A stretch of 64,000 nucleotides of DNA, from the IMG/VR virus record IMGVR_UViG_3300020204_000005; one strand, given 5' to 3'. The number at the start of each line of letters is the position of its first letter. The first letter of the stretch is position 1. The notes beneath the pieces are model-generated. The model saw only the letters and a program-made list of their open reading frames with translations. It ran no database searches and was not told the DNA's origin. Source of the DNA: a virus. Position numbers and translations under genes: made by a program. This document shows, one piece after another, positions 1 through 64,000 of the stretch.

Positions 1-1730
1 TTAAGAGAATTAAAGATAACTATTTCATCAATCCTGTTTAAGAATTCAGGTGCAAAAAACTTCTGTAATTCCTTCTTCAACAAGTCTCGTTTATATTCCT
101 CCTCAATATATGTATTGTTATTACTTTTAAATCCGACACCAGAACCAAAATCCTGTAATTTTTTAACTCCCAAATTAGATGTCATAATGATGACACAATT
201 TTTAAAATTAATCTTTCTACCAAGACCATCAGTAATATGACCATCATCTAAAACTTGTAATAGTGATGAAAAAATATCTTTATTCGCCTTTTCAATCTCA
301 TCAAATAAAATAACAGAGTACGGTTTATTTTTAACTTGTTCAGTTAGTTGTCCACCTTCATCATAACCTACATATCCTGGAGGTGCCCCGATTAATCTTG
401 AAATCGTATGTTTCTCTTGAAACTCCGACATGTCAACTCGAATTAAATTTTCTTCACTACCAAATATTTCTTTTGCTAATTGTTTTGCCAAATATGTTTT
501 ACCAACACCTGTGGACCCTAAGAAAATAAAAGAACCTATCGGTTTATTAGGGTCTTTAATACCTAATCTATTTCTTCTGATTGATTTTGCAATTTTAGAA
601 ACCGCTTCAGATTGACCAATAACTTTATTACCTAAACTCTCTTCTAATTTAGTCAATGATTGAGTCTCATCAGAATTTAATTTTGAAATCGGAATTTTAG
701 TCATGTTTGAAACTACTTCATAAACTAATTCGAGACTAACTTCTCGTTTTTGGTTTTGTAATTCAGATTCAAATTTTTTCTTTTCGGAGTCTAATTTATC
801 TAAAATTCGTCTTTCTTTATCTCTTAAATTTGCAGCCTCTTCGTAGTTTTGTTTTTTTACAACTTCAATTTTTTCTAATTTAATATCCTGAGCTTGTAAT
901 TTTAATTTTTCAATAATTTCAGGCATTTTTATATCAACTTGACTTCTTGCGCCAACCTCATCTATAATATCAAACGCTTTATCTGGAAATTCCCTATCTG
1001 TGATATACCGTTCAGCCAAATCAACACATAAGTTAAGTATTTCATCAGTATATGAGACTTTATGGTATGTCTCGTACTTGTCTTTTGCATGTTTTAAAAT
1101 CTCTAAAGTTTCTTGTTTTGTTGCAGAATCAACAATTACTTTTTGAAATCTCCTTTCTAATGCTCCGTCCTTCTCGAAATTTTTTCGATATTCATCAAGT
1201 GTTGTGGCACCAATACATTGTATTTCACCTCTCGCTAATGCGGGTTTAAATATATTTGACGCATCCAAGGAACCTGAAGAATTACCAGCACCAACTATTG
1301 TATGAATTTCATCTATGAATACAATAATATTTGAATTGTTTTGAAGTTCATCAATTATTACTTTCATTCTTTCCTCAAACTGACCTCGGTATTTTGTACC
1401 TGCAACAATTGAGGTCATATCTAATGATACAATTCTTTTATCAGTTAAGTTTCTTGGACATTCCCCATTGAATATCTTAATAGCTAATCCTTCGGCAATT
1501 GCAGTTTTACCACAACCTGGTTCGCCAATAATGATTGGGTTATTCTTTTTTCTTCTTGAAAGAATTTGTGCAATTCTTGTTATCTCACGTTCTCTACCAA
1601 TTACAGGGTCTAATTTACCTTCTTCCGCTAACTTTATTAAATCTCTACTAAAATTGTCCAAAACAGGTGTCGGGGAATTCTCGTTACCTTTACCTTTGTT
1701 TTGGTTACTACCATCCTTAGATTCTATCAT
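1..1730 (-). CDS. clpC: ClpC/ClpA-type AAA+ chaperone lacking the N-terminal domain (runs off window start)
   Basis: My own minus-strand translation from ATG at 1730: MIESKDG...LDPVIGREREI...RRKKNNPIIIGEPGCGKT (Walker A1), UVR-like coiled coil (KKQNYEEAANLRDKE), GSFIFLGSTGVGKT (Walker A2), GVGF loop at 129-137, FAPEFLNRIDE. Not in the ORF track because it has no stop inside the window. Confidence 0.92.
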   Translation of the reverse strand, partial: MIESKDGSNQNKGKGNENSPTPVLDNFSRDLIKLAEEGKLDPVIGREREITRIAQILSRRKKNNPIIIGEPGCGKTAIAEGLAIKIFNGECPRNLTDKRIVSLDMTSIVAGTKYRGQFEERMKVIIDELQNNSNIIVFIDEIHTIVGAGNSSGSLDASNIFKPALARGEIQCIGATTLDEYRKNFEKDGALERRFQKVIVDSATKQETLEILKHAKDKYETYHKVSYTDEILNLCVDLAERYITDREFPDKAFDIIDEVGARSQVDIKMPEIIEKLKLQAQDIKLEKIEVVKKQNYEEAANLRDKERRILDKLDSEKKKFESELQNQKREVSLELVYEVVSNMTKIPISKLNSDETQSLTKLEESLGNKVIGQSEAVSKIAKSIRRNRLGIKDPNKPIGSFIFLGSTGVGKTYLAKQLAKEIFGSEENLIRVDMSEFQEKHTISRLIGAPPGYVGYDEGGQLTEQVKNKPYSVILFDEIEKANKDIFSSLLQVLDDGHITDGLGRKINFKNCVIIMTSNLGVKKLQDFGSGVGFKSNNNTYIEEEYKRDLLKKELQKFFAPEFLNRIDEIVIFNSL

Positions 1731-1800
1731 ACTAATACGTTTTCAAAAAATATAATATTTAATTTACTATTTTCAACTCAATTAAAATATATTTATGAAT

Positions 1801-2139
1801 ATGAGTATAAGGAAACATTATAGTAAATACGTTGAAACTTTAAAAGCCGATAATGACTTATTGGAGACTTATAGAGATTTAAGAAGAGCGTTTCAAAGAG
1901 AAGGGTGGACAGAGAAAGATTTACAAAATCCTCCTTATTATCCAAACGATATCATGAGAAATTTTCAAAATTTTAGTATCCTAAGAGATAAATTATTTTC
2001 TGAGTTAAGAAGTTTCTTTGATATTGACCATAATGAATTTGTAGATTATCTTCAAGATAAACTTAAAATAATAAATTTAGAAATACCATTAGAAGATGGC
2101 AATATTGAAAGAGGAAATCAAGGGGACGAAGATTATTAA
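1801..2139 (+). CDS. hypothetical protein
   Basis: ORF track 1795..2139; second ATG (1801) chosen because the TATTTAT motif overlaps the first. Confidence 0.55.
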   Translation: MSIRKHYSKYVETLKADNDLLETYRDLRRAFQREGWTEKDLQNPPYYPNDIMRNFQNFSILRDKLFSELRSFFDIDHNEFVDYLQDKLKIINLEIPLEDGNIERGNQGDEDY

Positions 2140-2338
2140 TGAAGTCCAATCATCAAATTTAGTTAAGACTGAATATGATACCGAAACAAAAAAATTGGTT
2201 GTTGAATTTAAAAACGGCTCTAAATACGAGTATGATGAAGTACCTCATCAAATTTATACTCAATTTAGATTATCCGAGTCACAAGGTAAATTTTTTACAA
2301 GCAAAATTTCAAAAACCTTTAAATACAAAAAATTATGA
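2096..2338 (+). CDS. KTSC-domain protein
   Basis: VQSSNLVKTEYD...LVVEFKNGSKYEYDEVP..IY..F..SESQGKFF matches the KTSC pattern. Confidence 0.85.
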   Translation: MAILKEEIKGTKIINEVQSSNLVKTEYDTETKKLVVEFKNGSKYEYDEVPHQIYTQFRLSESQGKFFTSKISKTFKYKKL

Positions 2339-2345
2339 TATTTAT
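2339..2345 (+). promoter_or_regulatory. TATTTAT putative late-promoter motif (one of about 17 gene-proximal copies)
   Basis: Also at 1790, 4718, 8896, 10684, 10856, 12702, 14186, 15297, 19508, 22324, 42652, 58207, 60108 (+) and 26172, 30256, 42632 (-), nearly all within about 35 nt of a start codon. Confidence 0.55.
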
Positions 2346-2350
2346 GGGTA

Positions 2351-4690
2351 ATGAGCAATTTACAATCTATCTTAAAAAGTTTTAATTTAAAAGACAATCT
2401 TAACCCAAAGATATGGGTTAATCCAAAATCTTCAAATACAAAAATGGTCCCTAAAGTTAGAGAGACCCTGTTAGAGATTGCTAATGATTTTATAGAATTT
2501 TTAGATGTTGATATTATAGTGTCTGATGTTGTAATGACAGGTTCATTGGCCAATTATAATTGGTCTAACTATTCTGATGTCGACATCCACATAATTGTTG
2601 ATTTTAGTCAATTTCCTGAAAATGTAAAAACTTTATACGAAGAGTTGTTCTACTTAAAAAAAGCAATTTACGGTAATAAACAAAATATTAAAATTTTTGG
2701 GTATGACGTTGAGCTTTATGTTGAGGATGAGAATATTGAAAAGGATGTAAAGAACATTGCAATCTACTCAATATTATATGATGAATGGAAAAGTTCACCT
2801 AAAAAAGATTTAGTTAATATTAATAAAACCAATGTAACTGAAAAAGCTAAACAATGGATGAGAATAATCGATGGTGTTGCGGAAAACATACAAGACGAGG
2901 ATATTGACACCGCAAAATCATTAATCAAAAAATACGTTAATAAAATCAGAAAATATAGAGAATGTGGTTTAGAGTCTGGTGGGGAATATTCTGATGAAAA
3001 TCTTGTATTTAAAATATTGAGAAGAAATGGTTACCTTGAGAAAATTAAAAGTATGAAAAATAAATTGGTCGATAAAAGATTATCCTTAAAAGAAGCGACG
3101 ACAACCATCGGTGGTAAATTTAAAGTAGACATTGAAAATGGTCCATCTAACCATGGTAAACGAGCCTTTGGTAATTGGCAATCGGATAATGCTTGGGATA
3201 TATTCGCCCCTGCAGGTACTGTGGTTAATTCATATACTGAAGGTACCGTAATAAAAATAAGGGACACAGGTAAAAATTCAGGTAAAGTATTTGGTACACA
3301 AGTCTCAATAACAGGGACTAATGGATATCCTGATATTTTTTATACTCACCTGAAGAATGTAAAATTACAAAAGGGCGATAAAGTTAAAGTGGGTGATGTT
3401 ATTGGGCTTATATCTGAATGGGTCGGTCATGATAATATGACTCACGTTCATATTGGATTACCAAGAGGAAAACATTTAAGAGATTTATTAAAGAATTCAG
3501 ATAAAATATTTGTTGGTTCTGCAGGTGGAAGTGGAAAAACTGTTCCACCACCATCAGACGATTCTTTACCATTAAAAAGAGATAGTGAGATAGATAAAAA
3601 AATAGTAGATTCTGCAAATGAATTGATTAAAGATAATTCTGAGTTTGCTAATACTAAAAAAGAAAATGTTATCACAACTTTAGAAAATGCCGAAGAAGGA
3701 AAAAATAAAATTTTAAGTGAGTTTTATAAATTAGTACAATCTAAAAAAGAACTCAAAAATCTTAAAGGTGTTGAATCAACAATCCCTGTTGACAGAGGAG
3801 TTGAATTACTTCAAATAGCACTACAGTTTTTAGGGTTCCTATTACCTAAATGGGGTGTTGATGGTAAATTTGGAAATGAAACTGAAATAGCGGTTAAAGA
3901 CTTCCAAAAGAAATACAAATTGGATGGGGATGGAACTATGTCAAGTGAAGACTTAACAAAATTATTTTCCATTTTAGTTTTAAAAGATTTTAACGATTCT
4001 AATATGTCATCAATTGAAAAAGATGAAGACCCAAATTTAACAAATGATTCTAAAGTGATGGGGAATGTTAAAATAGTTGGTAGTTATAATAGTTCACAAA
4101 AAAATATTATTTCATCATTAATTGATGAAATGAAAAGAGTGGGTATTACTGATTCTTACGCTCAAATAGGTATTTTATCGGTTATTGACAAAGAGAGTAA
4201 TTTTAAAAGTTTTAAAGAAGTTGGTTATTGTGGGACTTCAGATAGTAGAATTGTTAGTATCTTTGGTAACAAAAGAGGTAACATGTGTAAATCTCTTAAA
4301 TGTAATGACGCGAAATTTTTTGATTGTCTTTACGGATATAAATCAGGTTTAAGTTTAGGAAACGACCAACCTGGTGATGGATGGAAATATGTTGGTAGAG
4401 GTCTTAATGGTCTTACAGGTAAAGCAAATTATCGTAAATACGGTGGAATGGTTGGAGTGGATTTAGTATCTAATCCTGAGTTAATGGAAGACCCTAAAAT
4501 TGCTGCTAAAGTTGCAATTACATATTTTACTAAAGGTAAATCAGCAAGTTCTCTCCCTAAATTTAAATCAAAAGAAGATTCAGTTAACTACTTTGCGGAT
4601 TTAAATGCTGGTAGGAGGAACTCTTCATTTGGTAGAGGTGCTGCAATTGTGTCATCTAAAAAATTTGACGTAGATAATAATATCACCTAA
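2351..4690 (+). CDS. Fusion protein: Pol-beta-type nucleotidyltransferase + M23-like peptidase + peptidoglycan-binding domain + GH19-like lysozyme
   Basis: GS..DxD motif (TGSLANYNWSNYSDVDIH); M23 motifs (WDIFAPAGT, YTHL, HVH); PG-binding (LQIALQFLG..GVDGKFGNETEIAVKDFQ); GH19 (GNDQPGDGWKYVGRGLNGLTGKANY). Confidence 0.8.
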   Translation: MSNLQSILKSFNLKDNLNPKIWVNPKSSNTKMVPKVRETLLEIANDFIEFLDVDIIVSDVVMTGSLANYNWSNYSDVDIHIIVDFSQFPENVKTLYEELFYLKKAIYGNKQNIKIFGYDVELYVEDENIEKDVKNIAIYSILYDEWKSSPKKDLVNINKTNVTEKAKQWMRIIDGVAENIQDEDIDTAKSLIKKYVNKIRKYRECGLESGGEYSDENLVFKILRRNGYLEKIKSMKNKLVDKRLSLKEATTTIGGKFKVDIENGPSNHGKRAFGNWQSDNAWDIFAPAGTVVNSYTEGTVIKIRDTGKNSGKVFGTQVSITGTNGYPDIFYTHLKNVKLQKGDKVKVGDVIGLISEWVGHDNMTHVHIGLPRGKHLRDLLKNSDKIFVGSAGGSGKTVPPPSDDSLPLKRDSEIDKKIVDSANELIKDNSEFANTKKENVITTLENAEEGKNKILSEFYKLVQSKKELKNLKGVESTIPVDRGVELLQIALQFLGFLLPKWGVDGKFGNETEIAVKDFQKKYKLDGDGTMSSEDLTKLFSILVLKDFNDSNMSSIEKDEDPNLTNDSKVMGNVKIVGSYNSSQKNIISSLIDEMKRVGITDSYAQIGILSVIDKESNFKSFKEVGYCGTSDSRIVSIFGNKRGNMCKSLKCNDAKFFDCLYGYKSGLSLGNDQPGDGWKYVGRGLNGLTGKANYRKYGGMVGVDLVSNPELMEDPKIAAKVAITYFTKGKSASSLPKFKSKEDSVNYFADLNAGRRNSSFGRGAAIVSSKKFDVDNNIT

Positions 4691-4757
4691 ATAAATCGAT
4701 AATTAAGTTAAACGATATATTTATAAATAAAATAATTTAAACAAAAACAAAAATAAA

Positions 4758-6113
4758 ATGGGAAATTTGAGACCAATTGGTAGTGAAAAACTACAAGGAA
4801 TGGACAAAATAAATCGTATTTTACAAATAGCGAAATATAATGAGCATATCCCAACTCCAATCAATGAGAATAAATCTTTGGAGTATCAAAAAACATTATC
4901 AGATGGTAATACATATGTTATTGTAAAGGAGAATAATGGTTACATAATTAAAAAGGGGTTGAATGAATCGGTTGCTGATTATATGGAATCAATGAAAGAT
5001 AGAAAATACTACCCATCATATTCTCAAGCTCTTAAGAGATTAAACATTATGGCCAAGGAAATTAATTCTTCTGAAGGTTATATTAAAAATATTTCTTTAT
5101 TTGAAAGTGAGGATGATGTGGAAGAAAAATATTTTCTTAAGTTAGATGGTGGTGAAACTAATGAACAGGATGTTCCCGCTCCTGCTCCTGCACCCGCACC
5201 CGCTCCTGCACCCGCTCCTGCACCCGCTCCTGAAGCACCTGTAGATGCTGATATGGGAGGTGCTGATATGCCAGATGAAGAACCTGAAGATGACATGGAT
5301 ATGCCAGATGAAGAACCTGAAGATGATGAAGATGTTACGTTTAAAATGATTCAAAAACTAACAGGTAAATTGGCTCAAAAAATTAGAACTTTTATGGAAG
5401 ACGAAGAAAATGAAATGTCTTCTAAAGATATTAAATATGTAATTAACTCCGTAGTTTCCGCAATTGATTTAGATTCATTAGAAGATGACGATTTAGATGA
5501 AATTATTTCTAAATTAGAAGGTGAAGAAGAAGGTGAAGAAGAAGGTGAAGAAGAAGGTGAAGAAGGTGGTGAACCAATGCCGTCACCTGAAATGCCGTCA
5601 CCTGAAGTGGCTCCCGCACCTCCAGCGGCACCTGCGACGGGTGAAGTTGCCGAGTATGATGACTTAGACGATGGTAAAGAATTTGTTGATGATATTTTTA
5701 GTGAAGAGGAAGATTATGAAAATTACGGTAAAAATCGTGGTTATAGAGGTAAGAAACACAGGTTTACAGAACTTGGAGAAGATGAGTCAGGTGCGGTAGA
5801 AGGAATGATTGAAGGTTTATTTAGTGAGTCTAAAGTCGACAACATTTTGAAAAAATATTTTAGAGTTGATGAAAAGGAGAGAGTTATCTTAGAAGAAAAG
5901 AAAAAACAAAAAAGTGTTTTAGCTGAAAAAACAAATAAAAATATTGTTAGGATTAAAAATTTATCTGAGACAGTTGCTCAAGAGATATCATCAAGTAAGT
6001 TAATTAAAAAATACCCAAATTTAAAGTTTGTTGGAAAGTCACAACAAAATAATTTAATATTTGAGAATAATAGTAGAAGAATTAAAGTAACTCCTAAAGG
6101 AAGTATTTTATGA
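4758..6113 (+). CDS. Acidic, low-complexity putative prohead/internal head protein
   Basis: 451-aa ORF with (AP)n, EEEG and MPDEEPEDD repeats and several I/L-x-E sites; sits upstream of terminase. Confidence 0.6.
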   Translation: MGNLRPIGSEKLQGMDKINRILQIAKYNEHIPTPINENKSLEYQKTLSDGNTYVIVKENNGYIIKKGLNESVADYMESMKDRKYYPSYSQALKRLNIMAKEINSSEGYIKNISLFESEDDVEEKYFLKLDGGETNEQDVPAPAPAPAPAPAPAPAPAPEAPVDADMGGADMPDEEPEDDMDMPDEEPEDDEDVTFKMIQKLTGKLAQKIRTFMEDEENEMSSKDIKYVINSVVSAIDLDSLEDDDLDEIISKLEGEEEGEEEGEEEGEEGGEPMPSPEMPSPEVAPAPPAAPATGEVAEYDDLDDGKEFVDDIFSEEEDYENYGKNRGYRGKKHRFTELGEDESGAVEGMIEGLFSESKVDNILKKYFRVDEKERVILEEKKKQKSVLAEKTNKNIVRIKNLSETVAQEISSSKLIKKYPNLKFVGKSQQNNLIFENNSRRIKVTPKGSIL

Positions 6114-6520
6114 GTTATTTAATTTATGTAAATGAATTAGGTGCAAATTATAAAGGGGAAACAACTTATGAATTCATTTTCTCCGATAATTTGGAAAATG
6201 TATGGGGAGATTCTTGGGAATCAAAACCATCGAATGGTTACCCATCTCCACCCGATTTAGATTACATAGAAAAAGTTGGAGTTTTGAAGACAGATAAGAC
6301 AACATTATCAGTTATTCAAAACTCTGATTACTTTTCAATGGTTGACGCAATTGATAGAGTTATAGCGTTGGCGTGGGAAGATGAAAACGAAACAACCAAT
6401 TTTGACTTAGTTAAAAGATTGGTATTTAGTTTTGGTCAAACTGAAGACTCCGTAAAAGATAAATTATATGAACGAGATTTCGTTCTTGAATTTGAGAAGA
6501 AAGTGGTTTATGAAAAATAA
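6110..6520 (+). CDS. hypothetical protein
   Basis: ORF track; ATGA overlap with the upstream stop. Confidence 0.7.
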   Translation: MSYLIYVNELGANYKGETTYEFIFSDNLENVWGDSWESKPSNGYPSPPDLDYIEKVGVLKTDKTTLSVIQNSDYFSMVDAIDRVIALAWEDENETTNFDLVKRLVFSFGQTEDSVKDKLYERDFVLEFEKKVVYEK

Positions 6521-7496
6521 TAAAAAAATACTATCTTTGTTAAACCATGGGTTTAAAGGTTCGTTACTTAATACGCTAAACGAAGCTCAAATCAATTCAA
6601 TGTATAGTAGATTAGTTGAAAATAAAAAAGAAACTAAAGAACAACAAATTGTAAACACTCAAACAATGGTTTTTGATTCTTCTAAAGAAGACCAAAAGGC
6701 TAAATTAAATCAAATGTTAAAAGACCCTTCTAAATTACAAGGTCAAAACATAGAAGTTAAAGAAGATGAAGAATCAGATATTAATTGGGGATTAACAGGT
6801 CATGACCAAGAACCAATTCAAAAAGGACCTACAGGTGACGGGGACCCAAATTCAATCCAAGAGAAAGAATTAATGGAAAAATTCGTATCTAAAAAACAAC
6901 AAAAATATTTTTTTGCGAAATGTGGTGATGGAAAAACAAAAGAAGAAAAAAAATGGTGTAAAATGGCTGAAGAATTTGCGGAAAAAACAAATTTTAAAAA
7001 ACTACCTAAAACTAAAAAGAAAGAAACCAAAGAAGAATTCACCATGAAAAATTATTTGGATAAAGTGGGTAGTGCTTATGCAAATAACATGAAAGGACAA
7101 TTAAGTAAAATGGCAAAAGAAAGTATCAATAAAAAAGAGTTAGAAAAAGGTATTATGTCTTTGGTTGAAAAACATATTACACCTAAAATGAGTAAAAGGG
7201 ATTTACTAAATTTGGTTTTTGAACAAGGAACTAAAGAAAAGGAGAGAACTAAGGAAAAAGAAAAAACTAAAAGCCCTGAACGTGATAATCCGTATGCTCC
7301 TAAACCTGGACCAAAGAAAAGTCCAAAAGCGGGAGATACCAAGATTGCACCTCCAATACCTAAAACACCTACAAAACCTGGTAAACCTGATACAAATACC
7401 CCATATAACCCTAAAGTTAAACCCGCACCAAAAGCTGACAAGGGAAAACTACCTAATTGGTTGACATTTGATGCTATTGGAATTAATCTAAAATAA
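6510..7496 (+). CDS. Hypothetical, K/E-rich with Pro/Lys tail (putative head-associated)
   Basis: ORF track 6468..7496; start moved to MKNNKK at 6510 to reduce overlap. Confidence 0.65.
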   Translation: MKNNKKILSLLNHGFKGSLLNTLNEAQINSMYSRLVENKKETKEQQIVNTQTMVFDSSKEDQKAKLNQMLKDPSKLQGQNIEVKEDEESDINWGLTGHDQEPIQKGPTGDGDPNSIQEKELMEKFVSKKQQKYFFAKCGDGKTKEEKKWCKMAEEFAEKTNFKKLPKTKKKETKEEFTMKNYLDKVGSAYANNMKGQLSKMAKESINKKELEKGIMSLVEKHITPKMSKRDLLNLVFEQGTKEKERTKEKEKTKSPERDNPYAPKPGPKKSPKAGDTKIAPPIPKTPTKPGKPDTNTPYNPKVKPAPKADKGKLPNWLTFDAIGINLK

Positions 7497-7497
7497 G

Positions 7498-8841
7498 ATG
7501 AGTGTTAATTATAAAATGGAAAAAATATTAAGAGCAAAAACTAATTTAGAAAAAAAATTAGTTAGAGAAGGTTTAACTTATAATGAGAAATCATTATTAA
7601 ATGAAATCAAAAAAAGTTTAACTGAGGCACCCATAGATTATGAAGGTCCTGAAAGAATGGGTCAGGATGTTGAGAGAAAAATAACACAGAGAGAGACTCC
7701 ATTTCATGGTCACCCCGCAATACCTCAAGAACAAAGAGATTTTATCGAGGTGATTGCATCAAAAAGATTTAAAGACTCAGTTGATAAAGTAAGAAGATTT
7801 TTAGGTAATACCCAACCTCTACAAGGACCAAACTCTTTTATGAACTTGATGATGATGGGTATGCAATCATTACAACAAATTTCATCTATTGAATCAAGAA
7901 ATAAACAAAGACTTGAAGAATTAGCGGTTGAGTTGGTTAAAAAAGAAATGGGGATTCCTGAAGGAGCTTTACAATTCGACGCCGAATTAGTTAGTGGACC
8001 TATGAGTGCCGCTCAAGGGATGCAAACCCAATCACAAAATCCTTCTGAAGATGAGATTAAAGATGCTTTTAAAGAAGGTGAAGAACATACCGAAGATTTA
8101 TTAAACTTTGTAGATGAGTTCGAAAAATTCAATTTAGAGAAAGCAAAAAGACGATTTATAAATTCTTTAATACAAGGTGCGGCGTTCAAGGGTGGACACA
8201 TGTATGTCTTGGCGGCTGATGAAATAAACAATATTGACCCAAGATTATTACAGATGTATGGTGTTAACCAATCATTAATGGAACATCTATATTGGGTTTT
8301 CCCTGATATGGAAAATATGGCGGGTTCGGGAGGTGGACAATTAGGTCAAAGTGAAATTGATGATGAGACCGACCCACCAACAGTAAAGGCTAGGGCAGGT
8401 ACTTTTCCGTTATTAATTCATGAATTGGTAAAAGGTGTTTATGAAGTATTTGGTACTCACGGATTACCTGATGACCCAAGACAACAAGAAATGGTTATGG
8501 GTTCTGAAGATACATTACCTGCTGAGATTTGGGATTCAAGATTAGGACCTATTTTTTGGGAAAAATTTGTTGCGACATACCCGATAGAATTATTCGAGGA
8601 TGATATGAAACACATCCAACATTATCTATTTATGAGATTTTCTAAATTAGATGCGAATGAATTCTTTAGAGTTGCCAAACTTATATTACAAGGAGACCCT
8701 AAAGGACAACAATTCATTCAAAGGATGGTTGATGAAATAGTTTCAGAATTAAAAAAACAAGAATATGAAAGAAGTATGAATCAATATGACGATGACGATG
8801 ATGATTATGACGATATCGACCTTTCACAATTAGGATTATAA
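7498..8841 (+). CDS. hypothetical protein (putative head-associated)
   Basis: 447-aa ORF; LTE|A site near the N-terminus; followed by a terminator. Confidence 0.7.
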   Translation: MSVNYKMEKILRAKTNLEKKLVREGLTYNEKSLLNEIKKSLTEAPIDYEGPERMGQDVERKITQRETPFHGHPAIPQEQRDFIEVIASKRFKDSVDKVRRFLGNTQPLQGPNSFMNLMMMGMQSLQQISSIESRNKQRLEELAVELVKKEMGIPEGALQFDAELVSGPMSAAQGMQTQSQNPSEDEIKDAFKEGEEHTEDLLNFVDEFEKFNLEKAKRRFINSLIQGAAFKGGHMYVLAADEINNIDPRLLQMYGVNQSLMEHLYWVFPDMENMAGSGGGQLGQSEIDDETDPPTVKARAGTFPLLIHELVKGVYEVFGTHGLPDDPRQQEMVMGSEDTLPAEIWDSRLGPIFWEKFVATYPIELFEDDMKHIQHYLFMRFSKLDANEFFRVAKLILQGDPKGQQFIQRMVDEIVSELKKQEYERSMNQYDDDDDDYDDIDLSQLGL

Positions 8842-8860
8842 AATACAAAACAACAAAAAT

Positions 8861-8893
8861 AAACCCTCATTTATTAAATTAAGTGAGGGTTTT
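8861..8893. terminator. Rho-independent terminator-like hairpin
   Basis: AAACCCTCA...TGAGGGTTT inverted repeat between ORF 7498..8841 and terminase. Confidence 0.6.
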
Positions 8894-8916
8894 AATATTT
8901 ATAGTAAAATAGTTTT

Positions 8917-10692
8917 ATGAGTTTAACAAAAGAACAACTTCTTTTAGAGTATGTTAAGTGTATGAGAGATACTCCATACGCATTAAGAACCTATTTGCAA
9001 ACATATGACAATACAGTATCAAAATATGTACCGTTAGAATTATTTCCAGACCAAGTAACATTACTTGAAGACTATGAGCAGTATAACGAAAATATCGCAT
9101 TAAAGTACAGACAGGCAGGTGTATCAACAGTTACAGGTGCTTGGATTTCTAAAAAATTAGTTTTTGCTAAAAAAGAAAAACCTGAAAAGATTCTTATTAT
9201 CGCTAACAAATTGGACACTTCTATTGAAATGGCAAATAAAATTAGAATGTTCGTTAGCCAATGGCCGTCTTGGACGGGTGTTGACATTGACCCTAATAAA
9301 AAATCAACTAAACATTACAAATTAACCAATGGGTGTGAGGTTAAGGCGGTTGCAACATCTAAAGACGCCTTACGAGGATTTACACCTACTGTACTTGTAT
9401 TTGATGAGGCGGCTTTTATCGAAGCGGACAGTGATTTTTGGGCGGCTTGTATGGCCTCATTATCTACGGGAGGTAAAGTAATCGTAGTTTCCACACCTAA
9501 CGGATACGACCCAATCTATTATGAAATTTATGACCAATCATTACGTAACATGAACGATTTTAAGATTACTGAAATGTATTGGTTTAGAGACCCAAGATAT
9601 ACCAAAGATTTATTCTTTATTAAAACTGAAAGTATAATACACTACTTATTAAATAAAGAAGAATATAATGAATCTGATTTTATAAAGTGGGAAGAAAAAC
9701 CTTTTGAGAATAGGGATTATAAAGAAGTAAAAGAGTTAATGAATCAAGGTTATAAACCATGTTCTACTTGGTTTGAGAACATGGTCAAAAAACTTAAGTA
9801 TGATAAGAGAAAAGTATCTCAAGAGTTAGAATGTAACTTTTTAGGTTCGGGTGATAACGTATTCGATTCTTTAATGTTACAAAAAATTAAAGAGAATTCT
9901 ATTAAACCCCCGACAAACAAAATGATGGGTAATGCTTTATGGATATGGAAAGAACCCATTGTAGGTCACAAATATGTTATGGGAGTTGATGTATCAAGAG
10001 GAGATAGTGAAGATTTTAGTTGTTTCCAAATCATTGATTTTGATAATAGAGAACAAGTTGCAGAATACGTTGGTAAATTACCTCCTGACACAATGGCTGA
10101 GATATGTTATAAATGGGCCAACATGTATTCTTGTTTTGTGGTGATTGATATTACAGGTGGTATGGGTGTTTCTACCGCAAGGAAAATGCAAGAAATGGGT
10201 TATAAAAATTTATACGTTGATGGTATTGATGTTTCTAATAAATGGAAGTATGACCCTAAAGCATTAGAAAAAATCCCTGGAATAAATTTTAATAATAAAC
10301 GTGTACAGATAATTGCTTCATTTGAGGAGGTAATGAGACATGAGTTTAAAATATACAGTTCCCGTTTATTTAACGAGATGAATACATTTGTATATATTAA
10401 CGGAAGACCTGACCACCAAAAAGGTCATCACGATGACCTTATTATGGGTATTGCCATGGCAACCTATGTTGCTGAATCGTCATTTAGTAATTTAACAAAA
10501 GTAACTGAACATACTAAAGCAATGATTGATTCATGGTCGGTTAGTAATAATGAAAATGTATCACAACAAATAGCGTTTAATCCCGTGATACCGCATTACA
10601 ATGAAAGAATATCACAATTTAATTCAGGTCATATACCAAGAGAAGAATATATGAAACACGCTTGGTTATTTGGTGGTAGACAATATTTATAA
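8917..10692 (+). CDS. terL: Terminase large subunit (T4 gp17-like)
   Basis: Walker A-like KYRQAGVST, Walker B LVFDEAAF, STPNG, RNase H-like nuclease MGVDVSRG...HHDDLIM; position before portal. Confidence 0.93.
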   Translation: MSLTKEQLLLEYVKCMRDTPYALRTYLQTYDNTVSKYVPLELFPDQVTLLEDYEQYNENIALKYRQAGVSTVTGAWISKKLVFAKKEKPEKILIIANKLDTSIEMANKIRMFVSQWPSWTGVDIDPNKKSTKHYKLTNGCEVKAVATSKDALRGFTPTVLVFDEAAFIEADSDFWAACMASLSTGGKVIVVSTPNGYDPIYYEIYDQSLRNMNDFKITEMYWFRDPRYTKDLFFIKTESIIHYLLNKEEYNESDFIKWEEKPFENRDYKEVKELMNQGYKPCSTWFENMVKKLKYDKRKVSQELECNFLGSGDNVFDSLMLQKIKENSIKPPTNKMMGNALWIWKEPIVGHKYVMGVDVSRGDSEDFSCFQIIDFDNREQVAEYVGKLPPDTMAEICYKWANMYSCFVVIDITGGMGVSTARKMQEMGYKNLYVDGIDVSNKWKYDPKALEKIPGINFNNKRVQIIASFEEVMRHEFKIYSSRLFNEMNTFVYINGRPDHQKGHHDDLIMGIAMATYVAESSFSNLTKVTEHTKAMIDSWSVSNNENVSQQIAFNPVIPHYNERISQFNSGHIPREEYMKHAWLFGGRQYL

Positions 10693-10704
10693 TAAAATAA
10701 AACT

Positions 10705-10854
10705 ATGGGTCTAACAAGTAGAAAAAGGTCGGGTAAAAAATTTAATGGAAGTAAGCTAAATGTTCCTGGTCAAGGAATTAGTTCTGTTAAACCTGGCGGT
10801 GATAATAAAATAAATCAACAAAAAGGTAGTGATAGTAAAGGTAATAATCAATAA
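10705..10854 (+). CDS. Small basic 49-aa protein
   Basis: My translation: MGLTSRKRSGKKFNGSKLNVPGQGISSVKPGGDNKINQQKGSDSKGNNQ; below the ORF-track cutoff; TATTTAT motif 14 nt upstream; fills the terL-portal gap. Confidence 0.55.
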   Translation: MGLTSRKRSGKKFNGSKLNVPGQGISSVKPGGDNKINQQKGSDSKGNNQ

Positions 10855-10892
10855 CTATTTATATTACTTCTGTTTGTGATTAAATTAATTAT

Positions 10893-12701
10893 ATGGAAAA
10901 TAATAACAATAATCTAACGGTTTGGCAAAGGTTGTCCCATGCACTCGGACCCAATGCCTTATTGAATCAAGATTACCCAACGTACAAATTTGATAAAAAA
11001 GATTTATTAAAAACTACTTCAAAACAAGAATACGATAGAGAGTTATTACAAGCTCAACAAACTATGTATTTGTCGGGTCAATGGACCAAGATTGAAAGTA
11101 ACTTATATACTCAGGCGGTCTATTACGAACCAACAAGGTTAGCATCATTTTATGATTATGAATCTATGGAATACACTCCTGAGATTTCAGCCGCGTTAGA
11201 TATATACGGTGAAGAATCAACAACTGTTGACCAAAATGGTTATATGTTACAAATTTATTCGGAATCTAAACGTATTAAAGGAATATTAGCCGATTTATTT
11301 AACAATGTGTTAGATATTAATACTAATTTACCAATGTGGACAAGAAACACATGTAAATATGGTGATAATTTTGTTTACTTAAAATTAGATTCAGAAAAAG
11401 GTGTGGTTGGTTGTATGCAATTACCAAATATCGAAATTGAAAGACTAGAGAGAGGTATGCCTGCACAAGCAACAAGACAGAATATTGAGGAGCCTGCAGA
11501 GAATAAAGGTCTTAGATTTAAATGGAAAATTAAAGACATGGAATTTAATGCTTGGGAGATAGCACATTTTAGATTGTTAGGTGACGATAGAAAACTTCCA
11601 TACGGAACATCTATGTTAGAAAAGGCAAGACGTATTTGGAAACAATTATTATTATCTGAAGACGCTATGTTAATTTATAGAACATCAAGAGCGCCTGAAA
11701 GAAGAGTATTTAAAGTTTTTGTCGGTAATATGGATGACAAAGACGTTGAGGCATACGTACAAAGAGTTGCCAATAAATTTAAAAGAAATCAAATAGTAGA
11801 TGACAAAACAGGTAATGTTGATTTAAGATTTAATCAGATGGCCGTAGACCAAGATTATTTTATTCCTGTTCGTGACCCTGCACAAGCATCACCTATTGAC
11901 ACTTTACCTGGGGCTCAAAATTTAGCTGAAATTGCTGATATTGAATATATTCAGAAAAAATTATTAACCGCATTACGAGTACCTAAAGCGTTTTTAGGAT
12001 TTGAAGAACCTGTTGGTGAAGGTAAAAATTTATCGTTACAAGATATTCGTTTTGCAAGAACTATTAATAGAATACAAAAATGTATGATTGCAGAATTAAA
12101 TAAAATTGCGATTATACATTTATTTCTGTTAGGTTTTGAAGATGAGTTAGGTAATTTTACATTAGGATTAACTAACCCATCAACACAAGCTGATTTATTA
12201 AAAGTTGACGTTTGGAAAGAAAAAATATTATTATATAAAGACGCAGTAACCGCAATAGAAGGTATTGCTCCTGTATCAGTTTCATGGGCCAAAAAACATA
12301 TTTTAGGTTTCTCAGATGAAGAAATAAAACTTGATTTACAACAACAAAGAATTGAAAAGGCCGTTGGTGCTGAATTAACTAATACTGCAACAATTATAAG
12401 TCACACAGGTTTATTTGATAATGTTGATAAACTTTATGGTTCCAAGTCAGGTGATACTGCGGGAGGAGGGGCCGCCCCACCACCTCCAGGCGGGGGGGAT
12501 ATGGGAGCACCTACACCACCTCCTGGACCTGAACCTGGCGGTGATGCGGGAGTAACCCCTGAATCATTAAATAGAGATAATTTAAAAATATTACTAGAAT
12601 CTGATTCTTTAACTGACGATGGTTCCTACATAGATTTATCCAAAGCGAAAAATTCTTTGGGTGAAATTGAGGATAGATTGAATAAACTTTTAGGTGATTG
12701 A
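10893..12701 (+). CDS. gp20: Portal vertex protein (T4 gp20-like)
   Basis: EDAMLIYRTSRAPERRVFKVFVGNM, DYFIPVR, IDTLPGAQNL, DIEYIQKKLLTALRVP, DIRFARTINRIQ are gp20 hallmark segments. Confidence 0.95.
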   Translation: MENNNNNLTVWQRLSHALGPNALLNQDYPTYKFDKKDLLKTTSKQEYDRELLQAQQTMYLSGQWTKIESNLYTQAVYYEPTRLASFYDYESMEYTPEISAALDIYGEESTTVDQNGYMLQIYSESKRIKGILADLFNNVLDINTNLPMWTRNTCKYGDNFVYLKLDSEKGVVGCMQLPNIEIERLERGMPAQATRQNIEEPAENKGLRFKWKIKDMEFNAWEIAHFRLLGDDRKLPYGTSMLEKARRIWKQLLLSEDAMLIYRTSRAPERRVFKVFVGNMDDKDVEAYVQRVANKFKRNQIVDDKTGNVDLRFNQMAVDQDYFIPVRDPAQASPIDTLPGAQNLAEIADIEYIQKKLLTALRVPKAFLGFEEPVGEGKNLSLQDIRFARTINRIQKCMIAELNKIAIIHLFLLGFEDELGNFTLGLTNPSTQADLLKVDVWKEKILLYKDAVTAIEGIAPVSVSWAKKHILGFSDEEIKLDLQQQRIEKAVGAELTNTATIISHTGLFDNVDKLYGSKSGDTAGGGAAPPPPGGGDMGAPTPPPGPEPGGDAGVTPESLNRDNLKILLESDSLTDDGSYIDLSKAKNSLGEIEDRLNKLLGD

Positions 12702-12723
12702 TATTTATAATAAAAAATACAAG

Positions 12724-13440
12724 ATGGTTAAGTTTGGATTATTAAAATCAAAGATAGAAAAAGTATTAGTTGAGTCGTACTCAAATGATACTTTTAAAGA
12801 AGAATTGAAAAGATTTAAAGTATATGTTTTAGAGAATAAAAACATTAGTAAATTATTTTATCTTTATGACGAATTAAATTATAAAAGAGGGTTAAATGAT
12901 ATCCTTGCAAATGATTATATAAATGAATGTATAACCATTTACGAAAACACAATTAATAAAGTTAAAGAAAAAGATATTTTAAGATTAAAAAATTGGGTAA
13001 GTAACGTCAATTCAAACAACGACTATCCTGAAATTGATAGTTTATTTTCCACTGATGTTTTAACAATTGAATCTAAAATAAAAAGTAAAAAAATAATTAA
13101 AGAATCGTTAACAAAACCAAAACCTATACAAAAAGAATATGTTCATCTACCATTAAGTACTATGGTTGGAATAGCAAATAAAACAATTTCTAGTTACGTT
13201 GAAAGTTTAAATGAATCTGAAAAGAAAGAATTAATTGATTTTTTAAACACTGACGATTCATCTCTAAATAATGATTTTAATGAGGTTAAAAATCAGGTAA
13301 TTAATAAATTATCAAATCTTAAAAAAGGTTCCGATTCGGAAACATTATCCCGAATAAACGAAACTATCGAGAGAGTATCATCAGAAAAATGTAACAAGTT
13401 TACACTATTCAAACTGAAAAAACTAAAAGAAAATCTTTAA
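12724..13440 (+). CDS. hypothetical protein (head module)
   Basis: ORF track 12694..13440; ATG 12724 lies downstream of TATTTAT at 12702. Confidence 0.7.
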   Translation: MVKFGLLKSKIEKVLVESYSNDTFKEELKRFKVYVLENKNISKLFYLYDELNYKRGLNDILANDYINECITIYENTINKVKEKDILRLKNWVSNVNSNNDYPEIDSLFSTDVLTIESKIKSKKIIKESLTKPKPIQKEYVHLPLSTMVGIANKTISSYVESLNESEKKELIDFLNTDDSSLNNDFNEVKNQVINKLSNLKKGSDSETLSRINETIERVSSEKCNKFTLFKLKKLKENL

Positions 13441-13631
13441 TCTAAATTAGATTTAAATTTTTGTTGTACGTATTTAGCTTTTTGAAGTTCCTGTCTTTTT
13501 ATAACTGATTTCTTTATAAAAGTTTTTCTATTATTTAATTCAGACATTTGTCTTATCTTAATAATTTTACTTTTGTATTGTTTTAGAGCTTTCTCTATTG
13601 AGTTTTTATTATCCACTTTAACTATTATCAT
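13437..13631 (-). CDS. rpsU: Ribosomal protein bS21 homolog, Bacteroidota type
   Basis: 64 aa; SIEKALKQYKSK...ELNNRKTFIKKSVIKRQELQKAKY matches the bS21 pattern (I.RALKRYK.K...LR.R..F.KPSV.KR...QKA.Y); Tyr at position 54. Confidence 0.88.
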   Translation of the reverse strand: MIIVKVDNKNSIEKALKQYKSKIIKIRQMSELNNRKTFIKKSVIKRQELQKAKYVQQKFKSNLD

Positions 13632-13723
13632 ATACTACATATATCTTAAAAATTTTCTTTTTTTGACTATTGATACAAATATACTTATTTTTTTGAAAAA
13701 TAAACTTAAAAATATGGAATTTA

Positions 13724-14170
13724 ATGAAAAAGGGGAAAACCTCAAAAATCGCAGGGTTCAGAACTGCCAAAGTTATTTATGGTACAGTGGACTCATTTAA
13801 TCTAAGGTCACTGTATTTAAACATTCAAACATGGGTAGAACCAATTATAGACTCGGAAAATTGGAGTCGAGTCGTACAAAATCTAAGTAGAACAATAAAA
13901 CATGTTGTGTTAGATTCATTAGATAAATCAATCTTTGATGATAAATTTATTGTTGATTTAGATTTAAGGTCGAGTGGGTTAACATTAGGAAAAAAATCAT
14001 TTCTTAACCTTGAAATAAATTTATACTTAAAGGAAGAAGGTATTGATTTTAAATCAAATAGTTTAAGAGGTTCACTAAAAAAATTATCCCGAGACGTTTT
14101 CCAAAAAGGATTTTTAGAGAGTAGGTATTTCACCTATTATTTAAGCAAAAAAGATAAAGTAAAAGTATAA
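13724..14170 (+). CDS. hypothetical protein
   Basis: ORF track; divergent from bS21. Confidence 0.7.
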   Translation: MKKGKTSKIAGFRTAKVIYGTVDSFNLRSLYLNIQTWVEPIIDSENWSRVVQNLSRTIKHVVLDSLDKSIFDDKFIVDLDLRSSGLTLGKKSFLNLEINLYLKEEGIDFKSNSLRGSLKKLSRDVFQKGFLESRYFTYYLSKKDKVKV

Positions 14171-14206
14171 ACTCAAATACTTCAATATTTATAATTAAAA
14201 TTGACA

Positions 14207-14932
14207 ATGAGTTTACAAATAATACAACCAGGCCAAGTAGGTAAAGGAATTCTTATCGAATATGACGCAGGATTTATTAATCCTAAAGATAAGTATAATT
14301 CTGAACTAATCAGAGAATCCAAAAATTTCATGGACCATACAAAACCTTTTGAATTTTATGCAGTATTACAAAAATATAATACACCAAATAGGAACGGTAG
14401 AATTTACCCTGAAAGGATTTTAAAAAGAGAAGCTGATAATTACAAAAAAATGATTGAAAAGGGGACATCATTATCTGAATTGAATCACCCTGAATCTTCT
14501 CTTATAGACTTAGATAGAGTATCTCATATTATAACTGATGTATGGTGGGATGGACCAATATTAATGGGTAAATTAAAATTACTTACAAGCCCAGGATTTC
14601 ATGAAAGAGGTGTGTGTTCCACAAAAGGTGATTTAGCGGCAAACTATTTAAGACAAGGGGTAACTCTTGGTATTTCTTCTCGTGGGGTAGGTTCATTAAA
14701 AAAGGTTGGGGAACAAAATGAAGTGCAGGATGATTTTGAATTGATTTGTTTTGATTTAGTTTCGTCACCATCAACACCTGGGGCTTATTTATTTTTAAAT
14801 CCTGAAGACAAAAATAATTTCGAGGAAAATCTTGATGAGGAGAAAAAAATGTCAATTGAAAGAAATGTTGGACAGTCAGGAAATAAATCACTTGACTTAA
14901 TGAGAAAGTTATCCGATTATTTAGGATACTAA
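14207..14932 (+). CDS. gp21: Prohead core protease (T4 gp21-like)
   Basis: NRNGRIYP, ELNHP (His), GISSRGVGS (Ser), FDLVSSPSTPGAY (Asp); ATG at 14207. Confidence 0.93.
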   Translation: MSLQIIQPGQVGKGILIEYDAGFINPKDKYNSELIRESKNFMDHTKPFEFYAVLQKYNTPNRNGRIYPERILKREADNYKKMIEKGTSLSELNHPESSLIDLDRVSHIITDVWWDGPILMGKLKLLTSPGFHERGVCSTKGDLAANYLRQGVTLGISSRGVGSLKKVGEQNEVQDDFELICFDLVSSPSTPGAYLFLNPEDKNNFEENLDEEKKMSIERNVGQSGNKSLDLMRKLSDYLGY

Positions 14933-14944
14933 AAAAATTTATTT

Positions 14945-15154
14945 ATGGACGAAAAATATTTCATTGCCCGAGTTACCATTGATATGGTAGATTCAGAATC
15001 AGGTAAAGTAAAAAAACAAAAAGAAGAAAAGTTAGTTAAGGGTTATAACCCAACTGATGTTGAAGCTAAAATTACTAAGGTGTTTGAGCATTATACACAA
15101 GATTGGCGAATAACCGCTATTGTTGAAAGTAAAATAGATGAGGTGATAGAATAA
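14945..15154 (+). CDS. hypothetical protein
   Basis: 69-aa ORF between protease and a terminator. Confidence 0.65.
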   Translation: MDEKYFIARVTIDMVDSESGKVKKQKEEKLVKGYNPTDVEAKITKVFEHYTQDWRITAIVESKIDEVIE

Positions 15155-15182
15155 TTAGATTTCAATAGTTTAATTAACATAG

Positions 15183-15209
15183 AAAAGGGGGTCAATAGAC
15201 CTCCTTTTT
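15183..15209 (+). terminator. Rho-independent terminator
   Basis: AAAAGGGGGTC-AATA-GACCTCCTTTT followed by a T-rich tract. Confidence 0.7.
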
Positions 15210-15324
15210 GTTTTTTGTCAAAAATAGAAATATTTATGGAATATAAAAACTAATTGTTGAAACAGTTAAAAATAAAACTTTTTTAACAATTGGTAATATT
15301 TATTATAAAAATAAAAAACGCAAA

Positions 15325-17058
15325 ATGGCAAAAGAAAAATCATTAGTAGAAGAAGCAATCATCCAAATGAAGAATTTGGAAGAGGCGGTTGCCGAAAATG
15401 CAAAAGGAATACTTGCATCAACGATGAAGCAAGAAATCAAAGATTTAGTAAAAGAATCTCTATCTGAACAAGATGAAGATGAGGTTGAAACAGATGTTGA
15501 CATTGAAGATGACGCAGACATTGATATGGATGCCGAAGATGATATGGATACAGATAACGACTTAGGTGATGAAGACATTGACGTTGATGTAGATGCGGAT
15601 TCTGAAGATGTAATTGACTTAACAGGTCAACCTAGTTCTGAAGTTCTTAAAGTGTTTCAATTACTTGGACCTGAAGACCAAATAGTGGTTACTAAAGACC
15701 CTAATGGGAACATAAACTTAAAAGATAACGAAACAAACAAAGAATATATGATAGTAGGTGAAAACATTGAAGAAGAAGATTATCTGAACGAATACTCTGA
15801 ATTAGGTGATATGAATGAAGAAGATTGGTCGACAGATGGAATGAATAATGAAGATATCGATGCTCTTGTTGAAAGAGTTTTTGGTGTTGAAGATGAATAT
15901 TCTGAAGATTCTGACTATGATGACACTTCTGACTTTGTTGGACTTGGTGGTATGGACGAAGGTGTTTACGCTGCCGTTCGCGAAGATTATGACGATGAAG
16001 CAAATATGGGTGCCTTAGATGAAGATGATTTCGATAGTATTGATATGAACAAAATGTACGGAGACGAAGGTGCTGACCAATTAGGTGAGGATAACGATGA
16101 TATCGTTTACGAAATTGAATTTGATGGAGAAGAACCTGAACTTTCTGAACGGGGCCACTCTAGATATCGTGATTTAAAATACCATTTTGGTAGACGTGGT
16201 GAAGATGAAGATGAATATGACACTACGGATGACTATAAAGATGGAGATTATGATGAACTTGAAGAATGGTCTTGGGGTGGTGCTTTAGCAGGAGGAATAT
16301 CAGGAGGATTAGGTATTGATGAAGATATGGAAGAACCTGTAATGGAAAGTAAAAAAATGTCACGTAAAATACCTGGAGTCGGAATGGGTAAACCTAAATT
16401 TTCTTATGATGGCAAACCTAACCAAAACTTACGTGTGAAAAAACAAGGTTACGGTGGTAAAGGAATTGGATTTGGAAACGCTAAAAAAGCATCTAAGTTT
16501 GACGCTGACAAAGATAATGGTCAAATGGATGGAGAATTTAGAGTTAAACCTAAAAAGTTTGAAGCAAAAGAAGCGGCACGTACATATGGTAATGGTTCTA
16601 AATCAGGAAGAGGGCTTAGAAAAGGAATCACTCCTAATAGAAACCTTACGTTTGAAAACGTTGACGCGAGAGAAATACAAATCCTTAGAGAAAAAAATGA
16701 AGAATACAGAAAAGCATTAAATATCTTCAGAAATAAATTGAATGAGGTTGCGGTGTTTAACTCAAACTTGGCTTACGCTACACGTTTGTTTACAGAACAC
16801 TCAACGTCTAAACAAGAAAAAATAAATATATTAAGAAGATTTGATTCTGTAGAAACTATTAAAGAGTCTAAGAATTTATATCACCAAGTTAAGGATGAAT
16901 TATCTGTGTCATCAAACCAATCACCAATCAACGAATCATTTGAAAGAGTAATTGAAAAAACTCCTTCTACAGGTTCAGCGGTTAACTTGATTGAGTCTAA
17001 GACATATGAAAATCCACAATTCTTAAGAATGAAAGACTTAATGTCAAAATTAAGATAA
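15325..17058 (+). CDS. Prohead core scaffolding protein (gp22-position)
   Basis: Very acidic, many I/L-x-E sites, C-terminal coiled coil; lies between protease and major capsid gene. Confidence 0.75.
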   Translation: MAKEKSLVEEAIIQMKNLEEAVAENAKGILASTMKQEIKDLVKESLSEQDEDEVETDVDIEDDADIDMDAEDDMDTDNDLGDEDIDVDVDADSEDVIDLTGQPSSEVLKVFQLLGPEDQIVVTKDPNGNINLKDNETNKEYMIVGENIEEEDYLNEYSELGDMNEEDWSTDGMNNEDIDALVERVFGVEDEYSEDSDYDDTSDFVGLGGMDEGVYAAVREDYDDEANMGALDEDDFDSIDMNKMYGDEGADQLGEDNDDIVYEIEFDGEEPELSERGHSRYRDLKYHFGRRGEDEDEYDTTDDYKDGDYDELEEWSWGGALAGGISGGLGIDEDMEEPVMESKKMSRKIPGVGMGKPKFSYDGKPNQNLRVKKQGYGGKGIGFGNAKKASKFDADKDNGQMDGEFRVKPKKFEAKEAARTYGNGSKSGRGLRKGITPNRNLTFENVDAREIQILREKNEEYRKALNIFRNKLNEVAVFNSNLAYATRLFTEHSTSKQEKINILRRFDSVETIKESKNLYHQVKDELSVSSNQSPINESFERVIEKTPSTGSAVNLIESKTYENPQFLRMKDLMSKLR

Positions 17059-17101
17059 TAAAAAATAAATAAACAAAAAAGCAAATAAAAAACCAAAAAA
17101 A

Positions 17102-18982
17102 ATGGGAGCATTATTAGAATCAGGTCTTGTTGGTAACATCGGTCTTAAGCACCTTAAAGTTATCAAAGAAGATACAATTAACAAATGGGATAGATTAGGA
17201 TTCCTAGAAGGTCTAAGAGGACATTTAAAAGAGAACGTAGCTCAGTTATATGAGAACCAAGCGTCTCACCTAATTAATGAGGCAACTTCTGACGGTTCTT
17301 CAGGTTCATTTGAAACTGTTGTTTTCCCAATCGTTAGACGTGTATTCTCTAAATTATTAGCTAACGACATCGTGTCTGTACAAGCTATGAACTTACCTAT
17401 CGGTAAATTATTCTACTTCGTACCTAAAATCCAAGGGTATAAAGATGGTAGTTATGATGCGGCGACTTATTCAGGTGGTTCAGGAGAACATTACGGTCCT
17501 GTTGGAGCAGTAAACGGTTTAACTGCTGACCAAGCTAAAGCTGGTCAAGGTTATACTACAGGTACTGCGTCTAATTACAATCCTACTTACAAGAAAAATC
17601 TTTACGATTTATTCTATGAAGGTAATGAAGGTCAATTAGACCCTCCAGGATTATTTGATTACTCTAAAGGTCAGTGGTCGGCGATTACTGCAACTACAGA
17701 CGTACAAGTTTGGAATGGTTCTAACTTAGTTGACGCTGATGGTCAATACAATGGCGAAAACGTAAGAAAAGTAATCGTTAAAATGTGTGGTTTTGCTAAC
17801 ACAGGTAATGGTAAATTAATCGGACCTGATGGAAATGAGTATGATACTGAATCATTCTTAGCAGACTTAAGAGTATTCGCTAACGAAAATTTCACAGATG
17901 ATGATTCACCATGTAATGTTGTTTTTGCTGACGACGCTAAAACTATACCAAATTCTTTATTGTTCCGTGTAGTTACACAACAATATGGACAAGGAATTGT
18001 TTCTAATTTATCAACAAGAGCACAAGCATCTTGGCCTACAGAAGGAAATGGTGGATACTTTAATGATATTTGTACTCCTGATGGATGTATCTTTTTAGAA
18101 GTTGACCTTTCTTGTCCTGTATGTGCTAACTGTAACGCAACATCTTTAGATGGTTACACAGGTACTACAATCGATACATTAGGTCTTAATGACTTCACTG
18201 CAGTATTTAGACGTTACAAAGAACTTGAATTCGAAGACAAAATCGGTGAGGTTTCTTTCGACCTTGAGTCTGTAACAGTTTCTGTAACTGAAAGAAAATT
18301 AAGAGCACAATGGTCACCTGAATTGGCTCAAGACGTAGCGGCATTCCACAACATCGATGCTGAAGCTGAATTAACGGCTTTATTATCTGAACAAGTTGCG
18401 GCAGAAATCGACCGTGAAATCTTAAGAGACCTTAGAAAAGGTGCGGCTTGGAACTTACGTTGGGATTACAACGGATGGAGAAGAATCAACGCTACTACTG
18501 CGTATACACAAAAAGACTGGAACCAAACATTGATTACTGCAATCAACCAATTGTCAGCACAAATCCACAAATCTACTTTAAGAGGTGGAGCTAACTGGAT
18601 TGTTGTATCTTCTGAGGTTTCTGCGATTTTTGATGATTTAGAATACTTCCACGTATCTAACGCGTCTCCTGAGCAAGACCAATACAACATGGGTATTGAA
18701 AGAGTTGGTACATTATCAGGTCGTTACCAAGTTTACCGTGACCCTTACTTCCCACCAAACCAAATCTTAATTGGTCACAAGGGAACGTCATTGTTAGACA
18801 CAGGTTACATCTACGCACCGTATGTACCTCTACAATTAACACCTACAATGTATAACCCATTCAACTTTACACCTATCAAAGGTATTATGACAAGATACGC
18901 TAAGAAAATGGTTAACAACCGTTTCTATGGTAGAGTAACTGTTGATGGTATCCGTACATTCGACTTAAGAGAATTGAGATAA
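17102..18982 (+). CDS. gp23: Major capsid protein (T4 gp23-like) with a Cys-rich insertion
   Basis: LENQ-like LYENQ, PIVRRV, VQAMNLP, RKLRAQWSPELAQD..A.H..DAEAEL, EIDREI, YAPYVPL, GIMTRYA. Confidence 0.96.
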   Translation: MGALLESGLVGNIGLKHLKVIKEDTINKWDRLGFLEGLRGHLKENVAQLYENQASHLINEATSDGSSGSFETVVFPIVRRVFSKLLANDIVSVQAMNLPIGKLFYFVPKIQGYKDGSYDAATYSGGSGEHYGPVGAVNGLTADQAKAGQGYTTGTASNYNPTYKKNLYDLFYEGNEGQLDPPGLFDYSKGQWSAITATTDVQVWNGSNLVDADGQYNGENVRKVIVKMCGFANTGNGKLIGPDGNEYDTESFLADLRVFANENFTDDDSPCNVVFADDAKTIPNSLLFRVVTQQYGQGIVSNLSTRAQASWPTEGNGGYFNDICTPDGCIFLEVDLSCPVCANCNATSLDGYTGTTIDTLGLNDFTAVFRRYKELEFEDKIGEVSFDLESVTVSVTERKLRAQWSPELAQDVAAFHNIDAEAELTALLSEQVAAEIDREILRDLRKGAAWNLRWDYNGWRRINATTAYTQKDWNQTLITAINQLSAQIHKSTLRGGANWIVVSSEVSAIFDDLEYFHVSNASPEQDQYNMGIERVGTLSGRYQVYRDPYFPPNQILIGHKGTSLLDTGYIYAPYVPLQLTPTMYNPFNFTPIKGIMTRYAKKMVNNRFYGRVTVDGIRTFDLRELR

Positions 18983-19001
18983 TCAAAATCTTAAAAATAA
19001 G

Positions 19002-19033
19002 AAAAAGGTCAGATAAATCTGACCTTTTTTTTT
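19002..19033 (+). terminator. Rho-independent terminator after the capsid gene
   Basis: AAAAAGGTCAGA-TAAA-TCTGACCTTTTT plus T-run. Confidence 0.85.
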
Positions 19034-19160
19034 GTTTGATAATTTAAATTGATACTTTGCTCATTTAACTAAAAATTAATAAAACTTATTAAGTGTTTAT
19101 ACTTATTATTAATTTAATTTAGAATATTTATAAATTACAATAATCTTAAAAAAAATAACT

Positions 19161-19443
19161 ATGAAGTTTATATTAATGATATTAGTTTTTTTAATGTCAT
19201 TTGTAACTGTAGGACAAGTATCAGGTAGGTATTCTTTCTCATCATCAAGTGGAACATATACACCAATAACAGGTGGTGTTAATTATGATAATTTTACCAA
19301 TTGGAATAATACCGCGTATTCAGGAACATTACCTAATAGTACCGCAGGTTTTTTAGATGATAATGTATCATCCGCTTTATTACCTATAGGGTTTAATTTT
19401 TGAGGTGTATGAAGACGGGACAATGAAAAAAATAATTAGGTAA
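19161..19443 (+). pseudogene. Internally deleted remnant of a signal-peptide / T9SS-cargo-like gene
   Basis: 80-aa ORF with a signal peptide ends IGFNF-TGA (19403). The +1 frame at 19399-19443 reads FEVYEDGTMKKIIR-TAA, which is directly followed by a terminator. Confidence 0.55.
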
Positions 19444-19461
19444 AGTGGGGAAACCCACTTT
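19442..19461 (+). terminator. Rho-independent terminator
   Basis: AAAGTGGG-GAAA-CCCACTTT then T-rich. Confidence 0.75.
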
Positions 19462-19531
19462 TCTTTTTAGATAATGAATTCTAAATGTTTTTTTTTAACT
19501 AATAAGATATTTATTTATAAACAATGTAATT

Positions 19532-20551
19532 ATGAAAAAATTGTATTTTCTAAATGAAGAAGAAAAAGAAAGAATTTTAAAACTTCATAAGAGTGCCACA
19601 AGAAAACAATACATAACCGAAGACATGGATAATAGAATGTGTGAGGGATGTGGTAAATCAGATATGTATGAATATTCTGAATTAGATGAAGCTGATGCGG
19701 GAGCGGTAGCGACAGGACTTGCTTTAGGTGGTGTTGTGGGAGCCGCTTTGGCTTATGTTAATTCATCTGCAGGGTCTTATAATGGTGTTAAAAAAATATT
19801 TGACGCTTGTAATGCTTCAGGTATGGGTAAATCAACAATGAACGGAGGAACTCTCGATAGTATCTCAAAACAAGTGAGAACCGCAATTGATGGATGGGGT
19901 ACCGATGAAGATGCTATTAAATCGGCATTAGGACAAATCGCAACAATTCCTGATTTATGTGCGGTTAATAAAAGATATGCTGAAAATTACCCTGGTAGTA
20001 CATTATTAGGTGATTTAGATGGTGATATCGATAGTGATAGTGAATGGAATAAATATGTATACCAACCATTATTAGCAGCTAAAAGAAAATCAGAAGAACT
20101 TGGAGCAGGAAAATCTTCAGGAGGAGGTATGTTCGGAGCAATTTCAAGAAGTGCTAAAGCCGCGATGATTGCGTCTATGGTTAAATGGCAACCTTCGTGG
20201 GCTAAATATAAATGTATCCTTAACAATAAGGACGCTAAACCAGGTAAAATGTCTAATGGTAGTTATGCAATCACAATCGGTGGTTCTGTTTATTATGACA
20301 ACGGAAGATATAAAGCTCCTGATGGTACTATGAAATCGTATACATGTCCTGGCTCAACAGTAACCCCAACAACCTCAAGTAAAACTTCTACATCAAGTAA
20401 AACCTCAACAACAGGTAAAACCGCAACTAAAACACCAAGTCCTGTGGCTCAATCCAATGTAAAACAAGTCCAAAAACTTGTTGGAGTTGCGGAAACAGGT
20501 GTGTTTGATGATGTGACTGCTAAGGCAGTTAGAACTAAATTAGGAATTTAA
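19532..20551 (+). CDS. Putative virion-packaged protein: leader + Gly-rich hydrophobic helix + annexin-like repeat + PG-binding-like C-terminus
   Basis: MKKLYFLNEEEKERIL leader; AGAVATGLALGGVVGAALAYV; AIDGWGTDEDAIKSAL...LLGDLDGD; VKQVQKLVGVAETGVFDDVT. Confidence 0.6.
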   Translation: MKKLYFLNEEEKERILKLHKSATRKQYITEDMDNRMCEGCGKSDMYEYSELDEADAGAVATGLALGGVVGAALAYVNSSAGSYNGVKKIFDACNASGMGKSTMNGGTLDSISKQVRTAIDGWGTDEDAIKSALGQIATIPDLCAVNKRYAENYPGSTLLGDLDGDIDSDSEWNKYVYQPLLAAKRKSEELGAGKSSGGGMFGAISRSAKAAMIASMVKWQPSWAKYKCILNNKDAKPGKMSNGSYAITIGGSVYYDNGRYKAPDGTMKSYTCPGSTVTPTTSSKTSTSSKTSTTGKTATKTPSPVAQSNVKQVQKLVGVAETGVFDDVTAKAVRTKLGI

Positions 20552-20572
20552 TAAATTAAGAAAAATATAATC

Positions 20573-21028
20573 ATGAAAAGATTAATTATAACTGAAGAAG
20601 AAAAAAGAAGTATTCTTTTAAAACACGGTAGTAAATCATTTTTAAATGAGGCTGCTAAAGACGATATTATGGCAATACAAAAATCTTTAGGTTTAACTGC
20701 GGATGGTGTGGCAGGACCTAAAACAATCTCATCTATTATCGCAAAATTAGGTGGAGGTTCATCAGCGGCGGCGACCAATAAAACCGCAACACCTACGACA
20801 CCTGCAACACCAACAACCCCTACTACACCTACTACACCAACAACCCCTACTACACCTACTACACCAACAACCCCTACTACACCTACTACACCTGCCGCGG
20901 CTACCACTACAACATTCTCAGCGGCACCTGTTGCGGGGGCAACAACTTTAGAACAAGCTTGTGGTACAAGAAAAACTAATAAAGACTATAGACTTTGTAA
21001 AAAAGTATTTAACAAAACTACCAAATAA
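20573..21028 (+). CDS. PG-binding-domain protein with PTT repeat
   Basis: MKRLIITEEEKRSIL leader; IMAIQKSLGLTADGVAGPKT; (PTT)n linker. Confidence 0.7.
   Translation: MKRLIITEEEKRSILLKHGSKSFLNEAAKDDIMAIQKSLGLTADGVAGPKTISSIIAKLGGGSSAAATNKTATPTTPATPTTPTTPTTPTTPTTPTTPTTPTTPTTPAAATTTTFSAAPVAGATTLEQACGTRKTNKDYRLCKKVFNKTTK
20807..20887 (+). repeat. 3 x 27-bp coding tandem repeat (TPTTPTTPT)
   Basis: ACACCAACAACCCCTACTACACCTACT repeated three times. Confidence 0.8.
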
Positions 21029-21030
21029 TT

Positions 21031-21534
21031 ATGAAAAATACTAATATACTTAAAGAAATAAATGAAATGAAATATCTCTTTGACTATAGGAGAGGTAAAG
21101 TTATTTCTGAACAAGAAAGTTCTGATGTGACAGATTTTGTGGTTGGTGGTAAACAAGAAGTTAGTGTTGGACCTAAAACTGTTGCTCCGACCGTATCAAG
21201 CACTCCTTCAACAACTACTAAAACAACTAGAAAAGCCACAGGTTTAGAAGTTCAAAAATTACTCAATACAAAATTTAGTGCTGGTTTAAAAGAGGATGGT
21301 AGAGTTGGTCCTTTAACTCTTGGTGCAATTATGAACGCTCTCGAGGGTTCATCAGGTTCATCTGCAGGAACCTCAACAGGAGTATCCACAACACCTACTA
21401 CTACAGTAGCGGGTGGTTCAGTAACTTCAACAACTACGGTTGCTGGCTCAACAACACAAACTTCAACCGACGCAGCATCAGGAGGTGGTGGTATAGACCC
21501 TAATGTGGTGGGACAAGAATTTAATTTTGGTTAA
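21031..21534 (+). CDS. PG-binding-domain protein, Thr/Ser/Gly-rich
   Basis: LKEINEMKYLFDY leader; EVQKLLN...LKEDGRVGPLT. Confidence 0.65.
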   Translation: MKNTNILKEINEMKYLFDYRRGKVISEQESSDVTDFVVGGKQEVSVGPKTVAPTVSSTPSTTTKTTRKATGLEVQKLLNTKFSAGLKEDGRVGPLTLGAIMNALEGSSGSSAGTSTGVSTTPTTTVAGGSVTSTTTVAGSTTQTSTDAASGGGGIDPNVVGQEFNFG

Positions 21535-21554
21535 AAAATAAAATATAGTATAAT

Positions 21555-21584
21555 AAAAAGACCGACTACAAATCGGTCTTTTTT
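21555..21584. terminator. Bidirectional terminator between convergent genes
   Basis: AAAAAGACCGA-CTACAAA-TCGGTCTTTTT. Confidence 0.8.
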
Positions 21585-21585
21585 A

Positions 21586-21822
21586 TTATATGTCATCTTC
21601 AGTTCCCTTCCCAACTTGTTCCCTACTTAATACTCTAATACATTTAGAAATAACTTCAGACTCACCAAGAGTAAAGGCACTCATATTATGACAATATTTA
21701 ATCGCTTCAACCAAAAGATAAATTGCTCTGTCCTTATCCATAGTATCGAGTAATACCTCTAAATGATTTTCATCTTGTAGTTGTATATTATTAAATAATT
21801 TTCCGTATAATTTTTCTTCCAT
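21586..21822 (-). CDS. hypothetical protein
   Basis: ORF track. Confidence 0.65.
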   Translation of the reverse strand: MEEKLYGKLFNNIQLQDENHLEVLLDTMDKDRAIYLLVEAIKYCHNMSAFTLGESEVISKCIRVLSREQVGKGTEDDI

Positions 21823-21826
21823 AATT

Positions 21827-22240
21827 TTAATTTAATGAACCGTTAACCTTTTCCAAAATTGTATGTAAGGAATAGTTTATTTGAGACTTAATTTGATTTT
21901 CTAAATCAATTCTTATTTTTTCTGTTTTATTATCATACATATTTGTTAATCTATCCCAATCCCTCTGTACTAATCTAACATCATAATGATATACATGATT
22001 AGTCATACTTACTCGTCTATCATCTAAAATAACAAATAAATCAAGAGTTGTATTTCTGATATAACGTTTACCTGATAGAGGAGCGATTAAAAACTTAGAA
22101 TCGTCATGTCTAATTAAACCTCTACAAATACTAACACAAGTCCTTTCATTTTCCGACAATTCATCATCCTCAGACTTCATGAATTTATATTTTAATAATA
22201 ATGACCACTTAACGTACAACCTTTTAAAAATTCTCCTCAT
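21827..22240 (-). CDS. hypothetical protein
   Basis: ORF track 21827..22261; likely start MRRIF at 22240. Confidence 0.6.
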   Translation of the reverse strand: MRRIFKRLYVKWSLLLKYKFMKSEDDELSENERTCVSICRGLIRHDDSKFLIAPLSGKRYIRNTTLDLFVILDDRRVSMTNHVYHYDVRLVQRDWDRLTNMYDNKTEKIRIDLENQIKSQINYSLHTILEKVNGSLN

Positions 22241-22334
22241 AATTTTATTTTTTATATTCAATTAAGTATAGGATAAAATATTGATAAAAACAGGTCTTGT
22301 TAAAAGTTTTTACATTATTAAAATATTTATAGAT

Positions 22335-22958
22335 ATGGATGAATGGATTGACGTTAATAAATTACCAATAAATGAAGCAACGATGACTTCATTAACTGCA
22401 GGTGTTTATAACGGTCCACAAGAATTAGGTATAAAAAAATGGAAAAAATCCGAAATGGGTCCATTTTACGTAAGTTTAAAAAATGAACTTAATAAACTTA
22501 GTAAACAAAAAACTCTAAAGAATAATAAAGCTCGTGTAGTAGGAATGTGGGAAAAAGGTACTGATGGTACTTACGATGTTCCGACACATGATGTACACAC
22601 TATTAATGAAGATTTAGCGGTTTGGTTTGGTACTAAAAAGAAACCAAAAGGTTCTTCACAACCAAAAGGTCCTTGGGTTAACATATGTCGTAAAGATAAG
22701 GACGGTAAACATCCTCCATGTGGAAGGCCTAATACTGATAAAGGTGCGTACCCTAAGTGTAGAGCGGCGGGTGTTGCGGGTAAAATGTCTGATTCACAAA
22801 AGAAAGCGGCGTGTCAACAAAAAAGAGCGGCTGAGAAAAAAGATACACAAAGTGGTAAAGGTCAAAAACCTGTGATGACATCATACAAACCAAAAAAGAA
22901 AAAGACTCTTGAGGAGTCTTTATCTAAAATTATTAATAGAGTTTTAAATAGTCTTTAA
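22335..22958 (+). CDS. Basic, Cys-containing putative head protein
   Basis: ORF track 22281..22958; ATG 22335 follows TATTTAT at 22324; INE sites and C-terminal LEESLSKIINRVL motif. Confidence 0.65.
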   Translation: MDEWIDVNKLPINEATMTSLTAGVYNGPQELGIKKWKKSEMGPFYVSLKNELNKLSKQKTLKNNKARVVGMWEKGTDGTYDVPTHDVHTINEDLAVWFGTKKKPKGSSQPKGPWVNICRKDKDGKHPPCGRPNTDKGAYPKCRAAGVAGKMSDSQKKAACQQKRAAEKKDTQSGKGQKPVMTSYKPKKKKTLEESLSKIINRVLNSL

Positions 22959-23426
22959 CAAGTTAATAAAATTAGTCCACGTATTTAAATCGTTCTCATT
23001 TCTACCTATATTGGCGGAATAACAACATAATACAACATTTTCTTTAGTGTAACCTTTATTTCTATCTAACCTATCTAAAGAAGGTTGTTGGGGATGTTTC
23101 TTATAGTTTGATGGTATTAAAGGGACTTTAAACCAATAACACAAACCGTTTTGTTTTTCAAACATCTCATTAATATCACTAACCGTTAAAGTATTTTCTA
23201 AGTTACGATGTTTTGAATCATTTATTAAGGTATTTTGCCAAAGTCTTACTCTTCTTTCTTTTTGTTTAATACTCTCCTTGATTCTATGTTTAGGTTCTAA
23301 TCTTTTTTTTCGTTTATATTCTCTTGTATCAATTAAAATACATTCTTTACATTTACTACCTCTTTGTGTTTTATAAAAATCATTTTCTGACTTTATTTTA
23401 CCACATTTACTACATTGTTTATCCAT
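22944..23426 (-). CDS. HNH-like / EndoVII-like homing endonuclease
   Basis: CSKC...CKEC zinc finger; QNGLCYW, PSLDRLDRNKGYTKENVVLCC..AN; start taken at MDKQC (23426). Confidence 0.75.
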   Translation of the reverse strand: MDKQCSKCGKIKSENDFYKTQRGSKCKECILIDTREYKRKKRLEPKHRIKESIKQKERRVRLWQNTLINDSKHRNLENTLTVSDINEMFEKQNGLCYWFKVPLIPSNYKKHPQQPSLDRLDRNKGYTKENVVLCCYSANIGRNENDLNTWTNFINLLKTI

Positions 23427-23463
23427 ACTAATAAATGTATGGGTAAACATTAAAATACAAAAA

Positions 23464-23486
23464 AAAAGAGACGTTTAGTCTCTTTT
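23464..23486 (-). terminator. Terminator for the minus-strand cluster upstream of the HNH gene
   Basis: AAAAGAGAC-GTTTA-GTCTCTTTT with a long A-run on the left (U-run on the minus strand). Confidence 0.7.
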
Positions 23487-23491
23487 ATTTT

Positions 23492-23956
23492 TTAACAATA
23501 AGGTGGTGAACATCTCTTTTTACCATCGAGACCTTTTATCTTTCCTTTACAAACTTGTACTCCATGTCCATTACTATATGCACTGGGAAATACGTCGTAC
23601 CTCGCCTTGGCGGCCGCTTTACCACGAGCACATAATTTAGTACCCGTTTTCTTTCTACCTTCCATCATAACCATATCTTTATCATCTATATTCATAGATA
23701 ATTCCATACCATCTTTTTTTGACTGATTCATTATAAAATCAAAAACTTGGTCTAAAGTATTTTTAGATTCTGCAATATGGTCTTGTGCCCAATCGTGACC
23801 ATTCTCTAAAATAGATTCTACCATGTTACGGTCTAAATCTAATAGTAAATCACATTGTCTTCTCATTTGTTCTAAATTAGAAAAGAACATATATCTACTA
23901 CTTTCGTACGCCTCTTCCCTTAAAACTTTTTTTATAAGTGTATTTAAATTTTTCAT
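23492..23956 (-). CDS. Hypothetical with capsid-targeting-like leader
   Basis: MKNLNTLIKKVLRE|E leader; basic Cys-containing C-terminus. Confidence 0.7.
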   Translation of the reverse strand: MKNLNTLIKKVLREEAYESSRYMFFSNLEQMRRQCDLLLDLDRNMVESILENGHDWAQDHIAESKNTLDQVFDFIMNQSKKDGMELSMNIDDKDMVMMEGRKKTGTKLCARGKAAAKARYDVFPSAYSNGHGVQVCKGKIKGLDGKKRCSPPYC

Positions 23957-24264
23957 ATATTAAGATATTTCACATATGCTTTATCTGCATATTTTATGAA
24001 CTTTTCACCATATATTTTGGCTAATCTATCCATAATTAATTGGGGATTTTTTCTCATGTATCTTAAAATGTCAGCAGGGATTTGCTCATCATATTTACCA
24101 AATAAAGATTCAATCTCCTTTTCTCTTGGTTGCATTCTAACATTAGGTTCGACACTAAATTTAGAATTACCAATCTCGTCATCAAATTCTTCGTCAGATT
24201 CATTAATAACTCTTTTAATGATTCGATTTAAATCTGATTCCGTTAATCTTACTGTCTTTTTCAT
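23953..24264 (-). CDS. Hypothetical with capsid-targeting-like leader
   Basis: MKKTVRLTESDLNRIIKRVINE|S. Confidence 0.7.
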   Translation of the reverse strand: MKKTVRLTESDLNRIIKRVINESDEEFDDEIGNSKFSVEPNVRMQPREKEIESLFGKYDEQIPADILRYMRKNPQLIMDRLAKIYGEKFIKYADKAYVKYLNI

Positions 24265-24270
24265 TGTTTA

Positions 24271-24504
24271 TTAATTTGAACCTGAATGGTGTCTACGACC
24301 TTCCATCTTTTCATAATAACCCTCTTTAGAACCTTTCCAATCCCAAGGTAAGTCATTTTTAATATTATAATCTAATTGTTTGTCATCAACACCTTTAAGT
24401 TTTCTCATCAATTTTTTTATTAATGTTTCTTTTTCTTCTTCTTTGATGATTCTCTTAACAATATTATGTAAATCGTTTTCAGTTAATCTTATTATCTTTT
24501 TCAT
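24271..24504 (-). CDS. Hypothetical with capsid-targeting-like leader
   Basis: MKKIIRLTENDLHNIVKRIIKE|E. Confidence 0.7.
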   Translation of the reverse strand: MKKIIRLTENDLHNIVKRIIKEEEKETLIKKLMRKLKGVDDKQLDYNIKNDLPWDWKGSKEGYYEKMEGRRHHSGSN

Positions 24505-24505
24505 A

Positions 24506-24694
24506 TTAATTATAATATCCGTTTATCCCCCCTAATTGTACGGCATCTAATTGCATTACAGTTCTTGTGTTACCAGACGCATCTATACCATCAGTCCATA
24601 TTGGGTGTGGAGGAAAGACAGTTAAAGTATTCCCACTACAATCAAGTATACATAGAGGTTGTTCAGTGTTAGCGCTAAAAATTTCTTCGGCCAT
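24506..24694 (-). CDS. hypothetical protein
   Basis: 62-aa ORF packed between neighbours. Confidence 0.55.
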   Translation of the reverse strand: MAEEIFSANTEQPLCILDCSGNTLTVFPPHPIWTDGIDASGNTRTVMQLDAVQLGGINGYYN

Positions 24695-24695
24695 T

Positions 24696-26159
24696 TTATT
24701 TTTCGTTTACTATTTGAAACTTTATTTGTCTTTTATAGGTGTTCACCTCACCCGAACTCTCAACTTTTAAATCGATGAAATATTCGTTTGGTATTTTATC
24801 TCGAGTATCAAAAATAAAAAAGTACTCATTAGGTGTTCTGTTAACCATAGTCCATTGTTGTACCTCTACTTCAGTTTGACCTTCTCGAACATATACTCTA
24901 TAATAAATATCAACTTTTTGTAATAATTTTTGAGTTGTAAAGGATTGTTTTACAATAACCCCAACTTTTCTGACATCACTATTTAAAATTTTCTCATCTT
25001 GTTTGATACCATAATAGTCAAACCCGTATAATTTAGGCTCTACCGAACTTGTTCCAATTTGTATTGAGTTTTTAAATGGATATAGAGTGAAGTCATTTAG
25101 TATTGGTGAAATAAAAAAACCGTTTAATTCTAAGTTGTACCATTTATCTGAAAAAGTACAAGGTGTTTTATAACCAACTAATGGAGGTACCACAACTTCA
25201 TAGACACCATTGGTTCTTCTACATGTCGGTAGTCCCGTTAAAATTGGTGTTCCCGAATTATCTAATATATCTACTAATGGATTTGAGTCTAAGTTAATCG
25301 GATTACCATTTTCATAGAGGTATAGATATAATTTATTTACTTTACCTAAAGTGAAAAGATTCCTATCGTCATCAATTGAGTCATCATAATTAGTTTCTAA
25401 ATGAGGTTCGTAAAACGTTTGAGTGTGTCTTGTAAAAAATTGTACTTCATAAGCATCTGATAAACCTGTTAAATTTTCTAATTCAGGTTTAAATGCGATT
25501 CCCCATCCCGCAACATTAATTAATGAACCATCGATTATAGAATTGATTTCGTTAGTCATATCAAAGGCAATATTTTCATTACCAAATTCAAAATGTTGGA
25601 CATCAATAATGGTTAATGCACTAAAAGGTACATTCCCTAAATTTTTATTATTATAAATTCCTGGTTCTGACCAATCATCTATTGTTGTTCTTTGGTAAAA
25701 ATTTGATGGTCTATTAGAATAATTTCTATCATAATCAATCTCGTATTGTAAGTCGGCAAAATCATACCCAACCCCTTCGTCCCATAATTGAGGTGTCGAT
25801 GGGTCGTCATTAATATATGGTATTCTAAATAAAATTAAGTCAAATGAGGTAGCTCTTTGTCTTGATTGTGATGTTGTGGTATTTAATAACTCAGGGTTAA
25901 AAGTTGAGGTGTTTACCATTCGTAATGTATGTTTAACACCGTCACCTACACAATTTGTGTTTATTGTACCTTCATTTATTTTTTCTAAAAGAAGAGATAA
26001 ATCCAAATCAAATATAAAACGACTATATCCATTTGGAAATGTTGAGCTTGCTAGTTCACCAAAGAATATTTCAGTAACAGGGTTTCTACCTGTATTGGTG
26101 TAACTATTGGAAATTATAGTATTGTTCCTGCTAAAATATGAATTATTTATTGACATCAA
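24696..26159 (-). CDS. Putative structural protein (beta-rich)
   Basis: 487-aa ORF; TATTTAT motif upstream on the minus strand (26172-26178); next to the spike-like gene. Confidence 0.6.
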   Translation of the reverse strand: MMSINNSYFSRNNTIISNSYTNTGRNPVTEIFFGELASSTFPNGYSRFIFDLDLSLLLEKINEGTINTNCVGDGVKHTLRMVNTSTFNPELLNTTTSQSRQRATSFDLILFRIPYINDDPSTPQLWDEGVGYDFADLQYEIDYDRNYSNRPSNFYQRTTIDDWSEPGIYNNKNLGNVPFSALTIIDVQHFEFGNENIAFDMTNEINSIIDGSLINVAGWGIAFKPELENLTGLSDAYEVQFFTRHTQTFYEPHLETNYDDSIDDDRNLFTLGKVNKLYLYLYENGNPINLDSNPLVDILDNSGTPILTGLPTCRRTNGVYEVVVPPLVGYKTPCTFSDKWYNLELNGFFISPILNDFTLYPFKNSIQIGTSSVEPKLYGFDYYGIKQDEKILNSDVRKVGVIVKQSFTTQKLLQKVDIYYRVYVREGQTEVEVQQWTMVNRTPNEYFFIFDTRDKIPNEYFIDLKVESSGEVNTYKRQIKFQIVNEK

Positions 26160-26178
26160 TTACTTTATTAAATAAATA

Positions 26179-27756
26179 TCAATTAATTCTGATATTTTGA
26201 TTTAATATAGTATTTTCAGCATCTGCTAATAATTGGTCAATCTCAGTTGTACTCTGTAGATTACCCGCAGCTACGGGTACAGGTGGCATTGTTGCAATAG
26301 GATGTACGTGACCTTTTATAAATAACATTATTTTTCTTAACAATGTTATTAATTCATCTCCTCTAACTGTTGGGTAAGTTTGGTTTAATATAGTTTTGGT
26401 ACCTTGACCGATAAAACTATCTTGCTCTACCCCGTATAACGAATTTAATAATTTGGTACTTTCATTACCTCTTGGTCCTTCAGAGTCTTGAGATATTAAA
26501 TATAATCTTTGTGCCCCTAAAACCCCATAAGTAATAGCCGAACCCTCAAAATCAAATGGAGTAACTGTTGATGTAACAACTTCACTTTGTGGACCTAATA
26601 AGGCGTTACCATTTTTATTTTCTGAAACTAAAAAGAAACCGCTCGATACTTTACCAGGACTTAATTTTATTTTAGTGTAAAATTTAATATAGTTATTTAA
26701 TTCTGCAATATCATTATTGGTTTCCGTCGGTGAAAATTTATTTCCTTTTTGAAAAGTTGCGATTGATGGGGTTGTAATAAATGGAAATTGGTCTGTAACA
26801 ACATACGTTGGGTATGGGGATACATTGACGTTAGAGGTAAAAACACCATCAATATATTTGTTTATAATAAAGACTACCTCATCAAAACTTTTATTTGTAA
26901 AACGAATTTCATTTAACAATGTATAATCGGACCCTGGACTTAATTGAGTTATTGTTTTCGCTTTGAAGTTTTTAGTGTTAACCATATCAGAATTAGGTGT
27001 CACATTGTATACACCGACACTACCGTTAAAAACATTTTGAGTATTCTCAAGATTTTCAATATCCCAGATAACCATTTTTTTAACCACTTTAACAACCTCT
27101 TTTAAATTAACTCTAACTTCAGGTTCTAAATTTTTCTTAGTTCGACCAAAAATAGATAATTGTAAAAATGCTCTATTAGAATTACCTACAGGTGGAAAAG
27201 TACTTTTACTTAAAGGTTCAATTACCTTACCCGCCCTAATTAGTACTGTATCTTTTTTTACAATAACATCTGCACTACCTCTACCTAATAAACCGTTGTC
27301 TAAAGGTTCAGGAAAAATTCCATATGTTTTTGGTTTATCTCTATATGTACCATCAGGATTTCTTAAACTACGACCCTCTTTAATTTGGTCACCAGCCGCT
27401 AAATATTTCTTCGCACCCTCATTATACTCAAACGGGCTAGTTAGTGGTGATGAAAATGGTCCTTGTATGTAGAATTGATTTTCATATAAGAATTTTTTGT
27501 TCTGATAAATAATGTGAACATATTCTTTATTTTCAGGGACTTGGCTAATATAAAAAGGTAATAAAGGTAAGAACACAAAAGGGTCTTTTGATGTCCATTC
27601 ATCACCTTCTTTAAATTCTACTGCTTTTTTAGCTGATTCGTAATCAACATATGGTGCAGGTATAACTCTAAGTCTACCCAGCATCATAGGGTCCTTGTTA
27701 TCATAAACAGTCCCCTCAAAAATTATTTGATACTTATTTTGTTCGGTTATTTTCAT
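26179..27756 (-). CDS. Baseplate hub/spike protein (T4 gp5-like OB-fold N-terminus)
   Basis: GTVYDNKDPMMLGRLRV resembles the gp5 N-terminus; C-terminal GHVHP metal-binding tip motif. Confidence 0.55.
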   Translation of the reverse strand: MKITEQNKYQIIFEGTVYDNKDPMMLGRLRVIPAPYVDYESAKKAVEFKEGDEWTSKDPFVFLPLLPFYISQVPENKEYVHIIYQNKKFLYENQFYIQGPFSSPLTSPFEYNEGAKKYLAAGDQIKEGRSLRNPDGTYRDKPKTYGIFPEPLDNGLLGRGSADVIVKKDTVLIRAGKVIEPLSKSTFPPVGNSNRAFLQLSIFGRTKKNLEPEVRVNLKEVVKVVKKMVIWDIENLENTQNVFNGSVGVYNVTPNSDMVNTKNFKAKTITQLSPGSDYTLLNEIRFTNKSFDEVVFIINKYIDGVFTSNVNVSPYPTYVVTDQFPFITTPSIATFQKGNKFSPTETNNDIAELNNYIKFYTKIKLSPGKVSSGFFLVSENKNGNALLGPQSEVVTSTVTPFDFEGSAITYGVLGAQRLYLISQDSEGPRGNESTKLLNSLYGVEQDSFIGQGTKTILNQTYPTVRGDELITLLRKIMLFIKGHVHPIATMPPVPVAAGNLQSTTEIDQLLADAENTILNQNIRIN

Positions 27757-27983
27757 TTTTTAATTCTTGAGTCGTATTCTTTTTTAACCGTATTATATGT
27801 TAATTCTAACTTATCTAAATGTTGTGTTAATTTAATAACCGTTTCTTTAGTAAGATTAAAATCTTCATTAATAAAGTCCATAACAAATTGTAAATCTTTA
27901 TTTGAATGTGATTTAAAATCTTTAATTATCTTTAATACCTTTTCAGCGTCTTGTTTTTTACTCATATTACATTTTTTTACCAA
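27753..27983 (-). CDS. hypothetical protein
   Basis: ORF track; coupled overlaps. Confidence 0.6.
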   Translation of the reverse strand: MVKKCNMSKKQDAEKVLKIIKDFKSHSNKDLQFVMDFINEDFNLTKETVIKLTQHLDKLELTYNTVKKEYDSRIKK

Positions 27984-29874
27984 ATGAGGATGCAGGTACT
28001 GTGAGACCTGCAGGTGTTATTGCTAAGGCTCCAATCGCAACTTGTACTTTACCATTTTCAGATTCTTCTTTCGCCATGGCCTTCATTTGTGAAAATTTAG
28101 ACAAAATATCTAAGTTAGGACTTCCATCAGGCATTGCACCTGTAGGAACACCTATTTTTTGTAGTTCTTCTATAGCCCCAATAAAGGCTCTAGATTCGGA
28201 ATAACCATCTAATATTTGAGATGCAAATAGTAAAGGTAATGGTATTTGAATTCCCCATCCTGTACCCGCAATTTTTAACAACCATAAGATTTCATCGATG
28301 ACACTCTTACACCTTCTCCAATCACTAATAAATTGAGCAACAGTTAACAATAACTGTATTAATTTTAAAATCATTGTAATTCTTTTATCACTTTGTTCTC
28401 TGGCAATATCAGTAATTACTTGTTGAATTAAATTTCTAATGTCCCGTTTAATTAATTCAAATAACTCTTTTACGAAAATGGCACCTACTTTAGAAACTAA
28501 ATTGATGACGAATTCCTTGAATAGTTTTGCAAACTCTATGTAGCTTTTTACAAGGTCCACAATTTGATTACCAATCGATTTTAACATTATAAAAATCGGT
28601 AATAAAATTTTAGGTGATAAAAGTGAATACACAATCCCTTGAGCCATTAATTTTACAAAATTAAGGTCTAACGCCGCATCTATATTACCTTCGATGGCTA
28701 ATCCTTGCCATTGAGGGTTATTACTAATTGATTGGGTAATTGCGTCTGCGGCATTAACTAAATCACTATCAGGAACAAATTGTAAATTTTCTAACGAATC
28801 AATAATGGCGTCAGCATCTATAGGAAGTTTTACATTACCACAATCCTGATACTCAACAACCCCATTTTTTAAATTATCAACTCTAAGGTCAATATTTCTT
28901 AAATCTATTTCAGTAAACTCGAAGAAGGAGTCATCAACTCCATCTAATTCAGCAATTTTAGCAATTCCACTAACATCAATTTCTTTTGTATTGTCAAAAC
29001 AAAGACCTAAGATTCTTTGTAATATTAAAGCAAATTTACTAGCGTCGCCCGCTTGGTTAATTCCGATATTCGCTTTAATAGATATCGCCCCCGTTAAAGA
29101 TTCTATGATGTAGGCAATCATAGTTGTGAAATCAACTATTTTTATTGTTTTATAATAATCGGCCAGAAACTCCCCAACTTTGTTAACATTATTAATTCTG
29201 TTATATAATGTTACCTTGAACCAAGGTCCTGTTTGTCCTAAATTATCCTGTTCTACATATTGTATATCAAATAAATCTTGACCTGATTTACCAACATAAT
29301 TTTGTCCGTTATCAATTGAATATGGTTGTCCACTTTGTATTCTTAGATACAATTCTTTGTTCATTGAAAATGGGTAAGTTTGTATTTGAACAGGATTTTT
29401 TTCATACATAACTTTACCAGGAGATTCAACAGGGTCTTTAATTAATAACCCTCCAATATCTACTGAAGGTACTTTAATATATAAAACTTGAGCATCAAAC
29501 GTTTGTTGTTGGTCACACCCAACCGCGGTTAAACACTCCTCTAATAAAATTTCTTGTATCTTGGGTTCGATGTTCTTTAACGTTTTTAGTAATAAGTTTT
29601 TAATATATTTAATAGAATTACTACCTTTACCCCCTGTTAAATTGTTAATATCTAAAAGTTGCTCAAGCTGATTCTTAACTTGTTTTTCAAAACTTTTGGT
29701 TTTTTTCTTTACATCATTTAATGATGAAGTAATATCAGATTTGGTTTTTTCAAACGACTCACCTGCCTTTTTTTTCGCCTTTTTATAATCAGACTTAAGT
29801 TCTGTATACGCCTTAGTCGCAGTGATTTTGTCCTGTGCTTTCTTATAATCAGCATTTAAATCTAATGACGCCAT
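27967..29874 (-). CDS. hypothetical protein (635 aa)
   Basis: Long ORF, no motif recognised. Confidence 0.75.
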   Translation of the reverse strand: MASLDLNADYKKAQDKITATKAYTELKSDYKKAKKKAGESFEKTKSDITSSLNDVKKKTKSFEKQVKNQLEQLLDINNLTGGKGSNSIKYIKNLLLKTLKNIEPKIQEILLEECLTAVGCDQQQTFDAQVLYIKVPSVDIGGLLIKDPVESPGKVMYEKNPVQIQTYPFSMNKELYLRIQSGQPYSIDNGQNYVGKSGQDLFDIQYVEQDNLGQTGPWFKVTLYNRINNVNKVGEFLADYYKTIKIVDFTTMIAYIIESLTGAISIKANIGINQAGDASKFALILQRILGLCFDNTKEIDVSGIAKIAELDGVDDSFFEFTEIDLRNIDLRVDNLKNGVVEYQDCGNVKLPIDADAIIDSLENLQFVPDSDLVNAADAITQSISNNPQWQGLAIEGNIDAALDLNFVKLMAQGIVYSLLSPKILLPIFIMLKSIGNQIVDLVKSYIEFAKLFKEFVINLVSKVGAIFVKELFELIKRDIRNLIQQVITDIAREQSDKRITMILKLIQLLLTVAQFISDWRRCKSVIDEILWLLKIAGTGWGIQIPLPLLFASQILDGYSESRAFIGAIEELQKIGVPTGAMPDGSPNLDILSKFSQMKAMAKEESENGKVQVAIGALAITPAGLTVPASSFGKKM

Positions 29875-29875
29875 T

Positions 29876-30250
29876 TTATTTATTCATTTTATATGTGTCG
29901 TTTGGTTTAGAAATATCTTTCTCTAACAAGTTTTGTATTATATCACCATCGACATCTAAATCGGATATTGAGAACGATTCTTTATTAGAATTACTTTTTT
30001 CCCATATACTTGCTTGTAACTTAGAGAGTGAAAGTTTTTTCTCAACACAATCGTTTATTATTTTTTGTTGTTTTTCAATCACAGGACCAATAAGAGTCAT
30101 GTCTTCAGGTTCCTTCATCATTGACAACATTTTATTCTGAATTCTAATAGCAGTGTTTCTTTGCTCAACTAATTCATTGTATATTTCTTGCATCAATGAA
30201 AGTATAGATTCTTTACTTAAATTAATTTCTTTTTTTTGAGGTCTTCCCAT
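29876..30250 (-). CDS. hypothetical coiled-coil protein
   Basis: ORF track; TATTTAT upstream (30256-30262, minus). Confidence 0.7.
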   Translation of the reverse strand: MGRPQKKEINLSKESILSLMQEIYNELVEQRNTAIRIQNKMLSMMKEPEDMTLIGPVIEKQQKIINDCVEKKLSLSKLQASIWEKSNSNKESFSISDLDVDGDIIQNLLEKDISKPNDTYKMNK

Positions 30251-30278
30251 GTTTAATAAATATTTTTATTTACATTTT

Positions 30279-31028
30279 TTATTTAACCATTTTCTCAACT
30301 AAATCAAGATAAATTATTTTGTATTTTTTCATTGAACTTCTAATCTCTTTTGTTGTTAGATTAGTCATTTCTCTCAGTGAGAGTAAGATTATATTTTTAT
30401 TGAATTTGTTGTTAGACGCACCTACAAAAATGTTTTCGTAATTATCGAAAATTTCGTAAAGTGCGTGACCTAGTTTAATCTCATTTTCATTTAAATTTTC
30501 TTCTTTTAAAAAAGTATCTAACTCGACTAAGAAATTTTGGATTACTTGGGCTGAATCGGGAGTGTCGTTTTCTATACTATACGAAAAATCTTCATTGTTT
30601 TCTAAATCAAAAGAAATGTCTTCATATGAAATTTTACGATTTATCTCTTTTTGGTCTTTTATTATCTGACCCATCAAATAATTCTTACAAATCGTCCCAA
30701 AATATGAGTAAGCCTTCTTTTCTTTAGAAGGTTTAAACTTATCAATTTTAGTCATTAAGAAAGAATGAGTGTCAATATGAATTTCATAAAAATCCATATC
30801 TTTACGGTATAATTTATATCTCCTAATAATAGAAGATATCATCTTATCCAAAGGTTTCCTTAAAAAGTCATTGTATATTTTATTTTTTTCTTCAAATGTC
30901 TCGGCTTGTAAAAATTCAATTACCGCCAACTCTTCACGTACATCAAAATAATTAGACTGTTTAGGTTTTCTACCTTTTCTTTTTAATTCTACATCAGTAT
31001 TTCCCGATATATTTAAAGATTCAGTCAT
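30279..31028 (-). CDS. Phage sigma factor, T4 gp55-like (late transcription)
   Basis: KIDKFKPSKEKKAYSYFGTICKNYL resembles the gp55/sigma region 2 (F..AFAYFT.I..N.F). Confidence 0.55.
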   Translation of the reverse strand: MTESLNISGNTDVELKRKGRKPKQSNYFDVREELAVIEFLQAETFEEKNKIYNDFLRKPLDKMISSIIRRYKLYRKDMDFYEIHIDTHSFLMTKIDKFKPSKEKKAYSYFGTICKNYLMGQIIKDQKEINRKISYEDISFDLENNEDFSYSIENDTPDSAQVIQNFLVELDTFLKEENLNENEIKLGHALYEIFDNYENIFVGASNNKFNKNIILLSLREMTNLTTKEIRSSMKKYKIIYLDLVEKMVK

Positions 31029-31832
31029 TTAAACTTCTTGAGCATCATATTTTATGGCTCTGTCATTGATAAAGAAATATTCTTTTTTGGCCGAATCAAT
31101 CCAAAATCTAACTTCTTCTTCACTAAGTACGTTATCACCATTCTTATAATTCCAGAAAATAGACCCTTCTCTTAAATTTGTGTGTTTATAACCTATCTTA
31201 GGAATTGACATAATTCTTATAGAATTGTGAGTCATCCTTAAAAAGAATTCATACCCAAAAGTTAATTTGAATGATGGTTTTAATAACCCAAAATTTAAAA
31301 AAGAATCCTTTTTAATAACCATTCCTGAAATTTGAAAATTTTGATAAGTTTGTAATGTGTCATTAGTTAACACACCCATTTCAGAACTAATATTTAAAGC
31401 GAATGTTGCCTCATTAGTGAACCCTGCAAATTGACCTTTTTCATCTGTATCAACCACTATTGGTAGAAAAGACTCAACATCAGGGTACGATTCTGAATAT
31501 TTTTTAACATTATTAAACCATATTTTTGAATACTCATCGTCAAATTCAAAAATTGAAATCCATTTTGAGTTAGCATTTCTAACCCCATAATTTACCTGTT
31601 CTGAAAAATTAGGTTCTTTTGTCCATAAAACTTTATTCACTTTTAAATCTGAAAAATCAAAAGAGTCCAAATATTCAACTAATTGAGTTTCATTAGTATG
31701 TACTATAACTAATTCATTTATTTTGGTTTTTTGTATTTTTAATGATTCGATTGCTTTTGTAAAGTATTCGTCAAAACCTCTAGCACCTGAAGATTTGATA
31801 GGTAATATTACTGATACGTCAAATTTTTCCAT
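31029..31832 (-). CDS. Glycosyltransferase, GT2-like (GT-A)
   Basis: VSVILPI, NFSEQVNYGV, FEFDDEY. Confidence 0.75.
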   Translation of the reverse strand: MEKFDVSVILPIKSSGARGFDEYFTKAIESLKIQKTKINELVIVHTNETQLVEYLDSFDFSDLKVNKVLWTKEPNFSEQVNYGVRNANSKWISIFEFDDEYSKIWFNNVKKYSESYPDVESFLPIVVDTDEKGQFAGFTNEATFALNISSEMGVLTNDTLQTYQNFQISGMVIKKDSFLNFGLLKPSFKLTFGYEFFLRMTHNSIRIMSIPKIGYKHTNLREGSIFWNYKNGDNVLSEEEVRFWIDSAKKEYFFINDRAIKYDAQEV

Positions 31833-31853
31833 ATTGTTTTTAATTTTAATTTT

Positions 31854-32915
31854 TTATTCTGCTGGTTGTAATTTAGATAATTGCTCTTCAAACGATATTT
31901 GACGAGATTTAAGATAGTAGTCAAATAATTTTACAGTATTCTTATTGAAATTTTCTTTAATCTGTAATTCCCCGACAGTTTTTTTCATACCATCAAATAG
32001 AGTTTCATTTAAATTATCCTCTAACCAATTTTGTAATACATCTGCAATAAAATCTACAATTTGGTTTTTATTGTTAATCCAAATACCATTATCTTCATTT
32101 AACCAATGAGGTAATAAATTAGGAACTAATCCTAAAACAGGTATACCTGATTTCATAGATTCGAGAGGGAATGTCCCATAGGAACTTGTCTCATCAATCC
32201 AAACAGAAAGGAAACAATCGTTAAGTGAATTTGCAAATTCTTTTTCACTCAATCCTCTCATATCTTTAAATGTAATCCATCTATACTGAGGAAATTTAAT
32301 ATAAAAAGTTTTAATTATATTTGCAGTGTCTCTTGGTTCTCTTGTATGAATAGCAATAATTGGTTTTGGTGGTAATGTTTGATTTTTAAAATTATCAGAA
32401 ATAAAAGGTTCTAACACATCAATAGATAACCCTCTCATTACGTTTGTAATATATTCTTTTTGGAATTCTGAAGTAGTAATACATTTAAAAAATCCTAATT
32501 GGTTCCATGTCTGACCTGGTTGTAAAGTCTCTAACATATGGTCATACGCTTGACAAAGAACTATTTTACCACAAGGTAATTTAGTAATCTGACTCATTAC
32601 AAATCCGTAAAGTTCAGGAATAACAATAAAGTCTTCAGGTGCGACTTGTAGATTCTGACCCTCAATAGGTTGATGAGGTAATCTATCCATATAATCCTGA
32701 CCTAACCAATTAGCAACACCTGCGTAGTCAGACTTTTCATGTAGAATTATTGGGTTGTACCCATTATCTAATAAGGCAATACCCAAGTTATATATGTAGG
32801 ATATAGATGCCTTTGCATTACCCTTAGTATCTTGTACTAATAGATAAATTTTAGATTTTTTGTTTTTTAAGTTCTCAATCGACTTTTCTAATTTTGTAAT
32901 TTGTTCCTGATTCAT
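31854..32915 (-). CDS. Glycosyltransferase, GT4-like (GT-B)
   Basis: ETSSYGTFPLESMKSGIPV matches the E-x7-E GT-B motif. Confidence 0.7.
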   Translation of the reverse strand: MNQEQITKLEKSIENLKNKKSKIYLLVQDTKGNAKASISYIYNLGIALLDNGYNPIILHEKSDYAGVANWLGQDYMDRLPHQPIEGQNLQVAPEDFIVIPELYGFVMSQITKLPCGKIVLCQAYDHMLETLQPGQTWNQLGFFKCITTSEFQKEYITNVMRGLSIDVLEPFISDNFKNQTLPPKPIIAIHTREPRDTANIIKTFYIKFPQYRWITFKDMRGLSEKEFANSLNDCFLSVWIDETSSYGTFPLESMKSGIPVLGLVPNLLPHWLNEDNGIWINNKNQIVDFIADVLQNWLEDNLNETLFDGMKKTVGELQIKENFNKNTVKLFDYYLKSRQISFEEQLSKLQPAE

Positions 32916-32916
32916 A

Positions 32917-33186
32917 TTAATATTTATTTAATAATTTTTTATTTAAAAGACTATTAAAAGCGATTTTAAACGGTATAGATAACTCATTATTTTTAATACC
33001 TAACGTTTCATCGACTTCCTCAATTTCGGTTAATAACACATCTGTTAATAATTTAACCATATCGTATTTAACAACACTAATATGGTTTTCTGCAGAACCC
33101 GAATAATCTTTCCGGGGTTTTGCGTTTGTATACTTCTCAATAGCATCTAAATCAAGATAGTAGTGTTCATTTAAAATTTTTAACAT
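32917..33186 (-). CDS. hypothetical protein
   Basis: ORF track. Confidence 0.65.
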   Translation of the reverse strand: MLKILNEHYYLDLDAIEKYTNAKPRKDYSGSAENHISVVKYDMVKLLTDVLLTEIEEVDETLGIKNNELSIPFKIAFNSLLNKKLLNKY

Positions 33187-33782
33187 TATAAAAACTTTTT
33201 TAGTTCATCTTCCAATTCCTTTATAGTACTAATTGTGTTAGGATGGTCGATATGTTTATTATATTCAGTTTCGAATTTTATTAAAATTTTGTCTGAAGGA
33301 TATTCTAATAATAATGATGGGTTGGATGTAAGTAAAATGTCTATTTGTTCCCACATTGATTTTATTGTATAATTACTATAAAAAAATACTCTTTCTAATT
33401 GACATCCGAATTTTGAAAGGAAGAATAGTGAAGCTGGCTTAGACCTACCGATTTCGTCTGAAACAACTATAAAATCATGGTTATCTCTAAGATTAACATA
33501 CACATCGTTTAAATCATTAAAAGTTGTATATTCAGTAGACTGAGAGTGACCAAAAATCTCCATTGGGAATTCCTCATATAAAAATGAAAATAAATCATCA
33601 GGTTCTTTAAATTTAAAGTGTTCTCCTAAATTTAATGAAGTTACAGGTAGAATCATTTCATATTTAAAGTCTGACTCATCTTCTATCCCTTCTGTTTTTT
33701 GAATTAAGAATTTATCGTAGGTTTGTTCTATTTTACCAATCGTATTTCTTAATACACCATTAATTTCAATCCCTATTCTCAT
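33186..33782 (-). CDS. HAD-fold 5'(3')-deoxyribonucleotidase-like protein, degenerate active site
   Basis: MRIGIEINGVLRNT in place of the usual RIGIDIDGV. Confidence 0.55.
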   Translation of the reverse strand: MRIGIEINGVLRNTIGKIEQTYDKFLIQKTEGIEDESDFKYEMILPVTSLNLGEHFKFKEPDDLFSFLYEEFPMEIFGHSQSTEYTTFNDLNDVYVNLRDNHDFIVVSDEIGRSKPASLFFLSKFGCQLERVFFYSNYTIKSMWEQIDILLTSNPSLLLEYPSDKILIKFETEYNKHIDHPNTISTIKELEDELKKFL

Positions 33783-34506
33783 CTTCGTATTTTTCTAATA
33801 TTTTAGCAATTAAAGGGTTTCGCACATTTTTAGCGTTTCTAAAATCGTAAACCCCGATATCATTAATATTTTGAAATTTCTGTAATGCGTCATATAAACC
33901 TGATTGTTTTTTATCTTTGTATCTATCTGTCTGTTCCAAATCCCCAGAAATAAAGAATTTACTATTAAAACCAATCCTTGTCATTAATAATTTAATTTGG
34001 TTAGGTGTTGCGTTTTGAGCTTCCTCAAAAACTAAGATTGAGTTGTCTATATTCATACCTCTCATGTAAGCGAGTGCAAACACTTCGATAATTTCAGCCT
34101 CTTTTAATTTTTCTCTAGCGTCTTTACCAATAATTTTATTTAATAAGTAATATGAAGGGAAAATATAAGGGTCTAACTTTTCTTCTAAATTTCCTGGTAA
34201 CGAACCAAGTTTTTCTTCCGCTTCTACCGCAGGTCTAACAATTATTAGTTTTTCATATGAGTTATTCGGGTCAATTAATAAATCTACCGCCGCTTTCATT
34301 GCTATATAAGATTTACCAACACCTGCAGGTCCCGAACAAATTGTAATTTGATTTTCTTTTAAAATTTTATAATACTCTTCTTGATTTGGTGATAAAAATT
34401 TATTTTTTTGTTTTTTCTTAACTACCGAATTAATGAATTCTTTTCTTGAGAATGGTTTAACTTCAGAGTCCTCAGACAATGGAGGTTGTTTTTTTCTTTG
34501 AGTCAT
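33766..34506 (-). CDS. phoH: PhoH-like ATPase
   Basis: GPAGVGKSY, IIVRPAVE, LGSLPG, AYMRG, EEAQNAT, GDLEQTD; start moved to MTQRKK (34506). Confidence 0.93.
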   Translation of the reverse strand: MTQRKKQPPLSEDSEVKPFSRKEFINSVVKKKQKNKFLSPNQEEYYKILKENQITICSGPAGVGKSYIAMKAAVDLLIDPNNSYEKLIIVRPAVEAEEKLGSLPGNLEEKLDPYIFPSYYLLNKIIGKDAREKLKEAEIIEVFALAYMRGMNIDNSILVFEEAQNATPNQIKLLMTRIGFNSKFFISGDLEQTDRYKDKKQSGLYDALQKFQNINDIGVYDFRNAKNVRNPLIAKILEKYEDENRD

Positions 34507-34578
34507 ATTTTTAATTATATTTATAAAAATATATTTTATTTTTAACAAATGTGAATACGAAAATTATTTACGTATATA

Positions 34579-36087
34579 TTACATAACAATTATGTGTTTC
34601 TTTATCTTTTCTAAATTATTAATAACAAAAGGTTGTAAGGATTGAAAATAGTCTGTTTGTACTTTTAAAAGGTTGTCACTGTCCTCATTTCTGGTTTGAC
34701 TTTCTAAGTGATACGCAACTAAAGAACCGTCATAATAATTATCAAATCCTAATGTTACACATTTTAAATTCAACTCTACGTCCTCAAAACAACTAATATA
34801 ATTTTCATTAAAATAACCACATTTCTCAAAAACATTTTTACGTATCATCAATAATGCCGCAGTAGAACCCACAACTTTTTTTACATTGGTTGTAAAATTG
34901 TAATACGATTTTAAATTAGAGTGTGTCACTTGGAAAGCTCTTTTTTTATCAATGAATGTGACAATACCATCATGTTGTATTGTGTTATCTTCATAATGAA
35001 GTCTTGCACCAACAGTACCAACCTTTTTATTGTCATTAAAAATTTTTAACATTCCGTATACAACGTTATTTAATAATTTAATATCGTTGTTTGAAAATAA
35101 CAAATATTCATAATCACTTGAAATGTGATTTTTAACTATATCGTTATTTATCTGTGCAAAATTATAATAGTCATACTCGATTAGTTTTATATTACCCATT
35201 GGTAATATATTATTTTTAATCCATTCTTTTTCTTCTTTAGAAGACCCTGTATCACCAATAAAAATATCAAATAAATCACTATTACAGTTTTTATAAAATG
35301 ATTCTACACAATTAAATAAAAGATTAGTTTTACCTTTAGTGACAATAACGATTCCCACTTTACCAATATTCTTGATTGTTTTTTCAGTTATTTCAGGTAT
35401 ATAAACATCATTAGGTTTTAAATCTATTGGTAAATTTTTACCCCACTTTTCTAAAAATTTATCTTTAGACTCAAAAAATTCTTGATTAGGTTGACCTATT
35501 GATTCGTGAGTAATTTCAAATGACGAAGTTACTCCTAGTTTAACGTTATCTAAATAATTTGGGATGCAAAAACCGTGGTCATAAAAATGAAATTTACCAA
35601 AGGATTGGTCAAATAAATGTTTTATTTTTGTTTTATCAAATGAAATAAATAATCCATCAACACTTACAACAGGAATTAAAAAAGGTAATTTGGGTGAATA
35701 CTTACTTAAAAATTTTTTACCTCCTTTTGGATGGTGGTATACTTGACCAACCATTGTCTGTTGCATCCTTTCCCAATAAACACCTGATGAAGGGAAATAA
35801 CAAGTACCTGCTTTTCCAATTATACCGAATTCGGGATTATTAGAAAAATCCTCAAGTAATTTAACGCCCCATCCTTTTTCTAATTTAATATCGTTATGAC
35901 AACAAACAATAATGTCATACTTAGCTTCTTTGATTCCTTGATTGTAAACTTCAGATAGTGAATATTCATTATGATTTACATAAGGTAATACTTGTACCCA
36001 CTGAAGTCCTGATGTTAGTATAAGATGGTCATTAAATTTATCATTATACTCTTTGTCTTTATGTGTTGAATAGATTATTGTTATCAT
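34579..36087 (-). CDS. Two-domain glycosyltransferase (GT-A + GT2)
   Basis: YNQGIKEAKYDIIVCCHNDI; second domain NFAQINN, LFSNNDI, EDVELNLK, HLESQTR. Confidence 0.8.
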   Translation of the reverse strand: MITIIYSTHKDKEYNDKFNDHLILTSGLQWVQVLPYVNHNEYSLSEVYNQGIKEAKYDIIVCCHNDIKLEKGWGVKLLEDFSNNPEFGIIGKAGTCYFPSSGVYWERMQQTMVGQVYHHPKGGKKFLSKYSPKLPFLIPVVSVDGLFISFDKTKIKHLFDQSFGKFHFYDHGFCIPNYLDNVKLGVTSSFEITHESIGQPNQEFFESKDKFLEKWGKNLPIDLKPNDVYIPEITEKTIKNIGKVGIVIVTKGKTNLLFNCVESFYKNCNSDLFDIFIGDTGSSKEEKEWIKNNILPMGNIKLIEYDYYNFAQINNDIVKNHISSDYEYLLFSNNDIKLLNNVVYGMLKIFNDNKKVGTVGARLHYEDNTIQHDGIVTFIDKKRAFQVTHSNLKSYYNFTTNVKKVVGSTAALLMIRKNVFEKCGYFNENYISCFEDVELNLKCVTLGFDNYYDGSLVAYHLESQTRNEDSDNLLKVQTDYFQSLQPFVINNLEKIKKHIIVM

Positions 36088-37405
36088 AAATTTCGTCGAA
36101 TTTATCTTTCATTTCATGAAAGAATGGTGTTATTAAAGTTTGATGTGGAAAATCAATATAGTTATCATCATTAAAAGTTGGTTTTGGTCCATGAAAATGT
36201 AAAATTTTAATGCCATTAAACGGACCCCAATAAGGTTTATAATTAAACCTATAGTTTAATCTTTCAATTGATTCATTATAAAACATTTTGTACGCGTCTT
36301 GGTCGTACACATTAAATTTACTTAAATTTAATTTAATAAATTCAACGAACTCATTATAGGTATCTTTTAAATACCTCCAATTAATCCACATTACGCCGCT
36401 ATTCATATCCCAATGTTTACCAACTTTTGTAAATTCCCCAGCACACATAAATGTATTAGGTTTGTTATCTAAAATGTCAGAAATATCTGACATAAACATA
36501 ACATCATTATCGGTATACAAAACATAATCATCTTTAATATCAAGAGATTCACACACAATTGGTATATCAACTCTTAAAAAGGCTCCATAAGCAATTGTGT
36601 CATCACCGTAGTGTTTTTTTAAATCATCATAAAATGTTATCCTATGGTTTATTACTGTAACACCAAGTTTAGTTAATTCCTCGATATGGGAATCTTCTTC
36701 ACCATCAAGTATTAAGATAGGTGTTAAAAACGGATTTGTTTTTTTTGCGGTTATCACCGCAACTTTATACATCTTTATATAGTTTAAATAACTATTTTGA
36801 TTATGAGTGTTTAATCCAGTAAACCAATAAACATTCTTTGTTTGGTTATCTTTATTAGAAATTAATTTATACCAAGAACCGTCACCATAACTATTATCAG
36901 GTTTACCTAACATTTCGTTGACCGCAACTCTAACACCCGCAATATGTCTATGAACATTAACAAACTCATCAGTTTGATAATCATGACCTGAAATAACTTT
37001 TTTAACCAACGGACTCCAATGAACGATGTCATTTTTAACACATTCATATTTATGACAGGCATCAATATAAACCATATCACATTCTATAGAATAATCTGTA
37101 GTATAACCTTTAATTTTTCTAATATTTCCGTATAAAGAAGCTCTCAAATCAAATTGTTCCTCAACATCAACGTAATCGGCATAACTAGCGGAATCCGCAT
37201 CATCAAATCCACCTTCCCAAGAGTCAATACATATTATAATTCCGTTTGGGAATTCTTGAGCGAAGATTGCACTACTCTCACCCATATAGGAACCTAACTC
37301 AACAATTGTAGGAGATTCCCCTAATATGGGTTTTAAATCTTGACATAATTTTCTTAACTCTAACTCAAAATCATGAGTTCTCATTACAGTCTTCAATTCT
37401 TTCAT
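36059..37405 (-). CDS. Class I SAM methyltransferase (Methyltransf_24-like) fused to a GT8-like glycosyltransferase
   Basis: VELGSYMGES, YIDACHKY, GHDY; then FLRVDIP, LYTDNDVMF, NSGVM, DQD, ILHFHGPKP. Confidence 0.78.
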   Translation of the reverse strand: MKELKTVMRTHDFELELRKLCQDLKPILGESPTIVELGSYMGESSAIFAQEFPNGIIICIDSWEGGFDDADSASYADYVDVEEQFDLRASLYGNIRKIKGYTTDYSIECDMVYIDACHKYECVKNDIVHWSPLVKKVISGHDYQTDEFVNVHRHIAGVRVAVNEMLGKPDNSYGDGSWYKLISNKDNQTKNVYWFTGLNTHNQNSYLNYIKMYKVAVITAKKTNPFLTPILILDGEEDSHIEELTKLGVTVINHRITFYDDLKKHYGDDTIAYGAFLRVDIPIVCESLDIKDDYVLYTDNDVMFMSDISDILDNKPNTFMCAGEFTKVGKHWDMNSGVMWINWRYLKDTYNEFVEFIKLNLSKFNVYDQDAYKMFYNESIERLNYRFNYKPYWGPFNGIKILHFHGPKPTFNDDNYIDFPHQTLITPFFHEMKDKFDEIYDNNNLFNT

Positions 37406-38001
37406 ATTCCTGTAGAACCAAATCCATTCTCCCCTCTATCTTTATTTTTTTGATTTTTATTTTCGGTTAACTCTACCCATTTACCATTTACTACAGGACA
37501 TAAAACCGCTTGAGCAACTTTCATTCCTTTTGGAATCATAACATTATAGTTGTTGGTGTTAAATATAATCACCTGTATCTCTCCTGTATAACCATTATCT
37601 ACAGTACCTGGTGAATTTAATACCATTAAACCTTGTTTTAAAGATAACCCACTTTTAGACCTTACCTGAATTTCATATCCGTCTTTAATGTCTAAAGAAA
37701 TTCCTGTTGGTACCAAAACTCTACCAAATGGAGGGATATCAACGTCAATTACAGAATGTAAATCAAATCCTGAATCGCTTGGATAATTGTATTTTGGCTC
37801 AACGGAATCAGGGTGTAACTTTACAAATCCAAGAGGTAATTTAGGGTTGTAGTTGGATAAATCATCCTCGAGAGATTTCATATCTAACCCAAAGTCATTT
37901 AAAATCATATCATAATCCAACTCACCGTTCCCACTCTCATCAATCATTTTTTGGAGTTTTTTTGCATACTCACTTAAGTCTAAATCATCAAGTCCATTCA
38001 T
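37402..38001 (-). CDS. dut: dUTPase (trimeric) with acidic N-terminal extension
   Basis: SGFDL, KSGL, GTVDNGYTGEI, AQAV, RGENGFGSTG. Confidence 0.95.
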   Translation of the reverse strand: MNGLDDLDLSEYAKKLQKMIDESGNGELDYDMILNDFGLDMKSLEDDLSNYNPKLPLGFVKLHPDSVEPKYNYPSDSGFDLHSVIDVDIPPFGRVLVPTGISLDIKDGYEIQVRSKSGLSLKQGLMVLNSPGTVDNGYTGEIQVIIFNTNNYNVMIPKGMKVAQAVLCPVVNGKWVELTENKNQKNKDRGENGFGSTGI

Positions 38002-38711
38002 TATTGTAAATTTTTTAATTTTTTAATTGTGTCGACTAAAACAACAACATCTTTTTCACAGTATTCTGAGATTGATTTTAAATCTTGTTTTTCCCAATAG
38101 GTTTCATGTACCTTATCACCTGTAACTTCACCATCTTTAGGTGTTGGGATTTCTAAACAACTACACATTAAATCTAATGAACCAATTGAGGAGTACGCTC
38201 CGTATTGCCAAATTTCTTTAGTGTCAATTGCCTTTACTTCCCATGGTTTTGTATCATAAGATGGAAGAATTTTTGACGGCATAATACCATTGATAATCAT
38301 TCTTTTAGCTAACATCGGGATATCAAAATTCTTAAGATTGTGACCACATAAATAAAAATCTAATTTGTGACACCTATCAAGTAAATTTCTAACTTGGATT
38401 AATAATTCTTTTTCGTTATTACCTGAAAAAGTTTGTTTTTTAACATCTCCATTATCCATAACAAACGCCATTGATACACAAACTATTTTTGCAAACTCAG
38501 GTACTAGAGCAGCTCTTCGTTTAAACATAAAATTTTTAGAGTCGATGTCAACCGTAGCATCTTCAGGGAATCTTTTTTGGAACCAATCAAAATACTTTTC
38601 AAATTGACTAGCAATCTCAGGACTAAATTTTTGACAAGAATCATAGTCGGGACAACCCCCGACAGTTTCAATGTCTAAGAATAAAATTTTTGTAATTGGT
38701 ATATTAATCAT
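38001..38711 (-). CDS. PolB-related 3'-5' exonuclease (DEDD)
   Basis: FLDIETV, GHNLKNFDIP, YCEKDV. Confidence 0.85.
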   Translation of the reverse strand: MINIPITKILFLDIETVGGCPDYDSCQKFSPEIASQFEKYFDWFQKRFPEDATVDIDSKNFMFKRRAALVPEFAKIVCVSMAFVMDNGDVKKQTFSGNNEKELLIQVRNLLDRCHKLDFYLCGHNLKNFDIPMLAKRMIINGIMPSKILPSYDTKPWEVKAIDTKEIWQYGAYSSIGSLDLMCSCLEIPTPKDGEVTGDKVHETYWEKQDLKSISEYCEKDVVVLVDTIKKLKNLQ

Positions 38712-38714
38712 AAC

Positions 38715-39932
38715 TTATTTAATTAGTGATTTGTAAAATTCTTTTCGCAAAGTAGTAACATTTTGCAAATTGTATTTGTCTTTAACAGTTTCATATAGTC
38801 TTTCACCCATATCTGTCATTAGGTTTGGATTTTGTAATAATTTTTTAATGAATTTATGCCAATCACTATGATTTCTATTTTCATTAACTAACATAGCATT
38901 ACCATCAACAAACTCACCATTTTTTAGACAATGTTTAAGGTCTATAGTGTAAGGTCCTATTTCGGAAGCGATTAATGCCTTTTTATAAAATCCCGCCTCA
39001 ATCACTTTTAATTGAGATTTCATTCTATTGAATATGTGGTTTTTGATTGGAGCTAAAGATATGTCAAACTTAGAGTAGTTAGAGGCATATTGTGTTACAG
39101 GTCTTGTCCATACTCTAACATAAGGTAATGACTTATCAGTCATATAATTTTTTTCCTCATACAACGTTAGATATTTTTTATAGTCTTCATCGATAATACT
39201 ATATTTATCTGTAAATATTTCTTCATAACGAGCCCAAACAGTTTCTTCAGGTCTAATTGGTCTTTGTTTTTTTTCTCCCGTTTGTTTGTTAATTTCTGTT
39301 ATATGACCTCTAGTATCGAAACCACATAAAACATATTGTATGTTATTTTTTAATGAACTGTTTTTTGTTACAAATCCATCTAATAACTTTAAATCATGTA
39401 AGTGGGAAGAACCACCTAACCAACCAACTCTAATTCTATCAGATTCTAATGTTGGTTCTTTAAACTGAGGTTCATTTGGGTCCACTGCATTTGGTAAAAC
39501 AATTACGTTTTTGTTAAATTTACGTATTTCATTTGCAAATATTTCAGTAGTTGTTGTAACATAACTAGCTTCTTTTAGATTAGCAACAATTTTTTCATGT
39601 ATTTTTTCTTGTAAAATAATACTATGGATAGGATGTTCTTTTGTCGGTAACCAATAATCATCAATATCAACTACTACAACAATACCCATTGATTTTAAAT
39701 TTCTAATTATCGCAGGACAGGAGTCGTAATTTTGACCAATGTTTCTATGTACATGGACTATTTGGTACTTCTTCCAATAATTGGGGTCACTAATTCTTGG
39801 TTCATAATCGATATCGACATGAAAATCATCATTATACATGTTTTGTAACATTATATGGGGGTCAATCGACCTAAATTTACCAACACCTGTACGGTCTGAT
39901 GGTAATACTAAAACTTTAATTTTTTCTGACAT
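38715..39932 (-). CDS. Glycosyltransferase, GT-B type
   Basis: DIDDY, RVGWLGGSSHLHDL, DISLAP...FNRMKSQLKVIEAG; start moved to MSEKIK (39932). Confidence 0.78.
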   Translation of the reverse strand: MSEKIKVLVLPSDRTGVGKFRSIDPHIMLQNMYNDDFHVDIDYEPRISDPNYWKKYQIVHVHRNIGQNYDSCPAIIRNLKSMGIVVVVDIDDYWLPTKEHPIHSIILQEKIHEKIVANLKEASYVTTTTEIFANEIRKFNKNVIVLPNAVDPNEPQFKEPTLESDRIRVGWLGGSSHLHDLKLLDGFVTKNSSLKNNIQYVLCGFDTRGHITEINKQTGEKKQRPIRPEETVWARYEEIFTDKYSIIDEDYKKYLTLYEEKNYMTDKSLPYVRVWTRPVTQYASNYSKFDISLAPIKNHIFNRMKSQLKVIEAGFYKKALIASEIGPYTIDLKHCLKNGEFVDGNAMLVNENRNHSDWHKFIKKLLQNPNLMTDMGERLYETVKDKYNLQNVTTLRKEFYKSLIK

Positions 39933-39999
39933 ATTTTTATATATAACATAGAAAATATAGTCAGATAAACAGACATTATCAATATAATAATAAATAAAA

Positions 40000-40021
40000 A
40001 ACCCCATCGATTGACGGGGTT
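40000..40021 (-). terminator. Terminator-like hairpin
   Basis: AACCCC...GGGGTT with an A-run on the left, just past the stop of ORF 40026..40619. Confidence 0.55.
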
Positions 40022-40025
40022 CAAG

Positions 40026-40619
40026 TTATTGTACTTTTTTAATTTTGGTTACCTTACCTTCAAAAATGTGTTTTCCAACTTTAAATTGGAAAAGCTCATT
40101 TGATTTTTGGGTTGATTCGGTCAACAAACCGTTTTCAGATAAAACTTCTTCAACAGTTTCTCTCACAATATCTTTAATTTGTTTTGCGGTAAGTGAACTA
40201 CTAATTTGATTTGGATTAGTTTGTTGTCTTTTAGGATTTGTCTCATTTATGACATTACCATTAGAATTCATTAACCTCGTAGCTTTCTCAACTAACTCAT
40301 TTGATAAAGTGGGACCTGACATACCATTAGGTTGTGCAATTGGATATTCTATCATAAGTTGTTTTATTTCATCTGGTAATTTAGACCCCATAATTCTATC
40401 TACCGTAGGTGTTTCGGTATTATAAATTGGTTTTGATTGTTCCATCATAAATTCTTGTGGAATGTTGTAATTAGCTTTAGGATTATCAAAATTTTCAGTA
40501 TTGGGAATGTTGTAATTTGCCAATGGTACATTTTGACCACTTCTCGGCATTTGATTATGAATATCCATCATTTTTTTGGATATCATTAATTTTTGTAATA
40601 AATCATTTTCGTTTGTCAT
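40026..40619 (-). CDS. hypothetical protein
   Basis: ORF track. Confidence 0.7.
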   Translation of the reverse strand: MTNENDLLQKLMISKKMMDIHNQMPRSGQNVPLANYNIPNTENFDNPKANYNIPQEFMMEQSKPIYNTETPTVDRIMGSKLPDEIKQLMIEYPIAQPNGMSGPTLSNELVEKATRLMNSNGNVINETNPKRQQTNPNQISSSLTAKQIKDIVRETVEEVLSENGLLTESTQKSNELFQFKVGKHIFEGKVTKIKKVQ

Positions 40620-40621
40620 AT

Positions 40622-41023
40622 TTAAATGTTTTCTTCTTCATTATTAAAGACCGCGTTAATCACTACTCTTTTCATACTTCTATCACCTCTTGGATTATAA
40701 CCAGGTTTTGGTGTGTTAAAATTTTCAGCGGTCGGTTTAAATGATAAAATTTTATCAAGTCTAAAAAGTCTCCACCCAGGTAATGGTTGTTCACCTTTAT
40801 ATCCTGTGTGTGAAGAACCTTCTTCATCCCAAGCTCTTAAAACAGGGTTATCCGCTTTACTGTAACCAAAACAAACAGGTTCAATAACACGTAATCCCCT
40901 ACCACCTGGCTCGTCACCATCATAATAAATTACTATTTTTTGTTTTTTCTTAATAGAATCTATTATAGACTCGACAGAAGCTACTTCTAAAATAAGTGAT
41001 TTAGTTATGTTGTAAAGTTTCAT
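40622..41023 (-). CDS. Stand-alone WYL-domain protein
   Basis: IVIYY...RVIEPVCFG...VLRAWD...WRLFRLDKI matches the WYL fold. Confidence 0.7.
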   Translation of the reverse strand: MKLYNITKSLILEVASVESIIDSIKKKQKIVIYYDGDEPGGRGLRVIEPVCFGYSKADNPVLRAWDEEGSSHTGYKGEQPLPGWRLFRLDKILSFKPTAENFNTPKPGYNPRGDRSMKRVVINAVFNNEEENI

Positions 41024-41319
41024 TACGCGGATGGTGTTGTGTATGGTTTGTTAGGTTGATATTCGTTAATAACTATTTCAGCTTTTCTTTCCAAAATATC
41101 TTGGATTGCTCCTGCTCCTTGGTTATAAACATCTAAAAATCCTCCCGTACCTTTACCTTGCTCATCACCATCGGCTAAAGCATCAGGATTAACACTTGAG
41201 TATTCATTTGCGGTCTTTTTAAAATCATTTTTAGGTAATAATTTAGCTCTTTCCGCCTCAGCTATTGAACTTAACTCATTTTTAGGTTGTTCAAAATTTA
41301 AAGGTTCATTTACTGCCAT
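41023..41319 (-). CDS. hypothetical protein
   Basis: ORF track. Confidence 0.65.
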   Translation of the reverse strand: MAVNEPLNFEQPKNELSSIAEAERAKLLPKNDFKKTANEYSSVNPDALADGDEQGKGTGGFLDVYNQGAGAIQDILERKAEIVINEYQPNKPYTTPSA

Positions 41320-41321
41320 TT

Positions 41322-41792
41322 TTAAATTATTTTTTTAATTAAGTCGTTTATGCGTTTTAGGCTTTCGGTAACCTCCAAATTATAATATTCGGTGTTACTA
41401 CTATGACTTTTTGATGGTCTATTTAAATTGTTTATTCCATTTTTTTCATGTGGGTCTATAAATTGGTTAGGAAGAACTTCAGACCTATTTTGTTTTAAAC
41501 TATGTACACCATCCCTCATTGATGTTAGGGTATTATCAACCCAATTTCTAACATAATGACCTCCATTTAATATAAATGGTAAATCGTTTTCTCTTCCATT
41601 GAATGAATCAAACCAATTTTTCATTCTTTTTAGTTGTTGGTATGAAATTTCACCATTATCTCTAAGTTCTTTATTTCTTCTAAAACCTTCGGTGTTTTCA
41701 TCCGCACCTTGAGCTGCGTCATGACATTGTTTTAAATAGGTCATAACATCTTCAGGTAATTGGACTTTATTTCCGTATAAATCTTTATTCAC
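41322..41792 (-). CDS. hypothetical protein
   Basis: ORF track; C-terminal VTESLKRINDLIKKI motif. Confidence 0.65.
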   Translation of the reverse strand: MNKDLYGNKVQLPEDVMTYLKQCHDAAQGADENTEGFRRNKELRDNGEISYQQLKRMKNWFDSFNGRENDLPFILNGGHYVRNWVDNTLTSMRDGVHSLKQNRSEVLPNQFIDPHEKNGINNLNRPSKSHSSNTEYYNLEVTESLKRINDLIKKII

Positions 41793-42618
41793 TGGTTTTT
41801 AAAATACTTATAAGTTTATTAATACTTATACCTTCTTTGTCGGCAATTTTTTTAATTGATTGTAAGTTTTTAACTAATATTTTACTAACAGGGGAATCTT
41901 TTCTAACAACGTCAGAATAATCACTATCCTTTTTAGATAACATATCCTCAACCATTTTAATCATTCTTTGTTTTTGTGCCTCTTCTAAAGAACCCTTCTC
42001 AACTAAACGTTGTTTAAGTTTACCCTTTTTTCTTTTTTGACCTTTTAATTTACCAAAGTCATTAGTCCTCTCAACAGGGTTATCAACACCCATATCTTTA
42101 AGAGTTTTTACTGATTCGATAAAATCCATATCTTTAGTTTCTTCATAACCAAAGGCATCTGAAAAATCAATCTCTTTAACAATATCTCCATCCTTTTCTT
42201 CACTTTCACCGTAATAAACTCTATAACCTCTAGTTACAGGGTCATTGGTTTGTCTTGTGGCAACAATAGTTTGGTCCATTGTCTTCTTTGGGTGTAAGTA
42301 CATATTAATAAATGGAATACTTGAGTCTCTAAAGGTACCGTCAGAACCTATTAATTCATTTATTTCTTTAGTATCACTAACATCATCAAGTTCTTTTTCA
42401 ATATCCTTCTTTTTAACTTTTTCTTTCTTGGTTAAAAATTTTTGGACAATTGATTTAACTTTTTTCTCATCTTTTTTATTGAAGTCTTTTTTGTTATCGG
42501 TTTTTCTAGATTCGGATAAAGTTTCCGCAACAGAATAATATAGGGAAATTTTATCACCTTTATCTTTAAGGAAAAAATAACAATTATTATTAAAGTATTC
42601 TTTATTAAAATTAATCAT
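41785..42618 (-). CDS. hypothetical protein
   Basis: ORF track; TATTTAT upstream (42632-42638, minus). Confidence 0.7.
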   Translation of the reverse strand: MINFNKEYFNNNCYFFLKDKGDKISLYYSVAETLSESRKTDNKKDFNKKDEKKVKSIVQKFLTKKEKVKKKDIEKELDDVSDTKEINELIGSDGTFRDSSIPFINMYLHPKKTMDQTIVATRQTNDPVTRGYRVYYGESEEKDGDIVKEIDFSDAFGYEETKDMDFIESVKTLKDMGVDNPVERTNDFGKLKGQKRKKGKLKQRLVEKGSLEEAQKQRMIKMVEDMLSKKDSDYSDVVRKDSPVSKILVKNLQSIKKIADKEGISINKLISILKTSE

Positions 42619-42631
42619 GACTTTTTTATCA

Positions 42632-42658
42632 ATAAATACTTCGTTTTAATGTATTTAT
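42632..42658. promoter_or_regulatory. Back-to-back TATTTAT putative late promoters
   Basis: ATAAATA at 42632-42638 (faces ORF 42618, minus) and TATTTAT at 42652-42658 (faces ORF 42670, plus). Confidence 0.5.
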
Positions 42659-42669
42659 CATAAAAAAAG

Positions 42670-45519
42670 ATGTCGAGTCAAAATATAAATCAATATGTAA
42701 GGAACAACCTATACCCAAAACTTTATTTGGATAGTTATGATATGTCCCTAACATCTGATGAAACAGATTTTAATCAGGAGGTTGTTTTCTCACCTTATTT
42801 AATCGCTCAAACATATGGTAATAAACTACCAATCAATATTGACATAAATAATATTGATACCGTCCAAAATTTAAATTTAACATATAAAAATTATAACAAT
42901 AACAATATTTTTGTTTCTCAAAATTATTACAACCCTGATAAATTAGATTTGAAATGTTTTACTGCAGAAACTTCATGTGATATAGGTTTAACAGGAATTG
43001 ATAACGGTTTAGTAAATAAAATGACAGGTCAAACCATAACATTTACTAAAGGTTTATTTTCAGATTTTTTAAAATTTGATAGGTTAAGTTTTGATAGAAG
43101 ATTCAAAATGTTCCAAGTAACGGGGTATACAAATACTCCAAATGTAAGATTTTCTGGTTTTAATAATACCGTATTATATGAAGTCGTTAGTAAAAACGAC
43201 CCTGTAATCGGTAGATACCACGAATTATATGGAGGGTTTTATCAAGGGTTTTATAAACTTCATGGTTATGATTATGAAATTTTTCCTGAAAGGATGACCA
43301 AAGGGTGGTCGGTCGAAATGATTCTTAAACCGAGATTATTTAATGAATATGTACTAGGACCTGGCGAGACAACATTAAATGGGATATACCCAAATAATAA
43401 AAATACATTTTTTTATTTTGGTACTAGAGCCGAGAATAAGTTTTATCATCATGCGGATGGTACTCCTGATTGTTTTACAGGTTATACTCGAGTAACAACT
43501 CCTTTAACGGGTTTAAGTACATGCGCATGTTGTGATTTAACAATAAAGAATAGTAGATGTATATATGTATACCCGCCAAGGTCTAAGGATGGTAAACATG
43601 ACCCTAGAGTTAATTATGGTTGTGATACATGTGGTGGTTTAAAGACAAAACAGTTATCATGCGGGTGTGGTTGCGACAAACCACAATGTGAGAATTGTGG
43701 GTGGGAATGTCAAACACACATTTGCCCAACAACACCCACCCCAACCCCAACTCAAAGTCCTACACCAACCCCAACAAGTAATAATTGTATTGTTACCCCT
43801 ACTTGTACACCTACATGTACTAAGTGTGATACTTGCGATGACTGTTTAGATTGTAAACCTGAAGGTTTTTCTTCTATTGAGGACACTTGTGAAAAGGACC
43901 CATTATACGACTCAATGTCAAATGCTTTTTCATTAAGATTATGTGGAGACCCTAAAAACCCAAAAATAGGTGTTAGATTTTTAAGATTTACAGGTGATTG
44001 TACAACTTCAGGAGAGTGTTCTACTAGTGGAATCACATACTCAACGGGATATACTATAACTGATATATGTACACCACCAATATACCCAAGATGTGAAAAA
44101 GAAAATCCTGCTTGGTTAAATGAAGAACATTGGTTCCAAGTTAATGTTGTTTGGGAAAGATATACTTGGTTCGATTACTGTGATTTAAAATATCGTGGTG
44201 GATTAGGTGATATAACTAAACAAGTTTATTTAGAATCTTTAGCAAATAATACAACCTCATTAATTAGTACTCCTTACACAAAAGAAAATGGTAAAGTTGC
44301 TGAAAAAATGGATATCATCAATTTAAATGAAAAATGGTTAATTGAGGGTAAAATGAGAAAGGGTAGATTAAAAATCTACATTAATGGTAAGATATTTCAC
44401 ACTATCGAGGATTTTGAGGAAATTATACCAAGAGCTCTAAATACTGATAAAGAAAAACAGGTTGGTGTACCATTTAATATCTCATGGGGCGGAGGAACAC
44501 AAGGGCTTAGAGAAAACTTAACCTTCTCCTCAACAACAATTCCTAATGGACCCTATATCCAAGACCCTGAGTGTTTTCCAACTAATGATTTAACGGCAAC
44601 AACATTCAATGGGTTAACTACTAATATTTTAATCGAACAAAATTTTGCAGGTACTTTTGATGGAGGAATCTCACAATTTAGAATGTATGTAGAACCATTA
44701 TCGGCACCTGAAGTTAAACACAATTTTAAATTACTTGTAAGTAAATTTAATATGTTTAATCCAGATTGTCCTAATTGTTCAACAACAATATGTAAACCTG
44801 ACGACATTACTTATATACTTTCTGCAGATACTCCAACCACAACAACTGAAGACCCATTTGGTAACGAACCTTTAGGTAGATTATATATTGAGGATTTAAG
44901 AGATAAAAATTATTTGATTGAAAGGAAGTTAAAATTAACTCCTAATAAACCAACTACAATGTATTGGGAGTCCGATGAATGGTGGGGAGACCAAGGAAAA
45001 ACTTCTGAATGTGTTGGTTACGCTTGGGCTCATTGGGTCGAGGACGGGCCAATCAAACATAGCGGTATCGCTCCAATAGTTCACCCAACAATTATTTATA
45101 AAGAAGCTCAAAAAATAGATGAGTGGCCTGGTGAAAATTATAAAGGAACTTCTGTTAGAGCGGGGGCCAAATATTTAAAGAGTATTGGTAGAATTGAGCA
45201 ATATTTATGGACTTATGATATAAACGTTTTAATATCGACTGTATTAACTAAAGGACCTGTTGTTGTCGGTACTAATTGGTACTCATCGATGAATAGACCT
45301 AATATTAATGGTTTAATGAAAGTTTCGGGTTTCAAGATTGGAGGTCATGCCTATGTTATCAATGGTGTTGATACAATTAAAAAACAATTTAGAATTAAAA
45401 ATAGTTGGGGTCGTTCTTGGGGTAAACAAGGACATGCCTTTATTTCTTTTAATGATATGAATAAACTTATTAGACAAAACGGTGAAGTTTGTTTAGCTAT
45501 AGAAAAAAGGTCTAACTAA
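42670..45519 (+). CDS. Putative virion protein: LamG/concanavalin-like domain interrupted by a Cys-rich/PT segment, fused to a papain-family (C1) peptidase
   Basis: [40 protein letters not shown] (LamG-like); [23 protein letters not shown] (C1 triad). Confidence 0.72.
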
Positions 45520-46082
45520 TGAGTGAAATTATAGTAATAAAAAGTATAAATTACGATGGTGAATTGGCGAATGTGTTATTTAAACCATCGGGGTCTAACA
45601 AAGTCATTAATTTGGGTAATATTACATTACCTTTTGAATTCGACCCTTCTTTATTAGTTCCTCCTTTAAAACCATATGGTGATTACACTATTTTCCTTGT
45701 TGAGGAAAGTTGTACTTATTATTTAAACGTTCCTGCACCAACTCCAACTCCAACACCTAGTAACACAACTACAAAAACCCCCACACCAACACCAACTCCT
45801 ACCCAAACACCAACTCAAACTATTGACCCTTGTAAATTTATTACACCAACACCAACTAAAAGTGTTACACCAACTAAAACACCTAAATCATCTCCAACAC
45901 CTACACCAAGTTGGGACCCGTGTATAACACCATTCCCAACTAAAACTCCAACACCTACTAATACTCAAACGCCTACATTAACTCCAACACCAACACTTAT
46001 TACTTATTATATCACGAGTGAATCGGGTAATCCTATAATTTCTGAAGATAATAATTATATTATTCCTGAAGATTGTGAATAA
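45519..46082 (+). CDS. Small PT-rich putative virion protein
   Basis: Short beta domain followed by about 90 aa of T/P repeat; TAATG coupling to the upstream gene. Confidence 0.7.
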
Positions 46083-46102
46083 CGATAAATATATATTATT
46101 AA

Positions 46103-49100
46103 ATGATTCAATCAATAGAAATAACTGGTGCGTCAGGTACAGGTCCTTACGACATTGAGGTATGTGATATCACATTATCATTGTGTGTACCAATTGCGTC
46201 ATCAGTTCCTATACCACCAACCTATCAATTTACATTACCTAACGTTTTAAGTGGTGCAACTGAAGTTGTTGTAAGATTAATTGATTCTGAGGGATGTCCT
46301 TGTTTACAGGTATGCCCATGTATTTTACCTAGCCAAACGCCAACATTAACCCCTACAATAACACCAACAATGACAGTTAATTGTAATTGTCTTGAGTTTA
46401 ATAATGAGGATGTTATTGAACATACAATTTCTTTTATTGATTGTAGTGGTAATAATATAGACACTGTTATTTCACCTGAAACGGTATTAACTTTTTGTGG
46501 TAAAAGTCCTTCAGTTAGTAGCCCTTCAGTTATTGTTACAATAGGGGATTTTTGTGTTGGAGGAGTGTGTCCTCCCCCACCACCGACATTAACTCCTACA
46601 CAAACACCGACTAACACCTCAACACCAACAATTACACCAACAAAAACATTGGTACCTTTAGTGGGATATTTCCAATATTGTTGTGACCCGTCAAATATTG
46701 TTATTATCTCAACAATTCCTCTTAGTTATTATCCATTGAGTGGAGTTTATTATGTTGAAAGTGCAGGTTTTAATGGTTGTGTTACTTCAATACCTCCAAC
46801 ATTTTCACCTAATGCGTATGTTTACATCGATGCAATATCGTTTACTTCATGTTCTGATTGTGAATCAACTTATCCATGTCCTTCACCAACCCCTACTGTA
46901 ACACCTACCATCACCCCAACGGAAACCGTTACACCCACTGTAACATCGACCCCAACTACAACGCCAACAGTTACACCAACGGAAACCGTTACACCCACTG
47001 TAACATCGACCCCAACTACAACGCCAACAGTTACACCAACCGAAACTGTCACTCCAACAGTTACTATAACACCTACTAATACCGTCACTCCAACAGTTAC
47101 TAAAACATCAACTCCTACTATTACTCCCACTAAAACTTCAACTGTTACCCCAACTGTAACTAGAACCCAAACGATTACACCAACTAATACGGTAAGACCA
47201 ACTAATACTCCTACCAATACTATAACTCCAACAAAAACTCAAACACCAACTATTACACCAACACACACAATTACTCAGACTAATACGGTAACGCCAACTA
47301 ACACTGTTACCCCAACTAATACCATTACCCCAACAATTACAAGAACTCCAACTAATACCATAACACCAACTAATACACCTACTAATACTGTAACTCCGAC
47401 TAATACTATAACTCCAACTAATACTGTAACTCCGACTATAACACCTACTAATACCATTACCCCAACAATTACAAGAACTCCAACTAATACCATAACACCA
47501 ACTAATACACCTACTAATACTGTAACTCCGACTAATACTATAACTCCAACTAATACTGTAACTCCGACTATAACACCTACTAATACTGTAACTCCAACTA
47601 ATACTATAACTCCAACTAATACTGTAACTCCATCTATCACGCCTACTAAAACTGTAACACCTACTAATACTATTACTCCAACTATTTCATTAACACCAAC
47701 AAGAACTCAAACTCCAACTATAACACCTACTAATACTGTAACTCCAACTAATACTGTAACTCCATCTAATACTGTAACTCCGACTATAACACCTACTAAT
47801 ACTATTACTCCAACTATTTCATTAACACCAACAAGAACTCAAACTCCGACTATAACACCTACTAATACTATTACTCCAACTAATACTATAACTCCAACTA
47901 ATACTGTAACTCCGACTATAACACCTACTAATACTATTACTCCAACTAATACTGTAACACCTACTAATACTGTAACTCCAACTAATACTGTAACTCCAAC
48001 TAATACACCTACTAATACTGTAACTCCGACTATAACACAAACACCAACTAATACTGTCACCCCTACAGTTACTCCAACTATTTCATTAACACCAACAAGA
48101 ACTCAAACTCCAACTATAACACCTACTAACACTGTAACTCCAACTAATACTGTAACTCCGACTATAACACCTACTAATACTGTAACTCCAACTAATACTG
48201 TAACTCCGACTATAACACCTACTAATACTGTAACTCCGACTAATACTGTAACTCCAACTAATACTGTAACTCCGACTATAACACCTACTAATACTATTAC
48301 TCCAACTAATACTGTAACTCCAACTATAACACCTACTAATACTATTACTCCAACTAATACTGTAACTCCATCTATCACGCCTACTAAAACTGTAACACCT
48401 ACTAACACTGTAACTCCAACTAATACTGTAACTCCAACTAATACTATAACTCCAACTAATACTCAAACTCCATCTATCACACCTACTAAAACTGTAACTC
48501 CAACTAATACCATAACACCAACTAATACTGTAACTCCGACTAATACTCAAACTCCATCTATCACGCCTACTAAAACTGTAACTCCAACTATAACACAAAC
48601 ACCAAGTAATACTGTAACTCCGACTATAACACCTACTAATACCATAACACCAACAAGAACTCAAACTCCAACTATAACACCTACTAATACTATTACTCCA
48701 ACTATTTCATTAACACCAACAAGAACTCAAACTCCAACTATAACACAAACACCAACTAATACACCTACTAATACTGTAACTCCGACTAATACTGTAACTC
48801 CGACTAATACTATAACTCCATCTATCACGCCTACTAAAACTGTAACACCTACTAATACTATTACTCCAACTAATACACCTACTAATACTGTAACTCCAAC
48901 TAATACTGTAACTCCATCTATCACGCCTACTAAAACTGTAACACCTACTAATACTATTACTCCAACTAATACTGTAACTCCAACTAATACACCTACTAAT
49001 ACTGTAACTCCAACTAATACTGTAACTCCATCTATCACGCCTACTAAAACTGTAACACCTACTAATACTATTACTCCAACTAATACTGTAACTCCGACTA

Positions 49101-50893
49101 TAACACCTACTAATACCATAACACCAACTAATACTCAAACTCCATCTATCACGCCTACTAAAACTGTAACACCTACTAATACTATTACTCCAACTAATAC
49201 TGTAACTCCGACTATAACACCTACTAATACTGTAACTCCAACTAATACTGTAACTCCAACTATAACACCTACTAATACTGTAACTCCAACTAATACTATA
49301 ACTCCAACTAATACTCAAACTCCATCTATCACACCTACTAAAACTGTAACTCCAACTATTTCATTAACACCAACAAGAACTCAAACTCCGACTATAACAC
49401 CTACTAATACTATTACTCCAACTAATACTATTACTCCAACTAATACCATAACACCAACTATAACACAAACACCAACTAATACAGTTACTCCAACTATTTC
49501 ATTAACACCAACAAGAACTCAAACTCCAACTATAACACCTACTAATACTATTACTCCAACTATTTCATTAACGCCAACAAGAACAGTTACACCATCTATA
49601 ACTCCAACTAATACTATAACGCCAACAAGAACAGTTACACCATCTATAACGCCAACAAGAACAGTTACACCATCTATTACACCTACAGTTACACCAACAA
49701 CACCATATAGGTTTTATTTAATGAGTGATTGTTGTACAAATACTAAAACTAATGTAATGAGTTTACCGACCGCATTTGCATCTGTAGGAAATACTTTTGT
49801 TTCTACAGGAGGAGTTTGTTATTCGGTATCGGCAATCGTTGAGGGACCTGCAAATGTTACTTGGAATGGGGGTACTATATATAGTGGGGGTACTCCATCT
49901 GAAAATTGTACTAGATGTACCGCGGCCAATATTTGCCCTTCACCTACCCCAACGACTACAAAAACACCGACACCTACCCCAACAATTACAAGAACACCAA
50001 CAGTAACACCAACAAGAACTCAAACTCCAACTATTTCATTAACACCAACAAGAACTCAAACTCCGACTATAACACCTACTAATACTATAACTCCAACTAA
50101 TACTGTAACTCCAAGTAATACTGTAACTCCGACTATAACACCTACTAATACTATTACTCCAACTATTTCATTAACACCAACAAGAACTCAAACTCCAACT
50201 ATAACACCTACTAATACTATTACTCCAACTATTTCATTAACACCAACTAGAACTGTAACACCTACAGTAACTCCAAGTATTTCTGTTTCACCAACTAGAA
50301 CTGTAACACCTACAGTAACTCCAAGTATTTCTGTTTCACCAACTAGAACTGTAACACCTACAGTAACTCCAAGTATTTCTGTTTCACCAACTAGAACTGT
50401 AACACCTACAGTAACTCCAAGTATTTCTGTTTCACCAACTAGAACTGTAACACCTACAGTAACTCCAAGTATTTCTGTTTCACCAACTAGAACTGTAACA
50501 CCTACAGTAACTCCTACCATTTCATTAACGCCGACTAGAACTGTAACACCTACAGTAACTCCTACCATTTCATTAACACCAACGAGAACTCAAACCCCAA
50601 CTATAACCCCTACACCAACAATGACACCAACACCAACACAGTGTGGGGATGCTTCATGTTGTCAAATAGAATTATGTTTTGGGCCTGATTGTAGGGGGGC
50701 TTGTGGTTGTAATCAAACAGACACATTCTATCTACATTTACCGTGTGGTGGTAATTGTAAATTATCAAATGCGGATGGTATATTTGAGGACCCGAGGTGT
50801 ACAACTCCGGCAAATAGAAAGTACTATTCAGATGGGAATGATTGTTACTATTGGGATGGAATAAGTTCATTATCTTACGAAGGCCCTTGTTAA
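46103..50893 (+). CDS. Mucin-like 1596-aa Thr/Pro-repeat protein with interspersed Cys-rich domains
   Basis: Long (TPTNTV/I)n tracts about 46883-49704 and 49940-50640, separated and flanked by Cys-rich domains; no signal peptide. Confidence 0.85.
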   Translation: MIQSIEITGASGTGPYDIEVCDITLSLCVPIASSVPIPPTYQFTLPNVLSGATEVVVRLIDSEGCPCLQVCPCILPSQTPTLTPTITPTMTVNCNCLEFNNEDVIEHTISFIDCSGNNIDTVISPETVLTFCGKSPSVSSPSVIVTIGDFCVGGVCPPPPPTLTPTQTPTNTSTPTITPTKTLVPLVGYFQYCCDPSNIVIISTIPLSYYPLSGVYYVESAGFNGCVTSIPPTFSPNAYVYIDAISFTSCSDCESTYPCPSPTPTVTPTITPTETVTPTVTSTPTTTPTVTPTETVTPTVTSTPTTTPTVTPTETVTPTVTITPTNTVTPTVTKTSTPTITPTKTSTVTPTVTRTQTITPTNTVRPTNTPTNTITPTKTQTPTITPTHTITQTNTVTPTNTVTPTNTITPTITRTPTNTITPTNTPTNTVTPTNTITPTNTVTPTITPTNTITPTITRTPTNTITPTNTPTNTVTPTNTITPTNTVTPTITPTNTVTPTNTITPTNTVTPSITPTKTVTPTNTITPTISLTPTRTQTPTITPTNTVTPTNTVTPSNTVTPTITPTNTITPTISLTPTRTQTPTITPTNTITPTNTITPTNTVTPTITPTNTITPTNTVTPTNTVTPTNTVTPTNTPTNTVTPTITQTPTNTVTPTVTPTISLTPTRTQTPTITPTNTVTPTNTVTPTITPTNTVTPTNTVTPTITPTNTVTPTNTVTPTNTVTPTITPTNTITPTNTVTPTITPTNTITPTNTVTPSITPTKTVTPTNTVTPTNTVTPTNTITPTNTQTPSITPTKTVTPTNTITPTNTVTPTNTQTPSITPTKTVTPTITQTPSNTVTPTITPTNTITPTRTQTPTITPTNTITPTISLTPTRTQTPTITQTPTNTPTNTVTPTNTVTPTNTITPSITPTKTVTPTNTITPTNTPTNTVTPTNTVTPSITPTKTVTPTNTITPTNTVTPTNTPTNTVTPTNTVTPSITPTKTVTPTNTITPTNTVTPTITPTNTITPTNTQTPSITPTKTVTPTNTITPTNTVTPTITPTNTVTPTNTVTPTITPTNTVTPTNTITPTNTQTPSITPTKTVTPTISLTPTRTQTPTITPTNTITPTNTITPTNTITPTITQTPTNTVTPTISLTPTRTQTPTITPTNTITPTISLTPTRTVTPSITPTNTITPTRTVTPSITPTRTVTPSITPTVTPTTPYRFYLMSDCCTNTKTNVMSLPTAFASVGNTFVSTGGVCYSVSAIVEGPANVTWNGGTIYSGGTPSENCTRCTAANICPSPTPTTTKTPTPTPTITRTPTVTPTRTQTPTISLTPTRTQTPTITPTNTITPTNTVTPSNTVTPTITPTNTITPTISLTPTRTQTPTITPTNTITPTISLTPTRTVTPTVTPSISVSPTRTVTPTVTPSISVSPTRTVTPTVTPSISVSPTRTVTPTVTPSISVSPTRTVTPTVTPSISVSPTRTVTPTVTPTISLTPTRTVTPTVTPTISLTPTRTQTPTITPTPTMTPTPTQCGDASCCQIELCFGPDCRGACGCNQTDTFYLHLPCGGNCKLSNADGIFEDPRCTTPANRKYYSDGNDCYYWDGISSLSYEGPC
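46921..47040 (+). repeat. 2 x 60-bp perfect tandem repeat
   Basis: Lines 46921-46980 and 46981-47040 are identical. Confidence 0.9.
50246..50485 (+). repeat. 5 x 48-bp perfect tandem repeat (TRTVTPTVTPSISVSP)
   Basis: ACTAGAACTGTAACACCTACAGTAACTCCAAGTATTTCTGTTTCACCA repeated five times. Confidence 0.88.
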
Positions 50894-50898
50894 TAAAA

Positions 50899-50923
50899 AA
50901 CCCCCACTTTTAAGGTGAGGGTT
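50899..50923. terminator. Imperfect terminator-like hairpin after the mucin-like gene
   Basis: AACCCCCACTT-TTA-AGGTGAGGGTT. Confidence 0.5.
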
Positions 50924-50979
50924 AATAATTATACTATTTTCTTTATCTTTTTTTTAAGTATTTTTTCAGTAAAAAAGAT

Positions 50980-52227
50980 ATGAAAATTTTTGTTCAAATT
51001 GCCTCATATAGAGACCCCCAATTAATACCAACAATAAAAAACATGTTTGAAAATGCTAAAAGACCAAAAAATTTGGTTTTAAGTATTTGTAGACAATATC
51101 ACCCTGAAGATGGTTTCGATAATCTTGATGAATATAAAAGTGATAAAAGATTTAGAATTATTGATGTTTTGTATTCAGAGTCTAAAGGAGTTTGTTGGGC
51201 GAGAAATCTAACACAACAACAATATCAAGGTGAAGATTATACATTACAAATCGACTCTCACATGAGGTTTGAGAAAGATTGGGATGATACTCTAATTAAG
51301 ATGATTAAACAACTCCAAAAGAAAGGGTTTGATAAACCTCTGTTAACAGGTTATGTTTCATCATTTGACCCAGATAACGACCCCGCAGGTAGGGTTCAGG
51401 AACCATGGAGAATGGTATTTGATAGATTTATACCTGAAGGTGCGGTTTTCTTTTTACCTGAAACAATACCTGGCTGGAGGGAAATGGAAGAACCTGTTAC
51501 GGCAAGATTTTATTCTGCTCACTTTGCATTTACGTTAGGTAAATTTAGTGAAGAGGTTCAACATGACCCCGAGTTTTACTTCCATGGAGAAGAGATTTCA
51601 ATAGCCGCAAGAGCATATACTCATGGTTATGATTTATTCCATCCTCATAAAGTTGTGATTTGGCATGAATACACTCGTAAAGGAAGAACAAAACAATGGG
51701 ACGATGATAAAGATTGGGCAACAAAAAATAATTTATCACATTCTAAAAATAGACAATTATTCGGTATGGATGGGGAAGAAGTTTTATTAGATTTTAGTAA
51801 ATACGGATTTGGTACCGAAAGAACTCTAAAAGATTATGAAATCTATTCAGGTTTAAGATTCTCAAGAAGAGCGGTCCAACAATATACATTAGATAAACAT
51901 TACCCACCAAACCCAACAATATATAATACTGATGAAGAATGGGAGAGTAGCTTTGCATCAATCTTCAAACATTGTATTGATATTGGGTTTACTCAAGTAC
52001 CTGAAAAAGATTATGAGTTTTGGGTGGTTGCGTTTCATGATGAAAAGGATGAAACAATTTTCCGAAAAGATGCCGACATCAATGAAATTAATGGTATGAT
52101 GAATGACCCTGATGGATATTGTAAAGTGTGGAGAGAATTCCAAACATCTCATAAACCAAAATATTGGGTTGTATGGCCTTATAGTGTATCAAAAGGATGG
52201 TGTGAAAGATTAACGGGTAATTTGTAA
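50980..52227 (+). CDS. GT60-family polypeptide alpha-GlcNAc transferase (Gnt1/TcOGNT-like)
   Basis: IFVQIASYRD, SKGVCWAR, LQIDSHMRF (DSH motif), WD..LI, FHGEEISIAARAYTHGYDLFHP, WHEY. Confidence 0.85.
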   Translation: MKIFVQIASYRDPQLIPTIKNMFENAKRPKNLVLSICRQYHPEDGFDNLDEYKSDKRFRIIDVLYSESKGVCWARNLTQQQYQGEDYTLQIDSHMRFEKDWDDTLIKMIKQLQKKGFDKPLLTGYVSSFDPDNDPAGRVQEPWRMVFDRFIPEGAVFFLPETIPGWREMEEPVTARFYSAHFAFTLGKFSEEVQHDPEFYFHGEEISIAARAYTHGYDLFHPHKVVIWHEYTRKGRTKQWDDDKDWATKNNLSHSKNRQLFGMDGEEVLLDFSKYGFGTERTLKDYEIYSGLRFSRRAVQQYTLDKHYPPNPTIYNTDEEWESSFASIFKHCIDIGFTQVPEKDYEFWVVAFHDEKDETIFRKDADINEINGMMNDPDGYCKVWREFQTSHKPKYWVVWPYSVSKGWCERLTGNL

Positions 52228-53163
52228 ATGAAAAATATTAGAGTCCATAATCCCTGTAATGAACATACAAGATATTATAGAAATTATAATTACTTTTGGG
52301 ATGAGTTTACAAACTATTTAAAAGAATTCTTTAATGTTGAAGAAAACCGATACTTTGAGAATGCTCATAAAGAAAGATTTCCTGTTAATTTGAAAAAAGG
52401 AATCTCGGGTAATTTTTTATTATTAGAGTGTGAATATGTTATTGAAAATTTAGAAAGTGGTGAATTTGTTATTATGTCTGTTTCAGATGATTTATCTCAT
52501 GCAACTTTAAATGAAAAGTCAAACCCATTTTTAAAAAAGGTATTAATCTCACAATTTTTACCAAAAAAAATATTAGACCATGTTGGAGAACATATGTATA
52601 AATATTCCCCGTGGACATACTTCCAAGCTTCAATGGATGACTTATCAATATATTACAATAAAAGACAAGAAAAGGAATTTTTAAATAATACTTTATATTT
52701 TAAAGGGACTTCTTTAGAAGATAGAAAAATCCTGAGTTTTATTGACAAAAATATTATTACCGATTTTAATGTTATCACACCATCTAATTATTTTGATGAT
52801 TTGATATCCCATAAAATTGCTTTGTCAGTTGATGGTAGAGGTGAATTTTGTTATAGGGATGTTGAGTGTTTTGGGATAGGGGTACCCATTATTAGATATG
52901 AATATGTATCAAAATTTATTTCCCCGTTAATCCCTAACTACCATTATATATCATTACCAAGACCATCTGATATGGGTTTATATAGGTTAGGTAATGAAAC
53001 ACACGCCAAATTATTGGAAAATAGATACCATGAAGTTATAAACGATAACGAATTCTTATCATTCATCTCAAGAAACGCTAAAGAATATTATGATATTAAT
53101 TTTTCACTTAACTCTAAAATAAAAAACACATTTAATTTATTAAATTTACAAGATTGGGTATGA
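52228..53163 (+). CDS. Putative GT-B glycosyltransferase (exostosin/CgeB-like C-terminus)
   Basis: KIALSVDGRGEFCYRDVECFGIGVPII...LIPNYHYI. Confidence 0.5.
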   Translation: MKNIRVHNPCNEHTRYYRNYNYFWDEFTNYLKEFFNVEENRYFENAHKERFPVNLKKGISGNFLLLECEYVIENLESGEFVIMSVSDDLSHATLNEKSNPFLKKVLISQFLPKKILDHVGEHMYKYSPWTYFQASMDDLSIYYNKRQEKEFLNNTLYFKGTSLEDRKILSFIDKNIITDFNVITPSNYFDDLISHKIALSVDGRGEFCYRDVECFGIGVPIIRYEYVSKFISPLIPNYHYISLPRPSDMGLYRLGNETHAKLLENRYHEVINDNEFLSFISRNAKEYYDINFSLNSKIKNTFNLLNLQDWV

Positions 53164-54035
53164 TACACGAAAATATATTATATGGATACGATTACGATTC
53201 AAATAAAAATGTTCTAATAGGTAGAGAAGAAATTAAAGATTACGGTTTCTTTTCAACTTTTACATTGATGATTTCATCAATAATGGTTGTCTATAAAAAA
53301 TTTAAAAAAACCCCAAAATCTATAGATGGTAAATTCTTATTAAGAAAATTAAAAAAAGATTTAGATATTGATATGTATCAATATTTTTTTCATATTGACG
53401 ACAGTATTGAAATAAATTTTGACGAAGAAATTCCCGTCCCTTTTAGTCCTGATGACCAACACACAATATATTCTGAAAAGTATATCAAATACTATTTACC
53501 ATTTTTTAAAAAGTATTTTAATGTTAACACAAACATTACGGAAAAAATTTCCTTTTTAAAAGAAAAATATGGTATTGATGAGGATAACTCAATTTCGGTT
53601 ATTTACCGTGATTCTGATAAATGGACAGATTTTGGTGGGTTTAATTATATTTCCGCTGGAGGATATTTTAGAAAATGTAAGGAGATTATCGAATTAGAGA
53701 AAATAAGACCAAGAGTGATTATTCAATCTGAAAATAATGGAGTTATTAAAACATTTCAAGAGGCATTCGGTTCTGTATTCTTCACTGAAACTTCTTTAGG
53801 TAATTCTTCCGAAATTTACCCACCAATACCAATAAACGATGAAATTAGATTAGAATGGTCTGAATATTATGTTGCCTCTTTATGGATATTATCAAAATGT
53901 AAACATGTTATAACATACACTGGTAATAGTTCTTTTTTCATCTATTTAAATCGAGGGACTACAAACAATTTTACACAAGAAATAACTTTTACAAAAGATT
54001 ATAATGAGTTTTTTGTAACTAATAATAATATTTAA
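53154..54035 (+). CDS. NodZ/GT23-like fucosyltransferase-fold protein
   Basis: YGFFS, ISVIYRDSDK (cf. GVHIR.TDK), ILSKCKHVITYTGNSSFF. Confidence 0.55.
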   Translation: MGMIHENILYGYDYDSNKNVLIGREEIKDYGFFSTFTLMISSIMVVYKKFKKTPKSIDGKFLLRKLKKDLDIDMYQYFFHIDDSIEINFDEEIPVPFSPDDQHTIYSEKYIKYYLPFFKKYFNVNTNITEKISFLKEKYGIDEDNSISVIYRDSDKWTDFGGFNYISAGGYFRKCKEIIELEKIRPRVIIQSENNGVIKTFQEAFGSVFFTETSLGNSSEIYPPIPINDEIRLEWSEYYVASLWILSKCKHVITYTGNSSFFIYLNRGTTNNFTQEITFTKDYNEFFVTNNNI

Positions 54036-54041
54036 AAAACT

Positions 54042-55802
54042 ATGAAAATATCAATTGGTGACATCGTAGATAGATACTCTATCTGTAAATTAAAAAGTGA
54101 ACGACTAAATTTAGACCTGTCAGATGAGATAAGTCAATTAGAATCTGAAATTGTTAATTATAAAGACATTACACAATATGTCGGGGACTTATATGAAGTA
54201 AACGGTTTAATATGGGATTTAGAGTCTGATATACGTAAGGGTAATGAAGAAATTTTAGGTTTAGAGGAGATTGGCCGAAGAGCTTTAAAAATTAGAGATT
54301 TTAACAATTTAAGAGTAAAAATTAAAAATGAAGTTAATTCAAAATATGGGGAAGGTTTTATTGAGGTTAAAATGAATCATGGTAGTGAAAAGGAAAAATC
54401 TGTAATTATAACTTTAACAACAGTACCTGAAAGATTAGACAATCTAAAAGAAGATGGTTTAAAATTAGTATTAAAATCATTATGTGAACAACTTGATGAT
54501 GATTATGAGGTTCATTTTAATATACCCGAAAAATCCATGGTAACTAATAAACAATACAATATACCGTCTTGGATTAGCGAATATAAATTAAAATACCCTC
54601 ATCTAAAAATTTTCAGACCCGAAGATTTAGGACCACCAACCAAATTTGTACCTACACTTGTGAGAGTCAAAAATCCTGAAACAATATTAATTGTTGTCGA
54701 TGATGATTTAGTTTATCATAATGAAATGGTATCTGAACATAGAAAATATCAAAATGAACTTTTAGATAGTGTGATAGGTTACGATGGAAGAGGTTGTGAT
54801 GTTTTTTTACACAATAATGACATTAGGGATAGTTGGATACTGTGTGTTACTGAAATTAGAAAAACACATAGTTTACAACATTATAAATCAGTCTCATATA
54901 AGAAAAAATTATTTAAAGATGATTTCTTTACCGACTATTTAGGGTCGACTTTTTCAGACGATGTTTTGGTTTCGTTATATTTCAAAAATGAGGGTATACC
55001 GATGTATGTTGTTCCCTACGAAAAAGAAAACCATCTTTTTGAGACCAGAGAACTATGGGATGAAAACCAAGGTGTAACAACATTTCCTGTTTTAAGGTAC
55101 GCGTCTAGTGTTGAGGACACGGGATGTAATCATCCTGAGATGTTAGCAAAACAACCAAAATTTTTTATACCTAATATAAAAACAACTAATAAACATATAT
55201 CTCAGACTAACTTTACAACTGATAAAATTAATCATGGGTATATGGAAGTTTACCAACCTTTATTTACAAGTATGAAAAATGTGAATAAAGTACTTGAGAT
55301 AGGAATATATAAAGGGGAAAGTTTAGAACTTCTTTCTCATTTTTTTAAAGATAGTATAGTTTATGGTATTGATATAACTGATTGTTCTCATTTAAATTCT
55401 GATAAAATTAAAACATTTATTTGTAACCAAGAAAATATCGATGAATTAGAAGATTTCATCTCAAAAGAAGGTGGTAATTTTGATTTAATTATTGACGATG
55501 GCGGACATACAATGAAACAACAACAAATTTCTTTGGGGGTATTATTTAAACACTTAAAGGATGGAGGGGTTTATATTTTAGAAAATTTACACACTTCAGT
55601 TAGAGAAGGTTATAGGGATGAGAATGATATTATAACAACTTTGGATATGTTAAATAAGTTAAATGATGGTGGTGAATTAATTACCAATCATATAACAGAA
55701 GAAAATAAGGAATATATTAAACAAAACGTAGACTCAATTAAAATATGGACAAGGACTCCTGATTTTAATGAAAGTGTAACATCAATAATTAAGAAAAAGT
55801 AA
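54042..55802 (+). CDS. DUF6165-like + GT-A glycosyltransferase + sugar O-methyltransferase fusion
   Basis: ISIGDIVD...NGLIWDLESDIR; TLTTVPERL, DLGPPTK, VDDD; TDK..HGY, VLEIGI, IIDDGGH. Confidence 0.68.
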   Translation: MKISIGDIVDRYSICKLKSERLNLDLSDEISQLESEIVNYKDITQYVGDLYEVNGLIWDLESDIRKGNEEILGLEEIGRRALKIRDFNNLRVKIKNEVNSKYGEGFIEVKMNHGSEKEKSVIITLTTVPERLDNLKEDGLKLVLKSLCEQLDDDYEVHFNIPEKSMVTNKQYNIPSWISEYKLKYPHLKIFRPEDLGPPTKFVPTLVRVKNPETILIVVDDDLVYHNEMVSEHRKYQNELLDSVIGYDGRGCDVFLHNNDIRDSWILCVTEIRKTHSLQHYKSVSYKKKLFKDDFFTDYLGSTFSDDVLVSLYFKNEGIPMYVVPYEKENHLFETRELWDENQGVTTFPVLRYASSVEDTGCNHPEMLAKQPKFFIPNIKTTNKHISQTNFTTDKINHGYMEVYQPLFTSMKNVNKVLEIGIYKGESLELLSHFFKDSIVYGIDITDCSHLNSDKIKTFICNQENIDELEDFISKEGGNFDLIIDDGGHTMKQQQISLGVLFKHLKDGGVYILENLHTSVREGYRDENDIITTLDMLNKLNDGGELITNHITEENKEYIKQNVDSIKIWTRTPDFNESVTSIIKKK

Positions 55803-55803
55803 T

Positions 55804-58182
55804 ATGGATAATTTTTTTGATAAGTCATTACATTTTTTAGGTAAAGTAGAAAATAATATCACCGCATTAAACATTGGTTCGATGGATGGTGTAATGTTTG
55901 ATGAAATGATTGGATACACTAATATGTATAACTTTAGTGTTTTATATGTAGAACCCATACCTTATCTTTTTGATAGATTACAAGAAAACATTAAATCTGA
56001 AAATGCTTTGTTTGAAAATAGTGCAATATCAGATTATAATGGTTCTATTGAAATGGTGACTATCGATAGGGAAGTAATTGATAGTGGCTTAGTCCATAGT
56101 TGTTTTTACGGTATGAGTGCGGTTTATCCACCTAAAAATGGTTTAGGTAGTGAGTTTGATAGACTCACAGTTGAGAAATATGGTAAATTAGTAAAGGTTC
56201 CATGTATTACATTTGAGACTTTATTGGTAAAACATAAACTTAATAACTTTGACATTCTCAAGATAGATGCTGAAGGTCATGATTATAAAATTTTTAAACA
56301 AATTGATTTAAAAAAATATACACCTAAAGTTATAAGATTAGAATGGATTAATTTAGAAGAATCAGAACAAAATGATATTATAAATATTTTTAATGAAAAT
56401 AATTATGTTTATGAAATTTCTGACCAAGATATTGTAGGTATACCTAAAAATTTTTATGATGAACTTAAAAATCAATATACTGAACCCATTAATTTAAACA
56501 ATGGACCAAACATTACTTTAGTTACGGGGTTATGGGATTTAGGTAGAAATAATTTAACCGAAGGATGGTCAAGGTCATACGAAAATCATTATTTAACAAA
56601 GTTTGATGAATTATTAAAAATCGAGAACAATTTAATAATTTTTGGTGATTCAGAATTAGAAAAATTTGTTTGGGAAAGAAGAAGTCACAATAACACCCAA
56701 TTTATAAACAGAGATTTAGATTGGTTTAGAAACAATGAATTCTACTACAAAATTCAAAAAATAAGAACGAATCCTGAATGGTATAATCAATCAGGTTGGA
56801 TTCCAGATTCTACACAAGCAAAATTAGAAATGTATAACCCTCTTGTTATGGGTAAAATGTTTTTATTACACGACGCAAAAATTCTCGACAAGTTTAATTC
56901 CGATTACATGTTTTGGATTGATGCGGGTTTAACAAATACGGTAAACCAAGGATATTTTACTCACGATAAAGTTATCAATAAATTACCAAAACTAACCAAT
57001 AAATTTACATTCATCACTTTCCCATATGAAACTAATTCTGAAATTCATGGTTTTACATTTGATAAGATATGTGAATTTGCAGGTGATAAAGTAAACAAAG
57101 TTGCTAGAGGAGGATTTTTTGGGGGTCCTAAAGAAACCATAACCGAGTCTAATAATTTATATTACCAATTACTTTCTCAAACATTATCTAATGGATATAT
57201 GGGTACTGAAGAAAGTATATTTACAATTATGATATACAAATACCCACAATTATTTAATTATAGTGAGATTGAGGGTAACGGATTAGTATGGTTATTTTTT
57301 GAGAATTTGAAAAAAGAAACATTAAATCTTAAAAGTGAAAAATCAAATAACGAAATTATAAAAATAAAAGATTTGAGTAAAGTAGGTTTATATGTTATTG
57401 GGTTTAATAGTCCAAAACAATTCGAGACTTTAATTTTTTCAATGAAAAAATACGACCAAAATTTCATTGACAAACCTAAGAAATTTTTATTAGACAACTC
57501 AACTGATTTATCAACAACTGAAAAATATTTGTATTTGTGTAAGGAGTATGGTTTTGAACATATTAAAAAAGATAATCTTGGTATTTGTGGTGGTCGACAA
57601 TATATTGCTGAACATTTTGAAAATACCGATTTAGAATATATGTTCTTTTTCGAGGACGATATGTTCTTTTATCCTAAGAAAGGTGAATTATGTCGAAACG
57701 GATTTAATAGATATGTGAGTGATTTATATACCAAATCATTAAAGATTATTGATAGTGAAAACTTAGATTTTTTAAAATTGAATTTTAGTGAATTCTACGG
57801 AGACAACTCTACACAGTGGAGTTGGTACAATGTTCCTCAAACGGTAAGAGAAGAATTATGGCCAGATAATAAAAAATTACCTGTACAAGGATTAGACCCA
57901 AATGCACCAAGAACTAAATTCGAATCAATTAAGTGTATAGACGGAATACCGTACTCAATTGGTGAAGTTTATTATTGTAATTGGCCACAAATAGTCTCCA
58001 AAAAAGGAAATTATAAAATGTTTTTAGAAACTAAATGGGGTCATCCATTTGAGCAGACGTGGATGAGTTACATTCATCAAGAAACGGTCAAAGGTAAAAT
58101 TAAATCAGGTATATTATTATTAACTCCAACAGAACATGATAGATTTGACCATTACGATGGTTCATTAAGAAAAGAAAGTTAA
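55804..58182 (+). CDS. FkbM-type methyltransferase + HtrL/YibB-like glycosyltransferase + GT2-like fusion
   Basis: NIGSMDG, VEP, KIDAEGHD (FkbM); TLVTGLWDLGR, WIDAG, GGFFGG, TEESIF (HtrL); FFEDDMF (GT-A). Confidence 0.72.
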   Translation: MDNFFDKSLHFLGKVENNITALNIGSMDGVMFDEMIGYTNMYNFSVLYVEPIPYLFDRLQENIKSENALFENSAISDYNGSIEMVTIDREVIDSGLVHSCFYGMSAVYPPKNGLGSEFDRLTVEKYGKLVKVPCITFETLLVKHKLNNFDILKIDAEGHDYKIFKQIDLKKYTPKVIRLEWINLEESEQNDIINIFNENNYVYEISDQDIVGIPKNFYDELKNQYTEPINLNNGPNITLVTGLWDLGRNNLTEGWSRSYENHYLTKFDELLKIENNLIIFGDSELEKFVWERRSHNNTQFINRDLDWFRNNEFYYKIQKIRTNPEWYNQSGWIPDSTQAKLEMYNPLVMGKMFLLHDAKILDKFNSDYMFWIDAGLTNTVNQGYFTHDKVINKLPKLTNKFTFITFPYETNSEIHGFTFDKICEFAGDKVNKVARGGFFGGPKETITESNNLYYQLLSQTLSNGYMGTEESIFTIMIYKYPQLFNYSEIEGNGLVWLFFENLKKETLNLKSEKSNNEIIKIKDLSKVGLYVIGFNSPKQFETLIFSMKKYDQNFIDKPKKFLLDNSTDLSTTEKYLYLCKEYGFEHIKKDNLGICGGRQYIAEHFENTDLEYMFFFEDDMFFYPKKGELCRNGFNRYVSDLYTKSLKIIDSENLDFLKLNFSEFYGDNSTQWSWYNVPQTVREELWPDNKKLPVQGLDPNAPRTKFESIKCIDGIPYSIGEVYYCNWPQIVSKKGNYKMFLETKWGHPFEQTWMSYIHQETVKGKIKSGILLLTPTEHDRFDHYDGSLRKES

Positions 58183-58229
58183 TCAGTTTATTTTATAGTA
58201 CCAAAGTATTTATAAGATAAAAAGATTAG

Positions 58230-60089
58230 ATGGAATTCTTTATTAAGAAAAATGCAACATTACCCATATTAAAATTACAGGTAGTAAAGGACGGTAGAAG
58301 TGATTATGATAACTTTATGAAGACCATAGAGTTGTCCGCCATCTTCTTTTCTATGGTTGATGTTGAATCAGGTATTCCTAAAATTTCATCGAGACCTGCA
58401 GGATTTGTTGAGAAGGAGTTTATTGAACCGAATGCAGAACCCGAGTACTACATATATTACCAATTCCAAAATAGAGATACTAATAAAGTAGGTAGATATG
58501 AAGGTCAATTTATGTTAAGAACCGATGATGGTGTCTTAATATTACCTATCAGAGAAAAATTATTTATTAATATACAAGAATCATTTATTGCGAATGATTT
58601 ACCTTATGAAAGTTGTTATACTTCGGAATTCCCTTGTTGTGTTAATCATCCTTATATAACAACCACAACCACAACCACAACACCTTGCCCTAGTTGTCCT
58701 ACATGCCCTGAGCCAACACCTACACCAATAACCACAACTACAACAACTATAGAACCAATAACCACAACTACAACAACTATAGAACCAATAACCACAACTA
58801 CAACAACTATAGAACCAATAACCACAACTACAACAACATTTCCACTATCTGTTATTTTAGATGTTAATATTAATCCAGGGTCAATAATTATTGATTATAA
58901 TTTGACATCAAATCAAGTTTATTATGAAGAAATAAGTATGAGTTTTACTCATATATTAGGTACAACAGAAACGTCAATAACAATTGTTACAGGTGTAACA
59001 ATTCCTATTGGTTATACGACAGGGAATACCCAAGTAATTATAAATGAAGATTTTAACATATTAACTAAAAACGATTCTTTTGGTAATTTCATAGTCAACC
59101 CTCCATCATTAGATTGGGTCGTGTATGAAAATTATCCGACACCTACACCAACTGTAACCCCAACTTTGACACCAACACCTACCAAAACAGTTACTCCGAC
59201 AATTAGTGTTACACCTACACTTACAACCACACCGACTGCCACTTTGACGCCAACAGTTACACCAACCTTAACACCTACAAACACACCTACTAATACACCA
59301 ACATTAACTCCTACTGAAACACCTACTAATACTCCGACTAACACTCCTACAGAAACGCCTACTTTAACACCAACGAATACCCCTACTATTACCCCAACAC
59401 CATCACCATTACCCCAACTACCAATATTGGTCGATAACTGGGATACTTTATTGAACTACTCTATAACGGGAGTGACCTTAAATTCCGTGACACCAACAAA
59501 TACCGGTGGGTCAAACTTCCCTCTTGATGGTTATCCTAATGTGAATTATGAAGGTACGTTTGTATCTACCGAATCTAATCCATTAACAATTCAAGTAGGG
59601 TATAATAGCTCAACATTTGTTCCTGGTATGTATATACAGGTGAGTCACTCAAGTATTGGTTACGCTGTTGAAAATATTTTATCCACGTCTGGAGTTGCAA
59701 CGTTTGGTCCGTACAATTTATATTTTGGAAGTCAACTCTTAATTGAGTTGTTTTCCCCATCAATACTTTTTAAAATGGTAAATAACTCCACAAATAGAAC
59801 TGTTACAAGTGCTTCATATACTATTGGAGGACCAACAGTAAGTTTAGATGTGGGTTCATTCCCAATAAACTCAACAAATTCGGCGGGTTCTTTCACACAT
59901 CCTTCTAGTACAGGTGTGGCACCTGATGCAATAAATTACACTATTGGCGGTACAGGTAATTACACATACGTTGTACTCCGTAATGGAGTTGGAGTGAAAA
60001 GTCAAATAAATACAAATATTAACAATATAATTGTTACTGGTGTGACTTTCTCATCAAGTGATGAAATTATATTAGAAATGTATAACTAA
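58230..60089 (+). CDS. Putative virion fibre: BppU-like N-terminal anchor + Thr/Pro stalks + C-terminal beta domains
   Basis: TLPILKL...FFSM...[15 protein letters not shown] resembles baseplate-upper N-domains; [10 protein letters not shown] repeats and a PT tract. Confidence 0.6.
58725..58837 (+). repeat. About 3.8 x 30-bp tandem repeat ([10 protein letters not shown])
   Basis: CCAATAACCACAACTACAACAACTATAGAA repeated. Confidence 0.85.
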
Positions 60090-60126
60090 CTATATTAACT
60101 AACAAGATATTTATAAAACAAAAAAT

Positions 60127-60303
60127 ATGGCACTTACAGGAAAAACAATTGGTCAGTTGACCTACCTACAATTCCCCACTAATGATACTACACATGTTTA
60201 TGGGGATTATAATTGCACTTTATTTAAAAACTCAATACCTTCATCAAGATTGTCTTACTATGATGGAACTGACACTTTAACGATTGTTAATATTACTTCT
60301 TAA
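60127..60303 (+). CDS. 58-aa ORF, possibly a deletion remnant of a longer structural gene
   Basis: My translation: MALTGKTIGQLTYLQFPTNDTTHVYGDYNCTLFKNSIPSSRLSYYDGTDTLTIVNITS; TATTTAT at 60108-60114. Confidence 0.5.
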   Translation: MALTGKTIGQLTYLQFPTNDTTHVYGDYNCTLFKNSIPSSRLSYYDGTDTLTIVNITS

Positions 60304-60408
60304 AAAATTAACTTACTTAGTTGATAAGAGTAATTTTTACTCCTATATTTATTTACGAAGGTAAATGCCGACCTTATTCGGTAGCTAATACACCAAAAGT
60401 AAATAAGT

Positions 60409-63207
60409 ATGATATCACAAGAAGAAATTAAATCTTTCCTAGAGGGAGGTGACCCAGAAGAATTTATAGTTGCGATAGAATTTGATTACGCATCGAACTG
60501 TATTTACAAAATCAAAGAAATTCCCGATAAAGGTAAAGAAATTAGAAAAGACACTTTCACACCATTCGCTTGGGTTGGGGATTTAAGAAACCTAAATTTT
60601 TATCAATCATCTAAAGGACTTCAAAAAGAGGCCATGACAAAGTATGGTATTATGATTGAAAAATTGGAAACGGGTAAAAATGAAAGATTGGAGCAAGGTC
60701 TCAATTTTATGGTTAAGTCTCTTAAAGGGTATCGAGAATTAATACAATTTTTTAGAGATGGTGGAGTTGACCCTTGGGGTGAAAGAACCAAAGATAAAAT
60801 CTTAATTCTGCCACCTGTAGAACAATATCTAATACAAAAAGAAAAACGATTATTTAAAGGTTACGAAGAATACAATGATATTACAAGATTTGGATTCGAC
60901 TTGGAGACGACCGCATTAGAACCAAAAGACGGTCGTATATTCATGATTGGGATGAAAACCAATAAAGGTTTTAAAAAAGTTATCGAATGCTCAAATGAAG
61001 ATGAAGAACGAAGAGGGTTGGTTGAATTTTTTAGAACGATTAACGAACTTAAACCAAGTATTATCGGTGGGTATAACTCATTTAACTTTGACTGGTATTG
61101 GATATTTGAGAGATGTAAGGCGTTAAATTTAGATGTTAAAAAAATATGTAGGACTTTAAATCCTGATATTAATATCAAACAAAGTGAGAATCTATTAAAG
61201 TTGGCTAACGAGGTTGAGAGGTATAACCAAGTTGGTATGTGGGGTTATAATATTATCGATATCTTACATTCAGTAAGAAGAGCGCAAGCAATAAATTCAA
61301 GTATCAAATCCGCAGGTTTGAAATATATTACTCAGTATATTGATGCTGAGGCTCCTGACCGTATCTATATTGACCATGACAAAATCGGACCTATGTACAC
61401 ACAAAAAAATGAGTATTGGTTAAATATTGAGAATGGTAAATATAAAAGGGTTGGGGATAGTGAAAAGGTTGATGAAATTTGCTCACGAAGAACTGACATA
61501 TACATAAAAACAACAGGGGACGACATAGTTGAGCGTTATCTTGACGATGACTTAGAAGAAACTTTATTAGTTGATGAAGAATTTAATCAAGGAACCTTTT
61601 TGTTGTCATCATTAGTACCAACAACTTATGAAAGAGTATCTACAATGGGTACCGCAACATTATGGAAGATGTTGATGTTGGCGTGGTCTTATAAGTACAA
61701 ATTAGCAATTCCTAAAAAACAAGATAAAACAGAATTTGTAGGAGGATTATCAAGGTTATTAAAAGTGGGGTATTCAAGGAACGTATTAAAACTTGACTAC
61801 TCTTCCCTATATCCGTCAATACAATTGGTACATGACGTTTTTCCTGAATGTGATATTTTAGGAGGTATGAAAGGAATGTTATCTTATTTCCGTAATTCTC
61901 GTATCATGTATAAAAACTTAGCTTCCGAATGGTACGATAAAGACAAAAAAAAATCAGTATCATATGACCGTAAACAGTTACCGATTAAAATCTTTATTAA
62001 CTCGATGTTCGGGGCATTATCCGCTCCACAAGTATATGCTTGGGGTGACATGTATATGGGTGAACAAATTACTTGTACGGGTAGACAGTATTTAAGACAG
62101 ATGATTAGGTTCTTTATGAAAAAAGGTTATACCCCTCTTGTAATGGACACGGACGGTGTTAACTTCTCTAAACCTGATGGATGGGAAAATCATAGATATG
62201 TTGGTAAAGGTCTTAATTGGAAAGTTAAAGAAGGTAAAGAATATGTTGGGGATGATGCTGACGTTGCAGAATTTAATGATACTTTTATGAGGGGTGAAAT
62301 GGCTTTAGATACTGATGGTACTTGGCCCTCATGTATAAATCTCGCTCGTAAAAATTATGCCGTTATGGAATCTAGCGGTAAAATTAAACTTACAGGTAAT
62401 ACAATTAAATCTAAAAAACTACCATTGTATATTGAGGATTTTTTAGATAAAGGTGTAAAACAATTACTTGAGGGTAAAGGTCAGGAATTTGTTGAGTGGT
62501 ATTATGAATACCTATCCAAGATTTATAATAAAGAAATCCCATTAATGAAAATTGCTCAGAGAGCTAAAGTGAAATTATCGTTAGATGATTATAAAAAACG
62601 GTCAACACAAAAAACCAAATCAGGTGGTGCTATGAGTATGATGGCTCATATGGAACTAGCGTTAAAGAATAAACTGAACGTTAGTTTAGGTGATGTAATT
62701 TATTATGTTAATAATGGAACCAAAGCATCCCAAGGGGATGTTCAGAAAGTTGCAAAACTTAAAAGAGGGTGGAGTGATGAACAATTACAATATTATTTTT
62801 CAGAACATGGGAAATATCCTGAAGATTCTGTAACATCGATGGTTCAGATTAATTGTTATATGTTAGACCCATCGGAGATTGAGAGTAATCCTGATATGAG
62901 GGGTGAATATAATATCGATAGAGCGATTGCGACTTTTAACAAACGTATCGAACCTTTATTGGTTGTATTTAAAGAAGAAATTAGAGATGGGTTATTGGTG
63001 TCAAAACCTGATGATAGAAGTTTCTTTACTAAAGACCAATGTGAGTTAATAAATGGAGTACCTTTTGAGGAAAAAGACCAAGATAGATTACATGAAGATG
63101 TATTAGATATTAGTGAACCTGAATTACGGTATTGGGAAAAACGAGGGTTAGACCCTAACTATATTTATGATTTGGCGGAAGAAGGGTGGGAAAAGAAGTT
63201 AATCTAA
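60409..63207 (+). CDS. polB: DNA polymerase, family B
   Basis: Exonuclease FDLET, YNS..FD, DDLEET; polymerase LDYSSLYPS, KIFINSMFG, MDTDG, RKNYA. Confidence 0.93.
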   Translation: MISQEEIKSFLEGGDPEEFIVAIEFDYASNCIYKIKEIPDKGKEIRKDTFTPFAWVGDLRNLNFYQSSKGLQKEAMTKYGIMIEKLETGKNERLEQGLNFMVKSLKGYRELIQFFRDGGVDPWGERTKDKILILPPVEQYLIQKEKRLFKGYEEYNDITRFGFDLETTALEPKDGRIFMIGMKTNKGFKKVIECSNEDEERRGLVEFFRTINELKPSIIGGYNSFNFDWYWIFERCKALNLDVKKICRTLNPDINIKQSENLLKLANEVERYNQVGMWGYNIIDILHSVRRAQAINSSIKSAGLKYITQYIDAEAPDRIYIDHDKIGPMYTQKNEYWLNIENGKYKRVGDSEKVDEICSRRTDIYIKTTGDDIVERYLDDDLEETLLVDEEFNQGTFLLSSLVPTTYERVSTMGTATLWKMLMLAWSYKYKLAIPKKQDKTEFVGGLSRLLKVGYSRNVLKLDYSSLYPSIQLVHDVFPECDILGGMKGMLSYFRNSRIMYKNLASEWYDKDKKKSVSYDRKQLPIKIFINSMFGALSAPQVYAWGDMYMGEQITCTGRQYLRQMIRFFMKKGYTPLVMDTDGVNFSKPDGWENHRYVGKGLNWKVKEGKEYVGDDADVAEFNDTFMRGEMALDTDGTWPSCINLARKNYAVMESSGKIKLTGNTIKSKKLPLYIEDFLDKGVKQLLEGKGQEFVEWYYEYLSKIYNKEIPLMKIAQRAKVKLSLDDYKKRSTQKTKSGGAMSMMAHMELALKNKLNVSLGDVIYYVNNGTKASQGDVQKVAKLKRGWSDEQLQYYFSEHGKYPEDSVTSMVQINCYMLDPSEIESNPDMRGEYNIDRAIATFNKRIEPLLVVFKEEIRDGLLVSKPDDRSFFTKDQCELINGVPFEEKDQDRLHEDVLDISEPELRYWEKRGLDPNYIYDLAEEGWEKKLI

Positions 63208-63552
63208 CTTAATTCCATCCGATGAGGTTATATACCAATAACCATTTAAAAAAATTAATTCTATACATGCTCGATTATTAATTAGTATTTCATCATAATA
63301 TTCGTCAATACTACCTTGTTTGGATTTAATAATAGTATCGGTAAGTGATTTTATTTTAATTTCACTTGTGGTTTCACCATCTAAAATTAATACGCAAAAA
63401 TCAACTCCTTTAACAACTATAAATTCTTCACCTTTGGTTGTATAGTTTGGTACCGAAATAGTTTTTTTTAATTCAGTAATAACCATCGGTTCAAAATGTA
63501 TATGTCGGTCACTAATTTTTTTTCTTACTAATGTTGATTTTTGTCCTATCAT
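63199..63552 (-). CDS. hypothetical protein
   Basis: ORF track; convergent with polB. Confidence 0.6.
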   Translation of the reverse strand: MIGQKSTLVRKKISDRHIHFEPMVITELKKTISVPNYTTKGEEFIVVKGVDFCVLILDGETTSEIKIKSLTDTIIKSKQGSIDEYYDEILINNRACIELIFLNGYWYITSSDGIKLD

Positions 63553-63556
63553 AAAA

Positions 63557-64000
63557 TTATATTACGTATATTTGTCTTGGCATCGCGGTAAATTTCTTTT
63601 GTTTGTTTAGATTTTCCGCTAATAACGCTTCTCTTTCCATAACTTTTTCAGGTCTTAATCTTGTAAGTCGACCTTCCGCACCTACTAATTCCTCAATCAA
63701 TTTTGTTTTTTCATCTTTACCTTCAGTCGCTAATGATTGATAGTCCATAGTTAATTCACTATCAGGTGTTTTTATATTACCACTAAATTTACCTCTAACT
63801 TTAGACAAGGCTTCTTTAGCCGACGCAAAGAAATATCTACGAACCCAAATTTGTGCGGGGTTATTTAAATCCACCCAAGAAATTTTATCAAACGGAACAT
63901 CTGACGGTAACTTAATAATATCAGGATTATCTTTAAGACACTTATCCCTATCTGAAGTGCCAACATCATAATACCAATACCATACCTGACCTTTCCTTAA
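63557..64000 (-). CDS. Neck/head-completion protein, T4 gp13-like (5' end beyond window)
   Basis: The frame is open to the window end (LRKGQVWYWYYD...); WVRRYFFA.AKE.L..VRGKF...L.EG..E...L.EEL resembles the gp13 C-terminus. Confidence 0.65.
   Translation of the reverse strand, partial: LRKGQVWYWYYDVGTSDRDKCLKDNPDIIKLPSDVPFDKISWVDLNNPAQIWVRRYFFASAKEALSKVRGKFSGNIKTPDSELTMDYQSLATEGKDEKTKLIEELVGAEGRLTRLRPEKVMEREALLAENLNKQKKFTAMPRQIYVI

What the first reader, a model, noticed from the sequence alone, without database searches (positions are those of the whole stretch)
42670..60089. Candidate phage-encoded mucin-type O-glycosylation (virion glycocalyx) system
Seen: three consecutive genes with Thr/Pro tracts (42670, 45519, 46103) are followed directly by five glycan-enzyme genes (50980-58182) and then a fourth Thr/Pro-stalk gene (58230), all on one strand. 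The cassette starts with a GT60-type polypeptide GlcNAc-transferase. It continues with GT-B, fucosyltransferase-like, GT-A, HtrL-like and two sugar O-methyltransferase domains. Known: GT60 enzymes initiate protein O-glycans, and Trypanosoma cruzi uses one to add alpha-GlcNAc to Thr of its mucins. Virion glycosylation is known from chloroviruses, mimiviruses and some mycobacteriophages, but I know of no described mucin-like substrate plus initiator plus elongation/capping locus in a tailed phage. Inference: the phage builds methyl-capped O-glycans on its own cytoplasmically made, signal-peptide-less Thr-rich fibres. This would give a hydrated brush for protease resistance, adhesion, slower sinking or shielding. 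Caveat: a hairpin at 50899-50923 and no TATTTAT before 50980 suggest the enzymes are transcribed separately from the substrate genes.
Basis: partly seen in the sequence, partly recalled or inferred. Interest (0 to 1): 0.93.

Follow-up and report, generated by a model that had tools for sequence, protein, structure and literature searches.

The report
Phage GT60 sugar-transferase cassette beside Thr/Pro proteins
A large uncultured low-GC phage carries a conserved block of soluble sugar-adding and sugar-methylating enzymes, headed by a relative of the enzymes that start mucin-type sugar chains, wedged between genes for proteins with long threonine/proline tracts, so it probably sugar-coats its own proteins, though no sugar has been measured.

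Summary
Four + strand ORFs carry Thr/Pro tracts. One of them is 1596 aa, with about 1190 aa in T/P repeats. They flank five enzyme genes. These are a GT60/PF11397 transferase (E 3e-73), a GT-B enzyme, a FUT8/NodZ-like enzyme, an enzyme with a MycE/TylE-type sugar O-methyltransferase domain, and an FkbM-methyltransferase + HtrL fusion. None has a signal peptide or membrane segment.

For it:
- The order PT-rich ORF, GT60, variable enzymes, HtrL fusion, PT4, PolB recurs in 80 related viral contigs.
- In 9 of 44 bacterial loci from four phyla, a T/P-tract ORF lies within 3 kb of a GT60 homologue. Only one lies more than 5 kb away.
- Xanthomonas phage XacN1 carries the GT60 homologue (48% identity), and its virions stain for glycoprotein (2018 paper).

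Against it:
- T/P tracts occur throughout these genomes.
- The best-conserved partner of GT60 is the HtrL fusion, not a PT gene.
- Some phages carry GT60–HtrL with no PT gene nearby.
- The PT proteins are not shown to be virion parts.
- No glycan has been measured.

DNA glycosylation is unlikely. The same system was noted earlier in this scan on related genomes. Verdict: a new variant of phage protein glycosylation, of moderately high interest.

The parts
42670..45519 (+). PT1: 949-aa protein with a Cys-rich region, a short T/P tract and a C-terminal papain-family (C1) peptidase
   Evidence: Translation. phrog_16701 peptidase E 3e-56 over residues 735-947, and PF00112. TATTTAT lies 12 nt upstream. 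Its N-terminal 727 aa lie far from GT60 in relatives G001 and G003.
45519..46082 (+). PT2: 187-aa protein, about half T/P tract
   Evidence: Translation. Homologues occur in related loci. No family hit.
46103..50893 (+). PT3: 1596-aa mucin-like protein. TPTNTx-type repeats are interrupted by five small Cys-rich globular modules.
   Evidence: Translation. Tandem repeats with periods of 18 to 132 nt. GC skew -0.45 to -0.64. The ORF in this position ranges from 341 to 3315 aa in relatives. No Pfam hit for the modules.
50899..50923 (.). G+C-rich hairpin between PT3 and GT60
   Evidence: 9-bp stem with 5 G-C pairs. Sequence read. The T-run follows on the minus strand and an A-run precedes on the plus strand.
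50980..52227 (+). GT60-type (PF11397) soluble glycosyltransferase, the putative initiating enzyme, with a conserved C-terminal extension of about 110 aa
   Evidence: PF11397 E 2.9e-73 and phrog_24687 E 7e-170. D92 and H94 (DxH) and 20 other columns are invariant across 26 diverse homologues. No hydrophobic segment. 77-95% identical in 80 viral contigs.
52228..53163 (+). E2: GT-B fold glycosyltransferase (GT90/GT4-like)
   Evidence: AF2 pLDDT 87.6. Foldseek matches: POGLUT2 E 2.5e-6, SdgB, PBCV-1 A075L, Poglut1. Atlas leads PF13524 and PF05686. Present in only a subset of relatives.
53154..54035 (+). E3: fucosyltransferase-superfamily fold (FUT8/NodZ/POFUT-like). The likely start is the ATG at 53160.
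   Evidence: AF2 pLDDT 91.4. Foldseek matches FUT8, NodZ, POFUT2 and AtFUT1 at E 2e-5 to 1e-3. Atlas leads NodZ and FUT8_N_cat. Found only in L003 and L044 among the 80 loci.
54042..55802 (+). E4: N-terminal helical segment, a middle domain with invariant DDD (GT-A-like by eye), and a C-terminal class-I SAM sugar O-methyltransferase
   Evidence: PDB 3ssm (MycE) E 2.3e-16 and 8ia9 (TylE) E 5.7e-15 over residues 398-543. phrog_21658 E 6e-20. DDD invariant. The middle domain has no family hit.
55804..58182 (+). E5: FkbM-family methyltransferase, HtrL_YibB domain, and a conserved C-terminal domain with invariant EDD. Residues 236-792 are the constant partner of GT60.
   Evidence: PF05050 E 2.4e-16 and PF09612 E 1.3e-18. 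TIGR01444 and TIGR02192. Homologues of residues 236-792 lie next to GT60 in XacN1, in marine phages and in 38 of 88 other loci, including many bacterial phyla. EDD invariant.
58230..60089 (+). PT4: conserved 140-aa N-terminal module, then TTTTT and T/P tracts and beta-rich domains
   Evidence: Translation. The N-terminal module is 50-97% identical in relatives, while the whole ORF varies from 133 to 784 aa. In G001 the same module is fused to the papain domain. TATTTAT lies 17 nt upstream. No Pfam or PDB hit.

Best explanation
This is a phage-encoded, cytoplasmic protein O-glycosylation system.

Proposed mechanism:
1. The soluble GT60-family enzyme (50980-52227) transfers a first sugar onto Thr (or Ser) in the Thr/Pro tracts. 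By analogy with characterised GT60 enzymes, this would be alpha-GlcNAc from UDP-GlcNAc. The acceptors are phage proteins made without signal peptides: PT3, PT2, PT4 and PT1, and probably other T/P-tract proteins elsewhere in the genome.
2. The HtrL-plus-C-terminal-domain part of E5, its constant partner, adds the next sugar or sugars.
3. A strain-variable set of further transferases extends the chain. Here these are a GT-B enzyme, a fucosyltransferase-like enzyme and the middle domain of E4.
4. The MycE/TylE-type and FkbM-type methyltransferase domains O-methylate terminal sugars.
5. The glycosylated proteins are most likely exposed on the virion or released at lysis.

Shown: the gene identities, the solubility, the conserved synteny, and the enrichment of T/P genes next to GT60 in bacteria.
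Inferred: the acceptor, the donor sugar, the order of the steps and the virion location.
For: (1) GT60 identity. PF11397 E 2.9e-73. The DxH motif and other catalytic-type residues are invariant in 26 homologues of 36-53% identity. Characterised GT60 enzymes all act on polypeptides: Skp1 hydroxyproline and T. cruzi mucin Thr (established knowledge).

(2) None of the nine proteins has a signal peptide or membrane segment. The maximum 19-residue Kyte-Doolittle mean is at most 1.53.

(3) Synteny. In 80 viral contigs with GT60 at 77-95% identity, the order GT60, variable enzymes, E5, PT4, PolB is kept. In 51 of 76 loci the ORF directly upstream of GT60 has a T/P tract, and nearly all loci have one within 10 kb. 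Both the tract length (30-1227 aa) and the distance from GT60 to E5 (64 bp to 9.1 kb) vary a lot, as expected for a diversifying surface glycan and its carrier.

(4) Independent lineages. Contig L084 has a Peptidase_S74 fibre gene, then a 651-aa ORF with a 137-aa T/P/S tract, then two GT60 genes. L090 has a PT ORF two genes upstream of GT60.

(5) Bacteria. 9 of 44 loci with full flanks have a T/P-tract ORF within 3 kb of GT60, against 1 more than 5 kb away (binomial p about 0.001). They span Bacteroidota, Gemmatimonadota, Verrucomicrobiota and Pseudomonadota. The carriers are all polypeptides: PqqD domain + PT tail, VgrG + PT tail, T9SS cargo + PT, LamG + PT, fn3/BNR + PT.

(6) XacN1 carries the GT60 homologue ORF334 (48% identity) plus an E5 homologue. 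Its purified virions show at least two Schiff-positive glycoprotein bands (PMC5852040).

(7) E2's fold resembles protein O-glucosyltransferases (POGLUT1/2), the Ser-Asp-repeat GlcNAc-transferase SdgB and the chlorovirus capsid-glycan xylosyltransferase A075L. E3's fold resembles fucosyltransferases, including protein O-fucosyltransferases. Fusions of transferase and methyltransferase domains parallel PBCV-1 A064R, which builds and methylates the capsid glycan (PMC9614988).

(8) No prolyl hydroxylase (PF13640) was found in three related genomes or in XacN1/Xoo-sp13. This favours Thr/Ser over hydroxyproline as the acceptor.
Against: - No glycan or glycoprotein has been measured for this phage.
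- T/P tracts are not specific to the locus. PTPTPT-coding DNA occurs at many distant sites: 52 hits in each of two related genomes of 272-322 kb, and 31 and 23 in XacN1 and Xoo-sp13. The window has another at 20573-21028.
- In 25 of 76 relatives the immediate upstream ORF has no T/P tract, and two loci with full flanks (L070, L072) have none within 10 kb.
- Marine T4-like contigs L088/L089 have GT60-HtrL-FkbM between dUTPase and PolB with no PT ORF within 10 kb.
- 35 of the 44 bacterial loci show no PT ORF within 3 kb by my threshold.
- The 80 phage loci are close kin, so their synteny counts as roughly one evolutionary event.
- The PT proteins are not shown to be virion components. Pfam and PDB give no structural match for the globular parts of PT1, PT3 and PT4, and PHROGs shows only a peptidase match for PT1 and weak matches to a family of unknown function for PT2 and PT4.
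- The TATTTAT 'late promoter' lead is weak, because the word is not over-represented.
- The glycoprotein bands in XacN1 were not identified, and XacN1 has a second transferase (ORF328).
Confidence: 0.55

Rival explanations
1. The cassette glycosylates phage structural proteins at sites other than T/P tracts, for example the capsid or tail tube as in mycobacteriophages, or as with chlorovirus capsid glycans. The T/P tracts would be plain flexible linkers that happen to be common in this phage group.
For: T/P tracts are genome-wide in these phages and are common linkers. Marine T4-like relatives keep GT60-HtrL-FkbM without any nearby PT gene. XacN1 has virion glycoproteins, but their identity is unknown. 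The major capsid protein and other structural genes lie in the same window.
Against: Enrichment of T/P-tract ORFs next to GT60 in unrelated bacteria, on carriers that share nothing else, is hard to explain if the tracts are irrelevant. Characterised GT60 members target Thr- or Pro-rich acceptor sites (established knowledge).
Confidence: 0.15
2. The enzymes act on host molecules during infection. Targets could be host T/P-rich secreted proteins (for example T9SS cargo), the envelope or a capsule. The effect could be to block superinfection or change the cell surface.
For: A Saprospiraceae chromosome carries GT60 and E5 homologues at 70% and 60% identity beside a T9SS-sorted T/P protein, so the phage genes may be captured host genes with host-type targets. 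A jumbo-phage review reads phage glycosyltransferase clusters as surface-polysaccharide modifiers (PMC7824862). The enzyme block lacks the TATTTAT word found before PT1 and PT4 and follows a hairpin.
Against: The cassette has no membrane protein, flippase, polymerase or initiating phosphoglycosyl transferase, and all its enzymes are soluble. The phage itself encodes abundant T/P acceptors next door, and that arrangement is conserved. GT60 is as conserved as PolB across relatives, which suits a core virion-related role.
Confidence: 0.13
3. The cassette hypermodifies phage DNA with sugars, as T-even phages glucosylate hydroxymethylcytosine.
For: The cassette sits in or beside the replication module (dUTPase, exonuclease, PolB) in this phage, in XacN1 and in marine T4-like contigs. 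Phage DNA glycosylation with diverse glycans is known (cited in PMC12619734).
Against: The thymidylate-synthase homologue of close relative G002 scores over the cut-off as a true thymidylate synthase (TIGR03284, 315 bits against a cut-off of 108; NF002496, 338 against 325), and XacN1's scores 220 bits on TIGR03284. Neither looks like a hydroxymethylase. GT60 + HtrL pairs are common in ordinary bacterial chromosomes, where DNA is not glycosylated. No characterised GT60 member acts on DNA. Methyl-capped multi-sugar chains are more typical of surface glycans.
Confidence: 0.04
4. The core GT60-HtrL pair glycosylates a small peptide or RiPP-like product rather than large structural proteins, and the phage uses it for a diffusible product.
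For: In Gemmatimonadaceae, GT60-HtrL follows a PqqD-domain protein and an NTP_transf_5 gene. Other contigs have GT60 + PqqD + ScmC + GT60. PqqD domains are peptide-recognition elements of RiPP pathways (established knowledge).
Against: No PqqD-domain gene turned up among the cassette genes, the PT genes and the neighbours that I scanned. In the Gemmatimonas case the PqqD domain is itself fused to a T/P tail, which fits polypeptide T/P glycosylation.
Confidence: 0.05

Closest known systems
CAZy GT60 / Pfam PF11397 polypeptide alpha-GlcNAc-transferases (Dictyostelium/Toxoplasma Gnt1 on Skp1 hydroxyproline; Trypanosoma cruzi OGNT on mucin Thr)
   Same: Clear family membership by profile (E 2.9e-73). 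The DxH motif is conserved. The enzyme is soluble like cytoplasmic Gnt1. It sits next to Thr/Pro-rich candidate acceptors, as T. cruzi enzymes act on Thr-rich mucins.
   Different: It is prokaryotic-virus encoded. It has an extra conserved C-terminal domain of about 110 aa. It is always paired with an HtrL-type enzyme. Donor, linkage and acceptor are untested. No prolyl hydroxylase was found in relatives, so a Skp1-type hydroxyproline route is unlikely.
Xanthomonas jumbo phage XacN1 (and Xoo-sp13, Stenotrophomonas CM1/RAS14): ORF334 glycosyltransferase and Schiff-positive virion proteins
   Same: GT60 homologue at 47-48% identity over the full length, with an E5 homologue four genes downstream and PolB nearby. 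T/P tracts occur in several large proteins. The authors proposed that the phage's own transferases make its virion glycoproteins (PMC5852040).
   Different: XacN1 has a carbamoyltransferase and two unknown ORFs in place of the GT-B, FucT-like and methyltransferase genes. It has no mucin-like gene directly upstream. Its glycoprotein bands were not identified and were not linked to ORFs or to T/P tracts.
Mycobacteriophage virion glycosylation (Freeman et al. 2023, as cited in PMC12619734)
   Same: A tailed phage encodes its own glycosyltransferases, which would modify its own proteins in the cytoplasm.
   Different: In the mycobacteriophages the glycans sit on C-terminal extensions of capsid and tail-tube subunits (as summarised in PMC12619734). 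I could not read the primary paper, so I did not compare enzyme families. Here the candidate carriers are separate proteins with long tandem T/P repeats.
Chlorovirus PBCV-1 capsid glycan machinery (A064R GT-GT-methyltransferase; A075L xylosyltransferase)
   Same: Soluble, virus-encoded, multi-domain fusions of transferase and methyltransferase domains that build and O-methylate a virion glycan (PMC9614988). The E2 model matches A075L by fold.
   Different: Chlorovirus glycans are N-linked to the major capsid protein of a eukaryotic virus. No GT60 enzyme and no T/P-repeat carrier is involved.
Animal mucin-type O-glycosylation (GT27 ppGalNAc-transferases on PTS tandem repeats)
   Same: A proline/threonine tandem-repeat carrier flanked by small Cys-rich modules, plus an initiating GT-A DxH enzyme of the related family.
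   Different: The compartment is the cytoplasm rather than the Golgi, and there is no lectin domain. The likely first sugar is different. Dense glycosylation of the tracts is not shown.

Membership tests
CAZy GT60 / Pfam PF11397 (GlcNAc) | Profile match above the curated threshold over the catalytic domain | tested here: met
   247.8 bits against a cut-off of 21, E 2.9e-73, in two stretches reaching profile position 350 of 352. In relatives, profile positions 2-43 and 95-350 are matched.
CAZy GT60 / Pfam PF11397 (GlcNAc) | GT-A DxH metal-binding motif and conserved catalytic-site residues | tested here: met
   D92-S-H94 is invariant, as are E205, R211, H229 and others, across 26 homologues of 36-53% identity. 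The role of DxH is from established knowledge of GT27/GT60.
CAZy GT60 / Pfam PF11397 (GlcNAc) | Transfers alpha-GlcNAc from UDP-GlcNAc to a polypeptide hydroxyl (Thr or Hyp) | not testable with these tools
   Needs an enzyme assay. No solved structure was found by sequence.
Mucin-type O-glycosylation system | Carrier protein with long Pro/Thr/Ser tandem repeats | tested here: met
   PT3 has 1186 of 1596 residues in T/P tracts, encoded by tandem repeats.
Mucin-type O-glycosylation system | Initiating polypeptide glycosyltransferase functionally coupled to the carrier | tested here: inconclusive
   Adjacency is conserved in 51 of 76 relatives. T/P genes are enriched near GT60 in bacteria: 9 proximal against 1 distal, p about 0.001. 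However, GT60 also occurs without nearby PT genes.
Mucin-type O-glycosylation system | Dense O-glycans on the repeats | not testable with these tools
   Needs glycoproteomics or staining.
Phage virion glycosylation (XacN1 / mycobacteriophage type) | Phage-encoded glycosyltransferases | tested here: met
   Further transferase genes lie at 31029-40007.
Phage virion glycosylation (XacN1 / mycobacteriophage type) | The modified proteins are virion components | tested here: inconclusive
   No structural-family hit for the globular parts of PT1, PT3 or PT4. Indirect hints only: PT4 has a conserved N-terminal module with variable cargo, and TATTTAT is shared with terminase and portal gene upstreams but is not over-represented.
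Phage virion glycosylation (XacN1 / mycobacteriophage type) | Glycan detectable on purified virions | not testable with these tools
   Reported only for XacN1, which has the homologue (PMC5852040).
Chlorovirus-type multi-domain GT-methyltransferase enzymes (A064R-like) | One polypeptide combining glycosyltransferase and SAM methyltransferase domains | tested here: met
   E5 combines FkbM and HtrL_YibB. The E4 methyltransferase domain matches MycE/TylE. The extra GT-A-like domains of E4 and E5 are unverified.
Phage DNA glycosylation (T-even type) | A pathway that makes a hydroxymethylated base (dCMP/dUMP hydroxymethylase) as sugar acceptor | tested here: not met
   The PF00303 homologues of a close relative (G002) and of XacN1 score as true thymidylate synthase (TIGR03284, 315 and 220 bits against a cut-off of 108). 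The rest of the window's own genome was not available.

The most novel reading that the evidence does not exclude
GT60 plus the HtrL/C-terminal-domain enzyme is the core of a widespread, so far undescribed prokaryotic and phage pathway of cytoplasmic 'mucin-type' O-glycosylation. The pathway would target Thr/Pro tracts wherever they occur: phage fibre-like proteins, VgrG spike tails, T9SS cargo and PqqD-fused peptides. In the phages, the variable enzyme island and the length-variable T/P carriers would form a fast-evolving glycan coat on the particle.
Probability: 0.35. Interest if true: 0.85.

Novelty: new variant of a known kind. Interest (0 to 1): 0.62.

Why it matters
Phage-made glycans on phage proteins are known from only a few cases. 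Here the candidate system is a core, highly conserved feature of a very abundant group of large environmental phages. I found more than 7,400 clusters (at 90% identity) of close GT60 relatives, and 4,640 clusters (at 50% identity) for the wider family.

If Thr/Pro tracts are the acceptors, several things would follow:
- The common 'PT linkers' of phage and bacterial surface proteins would have a biochemical role beyond spacing.
- The bacterial GT60-HtrL gene pair, which has no known role, would have one.
- The hypervariable enzyme island between GT60 and E5 would read as glycan diversification, comparable to O-antigen loci.

Such a coat could affect adsorption, protease resistance, aggregation, and grazing or immune recognition. 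The system is directly testable with two or three cloned genes.

Tried and rejected
1. No near-identical DNA in GenBank phages (megablast).
2. No whole genome is held for the window, so genome-wide questions were asked of three related IMG/VR genomes and of XacN1/Xoo-sp13.
3. Sequence searches of PDB with GT60, E2, E3, E5 and with profiles A1, A2, A3, A4 and A6 gave nothing usable. Only the E4 methyltransferase domain hit.
4. Pfam scans of all members of the E2 and E3 alignments gave no transferase family. Fold assignment came only from AF2 plus Foldseek.
5. The GT-A assignment for the E4 middle domain and the E5 C-terminal domain could not be confirmed.
6. Pfam scans of the globular parts of PT1, PT3 and PT4 found nothing. 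A PDB profile search with the PT4 N-terminal module also found nothing, including no BppU-like or LamG hit.
7. The 'moraphage' paper (PMC12619734) mentions core glycosyltransferases in a Bacteroidota jumbo-phage lineage. I could not establish that it is this lineage.
8. The GT60 tree of representatives was star-like and unresolved. I used it only to pick diverse members.
9. Literature searches for GT60 or PF11397 with phage found no relevant paper.
10. Freeman et al. 2023 could not be read.
11. I did not send a complex-prediction job. An enzyme with its substrate is a poor case for that test, and the report claims no stable binding.

Full report
WHAT THE WINDOW IS

The window is about 31% G+C. 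It encodes:
- a large terminase (8917-10692), a portal (10893-12701) and an HK97-type major head protein (17102-18982);
- a tail-lysin-like protein (2351-4690);
- a Clp-type ATPase, PhoH, dUTPase and a 3'-5' exonuclease;
- a family-B DNA polymerase (60409-63207).

It is therefore part of a tailed phage. No whole genome is held for it. No GenBank phage is close at the DNA level.

The GT60 protein has 282 confirmed relatives in IMG/VR. The best 80 are 77-95% identical and lie on contigs of up to 322 kb. A word-based protein search found more than 7,400 clusters (at 90% identity) of close relatives. This is a large, abundant group of uncultured phages.

THE OBSERVATION

All nine ORFs are on the + strand at the stated coordinates.

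The four PT proteins:
- PT3 is 1596 aa. About 1186 aa are TPTNTx-type repeats, encoded by true tandem DNA repeats. Five small Cys-rich modules interrupt the repeats.
- PT2 has about 96 aa of tract.
- PT4 has about 153 aa.
- PT1 has only about 37 aa. It ends in a papain-family peptidase (phrog_16701, E 3e-56).

The five enzymes:
- GT60 matches PF11397 at E 2.9e-73 and phrog_24687 at E 7e-170. D92/H94 (DxH) and about 20 other columns are invariant across 26 homologues of 36-53% identity.
- E2 had no sequence-level family. Its AF2 model (pLDDT 88) is a GT-B fold. The best matches are protein O-glucosyltransferase 2, the Ser-Asp-repeat GlcNAc-transferase SdgB, chlorovirus A075L and Rumi/POGLUT1.
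- E3's model (pLDDT 91) matches the FUT8/NodZ/POFUT2/AtFUT1 superfamily.
- E4 carries a MycE/TylE-type sugar O-methyltransferase.
- E5 carries an FkbM methyltransferase plus HtrL_YibB.

The further 'GT-A' domains claimed for E4 and E5 remain unverified. They have invariant DDD and EDD motifs but no profile or PDB support.

None of the nine proteins has a hydrophobic segment that could be a signal peptide or membrane anchor.

The hairpin at 50899-50923 is real. TATTTAT precedes PT1 and PT4, and also the terminase, portal and several neighbouring genes, by 6-34 nt. It is missing before GT60. As a word it is not over-represented in the window, so I treat it as a weak lead for shared late expression.

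CONSERVATION IN RELATED PHAGES

Across the 80 viral loci the order GT60, variable enzymes, E5, PT4, PolB is kept.
- The distance from GT60 to E5 runs from 64 bp to 9.1 kb.
- E2 is present in a minority of loci and E3 in two. GT60 and E5 thus bracket a variable enzyme island.
- The ORF directly upstream of GT60 carries a T/P tract in 51 of 76 loci. It is 341-3315 aa long, with 30-1227 aa of tract.
- Nearly all other loci have a T/P ORF a little further upstream. L070 and L072 have none within 10 kb.
- PT4's 140-aa N-terminal module is 50-97% identical, while the rest of the ORF varies from nothing to about 640 aa.
- In the complete relative G001, this module is fused to the papain domain that ends PT1 in the window. 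PT1's N-terminal part lies 34 kb away from GT60 there.

A constant head with swappable cargo is typical of proteins that dock onto a larger assembly. That is an inference, not a demonstration of virion location.

These 80 loci are close kin, so their agreement is roughly one evolutionary observation.

IS THE LINK BETWEEN GT60 AND T/P TRACTS MORE THAN LOCAL HABIT?

Two results cut against a simple reading.
- PTPTPT-coding DNA is scattered over the whole genome of relatives. There are 52 hits each in G001 and G002, at many loci far from GT60. XacN1 has 31 hits and Xoo-sp13 has 23.
- The constant neighbour of GT60 is not a PT gene but the HtrL-plus-C-terminal part of E5. It lies next to or near GT60 in XacN1/Xoo-sp13, in marine contigs L083 and L088/L089, and in 38 of 88 other loci, including many bacterial phyla.
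- In L088/L089, a marine T4-like phage, GT60-HtrL-FkbM sits between dUTPase and PolB with no T/P ORF within 10 kb.

Three results speak for a real link.
- Other phage lineages repeat the pairing. L084 has a Peptidase_S74 fibre gene, a 651-aa ORF with a 137-aa T/P/S tract, then two GT60 genes. L090 has a PT ORF two genes upstream.
- In 44 bacterial loci with 10 kb on each side, T/P-tract ORFs lie within 3 kb of GT60 in 9 loci and more than 5 kb away in only 1, although the distal zone is larger (binomial p about 0.001).
- The nine come from Bacteroidota, Gemmatimonadota, Verrucomicrobiota and Pseudomonadota. Their carriers share nothing but the tract: PqqD domain + PT tail 46-127 bp upstream of GT60, VgrG spikes with PT tails, T9SS-sorted proteins, a LamG protein and an fn3/BNR protein.

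However, it holds for about a fifth of loci, not for most.

PUBLISHED EXPERIMENTAL HINT

The nearest cultured phages with this enzyme are Xanthomonas XacN1 and Xoo-sp13 and Stenotrophomonas CM1 and RAS14 (47-48% identity over the full length).

The XacN1 paper names ORF334 (this homologue) and ORF328 as its only glycosyltransferases. It shows at least two Schiff-stained glycoprotein bands in purified virions. It proposes that the phage's own enzymes make them (PMC5852040).

The bands were not identified, and no link to T/P tracts or to GT60 as a family was drawn. My literature searches for GT60 or PF11397 with phage found nothing further.

RIVALS

DNA glycosylation:
- It is suggested by the position next to replication genes in three lineages.
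- Close relative G002 and XacN1 encode enzymes that score as true thymidylate synthase, not a hydroxymethylase.
- The same gene pair is common in ordinary bacterial chromosomes.
- I rate it at about 4%.

Modification of host molecules:
- It remains possible. A Saprospiraceae chromosome, with carB, uvrB, tatA and Omp85 around, carries GT60 and E5 homologues at 70% and 60% identity beside a T9SS T/P protein.
- That points to gene exchange with Bacteroidota and to host-type targets.
- However, the cassette has no membrane or lipid-carrier enzymes.

Glycosylation of phage proteins at sites other than T/P tracts cannot be excluded either.

No prolyl hydroxylase (PF13640) is present in the related genomes. 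If T/P tracts are the acceptor, Thr/Ser is therefore more likely than hydroxyproline.

VERDICT

The sequence observation is confirmed. I give about 0.55 to 'GT60-initiated, methyl-capped O-glycans on the phage's own T/P-tract proteins'. I give about 0.7 to the broader 'protein glycosylation by this cassette'.

Phage self-glycosylation is a known kind. A GT60-headed cassette with mucin-like carriers, and its bacterial GT60-HtrL counterpart, is a new variant.

The scan has met the same system on several related genomes before, and earlier follow-ups reached similar verdicts.

Noticed in passing
window 31029-40007, minus strand: A second block of glycan enzymes: a GT2 (31029-31832), a double GT2 protein (34579-36087; PF13712 E 2e-21 and PF00535 E 2e-9), a Methyltransf_24 protein with a weak Nucleotid_trans match (36059-37405) and a GT-B enzyme (38715-40007; phrog_7162 E 5e-47). 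They are interleaved with PhoH, dUTPase and an exonuclease. The window thus holds about ten transferase domains and four methyltransferase domains.
   Followed up: partly
L098/L175 (Saprospiraceae MAG chromosome, about 10 kb around 10001-13113): A bacterial chromosome (carB, NAD kinase, Omp85, uvrB, tatA nearby) carries GT60 at 70% and an E5-like HtrL protein at 60% identity to the phage genes. They sit divergently next to a T9SS-sorted T/P-tract protein and a sulfotransferase. This points to Bacteroidota/Saprospiraceae as host and to recent gene exchange.
   Followed up: partly
L112/L174 and L113 (Gemmatimonadaceae), L085, L086: GT60-HtrL lies downstream of a PqqD-domain protein with a T/P/S tail and an NTP_transf_5 gene. 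Other contigs have GT60 + PqqD + ScmC + GT60 + FkbM. This looks like a RiPP-style peptide glycosylation context for the same enzyme family.
   Followed up: partly
L146 (Ralstonia), L160 (Achromobacter), L119 (Paraherbaspirillum): VgrG type VI spike proteins with long C-terminal TPTPTP tails lie 1.2-4 kb from shorter GT60 homologues that lack the C-terminal domain.
   Followed up: no
G001:171259-172359 (relative of L047); window 58230-58670 and 44830-45519: The conserved PT4 N-terminal module is fused to the papain-type peptidase in a relative, while in the window that peptidase ends PT1. The module carries swappable cargo. XacN1 has the peptidase as a free-standing 227-aa ORF (40% identity).
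   Followed up: partly
G001:5332-7607 (relative): The thymidylate synthase match is split into three pieces over about 2.3 kb in two open frames. This suggests an intron, an intein or another insertion in thyA of that phage.
   Followed up: no
proteins P0216-P0228 (search of representatives): Many giant proteins of 1,000-2,500 aa contain up to four or five GT60 stretches in tandem and have no T/P tracts. Their origin and context are unknown.
   Followed up: no
window 20573-21028: A 151-aa ORF just after the head genes has a 62-aa T/P tract and weak peptidoglycan-binding and chitinase-like matches. It shows that T/P tracts also occur away from the cassette.
   Followed up: no
window 60108-60303: TATTTAT followed by a short ORF starting at 60127, between PT4 and PolB. 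Not examined.
   Followed up: no
mrC73blp contig (no DNA available): A GT60 homologue (50% identity) follows a 1341-aa ORF of no known family, on a contig that also encodes a poly(A) polymerase catalytic domain and a PI-PLC. It may be a eukaryotic giant virus, so the family may also pair with large carriers there.
   Followed up: no

Follow-up and report, generated by a model that had tools for sequence, protein, structure and literature searches.

A threonine/proline-repeat protein encoded beside a GT60-like enzyme in a T4-related phage: probably a long, sugar-coated adhesion fibre

The serine-rich repeat glycoproteins of streptococci and staphylococci (GspB, Fap1, SraP) carry long, dipeptide-type repeats of hydroxy amino acids that are O-GlcNAc-modified in the bacterial cytoplasm, and they form an extended stalk displaying a binding region. 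Therefore, the O-GlcNAc chemistry proposed below for a phage protein, P0001, is feasible in bacteria. Mycobacteriophages Che8, Corndog and Myrna reportedly glycosylate their virions (Freeman et al. 2023). Protists offer a third precedent. The sugar on their PTVTPT-type tracts is carried by Thr (PMC3630849, PMC3769586). The T. cruzi GT60 enzyme acts on this residue (PMC3769586), and T. cruzi gp72 has a tract of this type, similar to those of P0001, that is heavily glycosylated (PMC3630849).

The P0001 gene lies in a 64,000-nucleotide stretch of viral DNA (IMG/VR record IMGVR_UViG_3300020204_000005), here called the window. The phage origin suggested by the initial annotation is borne out by genes for a terminase, a portal and a T4-type (gp23-type) capsid protein, and the phage that carries P0001 is large, uncultured and T4-related. 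The head module occupies 8.9-19 kb of the window; the P0001 gene is outside it, among glycan and replication genes. It is a single ATG-to-stop frame (46103-50893, plus strand, stop codon included) of 1596 aa, as annotated. An open frame of this length cannot have arisen by chance in DNA of 31-36% G+C, and homologues with conserved domains at both the N- and the C-terminus confirm the reading frame. The protein is 37.3% Thr, 16.4% Pro and 2.3% Cys. Its parts and neighbours are as follows.

46103-50893, plus strand: whole gene, modular Thr/Pro-repeat protein P0001 (ORF calling, composition)
46103-46330, plus strand: D1, residues 1-76, FnIII/Ig-like beta-sandwich with 6 Cys, the conserved start of the family (AF2 model, homologues)
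46376-46582, plus strand: D2, residues 92-160, second beta-sandwich with 6 Cys (AF2 model, Cys conservation)
46658-46885, plus strand: M1, residues 186-261, CC-x31-C-x23-CxxC-x5-CP (Cys spacing; 81 bits to an HMM that leaves out window sequences)
46886-49702, plus strand: PT1, residues 262-1200, alternating (Ser/Thr)-X tract of 939 aa, 48% Thr, 18% Pro, Cys-free
49703-49945, plus strand: M2, residues 1201-1281, CC-x27-C-x29-CxxC-x5-CP, divergent second copy (alignment, HMM, homologues)
49946-50638, plus strand: PT2, residues 1282-1512, alternating tract of 231 aa (composition)
50222-50590, plus strand: near-perfect 48-nt tandem array within PT2, 7.7 copies, 94% matches
50639-50890, plus strand: CT, residues 1513-1596, 12-Cys module (homologues)
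50899-50923, no strand assigned: hairpin with a 9-bp stem between the P0001 and GT60 genes (sequence)
50980-52227, plus strand: GT60 (PF11397) polypeptide GlcNAc-transferase-like gene, proposed modifying enzyme (Pfam E 2.9e-73; DSH motif at residues 92-94; no hydrophobic segment)

P0001 matches no tail-fibre family in PHROGs, and a tblastn search of 50,697 deposited phage genomes yields no homologue, which leaves no characterised protein from which anything could be carried over. Clues must come from the parts. The cysteine-rich ends that had been described are real: D1, D2 and CT hold 24 of the 36 Cys (6, 6 and 12), M1 and M2 hold 6 each and the tracts none. There is no signal peptide and no hydrophobic segment at the N-terminus, where the highest 19-residue hydropathy is 1.5, centred inside D1. 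An AF2 model of the N-terminal region, made with a 69-sequence alignment, gives pLDDT values of 88-96 for D1 and 85-98 for D2. Structural matches to D1 found by VIA are FnIII-type domains only (Z up to 7.0), T5 pb4 FnIII being one of many tied matches at Z ~6. D1 is present in 112 of the 153 collected proteins and 10 of the 12 Cys in the pair are at least 90% conserved (C21, C28, C65 and C73 in D1; C94, C96, C114, C132, C151 and C156 in D2). Residues 1-262 are matched at E<=1e-3 by 251 metagenome clusters among 1.84 billion representatives. D1 is likely to be the anchor of the protein.

One clue to the tracts is the gene that follows. A GT60 gene lies immediately downstream of the P0001-type gene here and in L001-L004, and the pairing recurs in many relatives. 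Inside one clade such adjacency is inherited synteny, not independent evidence. However, enzyme and tract also occur together in a second, cultured lineage. Xanthomonas jumbo phage XacN1, Xoo-sp13 and Stenotrophomonas phage CM1 encode GT60 (PF11397) homologues (47-48% identity) and hold 51, 51 and 22 TPTxTPT sites, respectively, against 0 for a reversed-pattern control. Such sites are absent from three capsid relatives without PF11397. In XacN1 the tracts are in large proteins encoded just after the tail-sheath genes (four such proteins); like the window phage, it has many (Thr-X)n tracts in large proteins and a papain-type peptidase nearby. The likeness is not complete. Tracts in the XacN1 group reach ~170 aa at most, D1-D2, M and CT are undetectable there, and the GT60 gene of XacN1 has no tract gene next to it, unlike that of the window. 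XacN1 virions yield at least two bands stained by periodate-Schiff (PMC5852040), which may or may not include the tract proteins; the authors of that paper make no connection between the tracts and the GT60-type enzyme. Six further genes of the window have glycosyltransferase or sugar-methyltransferase domains. The glycosylated chain of the initial annotation is thus plausible, with a GT60 gene adjoining and the pairing recurring, although the modification itself is something we infer.

What if the tracts carry no sugar? P0001 might be a linker protein whose tracts are plain extended spacers, with GT60 and the other glycan genes acting on other phage proteins or on a host surface polymer. The Pro/Thr boxes of bacterial glycoside hydrolases (cellulase linkers) are spacers that need no sugar. 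In addition, the gene upstream of GT60 in L070-L088, a group of 77-78% identity, has no PT tract, and the separation of the two genes in XacN1 points the same way. Nevertheless, this explanation is unlikely. Two phage lineages have both GT60 and TPTxTPT sites whereas the three capsid relatives have neither, XacN1 virions contain glycoproteins, and the tracts combine ~590 hydroxyl residues with a strong bias of Thr over Ser (~18 to 1 in PT1). A bare chain so rich in Thr, Val and Ile would also tend to aggregate.

The cysteine modules between the tracts bear on a different question, namely whether P0001 chains join one another. M1 (Cys 193, 194, 226, 250, 253 and 259, then Pro260) and M2 (Cys 1210, 1211, 1239, 1269, 1272 and 1278, then Pro1279) conform exactly to the shared spacing CC-x27-31-C-x23-29-CxxC-x5-CP that had been read from the sequence, with x31/x23 in the first and x27/x29 in the second, and they lie where the initial annotation had placed them. 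Besides one chance regex match in a neighbouring Cys-rich 949-aa ORF, they are the only strict six-Cys patterns in the window. Aligned with each other (24% identity, E 0.011), the two have all six Cys at matching positions, and an HMM made from modules of other contigs only scores 81 bits against M1 and 9.3 bits against M2 (conditional E 7e-5). Therefore, M2 is a divergent member of the M1 family; its homologues in P0002 and P0003 are 51-57% identical. A homologue search recovered one family with 52 distinct copies, and structure prediction, run for M1, did not resolve the fold (pLDDT <50). Among the 52 copies, Cys1 and Cys4 are lost jointly in 11, Cys4 alone in 1 and Cys1 alone in 0. This correlated loss suggests that the disulfides of the module are intradomain and not intermolecular. 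Alternatively, its four invariant Cys could bind metal.

A network of chains is nevertheless what a mucin-like gel former would require: disulfides between chains would tie the Cys-rich ends together, as in MUC2 and MUC5, and so wrap the particle in a network or coat. The Cys-rich N- and C-terminal domains and the Cys modules between PTS tracts are what one would expect of it, and the even Cys counts throughout are compatible with full pairing. However, even numbers in each domain also leave no obvious free Cys, the joint loss of Cys1 and Cys4 suggests that they pair within the domain, and orthologues freely carry lectin-like or propeller-type domains in place of the C-terminal one, as would suit a binding tip but not a polymerisation knot. 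Pfam matches no family at all in whole P0001, nor at E<=10 in D1, D2, M1, M2 or CT taken singly; VWD, C8, TIL, CysD/WxxW and cystine-knot domains are among those looked for in vain. Taken one by one, the parts of a gel-forming mucin were rejected as identities: D1/D2 are modelled as plain FnIII/Ig-like sandwiches and not VWD-C8-TIL, M1/M2 have 6 Cys in ~80 aa and no WxxW motif, CT is replaced in orthologues as just described, and the secretory signal peptide is absent. A gel former is improbable.

The tracts themselves are as long as had been claimed (~940 and ~230 aa, roughly half Thr): PT1 has 939 aa with 47.9% Thr and 18.2% Pro, PT2 has 231 aa with 41.6% Thr, and Thr plus Pro make up 66% and 62%. 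The commonest hexamers are the expected TPTNTV (42 copies) and TPTNTI (31 copies). Strict (Ser/Thr)-X alternation runs for 833 residues of PT1 without a break, whereas shuffled sequences reach 15 at most. Simple arithmetic gives PT1 a contour of ~235-320 nm, in keeping with the suggested reach of hundreds of nanometres. Perhaps the tract folds into a rod instead, as a beta-solenoid or left-handed hexapeptide beta-helix with Val/Ile at every sixth residue pointing inward, which would make a short, stiff fibre of ~25 nm. Phage tails often contain beta-helical fibres, the strict alternation of Thr resembles one face of a beta-strand, and Val/Ile/Leu residues are mostly six apart (81 of 157 intervals). 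An observation that does not fit is the irregularity of the remainder. Hydrophobic residues also recur at spacings of 4 (40 intervals) and 10 (20 intervals), and prolines lie 6 (118 times) or 4 (47 times) residues apart, which breaks a fixed coil register. Pro is 18% of the tract, short PT linkers are modelled with low confidence (pLDDT 46-64) and tract length varies ~30-fold among orthologues. The hexapeptide helix (PF00132) was rejected as an identity, with no Pfam match and no regular six-residue aliphatic period. A folded rod is very improbable.

It is equally hard to believe that the repeat was over-expanded or mis-joined in assembly, the true gene being much shorter or split: PT2 does hold ~274 nt of perfect tandem repetition with a 48-nt unit (226 nt recur exactly at offset 48), runs of N interrupt the tract in related scaffolds and several related contigs stop close upstream of GT60, so the region is hard to assemble, but the window contains no N, repeats outside the array are diverged (60-72% matches) with exact repeats of 140 nt at most, the frame stays open through 4.8 kb between conserved in-frame domains, and independent contigs from other samples have tracts of 1012, 931 and 675 aa, which together with a gene of ~4.8 kb on a syntenic scaffold means that tract length is not an artefact of a single assembly. 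The copy number of the 48-nt array is the least certain part of the assembly.

Relatives in the same genomic slot reveal how the parts vary. IMG/VR relatives supply 60 distinct genes that immediately precede GT60; of these, 27 have D1-D2, 43 have PT tracts, 16 have an M module and 8 have tracts of at least 500 aa. In orthologues with D1-D2, the tract ranges from ~30 to ~1,000 aa and M modules number 0 to 6, L054 and L069 having up to 5-6 copies. The C-terminal domain may be DUF285, DUF5122 propeller repeats, Fib_succ_major, Laminin_G_3 (a ConA-like lectin) or the 12-Cys module; a BNR match is weak and sub-threshold. In the closest relative, L009, the GT60 protein is 95% identical, residues 1-262 of P0001 are 63% identical and the C-terminal module is replaced. 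Judged from such alignments, P0001 is probably fast-evolving. CT also has homologues (50-63% identity) at the C-terminal end of ~160-aa proteins whose N-terminus differs and which contain a PT linker, and the gene for one of these proteins sits just after a collagen-like tail-fibre gene. CT is a mobile unit and probably the distal binding tip. In other words, the family couples a conserved N-terminal attachment part to an exchangeable C-terminal part, as tail fibres and receptor-binding proteins do.

The preferred reading, to which a probability of roughly 0.55 is given, is that P0001 is a fast-evolving fibre, probably virion-borne, that joins a conserved anchor to an O-glycosylated spacer, modules stapled by disulfides and an exchangeable binding tip. 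PT1 is the likely spacer. Since a signal peptide is absent, P0001 would be made in the host cytoplasm, late in infection. The adjacent GT60 enzyme would put GlcNAc on tract Thr, surrounding glycosyl- and methyltransferases would lengthen the sugar, and glycans and regular prolines could hold the chain extended. The D1-D2 pair may fasten it to the particle. After lysis, oxidising water would close the intradomain disulfides of the Cys modules, and the chain would become a flexible tether of 200-300 nm, showing its tip to host cells or polysaccharide particles. Points against a fibre are the place of the gene outside the head module, the want of a PHROGs tail-fibre match and the fact that Cys-rich proteins from a reducing cytoplasm are unusual. 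Nevertheless, P0001 is probably a long adhesion fibre coated with sugar, a type that has yet to be described in phages.

A bolder version is that large freshwater phages run complete mucin-type O-glycosylation in bacteria, with GT60 and extension enzymes coating an alternating (Thr-X)n chain of up to ~1,000 residues as a tether of hundreds of nanometres with exchangeable lectin-like tips. This is tentative, somewhat short of an even bet. If true, the capture device would be far longer than any known tail fibre, and the same pairing of enzyme and tract in jumbo phages of Xanthomonas and Stenotrophomonas would mark a widespread, overlooked class of virion glycoproteins.

How does P0001 compare with the known systems? 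It was rejected as a serine-rich repeat glycoprotein: those proteins depend on a special signal peptide, accessory Sec export, an LPXTG anchor and GtfA/GtfB, whereas P0001 lacks all of these and its neighbour enzyme is PF11397. As in the proposal made here, mycobacteriophages reportedly use glycosyltransferases of their own to modify their structural proteins inside the host cytoplasm. However, what is modified there is a short extension at the C-terminus of capsid and tail-tube subunits, the enzymes come from other families, and there is no giant repeat protein and no Cys module.

The "true mucin" architecture of the initial annotation stands as a family trait (PTS tracts, a repeated six-Cys module and Cys-rich ends), but kinship with animal gel-forming mucins does not. 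P0001 has the long tandem-repeat Pro/Thr/Ser-rich tract of the mucin-like functional class. Like MUC2, MUC5AC and MUC5B, it combines long Pro/Thr/Ser tracts, small Cys-rich interruptions and Cys-rich end regions, and the gene next to its own encodes a polypeptide HexNAc-transferase of initiating type, which shares their GT-A superfamily type. Unlike them, it has strict dipeptide alternation and an exchangeable binding domain at the C-terminus, and its modules are smaller than CysD (10 Cys in ~110 aa). On this comparison the likeness is one of analogy, not descent.

Protist GT60-dependent glycoproteins (T. cruzi mucins and gp72; Dictyostelium spore-coat and prespore proteins) share Thr/Pro tracts of PTVTPT type with P0001, and the initiating enzyme family, PF11397/GT60, with its neighbour. 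However, protist GT60 works in the Golgi on secreted or GPI-anchored proteins, whereas the window enzyme and P0001, without signal or membrane segments, would meet in the bacterial cytoplasm, and the tracts of P0001 are 10-50 times longer than those of protists.

The fibre protein, a proposed fibre or adhesin, is encoded by an ORF of 1596 open codons (46103-50893, plus strand) in DNA of 31-36% G+C. It is 37% Thr and 16% Pro, contains 36 Cys, and consists of the following parts.

Parts of the fibre protein, N- to C-terminus (residues)
1-76: D1, predicted beta-sandwich domain, 6 Cys
Between D1 and D2: short PT linker
92-160: D2, predicted beta-sandwich domain, 6 Cys
Between D2 and M1: second linker
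186-261: M1, internal module, 6 Cys
262-1200: PT1, (Ser/Thr)-X tract, 939 aa, 47.9% Thr, 18.2% Pro
1201-1281: M2, internal module, 6 Cys
1282-1512: PT2, (Ser/Thr)-X tract, 231 aa, 41.6% Thr
1513-1596: CT, C-terminal module, 12 Cys

All of the Cys residues lie outside PT1 and PT2. The architecture of Thr/Pro tracts and Cys domains proposed in the initial annotation is confirmed and can now be extended. Beyond being rich in Thr, the tracts follow a strict dipeptide alternation, a feature absent from that description. In PT1, 468 of 475 Ser/Thr residues share the same parity and the longest unbroken (Ser/Thr)-X run is 833 residues. PT2 is a single run throughout (227 residues), and shuffles of matched composition give runs of at most 15. 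The X positions are Pro, Asn, Ile or Val, with Pro spaced at intervals of six (118 intervals) or four (47 intervals). Acidic residues are nearly missing from PT1 (three Asp/Glu versus 26 Lys/Arg). Orthologue tracts have the same alternation, in runs of approximately 100-390 residues. Antisense ORFs over the repeat were set aside as a by-product of the ACN/CCN codons.

The window comes from an uncultured tailed phage. It encodes a large terminase, a portal and a gp23-type major capsid protein, and its closest deposited relatives are a 484-kb metagenomic phage, Microcystis phage Mel-JY01 and Flavobacterium phage immuto. Related IMG/VR contigs range up to 215-322 kb. Directly downstream of the fibre gene is a polypeptide GlcNAc-transferase-like gene of the PF11397/GT60 family (50980-52227, plus strand; E = 2.9e-73). 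The encoded enzyme carries a DSH motif and lacks any hydrophobic segment, and the genes that follow encode proteins with methyltransferase and HtrL/FkbM domains. A hairpin with a 9-bp stem (50899-50923), scored as terminator-like on the minus strand, begins six bases past the fibre-gene stop and precedes the GT60 gene. More glycosyltransferases are found at 34.6-40 kb. Besides a double GT2 protein and a further glycosyltransferase, this second glycan gene group (34579-40007, minus strand) encodes a methyltransferase plus nucleotide-sugar transferase-like protein, and PhoH and 3'-5' exonuclease genes are interleaved with it.

The fibre gene is preceded by genes for a 949-aa protein and a 187-aa PT-tract protein. 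The former, with 36 Cys and a PT insert, ends in a papain-family peptidase domain (PF00112 at threshold; phrog_16701 at 3e-56) and is kept beside the fibre gene in a syntenic scaffold, L001. The motif xATAAATA, which is close to the T4 late-promoter consensus, occurs 19-39 nt upstream of the fibre, major capsid and 949-aa genes (46084-46091, 17064-17071 and 42631-42638, respectively), but these occurrences may be due to chance because the genome is AT-rich. Four ORFs in the window besides the fibre gene encode PT tracts.

Other PT-tract ORFs in the window
20573-21028
42670-45519 (the 949-aa protein)
45519-46082
58230-60089

It is possible that these four encode additional substrates of the same glycosylation system. 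One of the four products, a 151-aa protein with (TTP)n, has its gene about 1.6 kb past that of the capsid, and another, of 619 aa, contains both poly-Thr and PT tracts.

The GT60 gene keeps its position in the window's clade although the fibre gene varies, and this adjacency reflects shared ancestry. In a group at 77-78% identity, the slot upstream of GT60 has no PT tract. A more independent test is provided by the cultured jumbo phages XacN1, Xoo-sp13 and CM1, which encode a GT60 homologue at 47-48% identity. These phages, which are mutually related and so count as one extra lineage, have 51, 51 and 22 TPTxTPT sites, respectively, and none of the reversed pattern. TPTxTPT sites are absent from three capsid relatives in which PF11397 is missing. 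The XacN1 tracts reach about 170 aa in the same alternating style. In the region AP018399.1 248000-279000, their carriers are the large hypothetical proteins ORF369, ORF370 and ORF372, whose genes come straight after those of the tail sheath, and ORF384 of 2823 aa, the largest PT-tract protein, near which a C1 (papain-type) peptidase is encoded. At least two XacN1 virion proteins are reported to stain with periodate-Schiff, and ORF334, the GT60 homologue, is named as one of just two glycosyltransferases of the phage (PMC5852040). The paper draws no connection between the stained bands and the Thr/Pro tracts (PMC5852040).

A GT60 enzyme of T. cruzi adds GlcNAc to Thr (PMC3769586), which agrees with the 18:1 ratio of Thr to Ser in PT1. 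In T. cruzi gp72, some 30 glycan units are attached to a PTVTPT-type tract (PMC3630849). N-glycosylation was set aside because PT1 has no N-x-S/T sequon. The most likely reading, held with a confidence of 0.55, is that the fibre protein is an O-glycosylated tether, probably carried on the virion, whose binding tip can be exchanged. The evidence for its glycosylation is context and not proof, and it is conceivable, if unlikely, that the tracts are an unglycosylated spacer.

What do the Cys residues do? The six-Cys spacing first described for the two internal modules proved exact: CC-x31-C-x23-CxxC-x5-CP in M1 and CC-x27-C-x29-CxxC-x5-CP in M2. M1 and M2 align at 24% identity (E = 0.011) with all six Cys in register. 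A profile built only from the modules of other contigs gives 81 bits for M1 and 9.3 bits for M2 (conditional E = 7e-5), and M2 has homologues of its own at 51-57% identity. On these grounds the two are diverged copies of a single module type. A module HMM found M in 32 of 153 collected proteins, and 52 distinct copies of the module were compared. The six Cys are complete in 36 of the 52. Cys1 and Cys4 are missing together from 11, which may share ancestry and should not be taken as 11 independent events, whereas Cys4 alone is missing from one and Cys1 alone from none. This loss as a pair indicates a Cys1-Cys4 bond within the module. The remaining four Cys are almost invariant and may either pair as two disulfides or bind a metal. 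In D1-D2, conservation across 69 homologues is at least 90% for 10 of 12 Cys. Pairing within a domain argues against an interchain disulfide gel, a reading we consider improbable. The proposed parallel with animal gel-forming mucins does not extend to the domains. The fibre protein has no VWD, CysD, cystine knot or signal peptide, so kinship was set aside. The initial interpretation is supported in part: the architecture stands, and the protein is a mucin by analogy only.

Database searches place the N-terminal region in a large family of unnamed proteins. HMMER comparison of residues 1-262 with 1.84 billion representatives returned 251 clusters at E<=1e-3, of which 18 also pass E<=1e-30; every one consists of unnamed metagenome proteins. 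D1 is present in 112 of the 153 collected proteins and D2 in 76. AlphaFold gave a pLDDT of 36 for residues 1-262 as a single sequence. With 69 homologues, D1 and D2 became confident beta-sandwiches (pLDDT 85-98), and M1 stayed below 50. Foldseek found no match in the PDB at E<=0.001, matches in BFVD were limited to uncharacterised proteins of uncultured phages, and VIA-align gave tied, generic FnIII matches (Z<=7). Apart from the uncharacterised phage proteins, the structure searches found generic FnIII/Ig folds only. Pfam matched no family to the whole protein or, at E<=10, to any module. PHROGs returned a single family of unknown function, matched via the PT linker, and none of the five domains is recognised by either database. 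ESM Atlas gave weak matches (0.80) to unnamed viral clusters. Searching deposited phage genomes with residues 1-266 (tblastn) gave no match, nor did megablast of the window head module, and a scan of species-representative prokaryote genomes detected no relative. A hexapeptide beta-helix was considered for the tracts and set aside, and a folded rod in general seems very improbable.

It is similarly hard to credit that the tract length is an assembly artefact. The hierarchical repeats in the tract DNA are mostly diverged (60-72% matches), and exact repeats in the gene do not exceed 140 nt. The sole exception is a near-perfect array of a 48-nt unit in PT2. It includes about 274 nt of perfect repeat, and short reads leave its number of copies uncertain. 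N bases are absent from the window, and independent contigs from other samples have tracts of 1012 (L083), 931 (L045) and 675 aa (L009). The overall scale of tract length is reproducible. Nevertheless, the region is evidently hard for assemblers, since several related viral contigs (e.g., L010, L013, L040, L051, and L073) terminate within about 1-2 kb upstream of the GT60 gene. In the scaffold L001, the gene is about 4.8 kb with N gaps inside the tract. Because assemblies seem to break in the Thr/Pro repeat, full-length forms of the family are probably under-represented in public gene catalogues.

The gene directly upstream of GT60 is highly variable. Among the best 80 of 282 GT60 protein relatives in IMG/VR it takes 60 distinct forms. 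PT tracts occur in 43 of these, D1-D2 in 27, one to six M modules in 16 and tracts of at least 500 aa in eight. The L069 form is 3304 aa with 108 Cys and six M modules; that of L054 has five. C-terminal domains vary by contig and include DUF285, DUF5122 propeller repeats, Fib_succ_major and Laminin_G_3, together with a weak, sub-threshold BNR/Asp-box match. DUF285 plus PKD occur in metagenome homologues. Between L009 and the window, the GT60 proteins share 95% identity, yet identity over residues 1-262 of the fibre protein is 63%, and L009 has a C-terminal module other than CT. CT itself recurs at 50-63% identity as the C-terminus of proteins of about 160 aa with an unrelated N-terminus and a PT linker. 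One of their genes directly follows a collagen-like tail-fibre gene (L007:1065-1547 and L007:2-1063) and adjoins a 971-aa glycosyltransferase-methyltransferase fusion. Such a combination, with the N-terminus conserved, the middle elastic and the C-terminus swapped, is the one seen in adhesins, phage receptor-binding proteins among them.

To our knowledge, glycosylated structural proteins are rare among phages, and the few characterised cases are short tags on capsid or tail-tube subunits. We know of the GT60-type initiating enzyme family otherwise only from protists. The open-access literature yielded nothing relevant on mucin-like proteins or GT60 in phages, nor on Pro/Thr linkers in their fibres, and no account of a phage protein of this kind. 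The locus would add a dedicated glycosylation substrate of mucin dimensions, an initiating enzyme from this family and a hypervariable slot in which binding domains are swapped like cassettes across at least 282 viral contigs. Were the chain extended and fixed to the virion, the effective capture radius of the phage particle would change several-fold, with a bearing on adsorption in dilute waters, adherence to particles or mucus and the evolution of host range. The enzyme-tract hypothesis can be checked in XacN1, a cultured phage whose virion proteomics data are deposited (PXD008065). The six-Cys module, the 12-Cys module and the (Thr-X)n design are uncharacterised protein parts that are directly testable.

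In its probable mode of action, the O-glycosylated tether would have three closest counterparts. Protist GT60 substrates would share its chemistry, streptococcal serine-rich repeat adhesins its cytoplasmic O-GlcNAc on a long stalk, and phage receptor-binding proteins its conserved anchor with a variable tip.

Follow-up and report, generated by a model that had tools for sequence, protein, structure and literature searches.

A GT60-type glycosyltransferase gene directly follows a mucin-like Thr/Pro-repeat gene in a large uncultured phage, which probably sugar-coats its own proteins

We showed that a large, low-GC, T4-like uncultured phage, whose host is probably a member of the Bacteroidota, encodes what its sequence profile identifies as a true PF11397/GT60-type enzyme. 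Since the gene of this enzyme lies directly after that of a Thr/Pro-repeat protein, it is probable that proteins of the phage itself are coated with sugar in the bacterial cell. GT60 comprises polypeptide alpha-GlcNAc-transferases, which start the mucin-type glycans of protists and also act on Skp1 (PMC8724618, PMC6939170). The enzyme and its parts are located as follows in the window (the whole analysed stretch of 64,000 nucleotides, IMG/VR record IMGVR_UViG_3300020204_000005).

50980..52227, + strand: GT60-like (PF11397) soluble GT-A glycosyltransferase P0001, 415 aa, from Pfam, PHROG, the AF2 model and PDB fold matches
51253..51261, + strand: D92-S93-H94, DxH metal-binding motif, with D92 and H94 invariant in 37 homologues
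51586..51666, + strand: GEE...R...HG block (residues 203-216), then invariant H229, from the 37-homologue alignment
51940..52224, + strand: C-terminal beta-sandwich domain (residues 321-415), beyond the Pfam model

The original prediction placed the protein in GT60, and the profile search bore this out: PF11397 was matched in two stretches (E 2.9e-73; 247.8 bits, cut-off 21), which extend up to profile position 350 of 352 and end near residue 294 of the enzyme. In PHROG, phrog_24687 matched the enzyme over its full length (E 7e-170). Neither PF00535 (Glycos_transf_2) nor a ricin domain was matched by Pfam in the 415-aa protein, and no solved relative emerged when the PDB sequences were searched with it or with a profile of 37 sequences. 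The nearest solved folds, as judged from the AF2 model (pLDDT 95.7), are those of GT27 ppGalNAc-transferases. The top PDB matches were all ppGalNAc-T structures (including -T10, -T2 and -T4), with Z of 19.2-22.7 and rmsd of 3.3-3.8 over 258-285 aligned residues (about 275; 278 at Z 22.7), whereas other GT-A enzymes reached a Z of at most 17.8, i.e. 4-5 Z units below the best ppGalNAc-T. Identity to the GT27 structures is 11-14%. The neighbours of the enzyme in a structure-based atlas were PF11397 clusters in 100% of cases (TM 0.83-0.88).

All of the motifs originally quoted are present in the translation, which starts with the ATG at 50980: ASYRD at residues 8-12, GVCWAR at 70-75, DSH at 92-94 and GEEI..AAR..THG, the last as GEEISIAARAYTHG at residues 203-216. 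They are not a product of chance: an alignment of 37 homologues, the most distant at 37% identity, shows no variation at D92, H94, E204, E205, G216 and H229, and a conservation of at least 90% at G203 and R211. Based on the fold match and general knowledge of GT27, D92 and H94 would match the Mn2+ ligands of that family; H229 is the probable third metal ligand, and the GEE...R...HG block is one which we take to resemble the Gal/GalNAc-T motif of GT27. The highest Kyte-Doolittle mean over 19 residues is only 0.88, so the enzyme lacks a signal peptide or membrane segment, as had been predicted; in the AF2 model its first residues are already part of GT-A strand 1. The C-terminal 95 residues, when modelled alone, gave a pLDDT of 92.6, and their best PDB matches are FN3/Ig-like, a common arrangement, with a Z of only 7.3. 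R42, D44, P80 and W87 (domain numbering) are invariant in this domain, which is kept in phage and many bacterial homologues and is absent from the Burkholderiales forms.

The gene of the enzyme is part of a larger block, composed as follows.

42670..46082, + strand: two upstream genes with T/P linkers, encoding 949 aa (papain-like peptidase at the end) and 187 aa
46103..50893, + strand: 1,596-aa Thr/Pro-repeat (mucin-like) protein P0002, candidate acceptor
50899..50923, no strand assigned: hairpin with a nine-pair stem, just 3' of the stop of the mucin-like gene
52228..54035, + strand: two putative extending glycosyltransferases, 311 aa and 293 aa
54042..58182, + strand: two multidomain enzymes, 586 aa (DUF6165-like plus methyltransferase) and 792 aa (FkbM methyltransferase plus HtrL/YibB-like), from Pfam and PHROG
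58230..60089, + strand: 619-aa protein with poly-Thr/TP tracts (TPS window 0.78), which closes the block

The 86-nt gap reported between the mucin-like gene and that of the enzyme agrees with the positions of the upstream stop (TAA, 50891-50893) and the ATG. The hairpin within it has a terminator-like score on the minus strand only; a role as a strong terminator was not supported, and the 90-nt spacer folds in an unexceptional way (z -1.26).

The 1,596-aa protein contains 595 Thr (37%), 261 Pro (16%) and 197 TPT units; Thr makes up 40-48% and Pro 16-20% of its repeat regions, and its 36 Cys are clustered in five small non-repeat modules. It matched no Pfam family and no hydrophobic leader was found in it, nor was any signal or membrane segment found in the T/P proteins. 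The T/P peptide types which may be named as candidate acceptors are TPTNTVTPTITPT and TPTNT(V/I)TPT. A complex predicted for the enzyme and a segment of the repeat protein (residues 400-440) scored 0.00 and is uninformative either way. T/P tracts are found in seven proteins of the window, among them the 949-aa and 187-aa proteins (TPS-dense windows of 0.65 and 0.72), the genes of which are syntenic in L001, L004, L027, L038 and other related loci. The peptidase part of the 949-aa protein was assigned by phrog_16701 (E 3.3e-56), with a weak match to PF00112.

Neither the 311-aa nor the 293-aa protein matched an entry in Pfam or PHROG; their language-model look-alikes include clusters of the Glyco_trans_1_2/GT90 and NodZ/FUT8 types, which serve as leads only. 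We consider them to be probable extending glycosyltransferases. Many further glycosyltransferases and methyltransferases are encoded at 31029-40007 of the window. A megablast search of 44000-56000 against cultured phages gave no match.

Relatives of the enzyme are encoded by 282 IMG/VR stretches; 80 related loci were kept for comparison, 54 of them after dereplication. The recurrent order in the 80 loci is a T/P protein (where present), GT60, variable enzymes, the FkbM/HtrL gene and a T-rich protein. The 792-aa FkbM/HtrL gene accompanies GT60 in 78 loci and a T-rich protein of the 619-aa type lies downstream of the cassette in 68. The 311-aa and 293-aa genes, being present in only 14/80 and 2/80 loci, belong to the variable part of the cassette. 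The product of the gene upstream of GT60 ranges from about 200 to 3,289 aa, and retains the N-terminal 80 residues of the 1,596-aa protein in 57/80 loci. When a 40%-identical representative (P0185) was used for the locus search, a single locus was obtained.

The link between GT60 and Ser/Thr-Pro tracts is statistical. A T/P/S-dense gene stands directly upstream of GT60 in 24 of the 54 dereplicated loci (44%) against 37 of 620 other genes (6%; odds ratio 12.6), a count which does not represent independent events, since the loci are related. In bacteria, a gene with a dense Ser/Thr plus Pro tract was found in 9/30 GT60 flanks and in 0/40 control regions of the same genomes (Fisher p 2e-4), and the flanks with such genes span Verrucomicrobiota, Actinomycetota, Gammaproteobacteria, Bacteroidota and Burkholderiales. 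The Burkholderiales neighbour is a VgrG with (TP)n or related repeats at its end. The GT60 protein itself is fused to a T/P tract in only one of 150 representatives. The proposal that the mucin-like gene encodes the likely substrate was thus upheld in part: the association of GT60 with Ser/Thr-Pro repeat genes is non-random in phages and also, as a separate line of evidence, in bacteria, but this gene is neither the sole candidate nor a constant neighbour, given the seven T/P-tract proteins of the window and the 24/54 loci. T/P tracts are also common flexible linkers, which could adjoin the cassette purely for structural reasons.

The reading which we favour, and which we regard as reasonably likely, is that a soluble, cytoplasmic, metal-dependent GT60/PF11397 enzyme of the GT-A type starts O-glycosylation at Thr (and Ser) of phage T/P-tract proteins, that the following genes extend and cap the sugar, and that glycosylated stalks or fibres result. 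The donor would be a UDP-activated sugar, probably GlcNAc, and the acceptors would be the hydroxyls of Thr (and Ser) within Thr/Pro tracts of proteins which are encoded by the phage and synthesised during infection. By far the largest target would be the neighbouring protein of 1,596 aa, with the other T/P-tract proteins of the block as further ones. The variable glycosyltransferases and methyltransferase fusions encoded downstream would extend and cap the sugar, and the glycosylated stalks or fibres would leave the cell at lysis. Our inferences in this scheme concern the nature of the donor, Thr as the acceptor, the modification of proteins rather than another class of molecule, and the status of the targets as components of the virion. 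In Dictyostelium, the PTVT repeats of PsA are reportedly modified with GlcNAc, which serves as a lead only.

With respect to the donor, one phage cluster of the atlas has PF11397 fused to GT7 galactosyltransferase domains; GT7 enzymes act on GlcNAc, and such fusions fit a GlcNAc product. UDP-GlcNAc is plentiful in any bacterial cytoplasm, and the cassette has no sugar-nucleotide synthesis gene visible by Pfam or PHROG. Moreover, every characterised GT60 enzyme uses UDP-GlcNAc (PMC8724618, PMC6939170). We therefore find it fairly unlikely that the protein O-glycosyltransferase uses another donor on the T/P tracts (e.g. UDP-Glc, UDP-GalNAc or a rarer bacterial sugar), and so belongs to a GT60/GT27-like type working without the activity which defines GT60. 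Such a donor would be in keeping with the remote identity of the enzyme to the Pfam seed family, with UDP-GalNAc as the donor of the nearest solved folds, with the unusual sugars frequent in bacterial and phage glycan cassettes, and with the variable downstream enzymes and methyltransferases, which suggest diverse glycans.

DNA or host O-antigen is the target of most characterised phage glycosyltransferases (PMC12619734), and the T/P genes might be unrelated structural neighbours of an enzyme which acts on phage DNA bases (hypermodification against restriction) or on a host envelope glycan or lipid. The XacN1 homologue (discussed below) has DNA polymerase, RNase H and Nudix genes around it, and the window holds many more glycosyltransferases and methyltransferases. 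Thymidylate-synthase (ThyA) homologues occur in 3/5 related contigs, where DNA hypermodification chemistry may exist, but they are located more than 100 kb from the GT60 cassette. Phage DNA glycosyltransferases, which act on hydroxymethyl- or hydroxy-pyrimidines and usually have the base-synthesis genes encoded with them, did not occur among the fold matches listed. A membrane segment which could serve lipid-linked acceptors is absent from the enzyme, and its best fold match is clearly to peptide-bound ppGalNAc-T structures. The Ser/Thr-Pro enrichment beside GT60 also appears in bacteria without a phage context. Considering, too, that characterised GT60 and GT27 enzymes all use polypeptide acceptors (PMC8724618, PMC6939170), we judge a non-protein acceptor to be unlikely.

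Within the protein-directed reading, Thr is the likelier acceptor, since neither the window nor any of five related contigs yielded a prolyl hydroxylase. The original prediction had noted none in the window, and the scanned ORFs of at least 100 aa indeed gave no Pfam match to a 2OG-Fe(II) oxygenase; the search which it proposed beyond the window, run on the five contigs (100, 91, 82, 73 and 43% complete), gave no match to PF13640. That the enzyme glycosylates hydroxyproline instead, as Gnt1 does on Skp1, after a host enzyme or an unrecognised phage hydroxylase has acted on the Pro of TPT, is very unlikely: it is soluble and cytoplasmic as Gnt1 is, the repeats contain 16-20% Pro, Hyp-specific members exist in GT60 (PMC6939170) and a hydroxylase could come from the host, but PF13640 was not matched even in the two contigs which are at least 91% complete, the tracts contain two to three Thr for each Pro, the SEEPPP and TEPPP repeats of the bacterial neighbours have Ser/Thr as their constant feature, and the eukaryotic Hyp-acting forms carry a fused hydroxylase, unlike any phage or bacterial cluster among those listed in the atlas.

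The Xanthomonas jumbo phage XacN1 resembles the system described here in having a related enzyme (ORF334, 48% identical over 99% of the length), a giant gene with PT linkers (a 3,313-aa gene adjoining the baseplate wedge, with PTPTPT linkers) and virion glycoproteins, at least two of which were detected and proposed by the authors to be made by the phage's two glycosyltransferases (PMC5852040). It differs in that ORF334, which was not assigned to GT60, lies among replication genes and is followed by a carbamoyltransferase, with no T/P gene adjacent.

The protist GT60 enzymes (the mucin-type initiators of Dictyostelium and Trypanosoma cruzi) share with the phage enzyme PF11397, a GT27-related GT-A fold, the DxH motif, the lack of a ricin-type lectin domain, and dense Thr tracts with Pro as presumed acceptors, comparable to protist mucins (PMC8724618). 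However, they are Golgi membrane proteins of the secretory pathway, whereas the phage enzyme, with its extra FN3/Ig-like C-terminal domain, is predicted to be soluble in the bacterial cytoplasm, with targets released by lysis. Gnt1 of Dictyostelium and Toxoplasma (CAZy GT60) is closer in location, being a soluble, cytoplasmic member of the PF11397 family; it is the Skp1 hydroxyproline alpha-GlcNAc-transferase and performs the first step towards a glycan which other soluble transferases then lengthen one step at a time (PMC6939170). In contrast to the phage enzyme, for which no hydroxylase was found in the five related contigs and whose candidate acceptors have hundreds of Thr, Gnt1 needs a prolyl 4-hydroxylase and modifies one Hyp of one protein. 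The animal GT27 ppGalNAc-transferases provide the closest solved catalytic domains, the same metal-binding logic and the same kind of acceptor as that predicted here (Thr/Ser near Pro); the phage enzyme differs in its low identity (11-14%), in lacking a ricin lectin domain and a type II membrane anchor, and in its expected donor, UDP-GlcNAc rather than UDP-GalNAc. Mycobacteriophages (Freeman et al. 2023, as summarised in PMC12619734) and giant viruses such as chloroviruses also encode transferases which glycosylate their own structural proteins in the host cytoplasm. In these viruses capsid and tail-tube C-termini or a capsid protein are modified by other transferase families, in contrast to a GT60-type initiator with long mucin-like repeat proteins as candidate targets.

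The original description of the enzyme as eukaryote-like proved misleading as to the range of the family, since PF11397 is abundant in bacteria and phages: its sequences form over 4,600 clusters, the genomes in which it is present represent over 560 species of bacteria, and large phages known only from uncultured material carry it very commonly. Mucin-type O-glycosylation is generally regarded as belonging to the eukaryotic secretory pathway and, to our knowledge, few cases of glycosylation of phage-particle proteins have been reported. Our literature search found nothing specific on GT60 or PF11397 in phages, on mucin-like proteins in jumbo phages or on glycosylated VgrG tails. We tentatively put forward, as a possibility of some weight, a widespread and previously undescribed cytoplasmic mucin-type O-glycosylation in prokaryotes and large phages, in which a soluble GT60-type initiator acts on long Ser/Thr-Pro tracts. 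In phages these tracts would belong to giant mucin-like stalk or fibre proteins, the glycan being diversified by a variable extension and methyl-capping cassette, and a true mucin-like glycoprotein would be assembled in the bacterial cell; in bacteria they would belong to the spike tails of type VI secretion VgrG proteins and to Tat-signal repeat proteins.

If the enzyme glycosylates Thr/Pro tracts, a very common group of freshwater phages makes mucin-like proteins with heavy glycosylation in the cytoplasm of bacteria, which would have a bearing on phage adsorption, sticking to surfaces and evasion of recognition. The presence of GT60 beside VgrG proteins with repeat tails suggests that type VI secretion spikes undergo a modification which has so far gone unrecognised. 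The enzyme would, moreover, be a soluble and easily expressed initiator for mucin-like glycoproteins made in bacteria.

The 415-residue translation of ORF 50980-52227 contains all of the motifs from which it had been assigned to GT60, i.e. ASYRD (residues 8-12), GVCWAR (residues 70-75), DSH (residues 92-94) and GEEISIAARAYTHG (residues 203-216). The assignment was borne out by a Pfam profile search, in which the protein matched PF11397 ("GlcNAc", the Pfam counterpart of CAZy GT60) with an E value of 2.9e-73 and a score of 248 bits (the cut-off being 21), and by a full-length match to phrog_24687 (PHROGs, E 7e-170). Residues D92, H94, E204, E205, G216 and H229 were invariant in an alignment of 37 homologues (identity as low as 37%), and the AlphaFold model built from this alignment was very confident (pLDDT 95.7). 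The modeled chain opens straight into the first strand of the fold and the peak 19-residue Kyte-Doolittle mean is 0.88, so the enzyme has neither a signal peptide nor a membrane anchor, as noted originally. Polypeptide GalNAc-transferases accounted for all of the first 36 ranked Foldseek matches in the PDB (25 entries listed, ranks 1-34); a second aligner gave Z scores of 19.2-22.7 over 258-285 residues for these enzymes vs at most 17.8 for the remaining GT-A enzymes. Sequence searches for a solved GT60 structure found none. The kinship of GT60 with GT27 is stated in reviews, which describe GT60 (devoid of the ricin-like domain) as the polypeptide alpha-GlcNAc-transferases with which Dictyostelium and T. 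cruzi begin their mucin-type glycans; one member, Gnt1, is cytoplasmic and targets a hydroxyproline of Skp1 (PMC8724618, PMC6939170).

The C-terminal 95 residues of the enzyme fall beyond the Pfam model. A separate model of this segment is a confident beta-sandwich (pLDDT 92.6) that most resembles FN3/Ig-like domains and is clearly no ricin lectin; the Z score of the best matches to this predicted domain (7.3) is too weak for naming a family. The domain is kept in phage and many bacterial homologues.

The description of the enzyme as "eukaryote-like" proved inapt. The GT60 family has been characterized in eukaryotes, yet by sequence it is largely prokaryotic and viral. An exhaustive search of cluster representatives identified 4,640 clusters at E <=0.001 (960 at E <1e-30). 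A word-indexed search at the 90% identity level gave over 7,400 clusters, a large share of them labeled merely "glycosyltransferase involved in cell wall biosynthesis". Relatives are encoded on more than 560 stretches of bacterial species genomes, with isolates including Sphingobacterium, Verrucomicrobium, Niabella, Ralstonia, Cupriavidus and Paraburkholderia. In viral structure libraries, uncultured tailed phages are represented by many entries named "Glycosyltransferase, GlcNAc", and giant viruses also contribute members. Within the ESM Atlas, PF11397 has several fusion partners: both GT7 galactosyltransferase halves in one all-viral cluster, SAM methyltransferase domains in a Pseudomonadota cluster, and the prolyl hydroxylase family PF13640 in a green-algal cluster (a structural neighbor).

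The window (G+C content ~30%) encodes a large terminase, portal, T4 gp21-type prohead protease, major head protein, multidomain lysin and family B DNA polymerase, and is therefore a portion of a tailed phage genome with a T4-like morphogenetic core. Its stretch 44000-56000 had no match among cultured phages (megablast). With related IMG/VR contigs of up to 214-322 kb, one of which is rated 100% complete, the lineage belongs to the jumbo class. The nearest copies of the GT60 gene in species-level genome bins (63-83% identity) lie on contigs labeled Bacteroidetes, Saprospiraceae, Chitinophagia and Cytophagaceae, and these labels hint at a host from the Bacteroidota. The following features of the window are referred to in this study.

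Features of the window
3-1730 (-), very strong match (E 3.5e-215) to phrog_4871, a family of phage FtsH-like ATP-dependent proteases; truncated by the window edge
2351-4690 (+), 779-aa multidomain lysin-like protein that combines a nucleotidyltransferase-like N-terminus with an M23 peptidase, a peptidoglycan-binding domain and a GH19 chitinase-like end
20573-21028 (+), 151-aa protein: peptidoglycan-binding-like segment, then about ten TTP/TPT units
31029-40007 (-), second sugar-gene set, on the opposite strand
42670-45519 (+), 949-aa protein whose interior contains Cys-rich and TP-linker segments
46103-50893 (+), 1,596-aa mucin-like protein
50980-52227 (+), GT60 enzyme
52228-53163 and 53154-54035, two genes after GT60

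The second sugar-gene set comprises a GT2 gene, a two-domain GT2-like protein (Glyco_tranf_2_5 and Glycos_transf_2), a phrog_7162 glycosyltransferase and a methyltransferase that includes a nucleotide-sugar transferase-like portion, with PhoH, dUTPase and 3'-5' exonuclease genes scattered among them.

The TAA codon of the mucin-like gene precedes the GT60 start by 86 nt, exactly as noted originally, and is followed by a hairpin that is not exceptional. The 1,596 residues of its product include 595 Thr, 261 Pro and 197 TPT units; two repeat regions, broken up by small Cys-bearing modules, are 40-48% Thr. The protein had been proposed as the likely substrate of the enzyme. It stands as the largest candidate acceptor, but not as the sole one: T/P tracts occur in seven window proteins (the 949-aa protein with a papain-like peptidase end, a 187-aa protein, the 1,596-aa protein, a 619-aa protein encoded past the end of the cassette, and a trio of smaller proteins at 19532-21534). 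The last ~200 residues of the 949-aa protein match a papain-family peptidase (phrog_16701, E 3.3e-56; PF00112 weak), and its gene is syntenic with T/P genes in several related phages. The 151-aa protein, a further possible acceptor, is encoded beside the head genes, distant from the cassette.

Relatives of the GT60 gene were found on 282 IMG/VR stretches, of which 80 (77-95% identity to the enzyme of the window) were kept. In these loci the gene directly upstream shares the strand of GT60, is in most cases separated from it by 50-90 nt, and encodes from ~200 to 3,289 residues. The N-terminal 80-residue module of the mucin-like protein recurs in this gene in 57 of the 80 loci; the upstream genes are therefore members of a single family, in which the head is conserved and the repeat body hypervariable. 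A T/P/S-dense gene (>=60% T/P/S within a 100-residue window) directly precedes GT60 in 24 of 54 dereplicated loci, which share ancestry and so do not count as independent events, vs 37 of 620 other genes of the same loci (odds ratio 12.6); more than half of the 54 have no dense tract at this position. The wider block is steadier, with GT60 and variable enzymes followed by an FkbM/HtrL-type gene (78/80) and then a poly-Thr protein (68/80).

A test independent of phage synteny was provided by long GT60-bearing contigs from 30 bacterial genomes. A dense Ser/Thr+Pro gene (>=70% in 40 residues, each class >=25%) was present in 9 of the 30 17-kb GT60 flanks and in none of 40 equal-sized regions from elsewhere in the same genomes (Fisher p 2e-4). 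The nine flanks represent Verrucomicrobiota, Actinomycetota, Gammaproteobacteria, Bacteroidota and Burkholderiales. The neighbor in ten Burkholderiales loci (Ralstonia, Achromobacter, Paraburkholderia, Trinickia and Paraherbaspirillum) is the type VI secretion protein VgrG, encoded 4-5 kb from the GT60-like gene. The VgrG C-termini carry a long hypervariable repeat, i.e. (TP)n with up to ~75 copies, (SEEPPP)n, (TEPPP)n, (EEPPQT)n or (TPEP)n, whose constant feature is Ser or Thr adjoining Pro. A literature search on glycosylated VgrG tails found no paper. Four other neighbors are small proteins with a twin-arginine-like signal at the start, followed by T/P or S/T/P repeats; two of them, from Bacteroidota, also have a C-terminal sorting-type domain.

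Repeat proteins encoded near bacterial GT60-like genes
L129:10267-13131 (-), VgrG with repeat tail
L144:13049-15520 (-), VgrG with repeat tail
L160:13075-15564 (-), VgrG with repeat tail
L141:13086-15710 (-), VgrG with repeat tail
L151:13087-16215 (-), VgrG with repeat tail
L152:13120-15735 (-), VgrG with repeat tail
L126, L132, L134 and L105, VgrG (remaining four of the ten loci)
L130:9563-10243 (+), twin-arginine-like repeat protein
L142:4819-5457 (+), twin-arginine-like repeat protein
L087:6504-7649 (-), twin-arginine-like repeat protein
L090:5997-7751 (-), twin-arginine-like repeat protein

UDP-GlcNAc is plentiful in bacteria, and the GT7 galactosyltransferase family, to which PF11397 is joined in the all-viral cluster, acts on terminal GlcNAc. 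All characterized GT60 enzymes use UDP-GlcNAc as donor (PMC8724618, PMC6939170). GlcNAc would be the likeliest donor of the phage enzyme, at somewhat better than even chances. Use of another sugar is rather unlikely; if true, the proposed mechanism would still hold, whereas the activity would no longer be that of GT60.

Among cultured phages, the Xanthomonas jumbo phage XacN1 encodes a full-length homologue (ORF334, 48% identical) which, unlike the GT60 gene of the window, does not adjoin a T/P gene; a 3,313-residue ORF with PTPTPT linkers near its C-terminus lies beside the baseplate wedge, ~9 kb away. The authors found two or more glycoproteins in the XacN1 virion and suggested ORF328 and ORF334, the two glycosyltransferases of this phage, as their makers (PMC5852040). 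Literature searches revealed no account of GT60-type enzymes or of mucin-like substrates in phages; GT60 is merely listed among viral CAZy matches in one preprint. Among mycobacteriophages and giant viruses there are known cases in which the virus itself encodes the glycosylation of its virion proteins (PMC12619734).

Slightly less probable than a different donor is modification of DNA or a host glycan, which has precedent among phage transferases and draws support from both the context of the XacN1 homologue and the thymidylate-synthase homologues of related phages, but fits poorly with the known acceptors of the family, the fold match and the matched bacterial control. One such homologue is divided into pieces lying ~1 kb apart at one junction; the split could reflect an intron or an inserted element.

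Split gene on a 322-kb related phage contig (G001)
5332-7607 (-), thymidylate-synthase homologue (L165/L166/L169; profile 1-139, 137-230 and 223-265)

Hydroxyproline as acceptor, with a host hydroxylase as the candidate route, is very improbable: in agreement with the original observation, no 2OG-Fe(II) oxygenase family match was found among the scanned window ORFs of at least 100 aa, the search extended beyond the window gave no candidate for PF13640 (to which the prolyl hydroxylases of the Skp1 and collagen type belong) in five related contigs (100, 91, 82, 73 and 43% complete) while control genomes matched, the green-algal fusion shows what would be a hydroxyproline-type arrangement yet occurs in none of the listed phage and bacterial PF11397 clusters, and Thr is two to three times commoner than Pro in the T/P tracts.

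As regards the remainder of the cassette, the products of the two genes after GT60 had no profile match in Pfam or PHROGs; their language-model neighbors include GT1/GT90-type and NodZ/FUT8-type clusters, look-alikes which serve as leads. In the next two genes, methyltransferase domains are coupled to DUF6165-like and HtrL/YibB-like parts. It is in its middle genes that the cassette varies among related phages, as would be expected of a glycan that changes from lineage to lineage.

To conclude, the finding is real and well founded as to sequence, fold and context; on the functional side, the sugar, the acceptor and targets that may be virion parts are predictions. Of the computational arguments for an action of this enzyme family on Ser/Thr-Pro tracts, the bacterial association is the strongest. 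Cytoplasmic glycosylation of the twin-arginine-like neighbors, if it occurs, would require their export in modified form.
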